Numbered from the stretch's first letter, positions 1 to 64,000 are shown. The stretch is DNA of 64,000 bases from Leucoraja ocellata (GCA_036785375.1 JAWMAR010000028.1:11098001-11162000), one strand, 5' to 3'. The notes: generated by a model from the letters alone, not told the origin. Made by a program: numbers and translations.

Positions 1-189
1 AGAGATGGACTCTGTGTCAGTATTAAACATTAAGCTACCTGGATACGAGAGGTTTATACCAAATGGGATGAGCTTATATGGAGCATCTTTGTCGGCATGG
101 ACGAGGTGGGCTGAAGGGCCTGTTTCCATGCTGTATGACTCCATGAAATACACACTATCCTCAAACTAAACAACAAGCACGAGTCAAAG

Positions 190-840
190 ATAATGTCATG
201 GTTAACACCAATTCCCTGAAAATGGTGTGACAGGAGGAAAGGGTGGTCAAGATGGCTTTTGGCACATTGGCATCAATCAGGATATTGAGTATAGAAGATA
301 GATTAAAAAAGCTGGTGTAACTCAGCGGGACAGGCAGCATCTCTGGAGAGAAGGAATGGGTGATGTTTCTGGTCGAGACACTGCTTCAGGGTCTCGACCC
401 AAAACATCACCCATTCAGAGATGCTGCCTGAGTTACCGAGCTAGCTGAGTTACTCCAGCTTTTTGTGTCTATCTTCGGTTTAAAACCAGCATCTGCCGTT
501 CCTTCCTACATTTTGAGTACAGAAATTGAGAGGTTATGTTACAGTTGTACAAGAGGCCACATTTGGAATATTCTGTTCAAAATCCTGTTAAGAGGAAAAA
601 TGTTGTTAAGCTGGAGAGAGTGCAGAGATAATTTATGAGGATATTGACAGCAATTGAGGACCTGAGCAATGGGAGAGGTTGGGCAGCCCTGGACTTTATT
701 CCTTATAGTGCAGGAGGCTGATCTTGTAGAGATGTATAAGATCATGAGGGAAATAGATAGTGTCGATGCACAGTATCTTTTACTCAGAGGAATCAAGAAC
801 TTGAGGTCATGTTTAAGGTGAGAGAGGTAAGAGGTAAGAA
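190..840 (+). mobile_element. Old degraded CR1-type LINE fragment (RT C-terminal region), continuing at ~1326-1545 and interrupted by two younger insertions
   Basis: Degenerate CR1 ORF2 motifs (aggccacatttggaatattctgttca; gctggagagagtgcagagataattt; gatcttgtagagatgtataagatcatga). Boundaries approximate. Confidence 0.75.
297..512. mobile_element. Inverted pair of short Penelope-like/hammerhead-motif repeat fragments with a 12-bp TSD
   Basis: The arms gctggtgtaactcagcgggacaggcagcatctctg and cagagatgctgcctg...gctgagttactccagc face each other. Flanked by ttgagtatagaa (285-296) and ttgagtacagaa (513-524). Confidence 0.7.
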
Positions 841-844
841 CTTG

Positions 845-1325
845 ATGTCAGGACTGTCTGGGATGTCAGGACTGTCTTATGAAGAAAGACTGGATAGACT
901 TGGTTTATACTCTCTAGAATTTAGGAGATTGAGAGGGGATCTTATAGAAACTTACAAAATTCTTAAGGGGTTGGACAGGCTAGATGCAGGAAGATTGTTC
1001 CCGATGTTGGGGAAGTCCAGGACAAGGGGTCACAGCTTAAGGATAAGGGGGAAATCCTTTAAAACCGAGATGAGGAGAACTTTTTTCACACAGAGAGTGG
1101 TGAATCTCTGGAACTCTCTGCCACAGAGGGTAGTTGAGGCCAGTTCATTGGCTATATTTAAGAGGGAGTTAGATGTGGCCCTTGTGGCCAAGGGGATCAG
1201 AGGGTATGGAGAGAAGGCAGGTACAGGATACTGAGTTGGATGATCAGCCATGATCATATTGAATGGCGGTGCAGGCTCGAAGGGCCGAATGGCCTACTCC
1301 TGCACCTACTTTCTATGTTTCTATG
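845..1325 (+). mobile_element. Young 5'-truncated CR1-type LINE (RT C-terminus, 3' UTR, short (TTCTATGT)n tail)
   Basis: ORF 809-1234 contains SYEERLDRLGLYSLEFRRLRGDLIETYKILKG...RTRGHSLRI...FFTQRVVNLWNSLP, typical of the CR1 ORF2 end. The 3' UTR has gaagggccgaatggcctactcctgc. Confidence 0.92.
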
Positions 1326-1801
1326 TTGAGGGGCAGCTTTTTCACACAGAACGTGGTGGATATATGAATGGAGGAGGTAATTGAAGCAGGTACGATAACA
1401 ACATTTTAAAGTAATTGGATAGGTACACGGTTAGGAAAGGTTGAGAGGGATATGGGCTAAACGCAAGCAGGTGGGACTAGTATAGATTGGGCATCTTGGT
1501 TGGAATGAGCGAAGGGGCCTGTTCCCCACGCTGTATGACTCTATGACCAATCCTATGTTTCACATCCTGATTGAATTGATCTCCACGTCAGTGCTTCGAA
1601 GGCAAGAGTTCAACATTGTGCTGAGCTTACACATCTGACCATTTACAGCCTGCCAGGGTCAAACCCCCATACTTCAGAGTTCAGCACCTGGCCAGTTAAA
1701 CAGCTGCAAAGAGACACAGAGGTGTATTTCTACAACGAAAGACGCAGTGTACTGGAGTAACTCAGCGGCTCAGGCAGCATCTCTGGAGAACATGGATAGG
1801 T

Positions 1802-1829
1802 GACGTTTCGGGTCGGGACCCTTCTTCAG
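1802..1829 (-). ncRNA. Candidate minimal hammerhead motif within a short repeat (~1735-1831)
   Basis: The minus strand reads CTGAAGA-A-GGGT-CCCG-ACCC-GAAACGTC. Confidence 0.55.
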
Positions 1830-2109
1830 ACAGCATATCAGAGGCCAGCAGCAAGTCAGAGTCAAAGATAGTGCAAAGATATCTTTGCACTTTGTACACC
1901 ATACCAGAACTAAATAACAGGCCGGGGTTTAGCAACAAGCCAGAGTTAAACACCTTTCCCGATTTAAAGATGCCATCGCTGTTAAAAAGCCAGTCAGAGG
2001 TAAAATCAGTGCCAGGGGCCAGACACTCTGCCCATGCATGCACATTGCCATAGGTCAGCATCAGACCGGAGGTACCCAGTCATCCTGAATTAGTCACCAT
2101 GCTGGTGCT

Positions 2110-2742
2110 AATTCAAGCTAATGTAATGTTGGCCTTCATAACAAGAGGATTTTCAATTAAGAGGTTCTTCTGCAGTTGTATAGGGCTCTGGTGAGACCAC
2201 ATCTAGAGTATTGTGTACTGTTTTGGTCTCCTAATTTGAGGAATGACATCCTTGTGATTGAGGCAGTGCAGCGTAGGTTCACGAGATTGATCCCTGGGAT
2301 GGCGGGAGTGTCATATGAGGAAAGATTGAAAAGACTAGGCGTTTAAAAGGATGAGGGGGATCTTATAGAAACATAAAATTATAAAAGGACTGGACAAGGT
2401 AGATGCAGGAAAAAATGTTCCCAATGTTGGGGAGTCCAGAACTAGGGGCCACAGTCTAAGAATAAAGGGGAGGTCATTTAAGACTGAGGTGAGAAAAAAC
2501 TTTTTCACCCAGAGTTGTGAATTTATGGAATTCCCTGCCACAGAGGGCAGTGGAGGCCAAGTCACTGGATGGATTTAAAAGAGAGTTAGATAGAGCTCTA
2601 GGAGCTAGTGGAGTCAAAGGATATGGTGAGAAGGCAGGCACGGGTTATTGATAGGGGATGATCAGCCATGATCACAATGAATGGCGGTGCTGGCTCGAAG
2701 GGCCGAATGGCCTCCTCCTGCACCTATTTTCTATGTTTCTAT
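2110..2742 (+). mobile_element. CR1-type LINE 3' fragment (frameshifted)
   Basis: Homologous to 845-1325 with additional upstream RT sequence; ends in ttttctatgtttctatg. Confidence 0.88.
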
Positions 2743-2940
2743 GCTGCTGCTTCACAGCGCCACACACTGGGCTTCCAACCTGACCTCAGCTGCTGCCTGT
2801 GTGATGTTTGCACGTTCTTTCCGTGACCGCGTGGGTTTCCCTCGGGTGCTCCGGTTTCCTCCCACATCCCAAAGGCGTGCAGGTTTGTAGGGTAATAGTG
2901 TGTTGGGCTGGCTGATGGGCTTGTTTCCACGCTGTATCTC
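2743..2940 (+). mobile_element. HE1/V-SINE-like SINE
   Basis: V-domain-like core tttgcacgttctttccgtgaccgcgtgggtttccctcgggtgctccggtttcctcccaca, with a CR1-like tail ttgtttccacgctgtatctc. Confidence 0.8.
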
Positions 2941-4239
2941 TTGATAGTAGTCACAATGCCAGTGTTATACAGTCTGCCACAGTTGGTCACAATGTCAGTG
3001 TTTAGTTTTGCTTAATCTGGTTTAGTTTAGTTTAGTGCCGCATTGCAGACCATACCAGTGACTGTTTAGTTTAGTGCCACCACCCTGTTAGATGCCATGC
3101 ATTAAGGACCATGTCTGTGTTTAGTTTACTTTAGCGCCACCACTCTTAGAGATCATGCGTTAAAGACCATGCCCGCCAAAAGCACCTTGCCAAAAGTTCA
3201 GCACTTGAACAGAGTTACACACGGCGGCTGTGTTAAATAAACAAGGTGGGGGGCAGGATTCCACAATGCACATCGTTTAATGATGTGCCTAAATTAAGAA
3301 GATAGTATATTTAAACCCTGGGTGGTTTACGCGCTGTGGCAGAGTTAAACGCCTGGAGATGTACACAGTGCCAGAGTCAGATATATACGCCAGTCCCATC
3401 CCCGTTAGCGGGAGGCCAGTGTTTGTTAACCAGCGCCAGGCTCCGGCAAAATGACAGAAGGATACATACAGCGACTAGTTACAAACAGCAACGCACGCGA
3501 GTTCTGCAGGAACCCCTTCTTCACACCTCTAACTTCTCACTCCCCTGACTCTCAGCCTGAAGAAATGTCTCGACCCGAAGCGTCACATCCCTTCCCCCTC
3601 CAGAGATGCTGCCTGTCCCGCTGAGTTACTCCAGCATCTTGTGTCTATCTGCAGGAACTGAGGTTGTCCACCGCGGTGTAAATACAACAGCAACACTCTG
3701 GAAATGGACACCACAATACCATACGGTTTATTTGTCACATTGCACATAAAGTGCAAGTGACATGAATAAACTCGAGAGACATGGGAGATATAGATCGCAC
3801 CGGATTTATAAATGCGCCGCGTCCGAATTACGCGCCTTAAATGGAACCAAAAATAGTTACGTCGAGTTATTCAATGCCACACAAGGACTGTGCGTCAAAT
3901 AAAATGGTTTTGTTTAATGATACAGCGTGGAAACAGGCCCTTCAGCCCACCGAGTCTGCGTTCACCCCTAGTTCACCTAACCAGCTTCTGGGAGCTTGAA
4001 GCAGAGTTGGCGCATGTACCAATGCCAATGCTCTCTTCACACACTCACAGTCTGAGCAAAGATCAATTCCCATATTTCCACTTAGCTATAAAAGATGGGA
4101 AATATTTGGATGGATTAAAGATGGATATTTCCTAATTGGAATAAACTGGAATAATTCCTCATTGGAATAAAAGTGATCAAATCTCTGAGAAACTTTCAAG
4201 TTTCTGAAGCAACGTTTTCAAATTTGAACTTTTTTAATG

Positions 4240-4527
4240 TTTAGAGTTTGGAGATATAGCATGGAAACAGGCCATTCCGCCCACCGAGATCATACTGGCC
4301 CTCTATCACCCGTTCAAACCAGTATCCCAATTTCTCATCCACTCCCCACACACTGGGGCAATTCATAGAGGATAAATTAACCAACAAACCCGCACGTCTT
4401 TATGATGTGGGAGAAAACCGGAGTACCCGGGAGAAACCCACGCGGTCACAGGGAGAAGGTGCAAACTCCACAAGGGCAGCACCCGAGGTCAGGGTGGAAC
4501 CCGGGTCTCTGGTGCTGTGAGGCAGCT
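4240..4527 (-). mobile_element. HE1/V-SINE-like SINE (second copy at ~34335-34623)
   Basis: Reverse complement of the same core: tgtgggagaaaaccggagtacccgggagaaacccacgcggtcacagggagaaggtgcaaactccac. Confidence 0.85.
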
Positions 4528-5080
4528 TCCAACCAGCGCCAGGATTGTTCACCAGGTTGGGTAATGTGCTAACGGAGTCGCCCATCTGTCGGGCTGGAGC
4601 AGGTAACGCTGTGGGCCAGATCTGCACTCAATATTTCAGCACCACTGCGGCCTGGGCGATGCACAAAGTACAGGAGCCGCTGGTGCCCGGCGCCACCCCA
4701 CCGCCTCGCCCCACAGCACAATATTTCCACGTGAGCCGCTCGGCCTCGAAGTCCTCAGAGCAGGATGTCCTCAGTGTATAAGGAACTGCAAGCGCTGCGT
4801 TATGCCGATCGATACATAGTACTGGAGTAACTCAGCGAGTCAGGCAGCATCGGGTGACATTTCGGGTCGAGATCCTTCTTCAGACACCTCTGAACACAGA
4901 TATCCTACAGATGTGCTCTGTGCCTGGAGCCAACTCCCAGACTAGTCCTCCCGCCAACTTCACACCCCGGCCTCCTTCCTGGTCCCCAAAGGCCAATTGG
5001 TAAGAGCAGAGACACTCGTCTTCCTGGTCTTTACTGAACCCGATCCCTGTCCCCACACCAACCGCAAACATTGATCAGCA

Positions 5081-5445
5081 TAGAAACATAGCTAGATAGA
5101 AAATAGGTGCAGTAGGCCATTCAGCCCTTCGAGCCAGCACTGCCATTCAATGTGATCATGGCTGATCATCCACAATCAGTACCACGCTCCTGCTTTCTCC
5201 CCATATCCCTTGTTTCCGTTAGCCCGAAGAGCTAAACCTAACTCTCTTAAAAACATCCAGTGAATCGGCCTCCACTGCCTTCAGTGGCAGAGAATTCCAC
5301 AGATTCACAACTCTCTGGGTAAAAACGTTTTTCCTCATCTCAGCCCTAAATGGCCTGCCACTTATTCTTGAGCTGTGACCTCTGGTTCTGGACTCCCCCA
5401 ACATCGGGAACATTTTTCCTGCATCTAGCCTGTCCAATCCCTTAA
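5081..5445 (-). mobile_element. CR1-type LINE 3' end (second copy at ~35173-35536)
   Basis: ORF 5219-5584 contains LKGLDRLDAGKMFPMLGESRTRGHS...FTQRVVNLWNSLP; the tail reads tagaaacatag on the + strand. Confidence 0.9.
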
Positions 5446-5479
5446 GTTTGGACATAAGCATGGATGAAGTAGTATCCAG

Positions 5480-6020
5480 TCTGAGGAAAGGTCCCGGCCC
5501 TACTCGTTGTTTGTCTATTCCCTCCGCAGATGCTGCCTGGCCCGCTGAGTTCCTCCAGCACTTTGTGCTTTGCTCAAGATCCAAGCATCTGCAGTTCCCC
5601 GTGGCTCCATTTTACTGCTCCATTTGTATACCAGCTTTGAAGAAGTTCTCCTCTTCTCTCCAATGGCCAGACCCTCTCTCACTGCACCCACTCCGTGATT
5701 CCTGCTGCTGCTATTGGTCTGGAGAATGGAGGGTAGAGCCAAGGAACTGCAGATGCTGGTTTATACCAAAGAGAGACACAAAGTATTGGAATAACTCAGC
5801 GGGTCAGCGAGTCTCATCAGAAACGTGACCCATCCTTTTTCTCCGAGGATGCTGACTAATCCGCGGAGTTCCTCCAGCATTTTGTGTCTATCTGAAGAAG
5901 GAAAGGTCCTGTCCCGGCGCTTCATCTGTCCATTTCCCTCCACAGATGCTGCCTGACCCGATGGGTTTTTTTTCCCTTGCACTTCATGTTTTGCTCAAGA
6001 TCCCAGCGTCTGCAATTCGT
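5480..6020. mobile_element. Cluster of short Penelope-like repeat fragments in both orientations
   Basis: Repeated gatgctgcctg(g/a)cccgctgagtt.ctccagca and gaactgcagatgctgg motifs. Confidence 0.7.
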
Positions 6021-9000
6021 TGTGGCTCGTGTCCCGGATAGGTTCGATACAGTCCTTGGTTGGTCGACCAACGGCGGTGGGAGGGGTGGGAGACTAGTGA
6101 AAGGCTCATTGCTTAACTGGAGACTTCTCCCTCTCTGGTGACGGCCCGCATTCCGGTTGCAAGGAGGGGTGGGTGGGGGGGGGGGGGGGGGGGAGACGAG
6201 GAACTAGGCAACATGACTTCACAGTTTGGTGCGCTCTGTATAACACACGTTGCACAAGAAAGAGGCGATGCGTGGAAGTACGGATTCTGTGATCACAAAG
6301 CGCTGGCCGAACTCAGCGGGTCAGGCAGCATCTGTGTGGGGCGATGGACATACATGTTTTTGTCCGAGTGACTCCGCCTGTGCATAGTCTACCTCCTGTG
6401 ATGGGAGCACAGAGATCGGGAAAGGGGAGGGGATGGCAGAGATATTGAGAGACTGGATGTTAGCTGTAAATTTGACTAAATGAAGGGGTTCTGCGAGGGC
6501 GGTGTGGCAAAGAAATATCCCGGGAATGGTGCCAGGGTCTGTTTGGAAAAAGCTGCACAATAACACCAAGGAACTTGAAGGAGTCAAAGTCACTCGACTA
6601 ACAAATTAAATGCCATTTAATCCCTTTATTTACTTTTCGGGTGAAATTGGATTGGCTCGTGATTGCAACCTTTGAAATATCCCAACTAGATGTGTAACGC
6701 CAAGTGTAAGAGGAACTCAGCGGGTCGGGCAGCATCTGGGTTCCTGCAGCATTTTGCGTTTTCGTCAAGAATCCCGCATCTGCAGTTTCTTGTGTCTGGC
6801 CTTATGCAGAGATGCTTACAATTCTTAGTGGTATAATTTACACTGTCCACCCAACACTACGGGACCAATAACGTTGGGAGGCCTAGGCGGGTGGTGGCGT
6901 TTCCCACACGGGAGACACGGGCCTCGGATCTGCAGTGTTACACACCCCCTCCGCTCTGGGAGATGCTGGTGGGAGAGGGCTCGCAAATAAATATCCGTGA
7001 TGGGGTCGGGCGCAGCGCTCTCACTGTGTACGGGTGGGAATAACGCGCAACTTCCCGCTAAAGCGATGCTGAACTCCGGAGACCAGATTTTGTTGGCAGT
7101 TTGTAGCCGGCGCCATGACAACCCGTCTCTGCTCGTTTACCGCTGATCCGTTCTCAGTTGATTTATTTACTTTTCATGTAAGGGGGAACTCCATTAATCT
7201 ACTCTGGGAAGGCGAAGGGAAGCTTTGAGTGGCGCGGAGCTACGGTGTGTAAGCGGTATAACAACTCTTGCAGTGAAGCTGAAACACACACTTGTGGTGC
7301 TACATGGATGAACACCAAAAACTAAACAGCATTTAATCGTGCCTGGTGATAGGTGGGGTAGCATAAGTGTGTATACTTTAGATACTACTTTAGCATTGGG
7401 AATGGCTTTCTTGGTTGAGCGCTTATCCTTGTTTATAGCACAAGTAATTTGTGCTATAATAGTCATTCAAACTCTCATTTCTCCAGTATTTCCCGATTTA
7501 TATGGAGGAATATTATCCATAAAGTAAGGTTAATTTCAGGACTAACCCTTCTCATGTAACCAATGGCGGGGGAGATGTGCAATGTCAATGGGCGAGGGTG
7601 GTCGGGGTGTTACAATAGACAGCTGTAGTTTCCGTGTNNNNNNNNNNNNNNNNNNNNNNNNNNNNNNNNNNNNNNNNNNNNNNNNNNNNNNNNNNNNNNN
7701 NNNNNNNNNNNNNNNNNNNNNNNNNNNNNNNNNNNNNNNNNNNNNNNNNNNNNNNNNNNNNNNNNNNNNNNNNNNNNNNNNNNNNGTGCGTGTGTGCGAG
7801 CGTATGTGTGTAAATGCGTGTGTGTGCATGCGTACCTGTGTGTGTGTGTGTACGTGTGCCTGTGTGCGCGGGTGTATGTGCGTCTGTGCGTGCGTGTGTG
7901 AGAGAGAGGGCGAGAGAGAGCAAACCCATCTTTGCGGGAGAGTAACCCATCTTGCTCCGCTATAACATATTTGAGAGAGAGTGTGTGTGTGTATATGTGT
8001 GTGCGTGCGGGTGTTGTTTCGTTGTGACTTTGAGTTGATCAGGGAGATTATCAGGATCCAGGGTCCGACTGATTTGCAAAGCCTTCAACACGTCCGGCCC
8101 TTGTCATAGCTGCCTCCCATTATCCGGCAACAGTATAAAATATAACGTTTTCTGTTTAATAGACTACCGTCTCCTCTGTGATGAGCAACAGTCACTGTAA
8201 ACACTGTATGATTTCACATTTAAGAGTTCAGAACACAAAAAGTAGAGAAACTATTAGCTCTGTAAAGCGTCTAAAGGGAGGGAGGTGGTGATAGTTGTCT
8301 GTGACTGCGACAATTACACCGGACACGTCTTTGATTTCATTTTACCATTTATTTCTATTTCGGGATGACGATGTTATAGAAGATAATGTGTATTGTGGTC
8401 TGCCTTATTCCCCAAAGTTATTATTCTTGCATTCCACTGCTATAACATAAAACAGTGGAATCAGCCGTTTGATCTCCTGCCTGACACCATGAGAATCAAA
8501 TGTTCACACGCCGGAGACTCGGAAATGTTCTAAATGTGCACGTTAATAAAATGCGAGCATTAAATAATGTCCTTTCAGTTTTTACTGTTCAAAAGTGGCA
8601 ACACAGCGAAGCAGTGCTGTTTTAGACGAGATCCACGTATGGGCTGCATCTCCTGAAGACATCTTTTTGCAAAGAAGAATTCTTCATTATATCTGCACTA
8701 TTTTTCAGTCTGAGGACCGATTTTCCTTTTTTAAACACCCTGTTTTGAAATGATGGCGAACTCAATGCTCGCTCTCAAGATTTTCCTGTTTTTAAACCTG
8801 GTCCTTTTTTAGGTCTTAGAACCACAGGCCGATTCAACTTTGCTTTATATCAAAATGTACCAAATAGTTTAGTTTCCAACGAAGAGTGCCCCCGAATATC
8901 CAACTGTCACCGGTGTGAAGAACTATCCCAACAGGGACTGAATGTTTTTAATAAGAACAACTTTAAAAATGTCGTGCAGAACCCATAAAACAATAACAAT

Positions 9001-9109
9001 TCGTCCCCAGTTTCATACCACTAAGTATTTGTTGTTTGTGTTGCGCGAGGTTTGCAAAGGTTATAACTTGAACAATCTCCAATGTGTTTACATGTCGCAC
9101 CAACTACGG

Positions 9110-9205
9110 GATACGTTGACATATTCTGTTGTGCTGCTGCAAGTAAGAATGACATTGTTCTCTCTGGGATATGTCACAATAAACACACTCTTGAGTCTTG
9201 ACACT
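9110..9205 (+). mobile_element. LINE-like 3' terminus with AATAAA and a (TCTTGAC)-like tail; relatives at ~21900-22000 (+) and ~23205-23260 (-)
   Basis: gtgctgctgcaagtaagaatgacattgttctctctgggatatgtcacaataaacacactcttgagtcttgac recurs in degenerate form. Family not determined. Confidence 0.6.
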
Positions 9206-10979
9206 CCATAATGACGTTTGATATGGACACATTGTATCCCACAATATAGTTTCGTTTGGGATTTTTTCATCAACTAATTTGGCCATTTGGTTGCAACATG
9301 GTCGTGGTGAATGTTTAGTGAGCTGTCATCGCTATACTGTACTAATGAACGTGGAATGCGCCGTTTGATGTGCGTGGCTTTGCAATAAAGAAATACTGGC
9401 AAATGTTCCCCAACATTTAAAGGAACACAGCCCCTCGTGTTCCCTTTGCTATTTTTTTTATTTCCGATCGTCTCTACCGTAAGAATTTAAAAAAAAAACT
9501 GCTTCTTAAGATAACTGTCTTATTAAAAGCAGAAACAGGCGTGAGTCATAATATACCGCATGGTGACACTGTCAACTGAGACCGTTGGTAATGGTTGCGT
9601 GGTGGGAAAACTCCCAGAAACATCTGCATTAGGACATCACCCCAACGACACAACCATTAGCGTCGGTGTCCTCATGTCTAGTTTTAATATTGGAATGAAT
9701 ATAGAAAAAAACCCATATATGTATATATATATATGTATCTTACAATATATAGAGTTTTTATACTACTTTGGCATTGGGCTTGGGTTTCTTGGTTGANNNN
9801 NNNNNNNNNNNNNNNNNNNNNNNNNNNNNNNNNNNNNNNNNNNNNNNNNNNNNNNNNNNNNNNNNNNNNNNNNNNNNNNNNNNNNNNNNNNNNNNNNNNN
9901 NNNNNNNNNNNNNNNNNNNNNNNNNNNNNNNNNNNNNNNNNNNNNNNNNNNNNNNNNNNNNNNNNNNNNNNNNNNNNNNNNNNNNNNNNNNNNNNNNNNN
10001 NNNNNNNNNNNTGTGTATGTGTGTGCATAATTCAGTTATATATTGGAATCTTGATACATATATGAACCTATGTATTCATGGGTTCATATATGGTTCATAC
10101 ATATATATGTGTATATATATATACGTATCCATGGTATATATACGGTCTTGAAGAGGGTGGGGGAGTGTGCGTTGATCCAACAAATGAATCAGTTGAATAT
10201 AGATGAAGCTAACAATGTATTAGCGGCGTAAGTGCTTTGAGTCAGGGTGTTGCATAACAAGGACACGTTGCCTCAGAGAGGGAGTCATGTGTTGCATTAA
10301 GCAGTCGAGTGTGTTCGATACTGAAATCTGTTTATTACAATTAACATCAACCAATGAAAATGTATACATCACCCAAGAACAGTACTGACAATATTACATC
10401 CGACCCTTTGATAATTAAAAGAATTTAGAGAAAGTATTATAATGGCATGCACAATGTGTCTCAGTTTTGATTTTCAACCAGCAATACCAAAGTGTCGCCT
10501 GTGGGCTGGAAGGGCTTGCGAATTTAGACTCAAAATACCTTAACATTGATAATCCCTGTTATAAGAATGTCGCTCATAGACATCATAACCAAATCTCCAC
10601 ATTACAAATGGATATCAAATTGATTACACATTTAGAATCGTATAATACAGAAAAAGCGCTGCGTTTGATCTCCGAAAAATGGTTAATTTATCGTTCAGCT
10701 TGTCTGTGCAATGACCTGTCCTAACCGCATCCTAATTCTTTCCAATTCCAGCGCACACTTTATCTTCTCTCTACATGTATGTCCACTGATAGCTTAAAAG
10801 TAAAAAATATACAACACGTTGCGTCCTACATTAGCTTAAACATTCAAGCAAATGACATTTTGGAGTCTTATTATAGTTATGTATCTGAGTAAATTTTTAG
10901 GATATTTAATTGTGTGTTAATATAGTCTTTGTCTTCACTGATGTTGAATTCCGATCAACCTTCCCCCTTCTTAAAATAC

Positions 10980-11036
10980 CTAGGGAATTTTCAAACGTCG
11001 GGAGGTGTGGCTGTAATGCCCCAAGATTTGTTCTCC
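10980..11036 (-). CDS. lhx9: lhx9 copy 1 alternative last exon (Lhx9-alpha isoform, homeodomain truncated)
   Basis: Acceptor atttctttcag|GGA, phase 0 matching the exon 4 donor. Encodes GEQILGHYSHTSRRLKIP*, which matches the mammalian Lhx9-alpha C-terminus as I recall it (GEQILGHYSQTSRRLKIP). Confidence 0.88.
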   Translation of the reverse strand, partial: GEQILGHYSHTSRRLKIP

Positions 11037-11839
11037 CTGAAAGAAATCATAGTAACAGTTTATTAAACTACAGAGCAACCTGTCCTTACGGGGTCTTTTT
11101 GTTATGTTTTTTAACAAGGATAATATTTCCACCATTTCGTGAAAAACTATTTTGAAAAGGTAAATCTGCATTATTTGGACTTTTGGCATTATTTTTCCCT
11201 GAATCTGTAAAGTTTCAACTGATTTAGTCCCCCCTCCCCTTTAAAACAAAACTTGTGGGCCCCTAACCCACCGGAGCAGGTTTTTTAAATTCGAAGTCAT
11301 TTTGGGTCTCTCTCAATCTACGCTAACAACCTGAACTTATGTGCACGCTTGCTTCCTGATTATCTACAGCCGTGTTTCATTTACTGCGTCAAAGCACAGT
11401 TGCTTGTTTCACCTGTGTATGTCCCTGAAACATCTGTCATTTATTTCTAAATTAAGTGGCCATTCTAGAGTCGAAAATAGACAATTGAAAAAATAGAGAT
11501 CGTGGAAAAGTAATGTTGGTACAAACATACAATCTATAACCTTTGAAATAAACTCGATGTGTGGTGTATTCATTTCAGGCACTTTTTATAACATTAGTGC
11601 TTTTCTGCTTGAGCTGATAAAATGTTTAGTTCCTGATTTATTCATTTTAAATGGTGTTATGTCTCTACATTCGCCTGTTTGTATTATTACCGACATTTTC
11701 TGGTTTTCAAACGAGTTTCACGCGTAAGGTCACTCGCCCGTACACAATTCACATAGACGTAGTTCGAGGAACTTATTTGACATTATAATATAAACGCCGC
11801 ATGAAATAAGGCTGAACTGAAAACGATCAAACAAACTGG

Positions 11840-11859
11840 TTTAATCACACACTTTTAAT
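11840..11859 (-). terminator. Candidate poly(A) signals for the full-length lhx9 mRNA
   Basis: Two ATTAAA hexamers on the minus strand (11854-11859 and 11840-11845) followed by GU-rich gtttgtttgatcgttt, located between exon 5 and the alpha exon. Other AATAAA hexamers occur at 12196 and 12367. Confidence 0.4.
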
Positions 11860-12859
11860 AAGATATCACAAACGTTTGGTCCATAAATATTTAAGGGGAC
11901 AACGCGCCTGTACAGTGTATTCATGTTAAAAACAAAGTAACATCAACAATCTCATCAAAACCACTTACTGTACTAATCATAAACACGAAAATCAACAGAA
12001 GGACCTCGAACGTACTTTGCAGTACTTAACATCGGGAATACCAACTATCCTAGTGAGACAGTGTTCATATTTGCCTTGAAGGACAAATGCAAATGCCGTT
12101 TCTTTTCTTTTCAAAAACAGTTCCCCCCCCCCCCAAAAAAAAAAGTTTTCAGAAAAAGAGGTAACAATACAAAACTTGTGAGGTGTCAGAAGGGATTTAT
12201 TTTCTCTCTCTCTCTCCAAACAAGGGAAACACGTCACAAATTTTCTTCAGTAATATCGTAAGGCACGTGATAAAGCTGCGATGGACCTCACTCGCTAAAA
12301 AAGATCCTGTATCATGTTCCGTTCTTCCAAAGAACGCGTGGTTTTGTTTGAATAATCTTGGCCAGATTTATTGTATTAATGTCGGTACCGAACACAGGAC
12401 AATAAACGCGGAATAGAGGCTGGATAGGCGGTAACTGGTGAGTGCGCATGAAATTGTCTCTGTTTAAAAAAACCCTCTCCCTAAAACACAAGCCTGCAAT
12501 GCAGAGGCCTCGTTAACAAAAGGTGGGCACTTTGAGCAGAGGTGAAGAAAACAGGAGTATGTTTGTATGACCAGTGTAGTGGAAAGTGAAAGTCTGAAGG
12601 AAGATATAGTTGGAAATGGGATTATATTATTCCAAGCGCAGTCACCACTGCACAATCCATTGACATTGATTTCTATTTGTGTAAACTGTTTTGTTCTCTA
12701 CTGTTGTAAACTAGAATTCGTCAATAAACAAAAAATATATATATTCATATCAGTTATTTAACAAAATCATCCTACACAACAAACAGGATTTGTTTTTTTT
12801 AACTTCCCAGGGATTTTTTTCTCTCTCTCTCTCTGTTGTAAAGGAATCTGCTAAAAATG

Positions 12860-13123
12860 TTAGAAAAGGTTCGTTAAGGTAGTTTGTGAAGGACTCCCGG
12901 ATTCGTGCGCGTCCAGGTTAGTGGTCACTGACGATACTACTGACAGAGTGGGATTGGTCAAGTCTGTTAAAGTGGTCGAGGTGCTGCCCGGACTGAGTGC
13001 GGCGCCGGACCTCTCTGCTGGGGGCGGGGCGGGCAGTGCTGTCCCGTCAGCTTTATCACCACCCCCATTCTCTTGTCGCAAAAGGTTCCTTCTGAATTTG
13101 GCTCTTGCGTTTTGAAACCAAAC
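12860..13123 (-). CDS. lhx9: lhx9 copy 1 coding exon 5 (recognition helix and C-terminus)
   Basis: Acceptor tttgcag|GTT; VWFQNARAKFRRNLLRQENGG...SPSQTTLTNLF, stop TAA. Confidence 0.97.
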   Translation of the reverse strand, partial: VWFQNARAKFRRNLLRQENGGGDKADGTALPAPPPAERSGAALSPGSTSTTLTDLTNPTLSVVSSVTTNLDAHESGSPSQTTLTNLF

Positions 13124-16100
13124 CTGCAAACCAATCCCATGTAATCTTTTTACCGATCTTTTGATGCTTTCATCTAATCACAAACCACAAATCATTGCTA
13201 TAGATAGATATAGATAGATATATAGATAGATAAATTATTTAAACAGCTAAAACTATTCATTAAATAGATCAGCATTAAATGGTCTGGGGATGCCATTGTG
13301 ATATTAAAAAAACACTTAATACCATTGACTGGCCTACACAATGCTAGTTCATAACAATGGCACACATATAAAACTATTTTACCTAACGAGTTAGGAACTA
13401 TAATTCTTAAAACTTAAAATGAGTTTATTCAAGCCCTATGTTGCATCCACCAGTATTCTAGCGTGGGAGGAAGTGGTGAAGGCTCTCGGGTGAGTTATTT
13501 ACCCCGATAACCCCCCCCCCCCCTCCCCCTCCCCCTCCCCTCCCTCCCTCCCCCCCCTCCCTACCGCCTCTCTCAACTCCATGGCCCAAGAAAGTACTCC
13601 ACGGCGCGGCTGTCACACGGGAGTTTATTTACCAACCATCCCAATCTCAACGACTACCCCCCGTTTAGCCAAATGCAGCAAGTTGTAGAGATCCTACCGA
13701 CTATCTACGATCAGTTAACTTTGAGAAATTAATTAAGAATGAGAGGCGTGAGCCGGTTGGAAATGCAATTTGTTCTAATGGTTAGCAAGATGGGCGAATT
13801 GTCATTTTGGGTAAGGTCTAAAATCCTTGGATTAACTCTCAGTTCTGGGTTGTGTATTCAGCGCCTAAGTCTGCAAGTGTTCATCCTATCTTGGTGTTTA
13901 AGAAGGAATTGCAGATGCTGGAAAATCGAAGGTACACAAAAATGCTGGAGAAACTCAGCGGGTGCAGCAGCATCTATGGAGTGATGTGCTGCTGCGCCCG
14001 CTGAGTTTCTCCAGCATTTTTGTGTACATCCTATCTTGGTGTTCAGTTCACCATCCCTCAGTGCAACAAGACCGATCAAACCGGGACTTACGCCACACTA
14101 ATGTTATTAATGGGACATATATTTGAGAGCGGATGAAACATAGATGCTCTCTATACCACCCCCCTCCTTAAGCATTTGGGTTCTTGTTTTAATGTATCTG
14201 GCACTCCCGGACGTAACTCTGTTAATGTGTCAGTACTTTGCAATTTAAAAAGTTCTCTTCTTGGTGATTACAGAACATTAAGGAAGGGAGCGGGGAAACT
14301 AGGGTTAAAATCTCCTTTGTAAATAGGAACGCGTCTTACCTGCAAAACTCTTTTGGTGAGCCCAGTTTTCTGAGCGAGTTGCTTTAAGTCTTTCGCGTCT
14401 GGGTTGTGGTTTATGGCGAAGTAGGACTTCATGGTGCGGAGCTGGTGGTGCTTGAAGGAGGTGCGCATTCGCTTGGTTTTCTGGGTCGGCGGGTAGGACT
14501 GTTGTTCCCTGTCCAAGTGGTCAGCGTCGTTCTCATTGCAGCCTAGGACGCAGAAACAGAAGCGCGCTGTGTGTTAATTGCCGCTCCCACTGAGCTCCCG
14601 CTCGCCGCTCTATCAGTTGCTGCCTGCACTAGGTGGCGCTAACTCCCCATCCTTCACCACTGGGTTCCATATCATGAGATAGTTGTAATCCATATAAATT
14701 ATGGTAGAGTTTGTGTTTGCCACATAATGCCTGGGATATTGGTTAAACCCCCCTTTCTACTCTTCCTAAGGCTCCCAGATCAACCAAGCTCTCAGGAATT
14801 TTGATATTTTGGCAATCTCTCCTCAAAATATTACATTACTAATAACATGCAAAGATGGCCTTGTGCTTTGTGCGGAGTGACATGTTTTCGTACTAAACCC
14901 ATGGGAGGAATCAATTTCGTTAAGTACGTTTGCTGCATTTCATTTAACTGTGTGCGATCACCGCCGGTTAAGGTTCTAATGGCGGAAACGCAATCTGATC
15001 ACTACATTAAATAATTGTTGATCGCTATTTGGTATTACGTGCAGCTACACTTTTTAATTCAGTGGCCTTGCTAGCAAATGCAAGATGATGCCATATTTGG
15101 AAAACTCGTTTGCTTCCCATAATGTTAATGAATTCAATGAAAGAACTTTCTTAAAATTACACATCAAACTACACATTATTTTTTTTTAAGTGGATACCAC
15201 ACTTCCAAAAAATAGCGTATCACGTTTTAATAAATGGTTTGAGTTATTGCAAGCTTAGTGAGATTTTATGACATTTGCGGTCACATATAATTTTACAGTG
15301 ACATTAACTGTTCGTCTCACTCTGCATCAGAGTAATTTCAAAAGCAAGCCTAATCTTCCGATTCTAGCTCGATCTCTTGTAAAAGGCACAGATAACTGGC
15401 GCAGCTAAGGGAGCTTTCTAGCTACAGAGGCACCGGGCGCAGTTTCATTAAAAAACTTAAGCAACCAACTTCCCCGTTTTGAGTTTTTAAAAAGTGTGGC
15501 CTTATATCTAAACCAAGTCAGATACTACGGGCAACGAGTGGACCGATTGCTCCCTGACTTCTACGATTAATTTATGTTTCATTAAACGGCTTTCCTGAGT
15601 TTCATTTTAGCCCATTTTAATTTTAATTGGACATGCATGGTAAATGGTTGGAATTTGCAATTACATACGCAAAGGTTAGCATTAACAATCTAATGCTATA
15701 TTTGCAAATCCATTGTGAAAGTATTAAGAATCTCCAACAAAGTCACTATTAAAAAAATACTGCCTATTTATAAAATGTCTAACTGCCCACAAAGAAATTG
15801 TGTTTTTACATTGTTTATTTGTCCATTCTGTGCAAAACCAACCGTCTATCTACACAAAGTACTGAAATACCAGATATGCAAAGTGGTTTTACACGGTATG
15901 AACAAAAACGCTTTTCTTGCTGTCAAATACACTCTAATACGAAATGAATGAACATTTAAAGACGTATTAATTGGCATTAGGCGAAAATGAATGATAACTC
16001 CAAAGAGGTAGACCAATGAGTATCTACAATTGTGGTCCTTTAAGTTACGGTACATTTTGAGCTGGCAGGGTGATTTATGCGTGACTGGGAAACCAGGGAT

Positions 16101-19100
16101 TCCGATGTCACGTCTAATTAACACGAAACAATTAACCTCCACATTACGTGATTCTCCTTCCATTCATTTGAACATCAAATTCTAGTGTGCGCGCCAAACG
16201 GCTTTGAAGAAGAATCGCAATTAAGAAATACCTAGAAAGGAACACAATGGGCGAGTGTATAATTGGGTCCAGTGTGTGGAAAGACTATAAAGCCCTTATT
16301 TCATTTTTTGGGCGGAATATATAAAATCATGTTCACTCGTGCTAACGAAAAATAGAATCGTGCAGAGAGTTTCCGAGACAACAGAGTGTAGAGAATTAAC
16401 GTGTAAGATTCTATCACATAAAGAAAGCAAATACCTTGGGAGGTTTGCCAACGAGAAACTGATACGGTTAACAAGGGCTCCACTTGTAGGAATATTTGTG
16501 TTTCACGAGGCATTTCTATGATGCCAGGTATTTTAAAAACAAAACAGGCGTTTCTAAATCTTTGCACTTTTTTCAGTAACACATTCGAACTTAGTATCTT
16601 TGAAATGTTATATGGTGATTTGCGAACTCATTTGGAAATAAGCACTAGTATTGTTATTTTTTTGTTTATTACATGTTATCTACGAGTACTGTGTTTACAA
16701 GCTGGTTAAGATGCTGCAAGTTTAAAAAAAAATCATTGTTCCGTTGTCAATACACACGACTTTCCCCCTCTCTCTTGACCTTGGTCGTTATAAACCAGGG
16801 CGATTTTAAAAGTCGAATGAAATGTTTGATTTGTAGATGTACTGTATTACCTGGCGCCCGGGATATCCTACCATCTTTAACACTTCCTTCGTTACTCTAA
16901 TATTTCTAACGCATGGTTTTCTTTAAGAACGTTGCCTTAGCCCACCTTGGTTGTAAGTTGGGATGTCAACTCCTAGGGCAGGGCTTTTTCTTTTCCGGGG
17001 CCGGCCTTTCTGCACGGTGCCTGTCCCGTTGAAATAAGGTAATCCGAGGCCCCCGCTCTTTGCAGCGAGCTCCGTGTAGTTCAGTTGCGTGTGATAATCA
17101 CTCTGCACCAGCGACTCGAAGTGAACTCTGCAGTAGACCAGGTTATCTTTCATGCCAAAGTGATCGCCCGTGGTTAATGTTTTGTTGCAAGTCATACACG
17201 TGAAACAACTCAAATGATAGACCGAGTCCCTGGCACGCATAACCATTTCAGAAGCAGAGATCCCGAGGTGGCAGCGGGAGCAGCGTTGCACAGAAAATCT
17301 CCTGTGAAAAAAAAACAAAAGGCACAAACTTTAGAAATAGGTGCATTGGATTAAAACGCATCACCAACCTCACAACTCAGAAGAACCACAATAAATTGTG
17401 TGCTGTTACATTTTTGATCTCACAATATTTTAACTACTGATTTCAACTATTCCTATTCATTTAAGGAACGTCACCACATGGTCTATAGACTCGAGCCGGT
17501 TTTATACACGCTGATAATTTTGTTCCATGTTATTTTCTGCATAAATAGTCCCTTGTTCGTGCGCGTGTTAGAGAACGGGTTGAATAGCGAATTAACCAGT
17601 TAGTGTGTAAGTTTAGCTATGGGGACAAGGTAGGATCTTTCCTCTCTCTAATCGTATTGCCCACATTTTTCACAGTCGCTCTTAAAAATCCGACAGGTCC
17701 AATCAGGAAAACCACGTCAGATTATGAGGCTAGATTCAGTTCAATCTTACTGACAATCATATCATATGAACTTTAGGCCAAAATGAGCCCAAATGCGTTC
17801 CCTTGTAAATGCGATGGTGTCTCAATCCCACAATTAAAGGAGTGTAGTAAACTCATTCGTGTTCCAAGATGCTCGATCGCACCCTGGAATTCCACTGAGT
17901 TCGTTTCATTACAGCAAAGGCCAACTCTGAACAGCACAACTGACGCACAATTTTGGTGTACAATTAGCAAACAAAGAGCAGGGTTGGGGGTTATACATAG
18001 CTGCCCCCTCCATCAGGGCCAATAAGAGGCCTACAACAAAGAGAGTGAAAAGCACAGCTCTCCCCGTCAAACGGCCCGCGAGCATTTCACCTCTGCTTTC
18101 AACGGCAAAGCCTCATTGACGCGGTTGTTCTGTCGGTGACCGCGCTAACTCGCCCAATCTGGTTAAATGTAAAGAAATAACAACCAGTTGGCGGGATGCA
18201 GATCTGAACTGATGGGCAATTGGCTGCAATGGAAAATGTAGAATGCAGCAGAGAAAGGCCGCACACTCCTGAGGCCGGGCTAAGCGGGGAGATGGTCATC
18301 TTGACGTGCAGGATAATTTCACCCCGTTTACTTTCAGCAGCCGTACCTGTAGTAATCTTCCTTGCAGTAAATGCTGCCGTCCTTGGCGAAGCAAGTGAGT
18401 TCGGACTCCAGGGCCAGCTTGCATTCGCAGCACTTGAGACATCTGAGGTGCCACTGTTTGTCCACTGCCAGTAAGTAATAGCGGTCGGCGATTTTACCGC
18501 CGCAGCCGGCGCACAGGGCGGGTTTATCAGAATTAATAGAAGGCATCGCCTGCAAGCAGAAATTTCAAAAGGCGGTTAATGTCAAGTCGAAACGTCACCC
18601 TGAACAAATGTGAACACAGGGCTAATAAACACGAAGCGAACAGAGCCAAAGTCCGGCCATTACAAGACTTTTGTATGCAGCGGCATTTATGCTTCATTCG
18701 CTGTAGCCGTTAGGTGTATTTTACATAATGCAACACAGGATTATACAAACTAAATATTATTCGCAATTATTCAAACAAATCTTACTGGCAGACATTTGAA
18801 TAAAGTGTCATTTCCTCTGGCGAATTGCAGTCCGATTGTAAATACAATTTCCCATTCGGGATTACTAAAAACGGTAAATTGGCAAATTTATTGATACTTA
18901 ATTCATTGGTTGCAAAGTACTTGTTATTGGATCTGTGCGGGGCAATTATCCCACAGGGTAATGGGCTGTGTAAATTCACAAGGCGCTCTGTGTATTTTTC
19001 CTACTATAATTTGAGTTTGTACTTATAACTTTATTCACCAAAGCCAACCGGCCAAAGGGACGCGCAGATTGGTTTTGTCGCTGCCATTTGTTACCATTTT

Positions 19101-19430
19101 TAAAAACTGTTACATTGAATGTCACAGATTTTTTTTAAGAGAAAAATTCCGCTTAGCGGGGTCCCTCACCAAGCCGCCGTTTGGAAAGGTAAAGGTAGTC
19201 AAGGAATTGTCCGCGTTTCAAAAATGAACATGTCTCTCCGTTGTTTTCGTTCTTACCGTTTCCCTTCCGTTCATCTGAACCCCTTTCGCGATGCGCCCAT
19301 CCGTCTTGGACCTCCGTTCCATCTCCTCCATAATCCCCTGGATCTCGCCCCCAGAGATGCCGTGGAAAAGCATTGCTGATTGACGGAAAGTGCACGTGTC
19401 TTCCGCGGACCTTGCTCTGAGTACTTCCAT
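12860..19430 (-). CDS. lhx9: LIM/homeobox protein Lhx9, copy 1; join(19430..19257,18549..18347,17301..16946,14542..14340,13123..12860), 399 aa
   Basis: All four introns are GT..AG with compatible phases (0,2,1,0) and the exons total 1200 nt. The translation gives MEVLRARSAED...AMLFHGISGG, two LIM domains, a homeodomain (KTKRMRTSFKHHQL...VWFQNARAKFRR) and the C-terminus SPSQTTLTNLF. The long N-terminal extension, the ELAAKSGGL linker and the alpha exon indicate Lhx9 rather than Lhx2. Confidence 0.97.
13511..13561 (-). repeat. C-rich (CCCCT)n tract, G-rich on the lhx9 sense strand (copy 2 at ~44075-44133)
   Basis: ccccccccccccctccccctccccctcccctccctccctcccccccctccc. Confidence 0.9.
13899..14026. 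mobile_element. Hairpin-forming Penelope-like insertion in lhx9 intron 4 with a 17-bp TSD (copy 2 at ~44471-44598)
   Basis: catcctatcttggtgtt occurs at 13882-13898 and 14027-14043. The 41-bp inverted arms are 13932-13972 and 13987-14027. Confidence 0.85.
14340..14542 (-). CDS. lhx9: lhx9 copy 1 coding exon 4 (homeodomain helices 1-2 and start of helix 3)
   Basis: Acceptor cgtcctag|GC; CNENDADHLDREQQSYPPTQKTKRMRTSFKHHQL...TKRVLQ; donor CAG|gtaaga; 203 nt. Confidence 0.97.
14623..14641 (+). promoter_or_regulatory. Candidate CTCF site in lhx9 intron 3 (copy 2 at 45196-45214)
   Basis: cctGCACTAGGTGGCGCTA is a close match to the CTCF core consensus CCAC(C/T)AG(G/A)(G/T)GGCGCTA. Motif match only. 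Confidence 0.65.
16946..17301 (-). CDS. lhx9: lhx9 copy 1 coding exon 3 (LIM2 and linker)
   Basis: Acceptor ttttcacag|G; RFSVQRCSRCHLGISASEMVMRARDSVYHLSCFTC...KGRPRKRKSP; donor CAAG|gtgggc; 356 nt. Confidence 0.97.
18347..18549 (-). CDS. lhx9: lhx9 copy 1 coding exon 2 (LIM1)
   Basis: Acceptor ttgcag|GCG; CAGCGGKIADRYYLLAVDKQWHLRCLKCCEC...YCKEDYY; donor AG|gtacgg; 203 nt. Confidence 0.97.
19257..19430 (-). CDS. lhx9: lhx9 copy 1 coding exon 1 (58 aa)
   Basis: ATG at 19430; MEVLRARSAEDTCTFRQSAMLFHGISGGEIQGIMEEMERRSKTDGRIAKGVQMNGRET; donor ACG|gtaaga. Confidence 0.93.
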
Positions 19431-19990
19431 ACAGACCCGGCTCAAACCATGGAGCAAGCTCGCCGCTAGACAATTAAAACAACAACAATAACGTCAGCCG
19501 CAGTTCTCGAACGCGAGTGGGGGGGGGGGGGGGAGAGGGAATTCAACAGGTCAAACTCCCGGGCGGACAGGCGGACAGGCGGGCGGGGGAAATGGTCATT
19601 ACTGGCTGGTGCGGAGCCAACGTTTCCGAGAGAGGCCGCTCTCTGCAGACCGGGTTGAAGCGACGGTTAAACAAGGAAGTTAGGGCGGTTTGAGCGGCAT
19701 CCCACTGACCCTGTTCAAGTCCTCGCTGATGCTGCCGCACCTCACTGGCTGCGATCCCCCAGTTTTGCCTATTTGTCGCTGCCTCTTGCCAGGGCACAGT
19801 TGGATAATTTGGTAGGAGGAGTTCTATAGACTGCTACCTAATCCGTTTCATTACAGAGCCCTGTCATAGTCTTTTCATTGGCTATTGACGGACGGTCCGT
19901 GACAACTCGGAGCGCGTTTGATTTTCCAATGTGATCACTTTTTTTTACCGCCACTTCCCGAATGGGTAACGCGAGTAATCGGAGGTCCCT
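19431..19990 (-). promoter_or_regulatory. lhx9: Putative lhx9 5' UTR and proximal promoter (copy 2 at ~50116-50675)
   Basis: CpG-rich, repeat-free segment directly upstream of the ATG. CCAAT lies on the minus strand at 19877-19881 and a weak TATA-like tctataga at ~19824-19831. The TSS cannot be determined from sequence. Confidence 0.55.
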
Positions 19991-20254
19991 TTTCCATTAT
20001 TAGTTTAAGAGCAACAGGTATTCTTTGAAAAAGGATTTATTTTACAATACATAGTTCCTTTGCTTTGTGTAAACAGCAACAAAAAAAGTCGGTCTAGTAG
20101 AATTGTCTTTTTTTTTCGACGAGAAACGAGAATGGTTCATTTTAAGAAGAATGTGACATCACTCAAGAGCCATGCAATGTCAGTGAAAACAAAGCATCAC
20201 CTTCAACAATAATTTAGTTGGGCCGAGCTGAGAGGAAGCCGAGAGGGGAGAGAT

Positions 20255-20615
20255 TTAATGAGGGGCAGCTTTTTTTTTCATTCAGAGGGTGGTGGGCATT
20301 TGGAACGAGCTGCCAGACGAGGTAGTTGAGGCAGGTATTATCACAACATTTTAACGACATTTGAACAGGTACATGGATAAGCAAGGTTTAGAGGGATATG
20401 GGGCAAACGCGGGTAATCGAGGGTAGTGTAGATGGGGCAAGATGTGTATGAAGGAACTGCAGATGCTGTGTTAAACCGAAGATAGACACAAGATGCTGGA
20501 GTAACTCGGGAGAGAAGCAATGTGTGACATTTCGGGTCGAAACCCTTCTTCAGTCTGATGGGGCATCTTGGCCGAGTTGGACCAAAGGCCTGTTTCCTTG
20601 CTGTATGAATCTGTG
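20255..20615 (+). mobile_element. CR1-type LINE 3' end containing a nested Penelope-like fragment (20440-20556, 9-bp TSD); copy 2 at ~50940-51300
   Basis: CR1 motifs ttcagagggtggtgggcatttggaacgagctgccag and aggcctgtttccttgctgtatga. gatggggca is duplicated at 20431-20439 and 20557-20565. Confidence 0.85.
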
Positions 20616-21617
20616 ACCCTAGTTAGATAACTTCATACACTTTCGACAAAGCTTGAGATATATTAACGTTGCTTGCTGATAGCATATGTTAAATATTCAA
20701 TTCAATTTTGATTGTGTGGCACAAACGAAACAGACCGCGGCAACTTGTCTCATCCCCCCTCCCCAAGTAAAGGACGGGAATTTGTGTCTGTAAAACAAGT
20801 GTGAACAACCGTGTGGCGCTTCTCCGGTCAGTGTGCCGAAGTTCAACGCAACTGCGAAAACCCGCGGCCGCTGCCTGCACCCGACTGGCAGAGCTTGCAA
20901 AATGTCCGGGTCCGGTCCGGGTTTAGCCCCTCTGCCTTTGGGCAGGAACATCCAATCTGGACCGGCCTCATATCGTAGCATCTCACACGAGGGAGTCGCT
21001 CGCTCGTTTAAAGCTGTCCTATCTGTTTAATGCTGGGCTGCGCGCTGCCGGTTGTGAATGTGTGACATTCAGATCCAGGCATTCAAAGCATTGGGACTTG
21101 TGATGGCACATGAAAAGTCTCTCTTCCACCACTATCACTGAAATGGCTGGAAATTTAAAACGAGTCAACGGTGCTCTCAAGTTCCCATCCAAGCTTGCTT
21201 GACATCCCATGCTGAAATCAAACTCTTCGCATGGTTGGGAAAGGATTAGGCTGCTATAGGCAAATAGGACTATCCCAATACGTCAATTTGGTTGGCATGG
21301 ACAAGGCGGACCTAGAGGCCCATAGCCCTGCTCTACAGCTCCGATTGTGAGAGGATGGGGTTTCTGTTACTAGGGATCTCCTGATAAAAGTATGTGTGTT
21401 GTTTGTTACAGATTACTCAGCTGAATTCTCGGGGACGTTGCGCGCCTGCGTGAGGTTACACGTGTGTTCAAAGTCGACATAAAGTTAGGGATTTCATACC
21501 CAGCGATGGTTTTAGTCACCTCAACATTAGTATGTTGGTAATTATCCAATCCGTTTAAATAATTACTCCCGCACGCTCTGATGGGTGGAGAGTGAAGGAC
21601 GTTTGTGGCTTAGAATC

Positions 21618-21765
21618 ATAGAAACATAGAAAAATGGGTACAGGAGTAGGCCATTCGACCCTTCAAGCCATTCCACCGCCATTCAATATGATCGTGGCTG
21701 ATCATCTAAAATCAGTACCCCGTTCCCGCTTTCCCCCCATATCCCTTGATTCCTTTAGCCCAAAG
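21618..21765 (-). mobile_element. CR1-type LINE 3' UTR fragment
   Basis: tagaaacatagaaaaatgggtacaggagtaggccattcg is the reverse complement of the tail seen at 1260-1325. Confidence 0.8.
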
Positions 21766-22079
21766 AGATTCTGCCCATGGCACGCCTATGTAGACTGGGA
21801 GACATTATTTTTGCACTAATACTGCATATTTATTAGTCTGTTTAATATATATATATATATATATAGTATATACTAAACGTGTTCGTTGTGTATTAAGGGT
21901 TTTACAGAGTACTGTGTTTACACATATGTTGTGCTGCTGCGAGTAAGAATGTCGTTGTTCTGTTTTGGGACACATGACAATAAAATACTCTTGACTCTTA
22001 ACTTGGTCGAGATGAATCCGACCATCACGCAACATTTCGAAGAGATAGGTTGAATTCACAAAATAATTTCTCCAGGGAA

Positions 22080-22340
22080 GGGGAATCAAGATGCAAGGAC
22101 ATAGATTTGAGGTGAGAAGAGAAAGATTTGGTGGGTGTACGGAACGAGCTGCCAGAGGAGGTAGTTGAGGCAGGTATTTTGACAGCTAATAAAATACACG
22201 TGGATAGATACATGGATGGGGAAGGTTTAGAGGAATATGGACCAAACACGGGCAATTGGGACAAGTGTAGATGGGGCATCTTGGTCGACATGGGGACCGG
22301 GCCGAAGGGCCTGTTTCCGTGCAGAATCTATGACTCTGTG
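22080..22340 (+). mobile_element. CR1-type LINE 3' end (copy 2 at ~52748-53008)
   Basis: The translation NELPEEVVEAG...DRYMDGEGLEEYG is followed by gggccgaagggcctgtttccgtgc. Confidence 0.82.
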
Positions 22341-25300
22341 GTGAGCCTCTCTGTCGTGGCCTTGACCAAGGGTCTCCATCCATTCAACATGAGCCCGATC
22401 TATGAATTTCGATGACACCAGCCCAAGCTGCGAGAGCGTGTGGATACAACGCAGCCCAGAAGTGCGGCAAGGGGGGCTCCCCGCCGAGCTACAGGCCGGC
22501 GCATGGTGCACGCATCTGCATCGTAGCCTCCAGCTCAAAGCCCGAGATCGGCACCCGTTCCTTCTTATTATCTCTCAAGTTCCAAAAATCATTGGCAAAA
22601 TAATTCAATCTCCAACCCTGCTGGGTGTTCAGGTCGCGCCTGTAACTGAGAAGTTTAGTGTAGGGAGGAACCGCAGATGCAGGGTTATACCGAAGACAGA
22701 CACAGAGTGTTGGAGTAACTCAGCTGGTCAGGCAGCATCTCTGGGGGAAAGGAATAGGGTCGAAACCCTTCTTCAGACTGAGAGTCGGTGGGAGAGGGAA
22801 ACTAGAGGTAATACAAGGTTTAGAACAAATCAGATGGGGCACCGATGACCAAGGAATGTTGGAGCCCACAATGGTCCACTGTTGGCTGTGGGAGAGGTGA
22901 CAACGAACGGATATATAGATGCGAACAATGGAACTGGCAGGCCGGCTAGGATGGCATCTCTGGAGAAAAGGAATAGGTGATGGATGTTTGTGGTGGAAAT
23001 TCTTCTTCAGGATAAATTTCCAGTCGCCCATGAGAAGCGCGGCTCCGACACTCAAAGATACCGACCCCTTCCCCTATGTACTGACCCCTTCCTCCGTGTA
23101 CTGACCCCGCGGACCAGAAGTACGTGCACTCCCCGGAAGATGTAAAGATACTAAAGCGGTTACTCTGTAAATGCGACTTAAACCCGCCGCAGCCAAATGT
23201 TCAAGCCAAGTCAAGAGAGTTTATTATCATGTGTCCCAGATAGGACAATGAAACTTGCAAATTCACAGTGGCCTTTTCAGACTTGCAGTTTGTAATTCTA
23301 AACTTTACACAACAGGAAGACCAATCTAAATATTAACCACGGCTGAGATTTTTACTTTACACCATTTAAACCATTATCGTTCTTTGATTTTAAACGGGTT
23401 AACCTGGCCAGGTAACCCTGTTTTAAAATGCACCTTAACACACACAACTCCGCAATTGGATTGGAGGGATTCACGGGTGTGCTTCCCATTTCCCGAAATC
23501 GAAACTATTTTATCCGTGGTAAATGACGCCCTTTTTTTTTTACAAAAACACCGTGAACTTTAAGAGTTTCGAGGTGCAATTGACAGAGGGATATGCAGCG
23601 CTGCGAAATGGGGCAAATATCCTAGTTACACTGGGACCTCTTCTGCCCACTGACAACACTTAATCCCGCTCCGTGTAATTACTAACTGTGCCTCAAAATG
23701 ACTGAGCATGTAACTAAAAATTACCCCGCGCCCCATTCGCAAATGTTTACTCGTTGTCAAAAGCCGGCGCTCGGTTACCGCTAGGCACTTTGTTAATATG
23801 ATGAACACACTTTTGTCTCCAACACTTTTGTCATTTCTGCCTCTCGCGGCGTTCCGTCATCGTCTTTGTTTCTTTTTCTGTCTTTGCCTCCCTCTGTCTC
23901 TCCCTCACACCCCATATGCCTGTCCTGATATACAGTTTAAACTAATTGGTTTAGAATAAATCCTCTGACTGGCTGTTTTAGCCCCAGTCTCTGCTGTGCC
24001 AGCTGCTGCCTGTTTGATCACACCTTCATCCCAGACTGTACGGGGGTTCCTGTCTACGGAGCCTCTCTTCCCCGCTCCTCTGGGACCCCATATACGGCCG
24101 TTAGAGCGTGTGCAGAACATATAGAATAAATGTCCCAGCGAGATGCAATCTTCTAGCCAGCATCCTACCTGCAAATTAACTGATAGCTCGCCCTTTTGTC
24201 CCTCAGTACAACTATAATGCTGAACATTTATTAACTGGAGGAGCGTTTAATTTTTGTGTTGAACAGATTCAATTAGCAGTGCGCACTGCTTAGCGGGTAG
24301 ACGCATCGGCCAGATTGCCAGGGTTTAGCTCATAAGGCACAATTTCATGTGAAAATGAAGTCAATCAAGTGAAATAAGCAGTGATTTGTTTGTTGCTGGC
24401 ACGTCCTAGGATGTGCAGCAGGGCTGTTATTTGCTGTAAGTAATGCAATTAGCCGTTTGTACAGAAATCAGTGGTTTATATAAATAGACCAGCGATAGTT
24501 GTACATGTGTGCAGACATACTCGAGAGGAAATACCCATTATCGAGGATGTTTCTCATGGTGCTGTCACGTGTTAATATCCACAATTATTTTCATCGCTAT
24601 AATTTTTTTAATCTTACATCAGCCACTAGTGAATAGGGAAAGCGAAAGTCACAAGTATATCGGAGGCTAGATTAATGTAAAACACGGCGATTGAACCAAA
24701 GTAGAAAATGAGGACATTACACCTTGAGCTATATTTAAGAAGAATATCTGTAAATCTGTTAATGGTCATAACAAATTGTCTGGGTGTTCAGAATACATTA
24801 CATGATCTCGCCCCTAGCATGTTGTTATGTGATCTAATCGAATGCAATGTTATCCGATCCCATCACACCTAATATACTGTGGAGGAGTTCTATTCCAGAA
24901 TTGAACGATTGTATCGGGCGACAGGCAACCTTCTTCATTCTGCTAAAGTCCATGGCTCTTTGACACACGGCACAGTTCTGAGTTCGAAGTCAATCTATCC
25001 AAATACATTATGATATACCCAATCTGAATCTCACCTTTTGCAACATTAGATCTGTACGCAACCGTTTAATGGTCCCGGCTGTGGGGGGGAAGGGGAGGAT
25101 TTTAATGTTTTACATCCATTCTCGGCGATTTCACGTGGACATTAATGCACAAATAAAGAAGGTACATGCAAATATTATTCTAAGATAATAACCCCAACCA
25201 ATGGGAGGCCGTTAAATTCCACTAATGAATACGTATTTAACTCTAATTAACGACTATCTAATGAGGACTTTATGTAAATTCAAACAAACATTAAATATGA

Positions 25301-28300
25301 GGATCCCCCGCGCGCCTGAAGGCGAGTTATCCGTATGTCTGTGTAACACACAATAACACATTTTAGATTTCTTAATGTACTATTCTCGGATCTAAGGTTC
25401 CCACAAACAGAAGCGACGAGCGCTTTCAAACCGCTGCTGAAAGAATCAAGCCAAAGAATTCTCTCCCTCCATCCCAATATGACAGATAAAAGCTCAATCA
25501 TAACCCGGGCTTGATTGAATGAATTCAATTAACATGCTGTGAAGTCCGAGTACTTTCTTTCCCATTTGTTGTACAATACACTTCCTCTACTTCTATGCAA
25601 AACTGCAGGTGCATTAGAGACGAGGAGCTATTTTTCCATTTCGGGCAAGAGAAAAACGTTTTTAAATTTACATATCTGTCTATGCTCAATAGCACTATTA
25701 CCAGTAATTGGCCGGGTACAATAACATAACTCAAATATGGCGAAACCCATACATCTGTATTCATTTAATTAATTCTCTGATCTCCTGGTTCGCTCCATCA
25801 AGCGCAGTCAGGTACACGGGGCGATGGGCTGTTGACAAGCCGAGGCGATTGTCGGTTTTGTAACCCAGCTATCCGGACATTTCAAAATTATAACTTGAAA
25901 AAAAAACCGCGATTCATCCCAGCTCCATTTATCCAAATCCTCTATTTAATTTGCCGTTTACCCTCGCAGGTTCATAGTGTACGACACAGAAATACAAATT
26001 AACTTCCCTGCCTCAATGCAGGACGTGGCCACAACACGTGGGCTGATTATGTTTGCTGTTCAGATTGTTAGTGTATAGCTCTGGGTATTGTTTTGTACTA
26101 TATAACGGGGGCGGAAGGATAACTGCGCAAGACTGGATTATACTTTTTATACCGGCATAGCAACAATTTAGCAATATTTAGGAGAAGAAACCCATTGCAT
26201 TTAAAATAATAGAATTCACATGTTTTATTTAAAATATATAGTTACTATTGCACGGCTGTTGCAAATGTCCCTCAACACACGGAGGTTGTAATGTTTCCTA
26301 TTTGACGTTTTCTTACTTCAATTTAGATCGCAGCAATACAACGCCGGCCTTTGTCCAGATGAAATACTTCCTTTGGCTGCTCGTTAATTAATGATCCCCC
26401 AAGGATGATTGGGAAAGGTGAATTGGACGAGGTATATCCGCGCTTTATTCCAATTAACACAGCGTTGCAAAGCGGGGAAAGGCTGAAAGCTGAACGGTGT
26501 CTGGACTCATCAGACGTCTTGCATAGAATGCAAACACCGTTAAAGTTGCATCTCGATCATTAACACCGCGAATGCGCGCTTTAGCAGGATCTGAATGCTA
26601 GCTTGCATGCACAGTTTGAACAAAACGTTTCTCCAAAAGTATAAAAGTTAAAAATACAACTGAAATACTGATTGCTTAACTTTGGAATTTCCTATCTCGA
26701 AATTATTTTGGGGCATGCATTATTCAGGGGAGGTGGACTGCCGAATATCCCAATTACAACCTGAACGATTTTTAGTACGTTCAGTGTTTTCAGAAGAAGT
26801 ATTGTTTTTTTTAATTCAGTGCCGTGGTCCTATACTAACATTTCAATGTGATATTCACCAGTATGGCAACTTTGACATTGAAGAATAACAATCAGACGTG
26901 AACGCATGTCAAGTACAGAGACTAGAACAGCTCATATATTTACATATAACATTTAATTGTACACGATTGGCAGCGTAAATATATCATAAATGGGTTAAGA
27001 TATGTTTCGAATGTAATATTCCCCAAAAGAAATGTGCAAGTTTATCTCAGAGATAGGAATAGCAATTCGGAAAGCGTTTTACTGGAAATTAATCAAAATC
27101 TTAGTTCCGGAAGCAATCTCCGTTGTCCAAAGTGTGAGAGGAAACTCATTAAGTAACAGGTGAACGGGGCAAACACTAGATGCGATATTTTTTAGCAAAT
27201 GGACCAGAAGCTCAGACGAAACGGCGACAAAAAAAAAGTTTGAATTGATCTTTACGCCTTAGCTATGAAAAATCGGCTCAGGTTTGTAAATAGGACAAAA
27301 TGACATGCATATTAGCCACAGAGATCAGCCGCGGACAGTATACTTTGAAATGGTGCTTAATCTTCATGGAATTGATTTCTTTGCAAGAGCAGAGTGTTTC
27401 TGTGTGTGTTAAACACTCGAGCCAAAAAAGCAAGGCCGACATGGAAGAACTATGTCCAAACACAAAGGCTAAATGCGGTGCCATGTTTAGCCAGAGGCCT
27501 GGCGTGGACATCATATATTTTAAAGAACCCGATTCTCGCAGATCTTTGAGAAGCCACAATGTTCCACACTTCCTGGCCGTGTGCTTTGTGGTTTAATTGT
27601 GCAATATGGACGGGGAGAGAGAGGATGGGCACAGAAGATTCAAGGAGTGGTTGGTGGTGATGTTTCCATCACCCCACAAAATCAGCCCCCATCCCAGCCC
27701 CGCTCCTTCACCCGCTGCAGCCCATTGGAAAAACCCTCCCATCTGGGCGATGAACCGATCACGCTGAATATTTGTTCCCAGTGCCAGTTTCATTCATCTA
27801 AACCCTCTTTAACTCACGCTGCCTCGCTAGTCCCCAACTATAAAACCTCTGCTATTCATTAATCAAACGACCAACACTGGGACACGACGGGGCCAACTAA
27901 TTGCCGAAATGGGTAACTCGAAGAACATTTTGAGACGCAAATATCCGTAGCGTTTGTTTTTCACGACAGCATTTACCACAAAAAAAAAACCCCTCCAAAT
28001 ACCGGGAAACGGTTTTTGTTTGCCCATTGGCCAGAATTCAGGTGGCATGGGATTCCGGCTTTTCGCGGCGTCAATGGGTCGTTATATTAACAATATTCAA
28101 CCATATTCAACCGCTCACCGTTTCCCTTCAATGGCCAAATTATTGATCGTAATTCAACTCCATACACGAATGATAGGTGCTTGGAAATCGCACCCGACTC
28201 GGGTTGCTGGAGATTACACTGTTTGTGCTGATTCTTATTTACTCGTTTTGGGTGTTATTTGTTGAGATTAATATTGTACTCCAGCGCTCTTGGTGAAATT

Positions 28301-29989
28301 AACGATTTTTAAAAANNNNNNNNNNNNNNNNNNNNNNNNNNNNNNNNNNNNNNNNNNNNNNNNNNNNNNNNNNNNNNNNNNNNNNNNNNNNNNNNNNNNN
28401 NNNNNNNNNNNNNNNNNNNNNNNNNNNNNNNNNNNNNNNNNNNNNNNNNNNNNNNNNNNNNNNNNNNNNNNNNNNACAGAGTTGCAGGTTTGTAGAAACC
28501 GAGCAGTTACACAATGTGTGATATGCAGGTGACCCGGCTGGGTGCATGCAATACTACCTGGCTGTTTGTTCATCGTGGTCCCCATAGATTTCAGCGTCTG
28601 CAACCAGGAGGGTCGGAATGGCGTTGCCAGCCAAGTCCGAAGGGGTAAATATTCATGCCTTTTGTCAAGAAAGCAGCAAGTATTGCTTGCGCGCGTTGCT
28701 CCTGACCTTACAATCCCGTCCCGGCAATAAATAGGACGTTTGACAAAAGTGCAACTCACCCGTTGCATAGATGGGTTCGGTTCCAGCAGGGAAGCGGGTG
28801 TTGAGGGTGGAGAGTGGTGGCAATGATCCTCCGGCGGCTCGGGTTTGGGCAAGTGGCTGGCGAGCTGGCTTGCCCCTGCTAATTACAATGAAAGAGCGGC
28901 GTGTGTAGAGTGTTCCCGCATTGTGCCCGCAGTCGGAACGCCGGCCTCGCTATATAACTGACGTGAAGGTGCCTTGACCCGCCTCCGGCAAACCACCGGG
29001 TCTTTATTCTTGTTATTTATTGATCTGTACCCGGCCCGCAACACAAAGCAAACAGAGTTTTCAGCAAAGAATGGCCTTATCTTCTTTCTAAATATCACCG
29101 TTTCCATATGAAGTGTATATTTGCAATCTGAGTTACTCCAGCACTTTGTTTTTTCTCTCTCTTGCAAACCAGCATCTGCAGTTGCTTGTGTCTCAAAGTT
29201 TATCTTTCTACCTTGCCTTTATTTTGTAAGGAAGGAGGAACACTGAAGAAGGGTTCCGATCCGAAATGTCACCTATTCCACACATGCTGCCTGACCCGCT
29301 GAGTTACTCCAGCACTTGGTGTCTATCTTCAGTAACATCCATCTAATTCGGTTCTTGTCAAAGTTGTTCTATTGGCCACCGTGCTTGCACTCTGGCCAGT
29401 AACAACATCCCACCCAATAATTTGGTGCTTGTAAGGTCTTTTTTGCATCTATTGAAGTTGTTTAGACTTGTACACTCGTTGGCTAATCACATAGACCAGT
29501 GGAGACTCAAATATCGTGCCTCACCCCCAATATCCATCCCCGAAGTCCTTTTAAAAATATACTTTGAAAGCGTGTGCTCGTTCGCTCTCAATGAGCCAGA
29601 TTTAATATTTATCTGTAAACAAGTGAAAGCAGTTTAGGGTTGTCGCTGGCGCTAATAACGACTGTTCCTGCTCCCTCGCCAACACCATGATGATATATTG
29701 CTGAACTTACCGCGACGTGAACAGGTCACCCCACCGGGATGGTCTGGATAGGAGACGTATTCGGAAGTCGTGCTGGCCAACGTCGTGTTCATTGTTCTTA
29801 TTGCATTAGCCACGAGCAACATAAAACGTTTCAGACAACGGAAAGGATCCATTTTACGTGCGAATTCTTGATTCGCTATAGACTGTGTTGGATCAATACT
29901 CGCTTTGGTATTGGCACGTTGGGCTGGTGACTGACCCAAATGTCTTAGATTGAACTATTGATCGGATACAAAGAGTGACTTGAACAATA

Positions 29990-30210
29990 TTCACCCAGAG
30001 AGTGGTGGGTATAAGGAACCAGTTGCCAGAGGAGATAGTCGAGGCGAATGCTATAACAATATATAAAATATACTTGAACAGGTACACGGATAGGAAAGGT
30101 TTGGAGGCATATGAGCCAAAGACGGGCAGGTGGAACTAGTGTAGATGAGGCAACTTGATCTGCATGGGCAAGTTGGGCCGAAGGGCTCGTTTCCGTGCTG
30201 TATGACTCTA
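29990..30210 (+). mobile_element. CR1-type LINE 3' end (copy 2 at ~60631-60850)
   Basis: ttcacccagagagtggtgggtata...ttgggccgaagggctcgtttccgtgctgtatgactcta. Confidence 0.8.
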
Positions 30211-30544
30211 AGGCTCTAGAATATATATGTTTCAAGATTGATTGGTATAGTGTGTGGTATTAAAGTGTTGTCTATTAAAGTGACATTTTAAGAAGTTTAA
30301 GTTATTATTTATAAGACATGTATACACGACACCCAGGCTACGGTACATGGAAAACCAGTGCATCTTATATATAGGACTACGAACTTGAACGACTAATTGT
30401 AGGTGGAATCACACGACTGCAATCACACGATTGTATGTATAACAGTGTCTATCGCCGTTGGGATGGCAATGTCCATTAAAGCAACGTCCTCACAAAACTG
30501 TCCGCAGGCTGTAGACCAAATTATCACCATTTGGTCCAATGGTG

Positions 30545-30950
30545 TTTGACGGCACTGGGCCTGTACTCGCGGGAGTTTAGAACGACGAGGGGGAACCTCA
30601 TTGAGACTTACCGAACAGTGAAAGGCCTGGATAGAGTGGACGTGGAGATGGTGTTTCCACTAGAAGGAGAGTCTAAGACCAGAGGTCATAGCCTCAGAAT
30701 AAAAGGACGTACATTTAGAAAGGAGAGGAATTTCTTCAGTCAGAGGGTGGAGAATCTGTGGAATTCATTGCCACAGACGGCTGTGGAGCCGTCGATAGAT
30801 ATTTTTAAGACGGAGATTGACAGATTCTTGATTAGCACGGGTGTCCCGGGCTATGGGGCGAAGGCAGGAGAATGGGTTGAGAGGGAAAGATAGAACAGCC
30901 ATGATTGAATGCCGGAGTAGACCTGATGGGCCGAACGGCCCAATTCTGTT
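30545..30950 (+). mobile_element. CR1-type LINE 3' fragment (copy 2 at ~61185-61590)
   Basis: ORF 30531-30893 contains LGLYSREFRTTRGNLIETY...KTRGHSLRIKG...FFSQRVENLWNSLP. Confidence 0.9.
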
Positions 30951-31509
30951 CCTAGAACTAGAAGCTGTCACACTGCATCTGCATATTATCATATGATAAA
31001 AAACAGAAAATGCTGGAGTAACTCCGCGGGTTGGGCAGCGTCTCTGGAGAATAGGTGACGTTTCGGGTCGGGACCCCTGTTCAGATATGAAACGTCACTT
31101 ATCCACGTTATCCAGAGATGTTGCCTGACCCGCTGAGTTACTCCAACACTTTGTATCTTTTTGTTTGTAGACCAGCATCTATCTGCAATTACCGGTGTCT
31201 ATATTCTCATACGAAGCCCTCTGCAACCGTTTTGGCCAAGAAGTATCGACCTGTCTATTGTGATCCAATCGCCAAACAATTCGCCGTGTAAACAATGCCA
31301 TGTGAACTGAACATACAGTATGATCTAGAATGGTGAGTTTGGGCACCCGTCGTATAAAGGTACAAACAGTGACTTGAACGAGATTTTTTAACAGATTGAT
31401 TAATAGACAGAGGCGATGCAAGGCCGTCTATTACAACGAATAACAAAATATTTTCTAAAGGCATATATACCTACCTTCCAGGAATAAACGAAACCTTAAG
31501 GTAAACACA

Positions 31510-31740
31510 TAACATAGAGCATAGAACAGTACAGGACAGGGACAGGCCATTCGGCCCACGGTCTGTACTGAACATGATGTCAAATTAATCTAATCTCCTC
31601 TACCTGCATGTGATCCATTTCCCTCCATTTCCTGCATATCCATGTGCTCGTCCAAAGCCTCTTAAACGCCACTTTTGTGTCTGCCTCCACCACCACCCTT
31701 TGTATTAAAAACCTGCCCCGCACATCTCCATTAAACTTTA
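31510..31740 (-). mobile_element. Degraded CR1-type 3' end (copy 2 at ~62143-62373)
   Basis: catagaacagtacaggacagggacaggccattcggcccac...tctgcctccaccaccacc. Confidence 0.7.
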
Positions 31741-32239
31741 ACAGGAAATTGTCCTCTGATACGAATATTTATTTGTCCGTCCTGACGTTGTTTGCAACAC
31801 AGAATACAATACAGGAGATACAAGGAACTGCAGATGCTGGATTGCAAAAAAAAAATACACAAAGTGCTGGAGTAACTCAGCGGGACAGGCGGCATCTCTG
31901 GAGAACATGGATAGGTGGCGTTTCATGTCGGGACTTTTTCCAGACTGATATGTTCCTTGGTCTGTTATACAATATGTTAGTTGATTTCTGGCAATAATGT
32001 CAGAAGATTTCCTTGAATTTTATGAAATGTTTTTTGAAACAGAGTCATTTGCGTAACGCGGTAACAACGAGTTCTTCATACATTTATTTCGACAATTATG
32101 GAGTCATTGCAAAATACTCTCGACTGAGCATCATGTAATGATCAACCCGGCGATGTTGTCTTCGAATAAGATCACGGATCGATGCCACCAGAGGTTTTCA
32201 TTTCTTTACATCGTGACCCGGACAACTGATAAGTTCTCC

Positions 32240-32925
32240 GAAGGCAGACACAAAATGCTGGAGTAACTCAACAGGACAGGCAGCATCTCTGGAGAGAAGG
32301 AATGGGTGACGGTTCTGGTCGAAACCCTTCTGAGAGTCGGGGGGCGGGGGGGCGGGGGTGGGGGGGGGAGACTAGAGATATGGAAGGGTAAGATGTGAAA
32401 TAGACAGATCAAATGAGATGTTCAAGAAGGAACTGCAGATGCTGGAAATCGAAGGTCGACAAAAGTGCTGGAGAAACTCAGCGGGTGCGGCAGCATCTAT
32501 GGAGCGAAGGAAATAGGCAACGTTTCGGGCCGAACCCCTTCTTCAGCGGAGATGCTGTAAAGGAAATGTTGAAAGGTCATTGTTAGGACGGAACTGGGTC
32601 TGATGGAATGGTCTCGACCCGAAATATCACCTATTCCTTCTCTCCGAGATGCTGTCTGATCCACTGAGTTACTCCAGCTTTTTGTGTCTATACATGGGTC
32701 AGTGTTGACTGAGGGGAAGTTCTCCGCTCGCTGGTTAAACTCGTGAACTAACCAGCATCCAAGGGCCGTGTGGCACGTGGTTCCATCCTTTAGCCTTCAC
32801 TGTCGTGCAGAGTGAAGAAAACTTCCAGCAAGTGATCAATTCCAATGCCTGACCCGCTGACTTACTCCAATATCTTCTGTCTACCTTCGGTTTAAACCAG
32901 CATCTGCAGTTCCTTCCTACACAAT
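32240..32925. mobile_element. Dense cluster of Penelope-like fragments in both orientations (copy 2 at ~62875-63560)
   Basis: At least four gctggag(t/a)aactca / tgagttactccagc units; a hammerhead-like motif lies at 32519-32546 (-). Confidence 0.72.
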
Positions 32926-33965
32926 TCAAATGGGTCTCCAGGGGTGTTTCAAAGTGGCATCGCACTTAGATGGGAGTTTAATTTATTTTTGGGCCTTGTC
33001 ATTAAACTGTCATTGATAAGAACCGATGAGTTGTGGATTACAGTAAAGCGGGCAGCGACCCGGCGAACAACAATCCAAGTGTAACTACACGTTCCCTGGA
33101 AGCTGAGTTTTGAGCAACTTTCTACCCCCCCCCCAGCTAAAGCCGCACGACATCTTCCTGTTTCAAGAGTGCTTTCTGCATCTGCAACAAAAAACATCTT
33201 CAAAGTTAAAAACTTTTGGAATGACATAAATAAATTGGTGATTATATCCATTAAATAATGACAGCGATAGCTGGGTAGCACGCGTCCATTGCAATGTCAT
33301 TACTCGGTCACGTTCATTGATTGATTGACACCGCGGCCCTTTCCACAATGTAGCGCCCCAGTTCCAGAGACAAAGTCCAATGTTGGCAACTGGGTAGATG
33401 TGAATCGGACAGTACCCTAGCTTAGGGAAGGACCGTGGGGAAGCACGATAACAGCAAGAATTTCGTTGTTAAATTTCGCTGTATTAAACATTTAACACTT
33501 GTATAGGAAGGAACTGCAGGTGCTGGTCTAAACCGAAAATGGACACAAAGTGCTGGAGTAACTCAGCGGGTCAAGCAGCATCTCTGGATAGCATGGAGAG
33601 GTGACGTTTCAGGTCGGGACCCCTCTTCAGACTGGGACATTAACACGTTTGACTGGCTTGCCTCTTGATGCATTTTCTAAATTCCATCGTCTCCTGGTGA
33701 AGGGTTGTGGATACAACGTTGAGACGTGGATAACGCCCTGGGTCTGAATCCCGGCGTCTCAATGTGGTCTTTGATGTGGTCTCTCTGAGAACATGGCTCA
33801 TGTGAATGCTTCTGAACCCAACAACCACCACTTATTCTCACCTAGTCCACGATATTTCTATCCACTCCCCCCCACCCCCCAACCATATTCATCGCACCTC
33901 AGAAACACCCCTTGCCAGAATATAGTTATGGAGTCACACAGAGTAAAAGCAGACTTAAAAATAAA

Positions 33966-34165
33966 NNNNNNNNNNNNNNNNNNNNNNNNNNNNNNNNNNN
34001 NNNNNNNNNNNNNNNNNNNNNNNNNNNNNNNNNNNNNNNNNNNNNNNNNNNNNNNNNNNNNNNNNNNNNNNNNNNNNNNNNNNNNNNNNNNNNNNNNNNN
34101 NNNNNNNNNNNNNNNNNNNNNNNNNNNNNNNNNNNNNNNNNNNNNNNNNNNNNNNNNNNNNNNNN
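33966..34165. other. Assembly gap of exactly 200 N at the junction between the copies
   Basis: A round-number N run whose flanks are not simple repeats; the homologous position in copy 1 (around 4070) is ordinary sequence. Confidence 0.9.
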
Positions 34166-37100
34166 CATATTTCCACTTAGCTATAAAAGATGGGAAATAT
34201 TTGGATGGATTAAAGATGGATATTTCCTAATTGGAATAAACTGGAATAATTCCTCATTGGAATAAAAGTGATCAAATCTCTGAGAGACTTTAAAGTTTCT
34301 GAAGCAACGTTTTCAAATTTGAACTTTTTTAATGTTTAGAGTTTGGAGATATAGCATGGAAACAGGCCATTCCGCCCACCGAGATCATACTGACCCTCTA
34401 TCACCCGTTCAAACCAGTTATCCCAATTTCTCATCCACTCCCCACACACTGGGGCAATTCATAGAGGGTAAATTAACCAACAAACCCGCACGTCTTTATG
34501 ATGTGGGAGAAAACCGGAGTACCCGGGAGAAACCCACACGGTCACAGGGAGAAGGTGCAAACTCCACAAGGACAGCACCCGAGGTCAGGGTGGAACCCGG
34601 GTCTCTGGTGCTGTGAGGCAGCTTCCAACCAGCGCCCGGATTGTTCACCAGGTTGGGTAATGTGCTAACGGAGTCGCCCATCTGGCGGGCTGGAGCAGGT
34701 AACGCTGTGGGCCAGATCTGCACTCAATATTTCAGCACCACTGCGGCCTGGGCGATGCACAAAGTACAGGAGCCGCTGGTGCCCGGCGCCACCCCACCGC
34801 CTCGCCCCACAGCCCAATGTTTCCACGTGAGCCGCTCGGCCTCGAAGTAGAAGCAGGATGTCCTCAGTGTATAAGGAACTGCAAGCGCTGCGTTATGCCG
34901 ATCGATACATAGTACTGGAGTAACTCAGCGAGTCAGGCAGCATCGGGCGACGTTTCGGGTCGAGATCCTTCTTCAGACACCTCTGAACACAGATATCCTA
35001 CAGATGTGCTCTGTGCCTGGAGCCAACTCCCAGACTAGTCCTCCCGCCAACTTCACACCCCCGGCCTCCTTCCTGGTCCCCAAAGGCCAATTGGTAAGAG
35101 CAGAGACACTCGTCTTCCTGGTCTTTACTGAACCCGATCCCTGTCCCCACACCAACCGCAAACATTGATTAGCATAGAAACATAGCTAGATAGAAAATAG
35201 GTGCAGTAGGCCATTCAGCCGTTCGAGCCAGCACCGCCATTCAATGTGATCATGGCTGATCATCCACAATCAGTGCCACGCTCCTGCTTTCTCCCCATAT
35301 CCCTTGATTCCGTTAGCCCGAAGAGCTAAACTTAACTCTCTTAAAAACATCCAGTGAATGGGCCTCCACTGCCTTCAGTGGCAGAGAATTCCACAGATTC
35401 ACAACTCTCTGGGTAAAATCGTTTTGCCTCATCTCAGCCCTAAATGGCCTGCCACTTATTCTTGAGCTGTGACCTCTGGTTCTGGACTCCCCCAACATCG
35501 GGAACATTTTTCTGCATCTAGCCTGTCCAATCCCTTAAGTTTGGACATAAGCATGGATGAAGTAGTATCCTAGAGTCTTATCCAGTCTGAGGAAAGGTCC
35601 CGGCCCTACTCGTTGTTTGTCTATTCCCTCCGCAGATGCTGCCTGACCCGCTGAGTTCCCCCAGCACTTTGTGCTTTGCTCAAGATCCAAGCATCTGCAG
35701 TTCCCCGTGGCTCCATTTTACTGCTCCATTTGTATACCAGCTTTGAAGAAGTTCTCCTCTTCTCTCCAGTGGCCAGACCCTCTCTCACTGCACCCACTCC
35801 GTGATTCCTGCTGCTGCTACTGGTCTGGAGAAGGGGAGGGTAGAGCCAAGGAACTGCAGATGCTGGTTTATACCAGAGAGAGACACAAAGTATTGGAATA
35901 ACTCAGCGGGTCAGCGAGTCTCATCAGAAACGTGACCCATCCTTTTTCTCCGAGGATGCTGACTAATCCGCGGAGTTCCTCCAGCATTTTGTGTCTATCT
36001 GAAGAAGGAAAGGTCCTGTCCCGACGCTTCATCTGTCCATTTCCCTCCACAGATGCTGCCTGACCCGATGTTTTTTTTCCCTTGCACTTCATGTTTTGCT
36101 CAAGATCCCAGCGTCTGCAATTCGTTGTGGCTCGTGTCCCGGATAGGTTCGATACAGTCCTTGGTTGGTCGACCAACGGCGGTGGGAGGGGTGGGAGACT
36201 AGTGAAAGGCTCATTGCTTAACTCTGGAGACCTCTCCCTCTCTGGTGACGGCCCGGATTCCGGTTGCAAGGAGGGGGGGGGGGGGGGGGGGGGAGACGAG
36301 GAATTAGGCAACATGACTTCACAGTTTGGTGCGCTCTGTATAACACACGTTGCACAAGAAAGAGGCGATGCGTGGAAGTACGGATTCTGTGATCACAAAG
36401 CGCTGGCCGAACTCAGCGGGTCAGGCAGCATCTGTGTGGGGCGATGGACATACATGTTTTTGTCCGAGTGACTCCGCCTGTGCATAGTCTACCTCCTGTG
36501 ATGGGAGCAGAGAGATCGGGAAAGGAGAGGGGATGGCAGAGATATTGAGAGACTGGATGTTAGCTGTAAATTTGACTAAATGAAGGGGTTCTGCGAGGGC
36601 GGTGTGGCAGAGAAATATCCCGGGAATGGTGCCAGGGTCTGTTTGGAAAAAGCTGCACAATAACACCAAGGAACTTGAAGGAGTCAAAGTCACTCGACTA
36701 ATAAATTAAATGCCATTTAATCCCTTTATTTACTTTTCGGGTGAAATTGGATTGGCTCGTGATTGCAACCTTTGAAATATCCCAACTAGATGTGTAACGC
36801 CAAGTGTAAGAGGAACTCAGCGGGTCGGGCAGCATTTGGGTTTCTGTAGCATGTTGCGTTTTCGTCAAGAATCCCGCATCTGCAGTTTCTTGTGTCTGGC
36901 CTTATGCAGAGATGCTTACAATTCTTAGTGGTATAATCTACACTGTCCACCCAACACTACGGGACCAATAACGTTGGGAGGCCTAGGCGGGGTGGTAGCG
37001 TTGCCCACACGCCCCCCCCCCCCCCCCCCCTGCCCGGTGGTGACATGGCAGAATGACTGTCCGTACAACTTGCTCCTGTGCTACTGCCCCAAGCACACGG

Positions 37101-38218
37101 GCAATACTCTCTTGGTTATCCCTGCATGTCCTGTCACTTCGACACGGTTGAGTTTCTCCTACATCTTCCCGGTTCAGCCGTGAATAACGGGAGAACGTTC
37201 AGACTGCAGACACCGGGAACTGCAGATGCCGGTTTACCAAAAAAAAAAAGATACACGTGCTGGAGTGACTCAGTGGGTCAGATAGCATCTCTGGAGAACA
37301 TGGGTAGGGGATATTTCACAAAGTACTGGAGTAACTCAGCGGGTCAGGCAGCATCTCTGGAGAACATGGACAGGATCAATTCCCATCGCAGATCCACTGC
37401 GTGTACAAGGCGTCGAGGTGGAGTCTACCTGGCCCAAGAGCCGAGAGGAATTGCTCTGATAGGGTCACACAGGAGCTCTCACGCCCGTACATGGGAGACA
37501 CGGGCCTCGGATCTGCAGTGTTACACACCCCCTCCGCTCTGGGAGATGCTGGTGGGAGAGGGCTCGCAAATAAATATCCGTGATGGGGTCGGGCGCAGCG
37601 CTCTCACCGTGTACGGGTGGGAATAACGCGCAACTTCCCGCTAAAGCGATGCTGAACTCCGGAGACCAGATTTTGTTGGCAGTTTGTAGCCGGCGCCATG
37701 ACAACCCGTCTCTGCTCGTTTACCGCTGATTCGTTCTCAGTTGATTTATTTATTTTTCTTGTAAGGGGGAACTCCATTAATCTACTCTGGGAAGGCGAAG
37801 GGACGCTTTGAGTGGCGCGGAGCTACGGTGCGTAAGCGGTATAACAACTCTTGCAGTGAAGCTGAAACACACACTTGTGGTGCTACATGGATGAACACCA
37901 AAAACAAAACAGCATTTAATCGTGCCTGGTGATAGGTGGGGTAGCATAAGTGTGTATACTTTAGATACTACTTTAGCATTGGGAATGGCTTTCTTGGTTG
38001 AGCGCTTATCCTTGTTTATAGCACAAGTAATTTGTGTTTTAATAGTCATTCAAACTCTCATTTCTCCAGTATTTCCCGATTTATATGGAGGAATATTATC
38101 CATAAAGTAAGGTTAATTCCAGGACTAACCCTTCTCATGTAACCAATGGCGGGGGAGATGTGCAATGTCAATGGGCGAGGGTGGTCGGGGTGTTACAATA
38201 GACAGCTGTAGTTTCCGT

Positions 38219-38515
38219 GTGTGGGTATGTAACTGTAAAAGAGAGAGAGTGTGTGTGTGTATGTATGTGTCTGGGTATATATGTGCGTGTGTATATGTGC
38301 GTGTGTGTGTCTATGTCTGTGTGTGTGTGTGTGTGTGTGTGTTAGTGTGTGCGCATGTACGCGGGTGTCTGTGTGTGTGTGCGTATGTGTGTATGTGTGT
38401 ATATGCGTGTGTGTGCATGCGTACCTGTGTGTGTGTGTGTGTGTACGTGTGCCTGTGTGCGCGGGTGTATGTGCGTCTGTGCGTGCGTGTGTGAGAGAGA
38501 GGGCGAGAGAAAGCA
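38219..38515. repeat. Degenerate (GT)n/(GA)n microsatellite (partly N in copy 1, 7638-7920)
   Basis: Directly visible gtgtgt/gcgt/gtat tract. Confidence 0.95.
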
Positions 38516-41500
38516 AACCCATCTTTGCGGGAGAGTAACCCATCTTGCTCCGCTATAAGATATTTGAGAGAGAGTGTGTGTGTGTATATGTGTGTGCGTG
38601 CGGGTGTTGTTTCGTTGTGACTTTGAGTTGATCAGGGAGATTATCAGGATCCAGGGTCCGACTGATTTGCAAAGCCTTCAACACGTCCGGCCCTTGTCAT
38701 AGCTGCCTCCCATTATCCGGCAACAGTATAAAAGATAACGTTTTCTGTTTAATAGACTACCGTCTCCTCTGTGATGAGCAACAGTCACTGTAAACACTGT
38801 ATGATTTCACATTTAAGAGTTCAGAACACAAAAAGTAGAGAAACTATTAGCTCTGTAAAGCGTCTAAAGGGAGGGGGGTGGTGATAGTTGTCTGTGACTG
38901 CGACAATTACACCGGACACGTCTTTGATTTCATTTTACCATTTACTTCTATTTCGGGATGACGATGTTATAGAAGATAATGTGTATTGTGGTCTGCCGTA
39001 TTCCCCAAAGTTATTATTCTTGCATTCCACTACTATAACATAAAACAGTGGAATCAGCCGTTTGATCTCCTGCCTGACACCATGAGAATCAAATGTTCAC
39101 ACGCCGGAGACTCGGAAATGTTCTAAATGTGCACGTTAATAAAATGCGAGCATTAAATAATGTCCTTTCAGTTTTTACTGTTCAAAAGTGGCAACACAGC
39201 GAAGCAGTGCTGTTTTAGACGAGATCCACGTATGGGCTGCATCTCCTGAAGACATCTTTTTGCAAAGAAGAATTCTTCATTATATCTGCACTATTTTTCA
39301 GTCTGAGGACCGATTTTCCTTTTTTAAACACCCTGTTTTGAAATGATGGCGAACTCAATGCTCGCTCTCAAGATTTTCCTGTTTTTAAACCTGGTCCTTT
39401 TTTAGGTCTTAGAACCACAGGCCGATTCAACTTTGCTTTATATCAAAATGTACCAAATAGTTTAGTTTCCAACGAAGAGTGCCCCCGAATATCCAACTGT
39501 CACCGGTGTGAAGAACTATCCCAACAGGGACTGAATGTTTTTAATAAGAACAACTTTAAAAATGTCGTGCAGAACCCATAAAACAATAACAATTCGTCCC
39601 CAGTTTCATACCACTAAGTATTTGTTGTTTGTGTTGCGCGAGGTTTGCAAAGGTTATAACTTGAACAATCTCCAATGTGTTTACATGTCGCATCAACTAC
39701 GGGATACGTTGACATATTCTGTTGTGCTGCTGCAAGTAAGAATGACATTGTTCTCTCTGGGATATGTCACAATAAACACACTCTTGAGTCTTGACACTCC
39801 ATAATGACGTTTGATATGGACACATTGTATCCCACAATATAGTTTCGTTTGGGATTTTTTCATCAACTAATTTGGCCATTTGGTTGCAACATGGTCGTGG
39901 TGAATGTTTAGTGAGCTGTCATCGCTATACTGTACTAATGAACGTGAAATGCGCCGTTTGATGTGCGTGGCTTTGCAATAAAGAAATACTGGCAAATGTT
40001 CCCCAACATTTAAAGGAACACAGCCCCTCGTGTTCCCTTTGCTATTTTTTTTATTTCCGATCGTCTCTACCGTAAGAATTAAAAAAAAAACTGCTTCTTA
40101 AGATAACTGTCTTATTAAAAGCAGAAACAGGCGTGAGTCATAATATACCGCATGGTGACACTGTCAACTGAGACCGTTGGTAATGGTTGCGTGGTGGGAA
40201 AACTCCCAGAAACATCTGCATTAGGACATCACCCCAACAACACAACCATTAGCGTCGGTGTCCTCATGTCTAGTTTTAATATAGGAATGAATATAGAAAA
40301 AAACCCATATATGTATATATATATATGTATCTTACAATATATAGAGTTTTTATACTACTTTGGCATTGGGCTTGGGTTTCTTGGTTGANNNNNNNNNNNN
40401 NNNNNNNNNNNNNNNNNNNNNNNNNNNNNNNNNNNNNNNNNNNNNNNNNNNNNNNNNNNNNNNNNNNNNNNNNNNNNNNNNNNNNNNNNNNNNNNNNNNN
40501 NNNNNNNNNNNNNNNNNNNNNNNNNNNNNNNNNNNNNNNNNNNNNNNNNNNNNNNNNNNTGTGTATGTGTGTGCATAATTCAGTTATATATTGGAATCTT
40601 GATACATATATGAACCTATGTATTCATGGGTTCATATATGGTTCATACATATATATGTGTATACATATATATATATATATATATACGTATCCATGGTATA
40701 TATACGGTCTTGAAGAGGGTGGGGGAGTGTGCGTTGATCCAACAAATGAATCAGTTGAATATAGATGAAGCTAACAATGTATTAGCGGCGTAAGTGCTTT
40801 GAGTCAGGGTGTTGCATAACAAGGACACGTTGCCTCAGAGAGGGAGTCATGTGTTGCATTAAGCAGTCGAGTGTGTTCGATACTGAAATCTGTTTATTAC
40901 AATTAACATCAACCAATGAAAATGTATACATCACCCAAGAACAGTACTGACAATATTACATCCGACCCTTTGATAATTAAAAGAATTTAGAGAAAGTATT
41001 ATAATGGCATGCACAATGTGTCTCAGTTTTGATTTTCAACCAGCAATACCAAAGTGTCGCCTGTGGGCTGGAAGGGCTTGCGAATTTAGACTCAAAATAC
41101 CTTAACATTGATAATCCCTGTTATAAGAATGTCGCTCATAGTCATCATAACCAAATCTCCACATTACAAATGGATATCAAATTGATTACACATTTAGAAT
41201 CGTATAATACAGAAAAAGCGCTGCGTTTGATCTCCGAAAAATGGTTAATTTATCGTTCAGCTTGTCTGTGCAATGACCTGTCCTAACCGCATCCTAATTC
41301 TTTCCAATTCCAGCGCACACTTTATCTTCTCTCTACATGTATGTCCACTGATAGCTTAAAAGTAAAAAATATACAACACGTTGCGTCCTACATTAGCTTA
41401 AACATTCAAGCAAATGACATTTTGGAGTCTTATTATAGTTATGTATCTGAGTAAATTTTTAGGATATTTAATTGTGTGTTAATATAGTCTTTGTCTTCAC

Positions 41501-41541
41501 TGATGTTGAATTCCGATCAACCTTCCCCCTTCTTAAAATAC

Positions 41542-41598
41542 CTAGGGAATTTTCAAACGTCGGGAGGTGTGGCTGTAATGCCCCAAGATTTGTTCTCC
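41542..41598 (-). CDS. lhx9: lhx9 copy 2 alternative last exon (Lhx9-alpha)
   Basis: GEQILGHYSHTSRRLKIP* with an AG acceptor, as at 10980-11036. Confidence 0.87.
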   Translation of the reverse strand, partial: GEQILGHYSHTSRRLKIP

Positions 41599-43423
41599 CT
41601 GAAAGAAATCATAGTAACAGTTTATTAAACTACAGAGCAACCTGTCCTTACGGGGTCTTTTTGTTATGTTTTTTAACAAGGATAATATTTCCACCATTTC
41701 GTGAAAAACTATTTTGAAAAGGTAAATCTGCATTATTTGGACTTTTGGCATTATTTTTCCCTGAATCTGTAAAGTTCCAACTGATTTAGTCCCCCCTCCC
41801 CTTTAAAACAAAACTTGTGGGCCCCTAACCCACCGGAGCAGGTTTTTTAAATTCGAAGTCATTTTGGGTCTCTCTCAATCTACGCTAACAACCTGAACTT
41901 ATGTGCACGCTTGCTTCCTGATTATCTACAGCCGTGTTTCATTTACTGCGTCAAAGCACAGTTGCTTGTTTCACCTGTGTATGTCCCTGAAACATCTGTC
42001 ATTTATTTCTAAATTAAGTGGCCATTCTAGAGTCGAAAATAGACAATTGAAAAAATAGAGATCGTGGAAAAGTAATGTTGGTACAAACATACAATCTATA
42101 ACCTTTGAAATAAACTCGATGTGTGGTGTATTCATTTCAGGCACTTTTTATAACATTAGTGCTTTTCTGCTTGAGCTGATAAAATGTTTAGTTCCTGATT
42201 TATTCATTTTAAATGGTGTTATGTCTCTACATTCGCCTGTTTGTATTATTACCGACATTTTCTGGTTTTCAAACGAGTTTCACGCGTAAGGTCACTCGCC
42301 CGTACACAATTCACATAGACGTAGTTCGAGGAACTTATTTGACATTATAATATAAACGCCGCATGAAATAAGGCTGAACTGAAAACGATCAAACAAACTG
42401 GTTTAATCACACACTTTTAATAAGATATCACAAACGTTTGGTCCATAAATATTTAAGGGGACAACGCGCCTGTACAGTGTATTCATGTTAAAAACAAAGT
42501 AACATCAACAATCTCATCAAAACCACTTACTGTACTAATCATAAACACGAAAATCAACAGAAGGACCTCGAACGTACTTTGCAGTACTTAACATCGGGAA
42601 TACCAACTATCCTAGTGAGACAGTGTTCATATTTGCCTTGAAGGACAAATGCAAATGCCGTTTCTTTTCTTTTCAAAAAACAGTTTCCCCCCCCCCCCCC
42701 CAAAAAAAAGTTTTCAGAAAAAGAGGTAACAATACAAAACTTGTGAGGTGTCAGAAGGGATTTATTTTCTCTCTTTCTCTCCAAACAAGGGAAACACGTC
42801 ACAAATTTTCTTCAGTAATATCGTAAGGCACGTGATAAAGCTGCGATGGACCTCACTCGCTAAAATAGATCCTGTATCATGTTCCGTTCTTCCAAAGAAC
42901 GCGTGGTTTTGTTTGAATAATCTTGGCCAGATTTATTGTATTAATGTCGGTACCGAACACATGACAATAAACGCGGAATAGAGGCTGGATAGGCGGTAAC
43001 TGGTGAGTGCGCATGAAATTGTCTCTGTTTAAAAAAACCCTCTCCCTAAAACACAAGCCTGCAATGCAGAGGCCTCGTTAACAAAAGGTGGGCACTTTCA
43101 GCAGAGGTGAAGAAAACAGGAGTATGTTTGTATGACCAGTGTAGTGGAAAGTGAAAGTCTGAAGGAAGATATAGTTGGAAATGGGATTATATTCCAAGCG
43201 CAGTCACCACTGCACAATCCATTGACATTGATTTCTATTTGTGTAAACTGTTTTGTTCTCTACTGTTGTAAACTAGAATTCGTCAATAAACAAAAAATAT
43301 ATATATTCATATCAGTTATTTAACAAAATCATCCTACACAACAAACAGGATTTGTTTTTTTTAACTTCCCAGGGATTTTTTTCTCTCTCTCTCTCTCTGT
43401 TGTAAAGGAATCTGCTAAAAATG

Positions 43424-43687
43424 TTAGAAAAGGTTCGTTAAGGTAGTTTGTGAAGGACTCCCGGATTCGTGCGCGTCCAGGTTAGTGGTCACTGACGATA
43501 CTACTGACAGAGTGGGATTGGTCAAGTCTGTTAAAGTGGTCGAGGTGCTGCCCGGACTGAGTGCGGCGCCGGACCTCTCTGCTGGGGGCGGGGCGGGCAG
43601 TGCTGTCCCGTCAGCTTTATCACCACCCCCATTCTCTTGTCGCAAAAGGTTCCTTCTGAATTTGGCTCTTGCGTTTTGAAACCAAAC
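43424..43687 (-). CDS. lhx9: lhx9 copy 2 coding exon 5
   Basis: Same translation as 12860-13123. Confidence 0.96.
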   Translation of the reverse strand, partial: VWFQNARAKFRRNLLRQENGGGDKADGTALPAPPPAERSGAALSPGSTSTTLTDLTNPTLSVVSSVTTNLDAHESGSPSQTTLTNLF

Positions 43688-46600
43688 CTGCAAACCAATC
43701 CCATGTAATCTTTTTACCGATCTTTTGATGCTTTCATCTAATCACAAACCACAAATCATTGCTATAGATAGATATAGATAGATATATAGATAGATAAATT
43801 ATTTAAACAGCTAAAACTATTCATTAAATAGATCAGCATTAAATGGTCTGGGGATGCCATTGTGATATTAAAAAAACACTTAATACCATTGACTGGCCTA
43901 CACAATGCTAGTTCATAACAATGGCACACATATAAAACTATTTTACCTAACGAGTTAGGAACTATAATTCTTAAAACTTAAAATGAGTTTATTCAAGCCC
44001 TATGTTGCATCCACCAGTATTCTAGCGTGGGAGGAAGTGGTGAAGGCTCTCGGCTGAGTTATTTACCCCGATAACCCCCCCCCCCCCCCCTCCCCCTCCC
44101 CCTCCCCCTCCCCTCCCTCCCTCCACCCCTCCCTACCGCCTCTCTCAACTCCATGGCCCAAGAAAGTACTCCACGGCGCGGCTGTCACACGGGAGTTTAT
44201 TTACCAACCATCCCAATCTCAACGACTACCCCCCATTTAGCCAAATGCAGCAAGTTGTAGAGATCCTACCGACTATCTACGATCAGTTAACTTTGAGAAA
44301 TTAATTAAGAATGAGAGGCGTGAGCCGGTTGGAAATGCAATTTGTTCTAATGGTTAGCAAGATGGGCGAATTGTCATTTTGGGTAAGGTCTAAAATCCTT
44401 GGATTAACTCTCAGTTCTGGGTTGTGTATTCAGCGCCTAAGTCTGCAAGTGTTCATCCTATCTTGGTGTTTAAGAAGGAATTGCAGATGCTGGAAAATCG
44501 AAGGCACACAAAAATGCTGGAGAAACTCAGCGGGTGCAGCAGCATCTATGGAGCGATGTGCTGCTGCGCCCGCTGAGTTTCTCCAGCATTTTTGTGTACA
44601 TCCTACCTTGGTGTTCAGTTCACCATCCCTCAGTGCAACAAGACCGATCAAACCGGGACTTACGACACACTAATGTTATTAATGGGACATATATTTGAGA
44701 GCAGATGAAACATAGATGCTCTCTATACCACCCCCCTCCTTAAGCATTTGGGTTCTTGTTTTAATGTGTCTGGCACTCCCGGACGTAACTCTGTTAATGT
44801 GTCAGTACTTTGCAATTTAAAAAAGTTATCTTCTTGGTGATTACAGAACATTAAGGAAGGGAGCGGGGAAACTAGGGTTAAAATCTCCTTTGTAAATAGG
44901 AACGCGTCTTACCTGCAAAACTCTTTTGGTGAGCCCAGTTTTCTGAGCGAGTTGCTTTAAGTCTTTCGCGTCTGGGTTGTGGTTTATGGCGAAGTAGGAC
45001 TTCATGGTGCGGAGCTGGTGGTGCTTGAAGGAGGTGCGCATTCGCTTGGTTTTCTGGGTCGGCGGGTAGGACTGTTGTTCCCTGTCCAAGTGGTCAGCGT
45101 CGTTCTCATTGCAGCCTAGGACGCAGAAACAGAAGCGCGCTGTGTGTTAATTGCCGCTCCCACTGAGCTCCCGCTCGCCGCTCTATCAGTTGCTGCCTGC
45201 ACTAGGTGGCGCTAACTCCCCATCCTTGTCTGAAGAAGGGTTTCGGCCCGAAACGTTGCCTATTTCCTTCGCTCCATAGATGCTGCTGCACCCGCTGAGT
45301 TTCTCCAGCTTTTCTGTGTAACCTCCCCATCCTTCACCACTGGGTTCCATATCATGAGATAGTTGTAATCCATATAAATTATGGTAGAGTTTGTGTTTGC
45401 CACATAATGCCTGGGATATTGGTTAAACCCCCCTTTCTACTCTTCCTAAGGCTCCCAGATCAACCAAGCTCTCAGGAATTTTGATATTTTGGCAATCTCT
45501 CCTCAAAATATTACATTACTAATAACATGCAAAGATGGCCTTGTGCTTTGTGCGGAGTGACATGTTTTCGTACTAAACCCATGGGAGGAATCAATTTCGT
45601 TAAGTACGTTTGCTGCATTTCATTTAACTGTGTGCGATCACCGCCGGTTAAGGTTCTAATGGCGGAAACGCAATCTGATCACTACATTAAATAATTGTTG
45701 ATCGCTATTTGGTATTACGTGCAGCTACACTTTTTAATTCAGTGGCCTTACTAGCAAATGCAAGATGATGCCATATTTGGAAAACTCGTTTGCTTCCCAT
45801 AATGTTAATGCATTCAATGAAAGAACTTTCTTAAAATTACACATCAAACTACACATTAATTTTTTTTTAAAGTGGATACCACACTTCCAAAAAATAGCGT
45901 ATCACGTTTTAATAAATGGTTTGAGTTATTGCAAGCTTAGTGAGATTTAATGACATTTGCGGTCACATATAATTTAACAGTGACATTAACTGTTCGTCTC
46001 ACTCTGCATCAGAGTAATTTCAAAGCAAGTCTAATCTTCCGATTCTAGCTCGATCTCTTGTAAAAGGCACAGATAACTGGCGCAGCTAAGGGAGCTTTCT
46101 AGCTACAGAGGCACCGGGCGCAGTTTCATTAAAAAAAACTTAAGCAACCAACTTCCCGGTTTGAGTTTTTAAAAAGTGTGGCCTTATATCTAAACCAAGT
46201 CAGATACTACGAGCAACGAGTGGATCGAGTGCTCCCTGACTTCTACGATTAATTTATGTTTCATTAAACGGCTTTCCTGAGTTTCATTTTAGCCCATTTT
46301 AATTTTAATTGGACATGCATGGTAAATGGTTGGAATTTGCAATTACATACGCAAAGGTTAGCATTAACAATCTAATGCTATATTTGCAAATCCATTATGA
46401 AAGTATTAAGAATCTCCAACAAAGTCACTATTAAAAAAATACTGCCTATTTATAAAATGTCTAACTTCCCACAAAGAAATTATGTTTTTACATTGTTTAT
46501 TTGTCCATTCTGTGCAAAACCAACCGTCTATCTACACAAAGTACTGAAATACCAGCTATGCAAAGTGGTTTTACACGGTATGAACAAAAACGCTTTTCTT

Positions 46601-49600
46601 GCTGTCAAATACACTCTAATACGAAATGAATGAACATTTAAAGACGTATTAATTGGCATTAGGCGAAAATGAGTGATAACTCCAAAGGGGTAGACCAATG
46701 AGTATCTACAATTGTGGTCCTTTAAGTTACGGTACATTTTGAGCTGGCAGGGTGATTTATGCGTGACTGGGAAACCAGGGATTCCGATGTCACGTCTAAT
46801 TAACACGAAACAATTAACCTCCACATTACGTGATTCTCCTTCCATTCATTTGAACATCAAATTCTAGTGTGCGCGCCAAACGGCTTTGAAGAAGAATCGC
46901 AATTAAGAAATACCTAGAAAGGAACACAATGGGCGAGTGTATAATTGGGTCCAGTGTGTGGAAAGACTATAAAGCCCTTATTTCATTTTTTTGGGCGGAA
47001 TATATAAAATCATGTTCACTCGTGCTAACGAGAAATAGAATCGTGCAGAGAGTTTCCGAGACAACAGAGTGTAGAGAATTAACGTGTAAGATTCTATCAC
47101 ATAAAGAAAGCAAATACCTTGGGAGGTTTGCCAACGAGAAACTGATACGGTTAACAAGGGCTCCACTTGTAGGAATATTTGTGTTTCACGAGGCATTTCT
47201 ATGATGCCAGGTATTTTAAAAACAAAACAGGCGTTTCTAAATCTTTGCACTTTTTTCAGTAACACATTCGAACTTAGTATCTTTGAAATGTTATATGGTG
47301 ATTTGCGAACTCATTTGGAAATAAGCACTAGTATTGTTATTTTTTTGTTTATTACATGTTATCTACGAGTACTGTGTTTACAAGCTGGTTAAGATGCTGC
47401 AAGTTTTAAAAAAATCATTGTTCCGTTGTCAATACACACGACTTTCCCCCTCTCTCTTGACCTTGGTCGTTATAAACCAGGGCGATTTTAAAAGTCGAAT
47501 GAAATGTTTGATCTGTAGATGTACTGTATTACCTGGCGCCCGGGATATCCTACCATCTTTAACACTTCCTTCGTTACTCTAATATTTCTAACGCATGGTT
47601 TTCTTTAAGAACGTTGCCTTAGCCCACCTTGGTTGTAAGTTGGGATGTCAACTCCTAGGGCAGGGCTTTTTCTTTTCCGGGGCCGGCCTTTCTGCACGGT
47701 GCCTGTCCCGTTGAAATAAGGTAATCCGAGGCCCCCGCTCTTTGCAGCGAGCTCCGTGTAGTTCAGTTGCGTGTGATAATCACTCTGCACCAGCGACTCG
47801 AAGTGAACTCTGCAGTAGACCAGGTTATCTTTCATGCCAAAGTGATCGCCCGTGGTTAATGTTTTGTTGCAAGTCATACACGTGAAACAACTCAAATGAT
47901 AGACCGAGTCCCTGGCACGCATAACCATTTCAGAAGCAGAGATCCCGAGGTGGCAGCGGGAGCAGCGTTGCACAGAAAATCTCCTGTGAAAAAATAACAA
48001 AAGGCACAAACTTTAGAAATAGGTGCATTGGATTAAAACGCATCACCAACCTCACAACTCAGAAGAACCACAATAAAGTGTGTGCTGTTACATTTTTGAT
48101 CTCACAATATTTTAACTACTGATTTCAACTATTCCTGTTCATTTAAGGAACGTCACCACATGGTCTATAGACTCGAGCCGGTTTTATACACGCTGATAAT
48201 TTTGTTCCATGTTATTTTCTGCATAAATAGTCCCTTGTTCGTGCGCGTGTTAGAGAACGGGTTGAATAGCGAATTAACCAGTTAGTGTGTAAGTTTAGCT
48301 ATGGGGACAAGGTAGGATCTTTCCTCTCTCTAATTGTATTGCCCACATTTTTCACAGTCGCTCTTAAAAATCCGACAGGTCCAATCAGGAAAACCACGTC
48401 AGACTATGAGGCTAGATTCAGTTCAGTCTTATTGACAATCATATCATATGAACTTTAGGCCAAAATGAGCCCAAATGCGTTCCCTTGTAAATGCGATGGT
48501 GTCTCAATCCCACAATTAAAGGAGTGTAGTAAACTCATTCGTGTTCCAAGATGCTCGATCGCACCCTGGAATTCCACTGAGTTCGTTTCATTACAGCAAA
48601 GGCCAACTCTGAACAGGACAACTGACGCACAATTTTGGTGTACAATTAGCAAACAAAGAGCAGGGTTGGGGGTTATACATAGCTGCCCCCTCCATCAGGG
48701 CCAATAAGAGGCCTACAACAAAGAGAGTGAAAAGCACAGCTCTCCCCGTCAAACGGCCCGCGAGCATTTCACCTCTGCTTTCAACGGCAAAGCCTCATTG
48801 ACGCGGTTGTTCTGTCGGTGACCGCGCTAACTCGCCCAATCTGGTTAAATGTAAAGAAATAACAACCAGTTGGCGGGATGCAGATCTGAACTGATGGGCA
48901 ATTGGCTGCAATGGAAAATGTAGAATGCAGCAGAGAAAGGCCGCACACTCCTGAGGCCGGGCTAAGCGGGGAGATGGTCATCTTGACGTGCAGGATAATT
49001 TCACCCCGTTTACTTTCAGCAGCCGTACCTGTAGTAATCTTCCTTGCAGTAAATGCTGCCGTCCTTGGCGAAGCAAGTGAGTTCGGACTCCAGGGCCAGC
49101 TTGCATTCGCAGCACTTGAGACATCTGAGGTGCCACTGTTTGTCCACTGCCAGTAAGTAATAGCGGTCGGCGATTTTACCGCCGCAGCCGGCGCACAGGG
49201 CGGGTTTATCAGAATTAATAGAAGGCATCGCCTGCAAGCAGAAATTTCAAAAGGCGGTTAATGTCAAGTCGAAACGTCACCCTGAACAAATGTGAACACA
49301 GGGCTAATAAACACGAAGCGAACAGAGCCAAAGTCCGGCCATTACAAGACTTTTGTATGCAGCGGCATTTATGCTTCATTCGCTGTAGCCGTTAGGTGTA
49401 TTTTACATAATGCAACACAGGATTATACAAACTAAATATTATTCGCAATTATTCAAACAAATCTTACTGGCAGACATTTGAATAAAGTGTCATTTCCTCT
49501 GGCGAATTGCAGTCCGATTGTAAATACAATTTCCCATTCGGGATTACTAAAAACGGTAAATTGGCAAATTTATTGATACTTAATTCATTGGTTGCAAAGT

Positions 49601-50115
49601 ACTTGTTATTGGATCTGTGCGGGGCAATTATCCCACAGGGTAATGGGCTGTGTAAATTCACAAGGCGCTCTGTGTATTTTTCCTGCTATAATTTGAGTTT
49701 GTATGTATAACTTTATTCACCAAAGCCAACCGGCCAAAGGGACGCGCAGATTGGTTTTGTCGCTGCCATTTGTTACCATTTTTTAAAACTGTTCTTACAT
49801 TGAATGTCACAGATTTTTTTTAAGAGAAAAATTCCGCTTAGCGGGGTCCCTCACCAAGCCGCCGTTTGGAAAGGTAAAGGTAGTCAAGGAATTGTCCGCG
49901 TTTCAAAAATGAACATGTCTCTCCGTTGTTTTCGTTCTTACCGTTTCCCTTCCGTTCATCTGAACCCCTTTCGCGATGCGCCCATCCGTCTTGGACCTCC
50001 GTTCCATCTCCTCCATAATCCCCTGGATCTCGCCCCCAGAGATGCCGTGGAAAAGCATTGCTGATTGACGGAAAGTGCACGTGTCTTCCGCGGACCTTGC
50101 TCTGAGTACTTCCAT
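43424..50115 (-). CDS. lhx9: LIM/homeobox protein Lhx9, copy 2; join(50115..49942,49231..49029,47983..47628,45115..44913,43687..43424), 399 aa
   Basis: Same exon sizes, splice sites and translation as copy 1; no amino-acid difference seen. Possibly the second allele rather than a paralogue. Confidence 0.95.
44913..45115 (-). CDS. lhx9: lhx9 copy 2 coding exon 4 (homeodomain, N-terminal part)
   Basis: Same translation as 14340-14542. Confidence 0.96.
45228..45322 (+). mobile_element. Copy-2-specific 95-bp Penelope-like insertion with a 12-bp TSD in lhx9 intron 3
   Basis: ctccccatcctt occurs at 45216-45227 and 45323-45334; copy 1 has a single empty site at 14643-14654. Confidence 0.93.
45230..45257 (+). 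ncRNA. Candidate minimal hammerhead ribozyme motif (Penelope-like element type)
   Basis: CTGAAGA-A-GGGT-TTCG-GCCC-GAAACGTT matches the conserved CUGAnGA and GAAA boxes, with stem II, a palindromic ACGU in place of stem III and an NUH triplet. Stem I is only 2 bp, so activity is unproven. Confidence 0.6.
47628..47983 (-). CDS. lhx9: lhx9 copy 2 coding exon 3 (LIM2)
   Basis: Same translation as 16946-17301. Confidence 0.96.
49029..49231 (-). CDS. lhx9: lhx9 copy 2 coding exon 2 (LIM1)
   Basis: Same translation as 18347-18549. Confidence 0.96.
49942..50115 (-). CDS. lhx9: lhx9 copy 2 coding exon 1
   Basis: Same translation as 19257-19430; donor gtaaga. Confidence 0.93.
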
Positions 50116-53100
50116 ACAGACCCGGCTCAAACCATGGAGCAAGCTCGCCGCTAGACAATTAAAACAACAACAATAACGTCAGCCGCAGTTCTCGAACGCG
50201 AGTGGGGGGGGGGGGGGGGAGAGGGAATTCAACAGGTCAAACTCCCGGGCGGACAGGCGGGCAGGCGGGCGGGGGAAATGGTCATTACTGGCTGGTGCGG
50301 AGCCAACGTTTCCGAGAGAGGCCGCTCTCTGCAGACCGGGTTGAAGCGACGGTTAAACAAGGAAGTTAGGGCGGTTTGAGCGGCATCCCACTGACCCTGT
50401 TCAAGTCCTCGCTGATGCTGCCGCACCTCACTGGCTGCGATCCCCCAGTTTTGCCTATTTGTCGCTGCCTCTTGCCAGGGCACAGTTGGATAATTTGGTA
50501 GGAGGAGTTCTATAGACTGCTACCTAATCCGTTTCATTACAGAGCCCTGTCATAGTCTTTTCATTGGCTATTGACGGACGGTCCGTGACAACTCGGAGCG
50601 CGTTTGATTTTCCAATGTGATCACTTTTTTTTACCGCCACTTCCCGAATGGGTAACGCGAGTAATCGGAGGTCCCTTTTCCATTATTAGTTTCAGAGCAA
50701 CAGGTATTCTTTGAAAAAGGATTTATTTTACAATAAATAGTTCCTTTGCTTTGTGTAAACAGCAACAAAAAAAGTCGGTCTAGGAGAATTGTCTTTGTTT
50801 TTCGACGAGAAACGAGAATGGTTCATTTTAAGAAGAATGTGACATCACTCAAGAGCCATGCAATGTCAGTGAAAACAAAGCATCACCTTCAACAATAATT
50901 TAGTTGGGCCGAGCTGAGGGGAAGCCGAGAGGGGAGAGATTTAATGAGGGGAAGCTTTTTTTTTCATTCAGAGGGTGGTGGGCATTTGGAACGAGCTGCC
51001 AGACGAGGTAGTTGAGGCAGGTATTATCACAACATTTTAACGACATTTGAACAGGTACATGGATAAGCAAGGTTTAGAGGGATATGGGGCAAACGCGGGT
51101 AATCAAGGGTGGTGTAGATGGGGCAAGATGTGTATGAAGGAACTGCAGATGCTGTGTTAAACCGAAGATAGACACAAGATGCTGGAGTAACTCGGGAGAG
51201 AAGCAATGTGTGACATTTCGGGTCGAAACCCTTCTTCAGTCTGATGGGGCATCTTGGCCGAGTTGGACCAACGGCCTGTTTCCTTGCTGTATGAATCTGT
51301 GACCCTAGTTAGATAACTTCATACACTTTCGACAAAGCTTGAGATATATTAACGTTGCTTGCTGATAGCATATATTAAATATTCAATTCAATTTTGATTG
51401 TGTGGCACAAACGAAACAGACCGCGGCAACTTGTCTCATCTCCCCATCCCAAGCAAAGGACGGGAATTTGTGTCTGTAAAACAAGTGCGACCAACCGTGT
51501 GGCCCTTCTCCGGTCAGTGTGCCGAAGTTCAACGCAACTGCGAAAACCCGTGGCCGCTGCCTGCACCCGACTGGCAGAGCTTGCAAAATGTCCGGGTCCG
51601 GTCCGGGTTTAGCCCCTCTGCCTTTGGGCAGGAACATCCAATCTGGACCGGCCTCATATCGTAGCATCTCACACGAGGGAGTCGCTCGCTCGTTTAAAGC
51701 TGTCCTATCTGTTTAATGCTGGGCTGCGCGCTGCCGGTTGTGAATGTGTGACATTCAGATCCAGGCATTCAAAGCATTGGGACTTGTGATGGCACGTGAA
51801 AAGCCTCTCTTCCACCACAATCACTGAAATGGCTGGAAGTTTAAAACGAGTCAACGGTGCTCTCAAGTTCCCATCCAAGATGGCTTGACATCCCATGCTG
51901 AAGTCAAACTCTTCGCATGGTTGGGAAAGGATTAGGATGCTATAGGCAAATAGGACTATCGCAATACGTCAATTTGGTTGGCATGGACAAGGCGTTGCCC
52001 TGCTCTACAGCTCCGATTGTGGGAGGATGGGGTTTCTGTTACTAGGGATCTCCTGATAAAAGTATGTGTGTTGTTTGTTACAGATTACTCAGCTGAATTC
52101 TCGGGGACGTTGCGCGCCTGCGTGAGGTTACACGTGTGTTCAAAGTCGACATAAAGTTAGGGATTTCATACCCAGCGATGGTTTTAGTCACCTCAACATT
52201 AGTATGTTGGTAATTATCCAATCCGTTTAAATAATTACTCCCGCACGCTCTGATGGGTGGAGAGTGAAGGACTTTTGTGGCTTAGAATCATAGAAACATA
52301 GAAAAATGGGTACAGGAGTAGGCCATTCGACCCTTCAAGCCATTCCACCGCCATTCAATATGATCGTGGCTGATCATCTAAAATCAGTACCCCGTTCCCG
52401 CTTTCCCCCCATATCCCTTGATTCCTTTAGCCGAAAGAGATTCTGCCCATGGCACGCCTATGTAGACGGGGAGACATTATTTTTGCACTAATACTGCATA
52501 TTTATTAGTCTGTTTAATATATATATATATATAGTATATACTAAACGTGTTCGTTGTTTATTAAGGGTTTTACAGAGTACTGTGTTTACACATCTGTTGT
52601 GCTGCTGCGAGTAAGAATGTCGTTGTTCTGTTTTGGGACACATGACAATAAAATACTCTTGACTCTTGACTTGGTCGAGATGAATCCGACCATCACGCAA
52701 CATTTCGAAGAGATAGGTTGAATTCACAAAATAATTTCTCCAGGGAAGGGGAATCAAGATGCAAGGACATATATTTGAGGTGAGAAGAGAAAGATTCGGT
52801 GGGTGTACGGAACGAGCTGCCAGAGGAGGTAGTTGAGACAGGTATTTTGACAGCTAATAAAATACACGTGGATAGATACATGGATGGGGAAGGTTTAGAG
52901 GAATATGGACCAAACGCGGGCAATTGGGACAAGTGTAGATGGGGCATCTTGGTCGACATGGGGACCGGGCCGAAGGGCCTGTTTCCGTGCAGAATCTATG
53001 ACTCTGTGGTGAGCCTCTCTCTCGTGGCCTTGACCAAGGGTCTCCATCCATTCAACATGAGCCCGATCTATGAATTTCGATGACACCAGCCCAAGCTGCG

Positions 53101-56100
53101 AGAGCGTGTGGATACAACGCAGCCCAGAAGTACAGGCCGGCGCATGGTGCGCGCATCTGCATCGTAGCCTCCAGCTCAAAGCCCGAGATCGGCACCCGTT
53201 CCTTCTTACTATCTCTCAAGTTCCAAAATCATTGGCAAAATAATTCAATCTCCAACCCTGCTGGGTGTTCAGGTCGCGCCTGTAACTGAGAAGTTTAGTG
53301 TAGGGAGGAACCGCAGATGCAGGGTTATACCGAAGACAGACACGGAGTGTTGGAGTAACTCAGCTGGTCAGGCAGCATCTCTGGGGAAAGGAATAGGGTC
53401 GAAACCCTTCTTCAGACTGAGAGTCGGTGGGAGAGGAAACTAGAGGTAATACAAGGTTCAGAACAAATCAGATGGGGCACCGATGACCAAGGAATGTTGG
53501 AGCCCACAATGGTCCACTGTTGGCTGTGGGAGAGGTGACAACGAACGGATATATAGATGCGAACAATGGAACTGGCAGGCCGGCTAGGATGGCATCTCTG
53601 GAGAAAAGGAATAGGTGATGGATGTTTGTGGTGGGAATTCTTCTTCAGGAGAAATGTCCAGTCGCCCATGAGAAGCGCGGCTCCGACACTCAAAGATACC
53701 GACCCCTTCCCCTGTGCACTGACCCCTTCCTCTGTGTACTGACCCGCGGACCAGAAGTACGTGCACTCCCCGGAAGATGTAAAGATACTAAAGCGGTTAC
53801 TCTGTAAATGCGACTTAAACCCGCCGCAGCCAAATGTTCAAGTCAAGTCAAGAGAGTTTATTATCATGTGTCCCAGATAGGACAATGAAACTCATGCAAA
53901 TTCACAGTGGCCTTTTCGGACTTGCAGTTTGTAATTCTAAACTTTACACAACAGGAAGACCAATCTAAATATTAACCACGGCTGAGATTTTTACTTTACA
54001 CCATTTAAACCATTATCGTTCTTTGATTTTAAACGGGTTTAACCTGCCAGGTAACCCTGTTTTAAAATGCACCTTAACACACATAACTCCGCAATTGGAT
54101 TGGAGGGATTCACGGGTGTGCTTCCCATTTCCCGAAATCGAAACTATTTTATCCGTGGTAAATGACGCCCTTTTTTTTTACAAAAACACCGTGAACTTTA
54201 AGAGTTTCGAGGTGCAATTGACAGAGGGATATGCAGCGCTGCGAAATGGGGCAAATATCCTAGTTACACTGGGACCTCTTCTGCCCACTGACAACACTTA
54301 ATCCCGCTCCGTGTAATTACTAACTGTGCCTCAAAATGACTGAGCATGTAACTAAAAATTACCCCGCGCCCCATTCGCAAATGTTTACTCGTTGTCAAAA
54401 GCCGGCGCTCGGTTACCGCTAGGCACTTTGTTAATATGATGAACACACTTTTGTCTCCAACACTTTTGTCATTTCTGCCTCTCGCGGCGTTCCGTCATCG
54501 TCTTTGTTTCTTTTTCTGTCTTTGCCTCCCTCTGTCTCTCCCTCACACCCCATATGCCTGTCCTGATATACAGTTTAAACTAATTGGTTTAGAATAAATC
54601 CTCTGACTGGCTGTTTTAGCCCCAGTCTCTGCTGTGCCAGCTGCTGCCTGTTTGATCACACCTTCATCCCAGACTGTACGGGGGTTCCTGTCTACGGAGC
54701 CTCTCTTTCCCGCTCCTCTGGGACCCCATATACGGCCGTTAGAGCGTGTGCAGAACATATAGAATAAATGTCCCAGCGAGATGCAATCTTCTAGCCAGCA
54801 TCCTACCTGCAAATTAACTGATAGCTCGCCCTTTTGTCCCTCAGTACAACTATAATGCTGAACATTTATTAACTGGAGGAGCGTTTAATTTTTGTGTTGA
54901 ACAGATTCAATTAGCAGTGCGCACTGCTTAGCGGGTAGACGCATCGGCCAGATTGCCAGGGTTTAGCTCATAAGGCACAATTTCATGTGAAAATGAAGTC
55001 AATCAAGTGAAATAAGCAGTGATTTGTTTGTTGCTGGCACGTCCTAGGATGTGCAGCAGGGCTGTTATTTGCTGTAAGTAATGCAATTAGCCGTTTGTAC
55101 AGAAATCAGTGGTTTATATAAATAGACCAGCGATAGTTGTACATGTGTGCAGACATACTCGAGAGGAAATACCCATTATCGGGGATGTTTCTCATGGTGC
55201 TGTCACGTGTTAATATCCACAATTATTTTCATCGCTATAATTTTTTTAATCTTACATCAGCCACTAGTGAATAGGGAAAGCGAAAGTCACAAGTATATCG
55301 GAGGCTAGATTAATGTAAAACACGGCGATTGAACCAAAGTAGAAAATGAGGACATTACATCTTGAGCTATATTTAAGAAGAATATCTGTAAATCTGTTAA
55401 TGGTCATAACAAATTGTCTGGGTGTTCAGAATACATTACATGATCTCGCCCCTAGCATGTTGTTATGTGATCTAATCGAATGCAATGTTATCCGATCCCA
55501 TCACACCTAATATACTGTGGAGGAGTTTTATTCCAGAATTGAACGATTGTATCGGGCGACAGGCAACCTTCTTCATTCTGCTAAAGTCCATGGCTCTTTG
55601 ACACACGGCACAGTTCTGAGTTCGAAGTCAATCTATCCAAATACATTATGATATACCCAATCTGAATCTCACCTTTTGCAACATTAGATCTGTACGCACC
55701 GTTTAATGGTCCCGGCTGTGGGGGGAAGGGGAGGATTTTAATGTTTTACATCCATTCTCGGCGATTTCACGTGGACATTAATGCACAAATAAAGAAGGTA
55801 CATGCAAATATTATTCTAAGATAATAACCCCAACCAATGGGAGGCCGTTAAATTCCACTAATGAATACGTATTTAACTCTAATTAACGACTATCTAATGA
55901 GGACTTTATGTAAATTCAAACAAACATTAAATATGAGGATCCCCCGCGCGCCTGAAGGCGAGTTATCCGTATGTCTGTGTAACACACAATAACACATTTT
56001 AGATTTCTTAATGTACTATTCTCGGATCTAAGGTTCCCACAAACAGAAGCGACGAGCGCTTTCAAACCGCTGCTGAAAGAATCAAGCCAAAGAATTCTCT

Positions 56101-59100
56101 CCCTCCATCCCAATATGACAGATAAAAGCTCAATCATAACCCGGGCTTGATTGAATGAATTCAATTAACATGCTGTGAAGTCCGAGTACTTTCTTTCCCA
56201 TTTGTTGTACAATACACTTCCTCTACTTCTATGCAAAACTGCAGGTGCATTAGAGACGAGGAGCTATTTTTCCATTTCGGGCAAGAGAAAAACGTTTTTA
56301 AATTTACATATCTGTCTCTGCTCAATAGCACTATTACCAGTAATTGGCCGGGTACAATAACATAACTCAAATATGGCGAAACCCATACATCTGTATTCAT
56401 TTAATTAATTCTCTGATCTCCTGGTTCGCTCCATCAAGCGCAGTCAGGTACACGGGGCGATGGGCTGTTGACAAGCCGAGGCGATTGTCGGTTTTGTAAC
56501 CCAGCTATCCGGACATTTCAAAATTATAACTTGAAAAAAAAACCGCGATTCATCCCAGCTCCATTTATCCAAATCCTCTATTTAATTTGCCGTTTACCCT
56601 CGCAGGTTCATAGTGTACGACACAGAAATACAAATTAACTTCCCTGCCTCAATGCAGGACGTGGCCACAACACGTGGGCTGATTATGTTTGCTGTTCAGA
56701 TTGTTAGTGTATAGCTCTGGGTATTGTTTTGTACTATATAACGGGGGCGGAAGGATAACTGCGCAAGACTGGATTATACTTTTTATACCGGCATAGCAAC
56801 AATTTAGCAATACTTAGGAGAAGAAACCCATTGCATTTAAAATAATAGAATTCACATGTTTTATTTAAAATATATAGTTACTATTGCACGGCTGTTGCAA
56901 ATGTCCCTCAACACACGGAGGTTGTAATGTTTCCTATTTGACGTTTTCTTACTTCAATTTAGATCGCAGCAATACAACGCCGGCCTTTGTCCAGATGAAA
57001 TACTTCCTTTGGCTGCTCGTTAATTAATGATCCCCCAAGGATGATTGGGAAAGGTGAATTGGACGAGGTATATCCGCGCTTTATTCCAATTAACACAGCG
57101 TTGCAAAGCGGGGAAAGGCTGAAAGCTGAACGGTGTCTGGACTCATCAGATGTCTTGCATAGAATGCAAACACCGTTAAAGTTGCATCTCGATCATTAAC
57201 ACCGCGAATGCGCGCTTTAGCAGGATCTGAATGCTAGCTTGCATGCACAGTTTGAACAAAACGTTTCTCCAAAAGTATAAAAGTTAAAAATACAACTGAA
57301 ATACTGATTGCTTAACTTTGGAATTTCCTATCTTGAAATTATTTTGGGGCATGCATTATTCAGGGGAGGTGGACTGCCGAATATCCCAATTACAACCTGA
57401 ACGATTTTTAGTACGTTCAGTGTTTTCAGAAGAAGTATTGTTTTTTTAATTCAGTGCCGTGGTCCTATACTAACATTTCAATGTGATATTCACCAGTATG
57501 GCAACTTTGACATTGAAGAATAACAATCAGACGTGAACGCATGTCAAGTACAGAGAATAAAAGGAGCTCATATATTTACATATAACATTTAATTGTACGC
57601 GATTGGCAGCGTAAATATATCATAAATGGGTTAAGATATGTTTCGAATGTAATATTCCCCTAAAGAAATGTGCAAGTTTATCACAGAGAGATAGGAATAG
57701 CAATTCGGAAAGCGTTTTACTGGAAATTAATCAAAATCTTAGTTCCGGAAGCAATCTCCGTTGTCCAAAGTGTGAGAGGAAACTCATTAAGTAACAGGTG
57801 AACGGGGCAAACACTAGATGCGATATTTTTTAGCAAATGGACCAGAAGCTCAGACGAAACGGCGACAAATAAAAGTTTGAATTGATCTTTACGCCTTAGC
57901 TATGAAAAATCGGCTCAGGTTTGTAAATAGGACAAAATGACATGCATATTAGCCACAGAGATCAGCCGCGGACAGTATACTTTGAAATGGTGCTTAATCT
58001 TCATGGAATTGATTTCTTTGCAAGAGCAGAGTGTTTCTGTGTGTGTTAAACACTCGAGCCAAAAAAGCAAGGCCGACATGGAAGAACTATGTCCAAACAC
58101 AAAGGCTAAATGCGGTGCCATGTTTAGCCAGAGGCCTGGCGTGGACATCATATATTTTAAAGAACCCGATTCTCGCAGATCTTTGAGAAGCCACAATGTT
58201 CCACACTTCCTGGCCGTGTGCTTTGTGGTTTAATTGTGCAATATGGACGGGGAGAGAGAGGATGGGCACAGAAGATTCAAGGAGTGGTTGGTGGTGATGT
58301 TTCCATCACCCCACAAAATCAGCCCCCATCCCAGCCCCGCTCCTTCACCCGCCGCAGCCCATTGGAAAAACCCTCCCATCTGGGCGATGAACCGATCACG
58401 CTGAATATTTGTTCTCAGTGCCAGTTTCATTCATCTAAACCCTCTTTAACTCACGCTGCCTCGCTAGTCCCCAACTATAAAACCTCTGCTATTCATTAAT
58501 CAAACGACCAACACTGGGACACGACGGGGCCAACTAATTGCCGAAATGGGTAACTCGAAGAACATTTTGAGACGCAAATATCCGTAGCGTTTGTTTTTCA
58601 CGACAGCATTTACCACAAAAAAAAACCCCTCCAAATACCGGGAAACTGTTTTTGTTTGCCCATTGGCCAGAATTCAGGTGGCATGGGATTCCGGCTTTTC
58701 GCGGCGTCAATGGGTCGTTATATTAGCAATATTCAACCATATTCAACCGCTCACCGTTTCCCTTCAATGGCCAAATTATTGATCGTAATTCAACTCCATA
58801 CACGAATGATAGGTGCTTGGAAATCGCATCCGACTCGGGTTGCTGGAGATTACACTGTTTGTGCTGATTCTTATTTACTCGTTTTGGGTGTTATTTGTTG
58901 AGATTAATATTGTACTCCAGCGCTCTTGGTGAAATTAACGATTTTTAAAAANNNNNNNNNNNNNNNNNNNNNNNNNNNNNNNNNNNNNNNNNNNNNNNNN
59001 NNNNNNNNNNNNNNNNNNNNNNNNNNNNNNNNNNNNNNNNNNNNNNNNNNNNNNNNNNNNNNNNNNNNNNNNNNNNNNNNNNNNNNNNNNNNNNNNNNNN

Positions 59101-62100
59101 NNNNNNNNNNNNNNNNNNNACAGAGTTGCAGGTTTGTAGAAACCGAGCAGTTACACAATGTGTGATATGCAGGTGACCCGGCTGGGTGCATGCAATACTA
59201 CCTGGCTGTTTGTTCATCGTGGTCCCCATAGATTTCAGCGTCTGCAACCAGGAGGGTCGGAATGGCGTTGCCAGCCAAGTCCGAAGGGGTAAATATTCAT
59301 GCCTTTTGTCAAGAAAGCAGCAAGTATTGCTTGCGCGCGTTGCTCCTGACCTTACAATCCCGTCCCGGCAATAAATAGGACGTTTGACAAAAGTGCAACT
59401 CACCCGTTGCATAGATGGGGTCGGTTCCAGCAGGGAAGCGGGTGTTGAGGGTGGAGAGTGGTGGCAATGATCCTCCGGCGGCTCGGGTTTGGGCAAGTGG
59501 CTGGCGAGCTGGCTTGCCCCTGCTAATTACAATGAAAGAGCGGCGTGTGTAGAGTGTTCCCGCATTGTGCCCGCAGTCGGAACGCCGGCCTCACTATATA
59601 ACTGACGTGAAGGTGCCTTGACCCGCCTCCGGCAAACCACCGGGTCTTTATTCTTGTTATTTATTGATCTGTACCCGGCCCGCAACACAAAGCAAACAGA
59701 GTTTTCAGCAAAGAATGGCCTTATCTTCTTTCTAAATATCACCGTTTCCATATGAAGTTTATATTTGCAATCTGAGTTACTCCAGCACTTTGTTTTTCTC
59801 TCTCTTGCAAACCAGCATCTGCAGTTGCTTGTGTCTCAAAGTTTATCTTTCTACCTTGCCTTTATTTTGTAAGGAAGGAGGAACACTGAAGAAGGGTTCC
59901 GATCCGAAATGTCACCTATTCCACACATGCTGCCTGACCCGCTGAGTTACTCCAGCACTTGGTGTCTATCTTCAGTAACATCCATCTAATTCGGTTCTTG
60001 TCAAAGTTGTTCTATGGCCACCGTGCTTGCACTCTGGCCAGTAACAACATCCCACCCAATAATTTGGTGCTTGTAAGGTCTTTTTTGCATCTATTGAAGT
60101 TGTTTAGACTTGTACACTCGTTGGCTAATCACATAGACCAGTGGAGACTCAAATATCGTGCCTCACCCCCAATATCCATCCACGAAGTCCTTTTAAAAAT
60201 ATACTTTGAAAGAGTGTGCTCGTTCGCTCTCAATGAGCCAGATTTAATATTTATCTGTAAACAAGTGAAAGCAGTTTAGGTTGTCGCTGGCGCTAATAAC
60301 GACTGTTCCTGCTCCCTCGCCAACACCATGATGATATATTGCTGAACTTACCGCGACGTGAACAGGTCACCCCACCGGGATGGTCTGGATAGGAGACGTA
60401 TTCGGAAGTCGTGCTGGCCAACGTCGTGTTCATTGTTCTTATTGCATTAGCCACGAGCAACATAAAACGTTTCAGACAACGGAAAGGATCCATTTTACGT
60501 GCGAATTCTTGATTCGCTATAGACTGTGTTGGATCAATACTCGCTTTGGTATTGGCACGTTGGGCTGGTGACTGACCCAGATGTCTTAGATTGAACTATT
60601 GATCGGATACAAAGAGTGACTTGAACAATATTCACCCAGAGAGTGGTGGGTATAAGGAACCAGTTGCCAGAGGAGATAGTCGAGGCGAATGCTATAACAA
60701 TATATAAAATATACTTGAAAAGGTACATGGATAGGAAAGGTTTCGAGGCATATGTGCCAAAGACGGGCAGCTGGAACTAGTGTAGATGAGGCAACTTGAT
60801 CTCCATGGGCAAGTTGGGCCGAATGGCTCGTTTCCGTGCTGTATGACTCTAAGGCTTTAGAATATATATTTTTCAAGATTGATTGGTATAGTGTGGTATT
60901 AAAGTGTTGTCTATTAAAGTGACATTTTAAGAAGTTTAAGTTATTATTTATAAGACCTGTATACACGCCACCCAGGCTACGGTACATGGAAAACTTGTGC
61001 ATCTTATATATAGGACTACGAACTTGAACGACTAATTGTAGGTGGAATCACACGACTGCAATCACACGATTGTATGTATAACAGTGTCTATCGCCGTTGG
61101 AATGGCAATGTCCATCAAAGCAACGTCCCCACAAAACAGTCCGAAGGCTGTAGACCAAATTATCACCATTTGGTCCAATGGTGTTTGACGGCACTGGGCC
61201 TGTACTCGCGGAGTTTGAAGACGAGGGGAACCTCATTGAGACTTACCGAACAGTGAAAGGCCTGGATAGAGTGGACGTGGAGAGGATGTTTCCACTAGAA
61301 GGAGAGTCTAAGACCAGAGGTCATAGCCTCAGAATAAAAGGACGTACATTTAGAAAGGAGAGGAATTTCTTCAGTCAGAGGTGGAGAATCTGTGGAATTC
61401 ATTGCCACAGACGGCTGTGGAGCCGTCGATAGATATTTTTAAGACGGAGATTGACAGATTCTTGATTAGCACGGGTGTCCCGGGCCTATGGGGGCGAAGG
61501 CAGGAGAATGGGTTGAGAGGGAAAGATAGAACAGCCATGATTGAATGCCGGAGTAGACCTGATGGGCCGAACGGCCCAATTCTGTTCCTAGAACTAGAAG
61601 CTGTCACACTGCATCTGCATATTATCATATGATAAAAAACAGAAAATGCTGGAGTAACTCCGCGGGTTGGGCAGCGTCTCTGGAGAATAGGTGACGTTCG
61701 GGTCGGGACCCCTGTTCAGATATGAAATGTCACTTATCCACATTATCCAGAGATGTTGCCTGACCCGCTGAGTTACTCCAACACTTTGTATCTTTTTGTT
61801 TGTAGACCAGCATCTATCTGCAATTACCGGTGTCTATATTCTCATACGAAGCCCTCTGCAACCGTTTTGGCCAAGAAGTATCGACCTGTCTATTGTGATC
61901 CAATTCGCCAAACAATTCGCCGTGTAAACAATGCCATGTGAACTGAACATAGAGTATGATCTAGAAGTGTGAGTTTGGGCACCCGTCGTATAAAGGTACA
62001 AACAGTGACTTGAACGAGATTTTTAAAAGATTGATTAATAGACAGAGGCGATGCAAGGCCGTCTATTACAACGAATAACAAAATATTTTCTAAAGGCATA

Positions 62101-63758
62101 TATACCTACCTTCCAGGAATAAACGAAACCTAAGTATACACATAACATAGAGCATAGAACAGTACAGGACAGGGACAGGCCATTCGGCCCACGGTCTGTA
62201 CTGAACATGATGTCAAATTAATCTAATCTCCTCTACCTGCATGTGATCCATTTCTCTCCATTCCCTGCATATCCATGTGCTCGTCCAAAGCCTCTTAAAC
62301 GCCACTTTTGTGTCTGCCTCCACCACCACCCTTTGTATTAAAAACCTGCCCCGCACATCTCCATTAAACTTTAACAGGAAATTGTCCTCTGATACGAATA
62401 TTTATTTGTCCGTCCTGACGTTGTTTGCAACACAGAATACAATACAGGAGATACAAGGAACTGCAGATGCTGGATTGCAAAAAAAAACAAAACACAAAGT
62501 GCTGGAGTAACTCAGCGGGACAGGCGGCATCTCTGGAGAACATGGATAGGTGGCGTTTCATGTCGGGACTTTTTCCAGACTGATATGTTCCTTGGTCTGT
62601 TATACAATATGTTAGTTGATTTCTGGCAATAATGTCAGAAGATTTCCTTGAATTTTATGAAATGTTTTTTGAAACAGAGTCATTTGCGTAACGCGGTAAC
62701 AACGAGTTCTTCATACATTTATTTCGACAATTATGGAGTCATTGCAAAATACTCTCGACTGAGCATCATGTAATGATCAACCCGCCGATGTTGTCTTCGA
62801 ATAAGATCACGGATCGATGCCACCAGAGGTTTTCCTTTCTTTACATCGTGACCCGGACAACTGATAAGTTCTCCGAAGGCAGACACAAAATGCTGGAGTA
62901 TCTCAACAGGACAGGCAGCATCTCTGGAGAGAAGGAATGGGTGACGGTTCTGGTCGAAACCCTTCTGAGAGTCGGGGGCGGGGGGCGGGGGTGGGGGGGG
63001 GAGACTAGAGATATGGAAGGGTAAGATGTGAAATAGACAGATCAAATGAGATGTTCAAGAAGGAACTGCAGATGCTGGAAAATCGAAAGTCGACAAAAGT
63101 GCTGGAGAACTCAGCGGGTGCGGCAGCATCTGTGGAGCGAAGGAAATAGGCAACGTTTCGGGCCGAACCCCTTCTTCAGCGAGATGCTGTAAAGGAAATG
63201 TTGAAAGGTCATTGTTAGGACGGAACTGGGTCTGTTGGAATGGTCTCGACCCGAAATGTCACCTATTCTTTCTCTCCGGAGATGCTGTCTGATCCACTGA
63301 GTTACTCCAGCTTTTTGTGTCTATCCATGGTTCAGTGTTGGCTGAGGGGAAGTTCTCCGCTCGCTGGTTAAACTCATGAACTAACCAGCATCCAAGGGCC
63401 GTGTGGCACGTGTTTCCATCCTTTAGCCTTCACTGTCGTACAGAGTGAAGAAACCTTCCAGCAAGTGATCAATTCCAATGCCTGACCCGCTGACTTACTC
63501 CAATATCTTCTGTCTACCTTCGGTTTAAAACCAGCATCTGCAGTTCCTTCCTACACAATTCAAATAGGTCTCCAGGGGTGTTTCAAAGTGGCATCGCACT
63601 TAGATGGGAGTTTAATTTATTTTTGGGCCTTGTCATTAAACTGTCATTGATAAGAACCGATGAGTTGTGGATTACAGTAAAGCGGGCAGCGACCCGGCGA
63701 ACAACAATCCAAGTGTAACTACAGCCTTCCCTGGAAGCTGAGTTTTGAGCAACTTTCT

Positions 63759-63789
<31 letters not shown>

Positions 63790-64000
63790 AGCTAAAGCCG
63801 CGCGATATCTTCCTGTTTCAAGAGTGCTTTCTGCATCTGCAACAAAAAACATCTTCAAAGTTAGAAACTTTTGGAATGACATAAATAAATTGGTGATTAT
63901 ATCCATTAAATAATGACAGCGATAGTTGGGTAGCACGCGTCCATTGCAATGTCATTACTCGGTCACGTTCATTGATTGATTGACACCGCGGCTCTTTCCA

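Follow-up and report, generated by a model that had tools for sequence, protein, structure and literature searches.

Hammerhead-bearing short repeats around Lhx9 in Leucoraja ocellata resemble truncated ends of Penelope-like retroelements

The Lhx9 region and its commonest repeat

The window analysed, 64,000 nucleotides of Leucoraja ocellata DNA (GCA_036785375.1 JAWMAR010000028.1:11098001-11162000), contains the coding exons of Lhx9 and a twin of them (Table 1). An Lhx9 exon matches shark at 92%, every other match listed being at 82% or below, in line with the cartilaginous-fish host proposed in a sequence-only reading of this DNA. Bases 4071-33345 differ from 34166-64000 at 277 of 28,659 aligned bases; the second half of the window probably represents either a recent tandem duplication or the second haplotype. 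Since the Lhx9 region is present twice in tandem at 1% divergence, the repeat fragments were counted as 30 independent ones, and the duplicated counterparts, which had earlier been added as further copies, do not count as independent. The 30 fragments amount to ~8% of the unique DNA, at a density of one per 1.2 kb. The hammerhead-bearing family was rightly called the commonest repeat: in bases 1-33965 it is the largest repeat component, with 24 loci versus eight and five for the next two families.

The family overall is old, the median copy lying 15% from the consensus, but there has been recent activity in at least one subfamily: the 95-bp copy at 45228..45322 has a matching empty site and is therefore a recent insertion. 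Recent mobility, which had been suggested for the family as a whole, is seen in this one of 21 units only.

Table 1. Positions of Lhx9, the duplication and the repeat copies in the window; +1 is C3 of the CUGAAGA box
Feature	Position	Strand	Details
Lhx9, five coding exons	12863..19430	-	19254-19430, 18346-18549, 16944-17306, 14337-14543, 12863-13129
Lhx9 twin	43427-50115		
Second copy of 4071-33345, 1.0% divergent	34166..64000	+	joined at N gap 33966-34165
Copy, -1 to ~+86	1745..1831	-	core 1802-1829 complete: 4-bp stem II, ACGU palindrome, 2-bp helix I
Copy with tail, internal deletion	4775..4885	-	core 4856-4883: stem II mismatch, CpG-decayed palindrome
Copy with tail, 5' end -2	20440..20556	-	core 20526-20553, CpG-decayed palindrome; 9-bp target duplication 20431-20439 / 20557-20565
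Copy without tail	29243..29341	+	core 29243-29270: weakened stem II, CpG-decayed palindrome
Second fragment, 54 bp upstream of the preceding copy	29128-29188		
Subfamily B copy with tail	32418..32546	-	core 32519-32546, stem II 3 bp only
Main-subfamily copy	32594-32691	+	head-to-head with 32418..32546 across a 47-bp spacer
Copy with tail, 5' end ~-5	33498..33636	-	core 33603-33630 complete by descriptor, one stem II G-U; imperfect ~10-bp target duplication
Subfamily B insertion, 95 bp, -1 to +93, without tail	45228..45322	+	complete core 45230-45257; exact 12-bp target duplication 45216-45227 / 45323-45334; Lhx9 intron 3, antisense to the gene, ~110 bp from exon 4 acceptor
Empty site for the 45228-45322 insertion	14643..14654	+	single copy of the 12-bp target
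Head-to-head pair	291..510		short arm 291-390 (-), long arm 387-510 (+); 12-bp target duplication, one mismatch, 285-296 / 513-524
Head-to-head subfamily B pair without hammerhead	13894..14030		arms start at +39 (long) and +50 (short); target duplication, microhomology included, 13877-13898 / 14022-14043; Lhx9 intron 4, found in both halves
Head-to-head pair, then tandem copy	5740..6021		5740-5807 (-) long, 5813-5895 (+) short, 5892-6021 (+) tandem
Head-to-head pair without hammerhead	6697..6791		one short and one long arm; junction overlap 3 nt
Head-to-head pair	30998..31190		minus arm from 0; plus arm from +21, with tail
Minus-arm core of the 30998..31190 pair	31057-31084		G8 changed to C
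Copy reaching 43 bp upstream of core, without tail	3514..3647	+	exact 11-bp target duplication 3503-3513 / 3648-3658
Partial tandem	22658..23015	-	degraded 5' copy 22953-23015; tailed copy 22658-22776 without GAAA box; between them 176 bp of upstream sequence ending in pyrimidine tract and CAG
Copy reaching 82 bp upstream of core, homologous there to the upstream sequence of 22776	32237..32417	-	part of core deleted; lies immediately downstream of the 32546 copy

A minimal hammerhead motif and its conservation

The 28-nt motif described in the sequence-only reading is present at all seven sites and on the strands given there, and its degenerate form, with up to three mismatches, has 13 matches in the window versus none in 100 dinucleotide shuffles. 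Rfam hammerhead models need a full stem III. No hammerhead family is among the 23 Rfam matches with E up to 5. A minimal type I descriptor (CUGAnGA, optional extra base, stem II of at least 4 bp, GAAA, paired N-N', UH) gave seven matches at five independent loci and none in 200 shuffles.

As proposed, the motif fits the minimal type I hammerhead of Penelope-like elements (PLEs) feature by feature. The CUGAnGA and GAAA boxes and the NUH triplet are correctly spaced, the family consensus has the extra base between 9 and 10.1, the G10.1-C11.1 pair and the palindromic 15.2-16.2, and all 11 core bases and their spacing match the consensus of the PLE hammerheads found in pseudo-LTRs of metazoan Xena, Poseidon and Neptune (Cervera and de la Pena 2014, PMC4209133). 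The likeness extends to GAAA-CG-UH without loop III, the short helix I, the pyrimidine-rich 5' flank, the location in terminal-repeat-type sequence as in PLEs (EN+), and copies that are mostly single, dispersed and truncated, with some opposite-strand pairs. By contrast, the 4-bp stem II and 2-bp helix I stand at the short end of the published range, and no RT frame is linked to the family in the window; a 2-bp helix I also occurs in D. virilis Penelope (PMC4209133). The same study reported ~4,000 (coelacanth) and ~9,000 (Xenopus) whole-genome descriptor hits, counted differently from the fragments here, and its Table S1 and Figure S3 include no cartilaginous fish.

The complete motif, with a Watson-Crick palindrome and 2-bp helix I, is kept in only three independent copies. 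The loop variants noted earlier were confirmed by alignment within the window, and of the seven copies in which the stem was said to be largely kept, two, at 4856 (A-C mismatch) and 32519 (G-G mismatch), fall short of a 4-bp stem II. The C/T position after GAAA differs between the twin copies 4856 and 34949, so its variation looks like CpG decay rather than covariation. Covariation of the stem was not found: two-sided change affects none of the eight pairs of helices I and II in 11 copies, a small, neutrally decaying sample with low power, the only pair changes being U-A to U-G and decay, and none of the 14 pairs of the downstream stem, in which +47..54 pairs with +109..117. As to the excess conservation expected of the boxes, changes affect 10 of 145 core cells (6.9%) versus 63 of 244 in loop and spacer (26%), although the manner of choosing copies favours first-box conservation and the GAAA..U half (8/70) does no better than the element body (63/589, 10.7%; tail 8.8%). 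The four subfamily B changes in +1..+30 all lie outside the 11 core bases and leave the pairing intact.

In a folding model that ignores the tertiary core, the hammerhead-constrained fold lies 2.6-10.2 kcal/mol above the best fold, and the double hammerhead reaches -4 to -5 versus -21 to -25 kcal/mol for the free cofold. Folding thus predicts structures that compete with the hammerhead, and the earlier suggestion that monomers are probably inactive agrees with this prediction. No intact tandem dimer, meaning two neighbouring complete cores, occurs in the window.

Copy ends, target duplications and inverted pairs

The 3' ends of the 30 copies form two classes ~38 nt apart, with 13 at +86..+99, 16 at +119..+133 and one elsewhere; target duplications pin down four ends in each class. 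Eleven 5' ends and seven 3' ends were set by hand, and without trimming three 3' ends lie at +104, +107 and +117. The ~38-nt difference is the optional PLE 'tail' of 30-40 bp (PMC8557442), also given as 31 bp (PMC3846280) and 34-37 bp (PMC2377424); the tail length corresponds to the spacing of two RT start sites (PMC11167929).

Five of the 21 insertion units are directly flanked by target duplications, of 9, 11, 12, 12 and 22 bp, the last overlapping the element ends, and inspection by eye added a sixth that is ~10 bp long and contains an indel; as a control, 8 of 145 random site pairs match the target-duplication score when abutment is not required. The inverted arrangement noted earlier is real: within 70 bp there are six head-to-head and no tail-to-tail neighbours among the 21 units. 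In every head-to-head pair a short arm is joined to a long one (permutation p 0.018, or 0.035 when five pairs are counted), a clear target duplication accompanies only two of the six, and the 32418-32691 pair joins two subfamilies. Inverted PLE pairs with a tail on one arm and target duplications of 8-10 bp have been described (PMC3846280), and the head-to-head pseudo-LTRs, solo pseudo-LTRs and empty-site proof of insertion likewise recall D. virilis Penelope and the Adineta vaga Pen families (PMC2377424, PMC3846280), although the inverted units here are only 95-220 bp and lack coding sequence. Partial tandems, 5' truncation and variable target duplications all occur, as in PLEs (EN+).

Two origins outside the PLEs were weighed against these features. 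LINEs and SINEs, too, show 5' truncation and target duplications of variable length, and the repeats might be a SINE or LINE 3' end unrelated to PLEs, its hammerhead-like string coincidental or long dead; the Rfam result, the lack of covariation and the cost of the hammerhead fold all point that way. We regard this origin as quite unlikely, as the core bases and spacing, extra base after A9, G10.1-C11.1 pair and palindrome are those of the PLE consensus, the copies have no poly(A) or microsatellite tail, no BLAST link (E 1e-4) joins them to the window's other repeat families, ARAGORN reports 0 tRNAs, and the two classes of 3' end, with a single tail in each inverted pair, are characteristic of PLEs. 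Tyrosine-recombinase elements (DIRS/Ngaro) or LTR elements might carry hammerheads, and short, dispersed, terminal-repeat-like units could be their split repeats or solo terminal repeats. That origin is very improbable: DIRS elements lack target duplications (PMC8969392), whereas here these are variable (9-12+ bp) and accompany ragged 5' ends and inversions.

The 5' ends cluster. Fourteen of 30 lie at the hammerhead's 5' edge (-6..+1), as many as in none of 20,000 uniform simulations (13 of 30 in -7..+1 before hand trimming), and plain random 5' truncation fails to explain 14 starts in an 8-nt window. The edge at -5..-1 is also the start of three of the four single copies bounded by target duplications, the empty-site one included. 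The earlier reading had looked to the cut site for 5' ends; just one of the 30 genomic copies starts near it (+27..+32). Since the ends lie at the hammerhead's 5' edge and not at the cut site, the templates were uncleaved. Only three copies reach beyond this edge, and their upstream sequence is common to all three, which are independent (0 of 300 shuffles as good), so that the unit is part of something longer. In these copies it has a 3'-splice-site-like end (pyrimidine tract and CAG) one base before the core. This resembles the intron of D. virilis Penelope, which ends at helix I (PMC4209133); the splice site here is predicted from sequence, and no donor was found for the putative pseudo-LTR intron.

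The shared edge makes a PLE-dependent SINE of 95 or 133 bp conceivable, with its own transcript starting at the edge and PLE protein acting in trans, or else run-off cDNAs primed in the 5' pseudo-LTR and ending at the RNA's 5' end; longer copies would then be the autonomous partner's ends. The clustered starts, those of the target-duplication-bounded copies and the scarcity of upstream extension favour it, as do reports that PLE pseudo-LTRs alone can be mobilised in trans (PMC3846280) and that the Anolis RT has an internal start close to the beginning of the ORF, a short way past the hammerhead (PMC11167929). The shared upstream sequence, however, is continuous with the core, truncation is common, 11 of 30 copies beginning no earlier than +21, a fixed edge would be mimicked by subfamilies whose upstream sequences differ, and there is no tRNA-derived head. 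We hold this possibility only tentatively; it is a refinement of the PLE-end interpretation and not fully exclusive of it.

A retrozyme-like system had been offered beside truncated Penelope termini. Animal non-LTR retrozymes, like the present family, are non-coding, PLE-related, carry type I hammerheads and occur in a chondrichthyan (PMC7229834; bioRxiv 10.64898/2026.07.22.740005); their tandem repeats would self-cleave as dimers, circularise and reinsert, the copies here being dispersed monomers. Tandem repeats with hammerheads, on average 363 bp long, have been reported from one chondrichthyan, and reported monomer fractions run from 0 to 1 (bioRxiv 10.64898/2026.07.22.740005). Partial tandems do occur at 22658-23015 (core-to-core 235 bp), 32237-32546, 5813-6021 and 37216-37374. 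Yet retrozymes form head-to-tail arrays with a complete hammerhead per unit, while Tandem Repeats Finder detects no array of the unit in the window and no neighbouring units have two intact cores; the units of described retrozymes measure 220-350 nt and their type I hammerheads are canonical (PMC7229834), unlike those of a family without loop III and with a 2-bp helix I. The near-absence of starts at the cut site also tells against retrozymes, and tails, inversion and target duplications favour Penelope termini, leaving a retrozyme origin unlikely.

Probable affiliation and a proposed mode of copying

The family looks like a known kind of element, Penelope-type ends with minimal hammerheads, and we consider it likely that the repeats are 5'-truncated 3' ends (pseudo-LTR pieces) of EN+ Penelope-like retroelements, of at least three subfamilies, in a cartilaginous-fish genome. 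PLEs are reported from the five vertebrate classes sampled outside birds and mammals, and the one chondrichthyan sampled has hammerhead tandem repeats (bioRxiv 10.64898/2026.07.22.740005). The linked RT plus GIY-YIG ORF that had been sought was not found among 365 stop-free frames of at least 45 aa in the window's non-duplicated DNA, which has a further 379 frames of 30-44 aa, as expected for copies shorter than 360 bp. Protein searches with repeat-derived peptides also gave no match.

A close mechanistic parallel is PAc, the Poseidon of Anolis carolinensis (Frangieh et al. 2024, PMC11167929), in which uncleaved RNA is the dominant insertion substrate and the hammerhead cuts only with protein. 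As proposed here, PAc has two internal RT start sites ~100 nt past the hammerhead, which define an optional tail, inserts from uncleaved RNA, and cuts and extends both target strands. In contrast, the PAc ORF starts at stem II, whereas the present family has its first ATG at +50, where a stop closes the frame in the main subfamily. AT-rich targets and an AC-rich stem-loop are preferred by PAc, whereas in the window the target duplications show no AT richness and a U-rich stretch precedes the short end.

A possible mode of copying is suggested by the copy ends. A source element elsewhere would be transcribed, its pseudo-LTR running from pyrimidine tract and CAG through the minimal hammerhead (+1 to +30) to the downstream stem-loop. 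PLE protein would nick target DNA and prime reverse transcription internally near +92 or +131, the two sites yielding the two 3' end classes if the enzymology resembles that of the Anolis element. Priming from both nicked strands, or template switching at short microhomologies, may produce the head-to-head pairs, with their tail on one arm inside one target duplication. Synthesis mostly halts at or just past the hammerhead's 5' edge, and the template RNA was uncleaved, since the copies run through the cut site. In source elements the hammerhead probably acts as a slow, protein-assisted or dimer-dependent ribozyme, and it is probably inert in nearly all inserted copies, which would decay neutrally.

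A hammerhead-bearing repeat family

The seven 28-nt hammerhead cores claimed by the sequence-only reading were each recovered in place, and the degenerate 28-nt pattern, with up to three mismatches, identified 13 sites in the window versus none in 100 shuffles. A descriptor of the minimal type I hammerhead matched seven sites, representing five independent loci, versus none in 200 dinucleotide shuffles. The 4-bp stem II proposed for these cores is present in five of the seven and is lost in 4856 and 32519 (cores are named by their first base); only in 1802, 33603, and 45230 does a 2-bp helix I accompany an ACGU palindrome with Watson-Crick pairing. The family consensus shows all the features of minimal hammerheads of Penelope-like elements (PLEs) described by Cervera and de la Pena, whose examples from D. 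virilis, Culex, and Oikopleura include helices I of 2 bp (PMC4209133). An Rfam scan of the window at E values up to 5 returned no hammerhead family; the highest-ranking matches came from (AT)n tracts and from the hairpins that an inverted pair forms. A perfect 22-bp palindrome is located 40 bp upstream of the 1802 copy. PLE ends with minimal hammerheads have been published for fishes, the coelacanth, Xenopus, and reptiles (PMC4209133), and hammerhead repeats are reported in one chondrichthyan (bioRxiv 10.64898/2026.07.22.740005); since the motif is known at PLE ends from many animals, its presence here is in itself expected.

A family profile built from 20 copies and run on the window and on the reversed window identified 52 fragments in the former and none in the latter. 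Thirty fragments, in 21 insertion units, are independent, and all family counts use independent copies only, such that twin copies in the two near-identical halves of the window are not counted twice. Within bases 1-33965, 27 fragments occupy 2,720 of 33,442 known bases (8%), and the family outnumbers every other repeat component of that region (24 loci versus 8 and 5). The two further repeat families, with five and eight loci, have no BLAST link (E 1e-4) to the hammerhead-bearing family; they have no Pfam match and presumably resemble CR1-type LINE 3' ends. Divergence between the copies and the majority consensus has a range of 7-27% and a median of 15%, subfamily differences counted in. Subfamily B (45230, 13984, 13986, and 32546, the last named by the end of the 32519 core) and the degraded subfamily D each have their own diagnostic changes. 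The subfamily D copies have common changes at G10.1 and A14 that are predicted to break the hammerhead, which bears on whether a ribozyme-dead source was mobile, the evidence being two degraded copies only.

The linked reverse transcriptase (RT) and GIY-YIG frame suggested as a check on the sequence-only reading did not emerge: Pfam identified none in 365 frames of at least 45 residues (120 of at least 70 residues, N-containing frames excluded, and 245 of 45-69 residues; 379 frames of 30-44 residues lay outside the scan). The curated cut-off was reached only by the LIM and homeodomain exons of Lhx9. In subfamilies B and D the frame that begins with an ATG at +50 runs without a stop through the tail and stays in register with the main subfamily, where a stop breaks it; this ATG could be the start of a PLE frame. 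In two weak tests, a 51-residue repeat-derived query against longer proteins gave seven candidates, none significant, and a 30-residue query gave no match among 1.84 billion representative proteins. Bacterial and archaeal genome contigs were scanned twice for carried-along host DNA, with no match either time. Membership of the PLEs is proposed on non-coding hallmarks.

Positions of features in the window
Feature	Position	Strand
First half of the twin stretches	4071-33345	
Second half of the twin stretches	34166-64000	
Subfamily B copy of the recent insertion	45228-45322	
Empty site (12-bp target, once)	14643-14654	
Second-half-only 482-bp segment	37011-37492	
Subfamily D copy	5481-5599	
Subfamily D copy	5892-6021	
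Frame from ATG at +50	13884-13973	-
Frame from ATG at +50	5485-5637	+
Palindrome	1870-1891	
Two other repeat families	858-1500	
Two other repeat families	2294-2746	
Two other repeat families	5076-5446	
Two other repeat families	20259-20440	
Two other repeat families	21608-21767	
Two other repeat families	22129-22337	
Two other repeat families	29990-30209	
Two other repeat families	30572-30954	

Ends, target duplications, and inverted pairs

With C3 of the CUGAAGA box numbered +1, the preceding base 0, and the predicted cut after +28, the 3' ends of the copies (n = 30; seven hand-set where the local alignment entered the flank, and three of them at +104, +107, and +117 without such trimming) form two classes, 13 at +86 to +99 and 16 at +119 to +133, with one elsewhere. 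Target duplications independently fix four 3' ends in each class, approximately 38 nt apart. No copy of the family has a poly(A) or simple-repeat tail. Of the 30 5' ends (11 of the 30 hand-set on the same grounds), 14 are within -6 to +1, matched in none of 20,000 uniform simulations; among the others, three are at +21 and one at +30. The copies 5813, 31090, and 37317 begin at +21 (alignment edges, two of them hand-set); stem II has its 3' foot there, which would be the point where an RT runs into the hairpin. In three copies a common upstream sequence continues for 43, 82, and up to 176 bp; it is a pyrimidine tract that ends in CAG one base before the start of the core.

Target duplications of 9, 11, 12, 12, and 22 bp adjoin 5 of the 21 units (8 of 145 random control pairs score equally, abutment not being required of them); a sixth contains an indel, and several overlap the element 3' end by 2-6 nt. 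Neighbors are head-to-head in six units and tail-to-tail in none. Every head-to-head pair consists of one short arm without tail (3' end near +92) and one long arm with tail (near +131) (p 0.018; 0.035 minus a mixed-subfamily pair), and only two such pairs have a clear target duplication.

This anatomy matches that of PLE insertions in the optional tail, the inverted truncated copy, the head-to-head pair, and the target duplication. PLE insertions are described as having an optional tail of 30-40 bp and, at their 5' end, a truncated copy in inverted orientation (PMC8557442), and as pairs of head-to-head pseudo-LTRs, one with the tail, inside an 8-10 bp duplication (PMC3846280); 5' truncation and pseudo-LTRs are also described (PMC8969392), and one account of the pseudo-LTR gives it a 34-37 bp repeat, a promoter, and an intron (PMC2377424). 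Three other origins fit less well. Retrozymes form arrays of complete units (bioRxiv 10.64898/2026.07.22.740005; PMC7229834), which are absent from the window. A SINE or LINE tail is opposed by the lack of a tRNA, of a tail, and of a link to other repeats of the window, and a DIRS or LTR repeat is contradicted by the variable target duplications (PMC8969392).

From the match to PLE insertions and from findings on an Anolis PLE, we infer target-primed reverse transcription that would start from about +92 or +131, with inverted pairs made by two-strand priming or a template switch. For the Anolis PLE, the tail is reported to be as long as the interval that separates two internal RT start sites, and cutting and extension to occur on both target strands; its main substrate is uncleaved RNA, the hammerhead cutting only with protein (PMC11167929). 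The window copies continue through the cut site, and so their templates would have been uncleaved; a religated circle may instead have been the template, but would not account for the 5' edge. An 8-bp helix pairing +47 to +54 with +109 to +117 of the tail is conserved in eight copies (two-sided changes, none) and may position the RT start sites. The stop at -6 to +1 may reflect run-off from priming in the 5' pseudo-LTR, the start of transcription, or splicing at the CAG; the intron of D. virilis Penelope ends at helix I (PMC4209133).

Competence of the predicted ribozyme

All four changes in +1 to +30 of subfamily B are tolerated (one in the loop, one at H17, and two that turn U-A pairs into U-G), and the absence of change in its 11 core bases is alone non-significant given approximately 15% change elsewhere. 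The proportion of changed cells is 10 of 145 in the core, 63 of 244 in the loop and spacer (p 2e-6 versus the core), and 106 of 759 in +31 to +86 (p 0.02 versus the core), with conservation of the first core box (CUGAAGA) inflated by the ascertainment of copies and the GAAA..U half (8 of 70) similar to the element body. The stem covariation by which the sequence-only reading was to be judged did not appear, none of eight hammerhead pairs showing a two-sided change. The C/T position after GAAA behaves like CpG decay, because twin copies differ there; the change removes the predicted ACGU duplex (-3.1 to +1.2 kcal/mol).

Stem II is sequestered in most of the predicted folds, and RNAalifold favors a rival pairing of its 5' strand with +29 to +32. 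In models that leave tertiary contacts out of account, adopting the hammerhead fold takes 2.6-10.2 kcal/mol, and the free cofold is much more stable than a double hammerhead. A helix I of greater length did not appear in constrained folds, and whole-element folds are not stabler than shuffles in three of four copies (z 0.59, -0.49, and -0.20; the fourth, -2.05). No same-strand neighbors with two intact cores occur in the window. On the best reading, the source elements would carry a genuine ribozyme of weak or protein-assisted activity, which is probably inert in nearly all window copies.

A recent insertion in Lhx9 and its implications

The two halves of the window are the same sequence twice, with 277 differences over 28,659 aligned bases and an N gap at the join; as a tandem duplicate of 30.6 kb, 1.0% divergent, it gives the window two Lhx9 genes. 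Lhx9 is on the minus strand with five coding exons per half, and the four exon stretches compared are identical between halves. Identity in the last exon reaches 92% with a shark Lhx9 and does not exceed 82% with any other of the 120 matches listed, which supports a cartilaginous-fish host. Most simply, the duplicate is probably both haplotypes assembled in tandem; a young genuine duplication is less simple.

A 107-bp insertion present only in the second half consists of the 95-bp subfamily B copy 45230 and an exact 12-bp target duplication, the target occurring once at the empty site in the first half. The copy is antisense in Lhx9 intron 3, approximately 110 bp from the exon 4 acceptor; Lhx9 introns contain no intact hammerhead on the sense strand. 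With the halves 1% apart, the insertion would be heterozygous or younger than the duplication, and precise excision from the first half is a less likely explanation. Recent insertion is seen in 1 of the 21 units, and the subfamily relatives differ from this copy by 7-12%. The 482-bp segment present only in the second half comprises two tandem family fragments and unique DNA; it was rejected as a second recent insertion, the fragments being old and the segment having no target duplication, and its absence from the first half looks like the result of a microhomology deletion.

The open literature on hammerheads with Penelope, shark, or Callorhinchus yielded no published account of this family (the 'shark' in the relevant part of hammerhead review PMC6155905 is the shape of the fold), which may already have a name, e.g. 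in Repbase, Dfam, or the chondrichthyan families of bioRxiv 10.64898/2026.07.22.740005. The window contributes scale (approximately 8% of unique DNA), a likely polymorphic insertion, and ends that fall in a clean pattern. What the PLE hammerhead does has been called unclear (PMC8557442), and cleavage was found unnecessary for insertion in vitro (PMC11167929); the window copies are in line with the latter finding, to which they add a sharp 5' boundary located at helix I. The likely polymorphic insertion in the Lhx9 intron suggests a living source element. We regard as possible, though rather doubtful, an active PLE-mobilized mini-element of 95-133 bp that makes up a few per cent of the genome and whose 5' edge at helix I is set by a transcription start or splice junction and not by cleavage. 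Were this so, its copies would document, naturally and on a very large scale, how a PLE protein primes at two sites and on two strands, and would allow an in vivo test of the hammerhead as a folded landmark, i.e. a protein-binding or RT-stop signal, versus a cutter.
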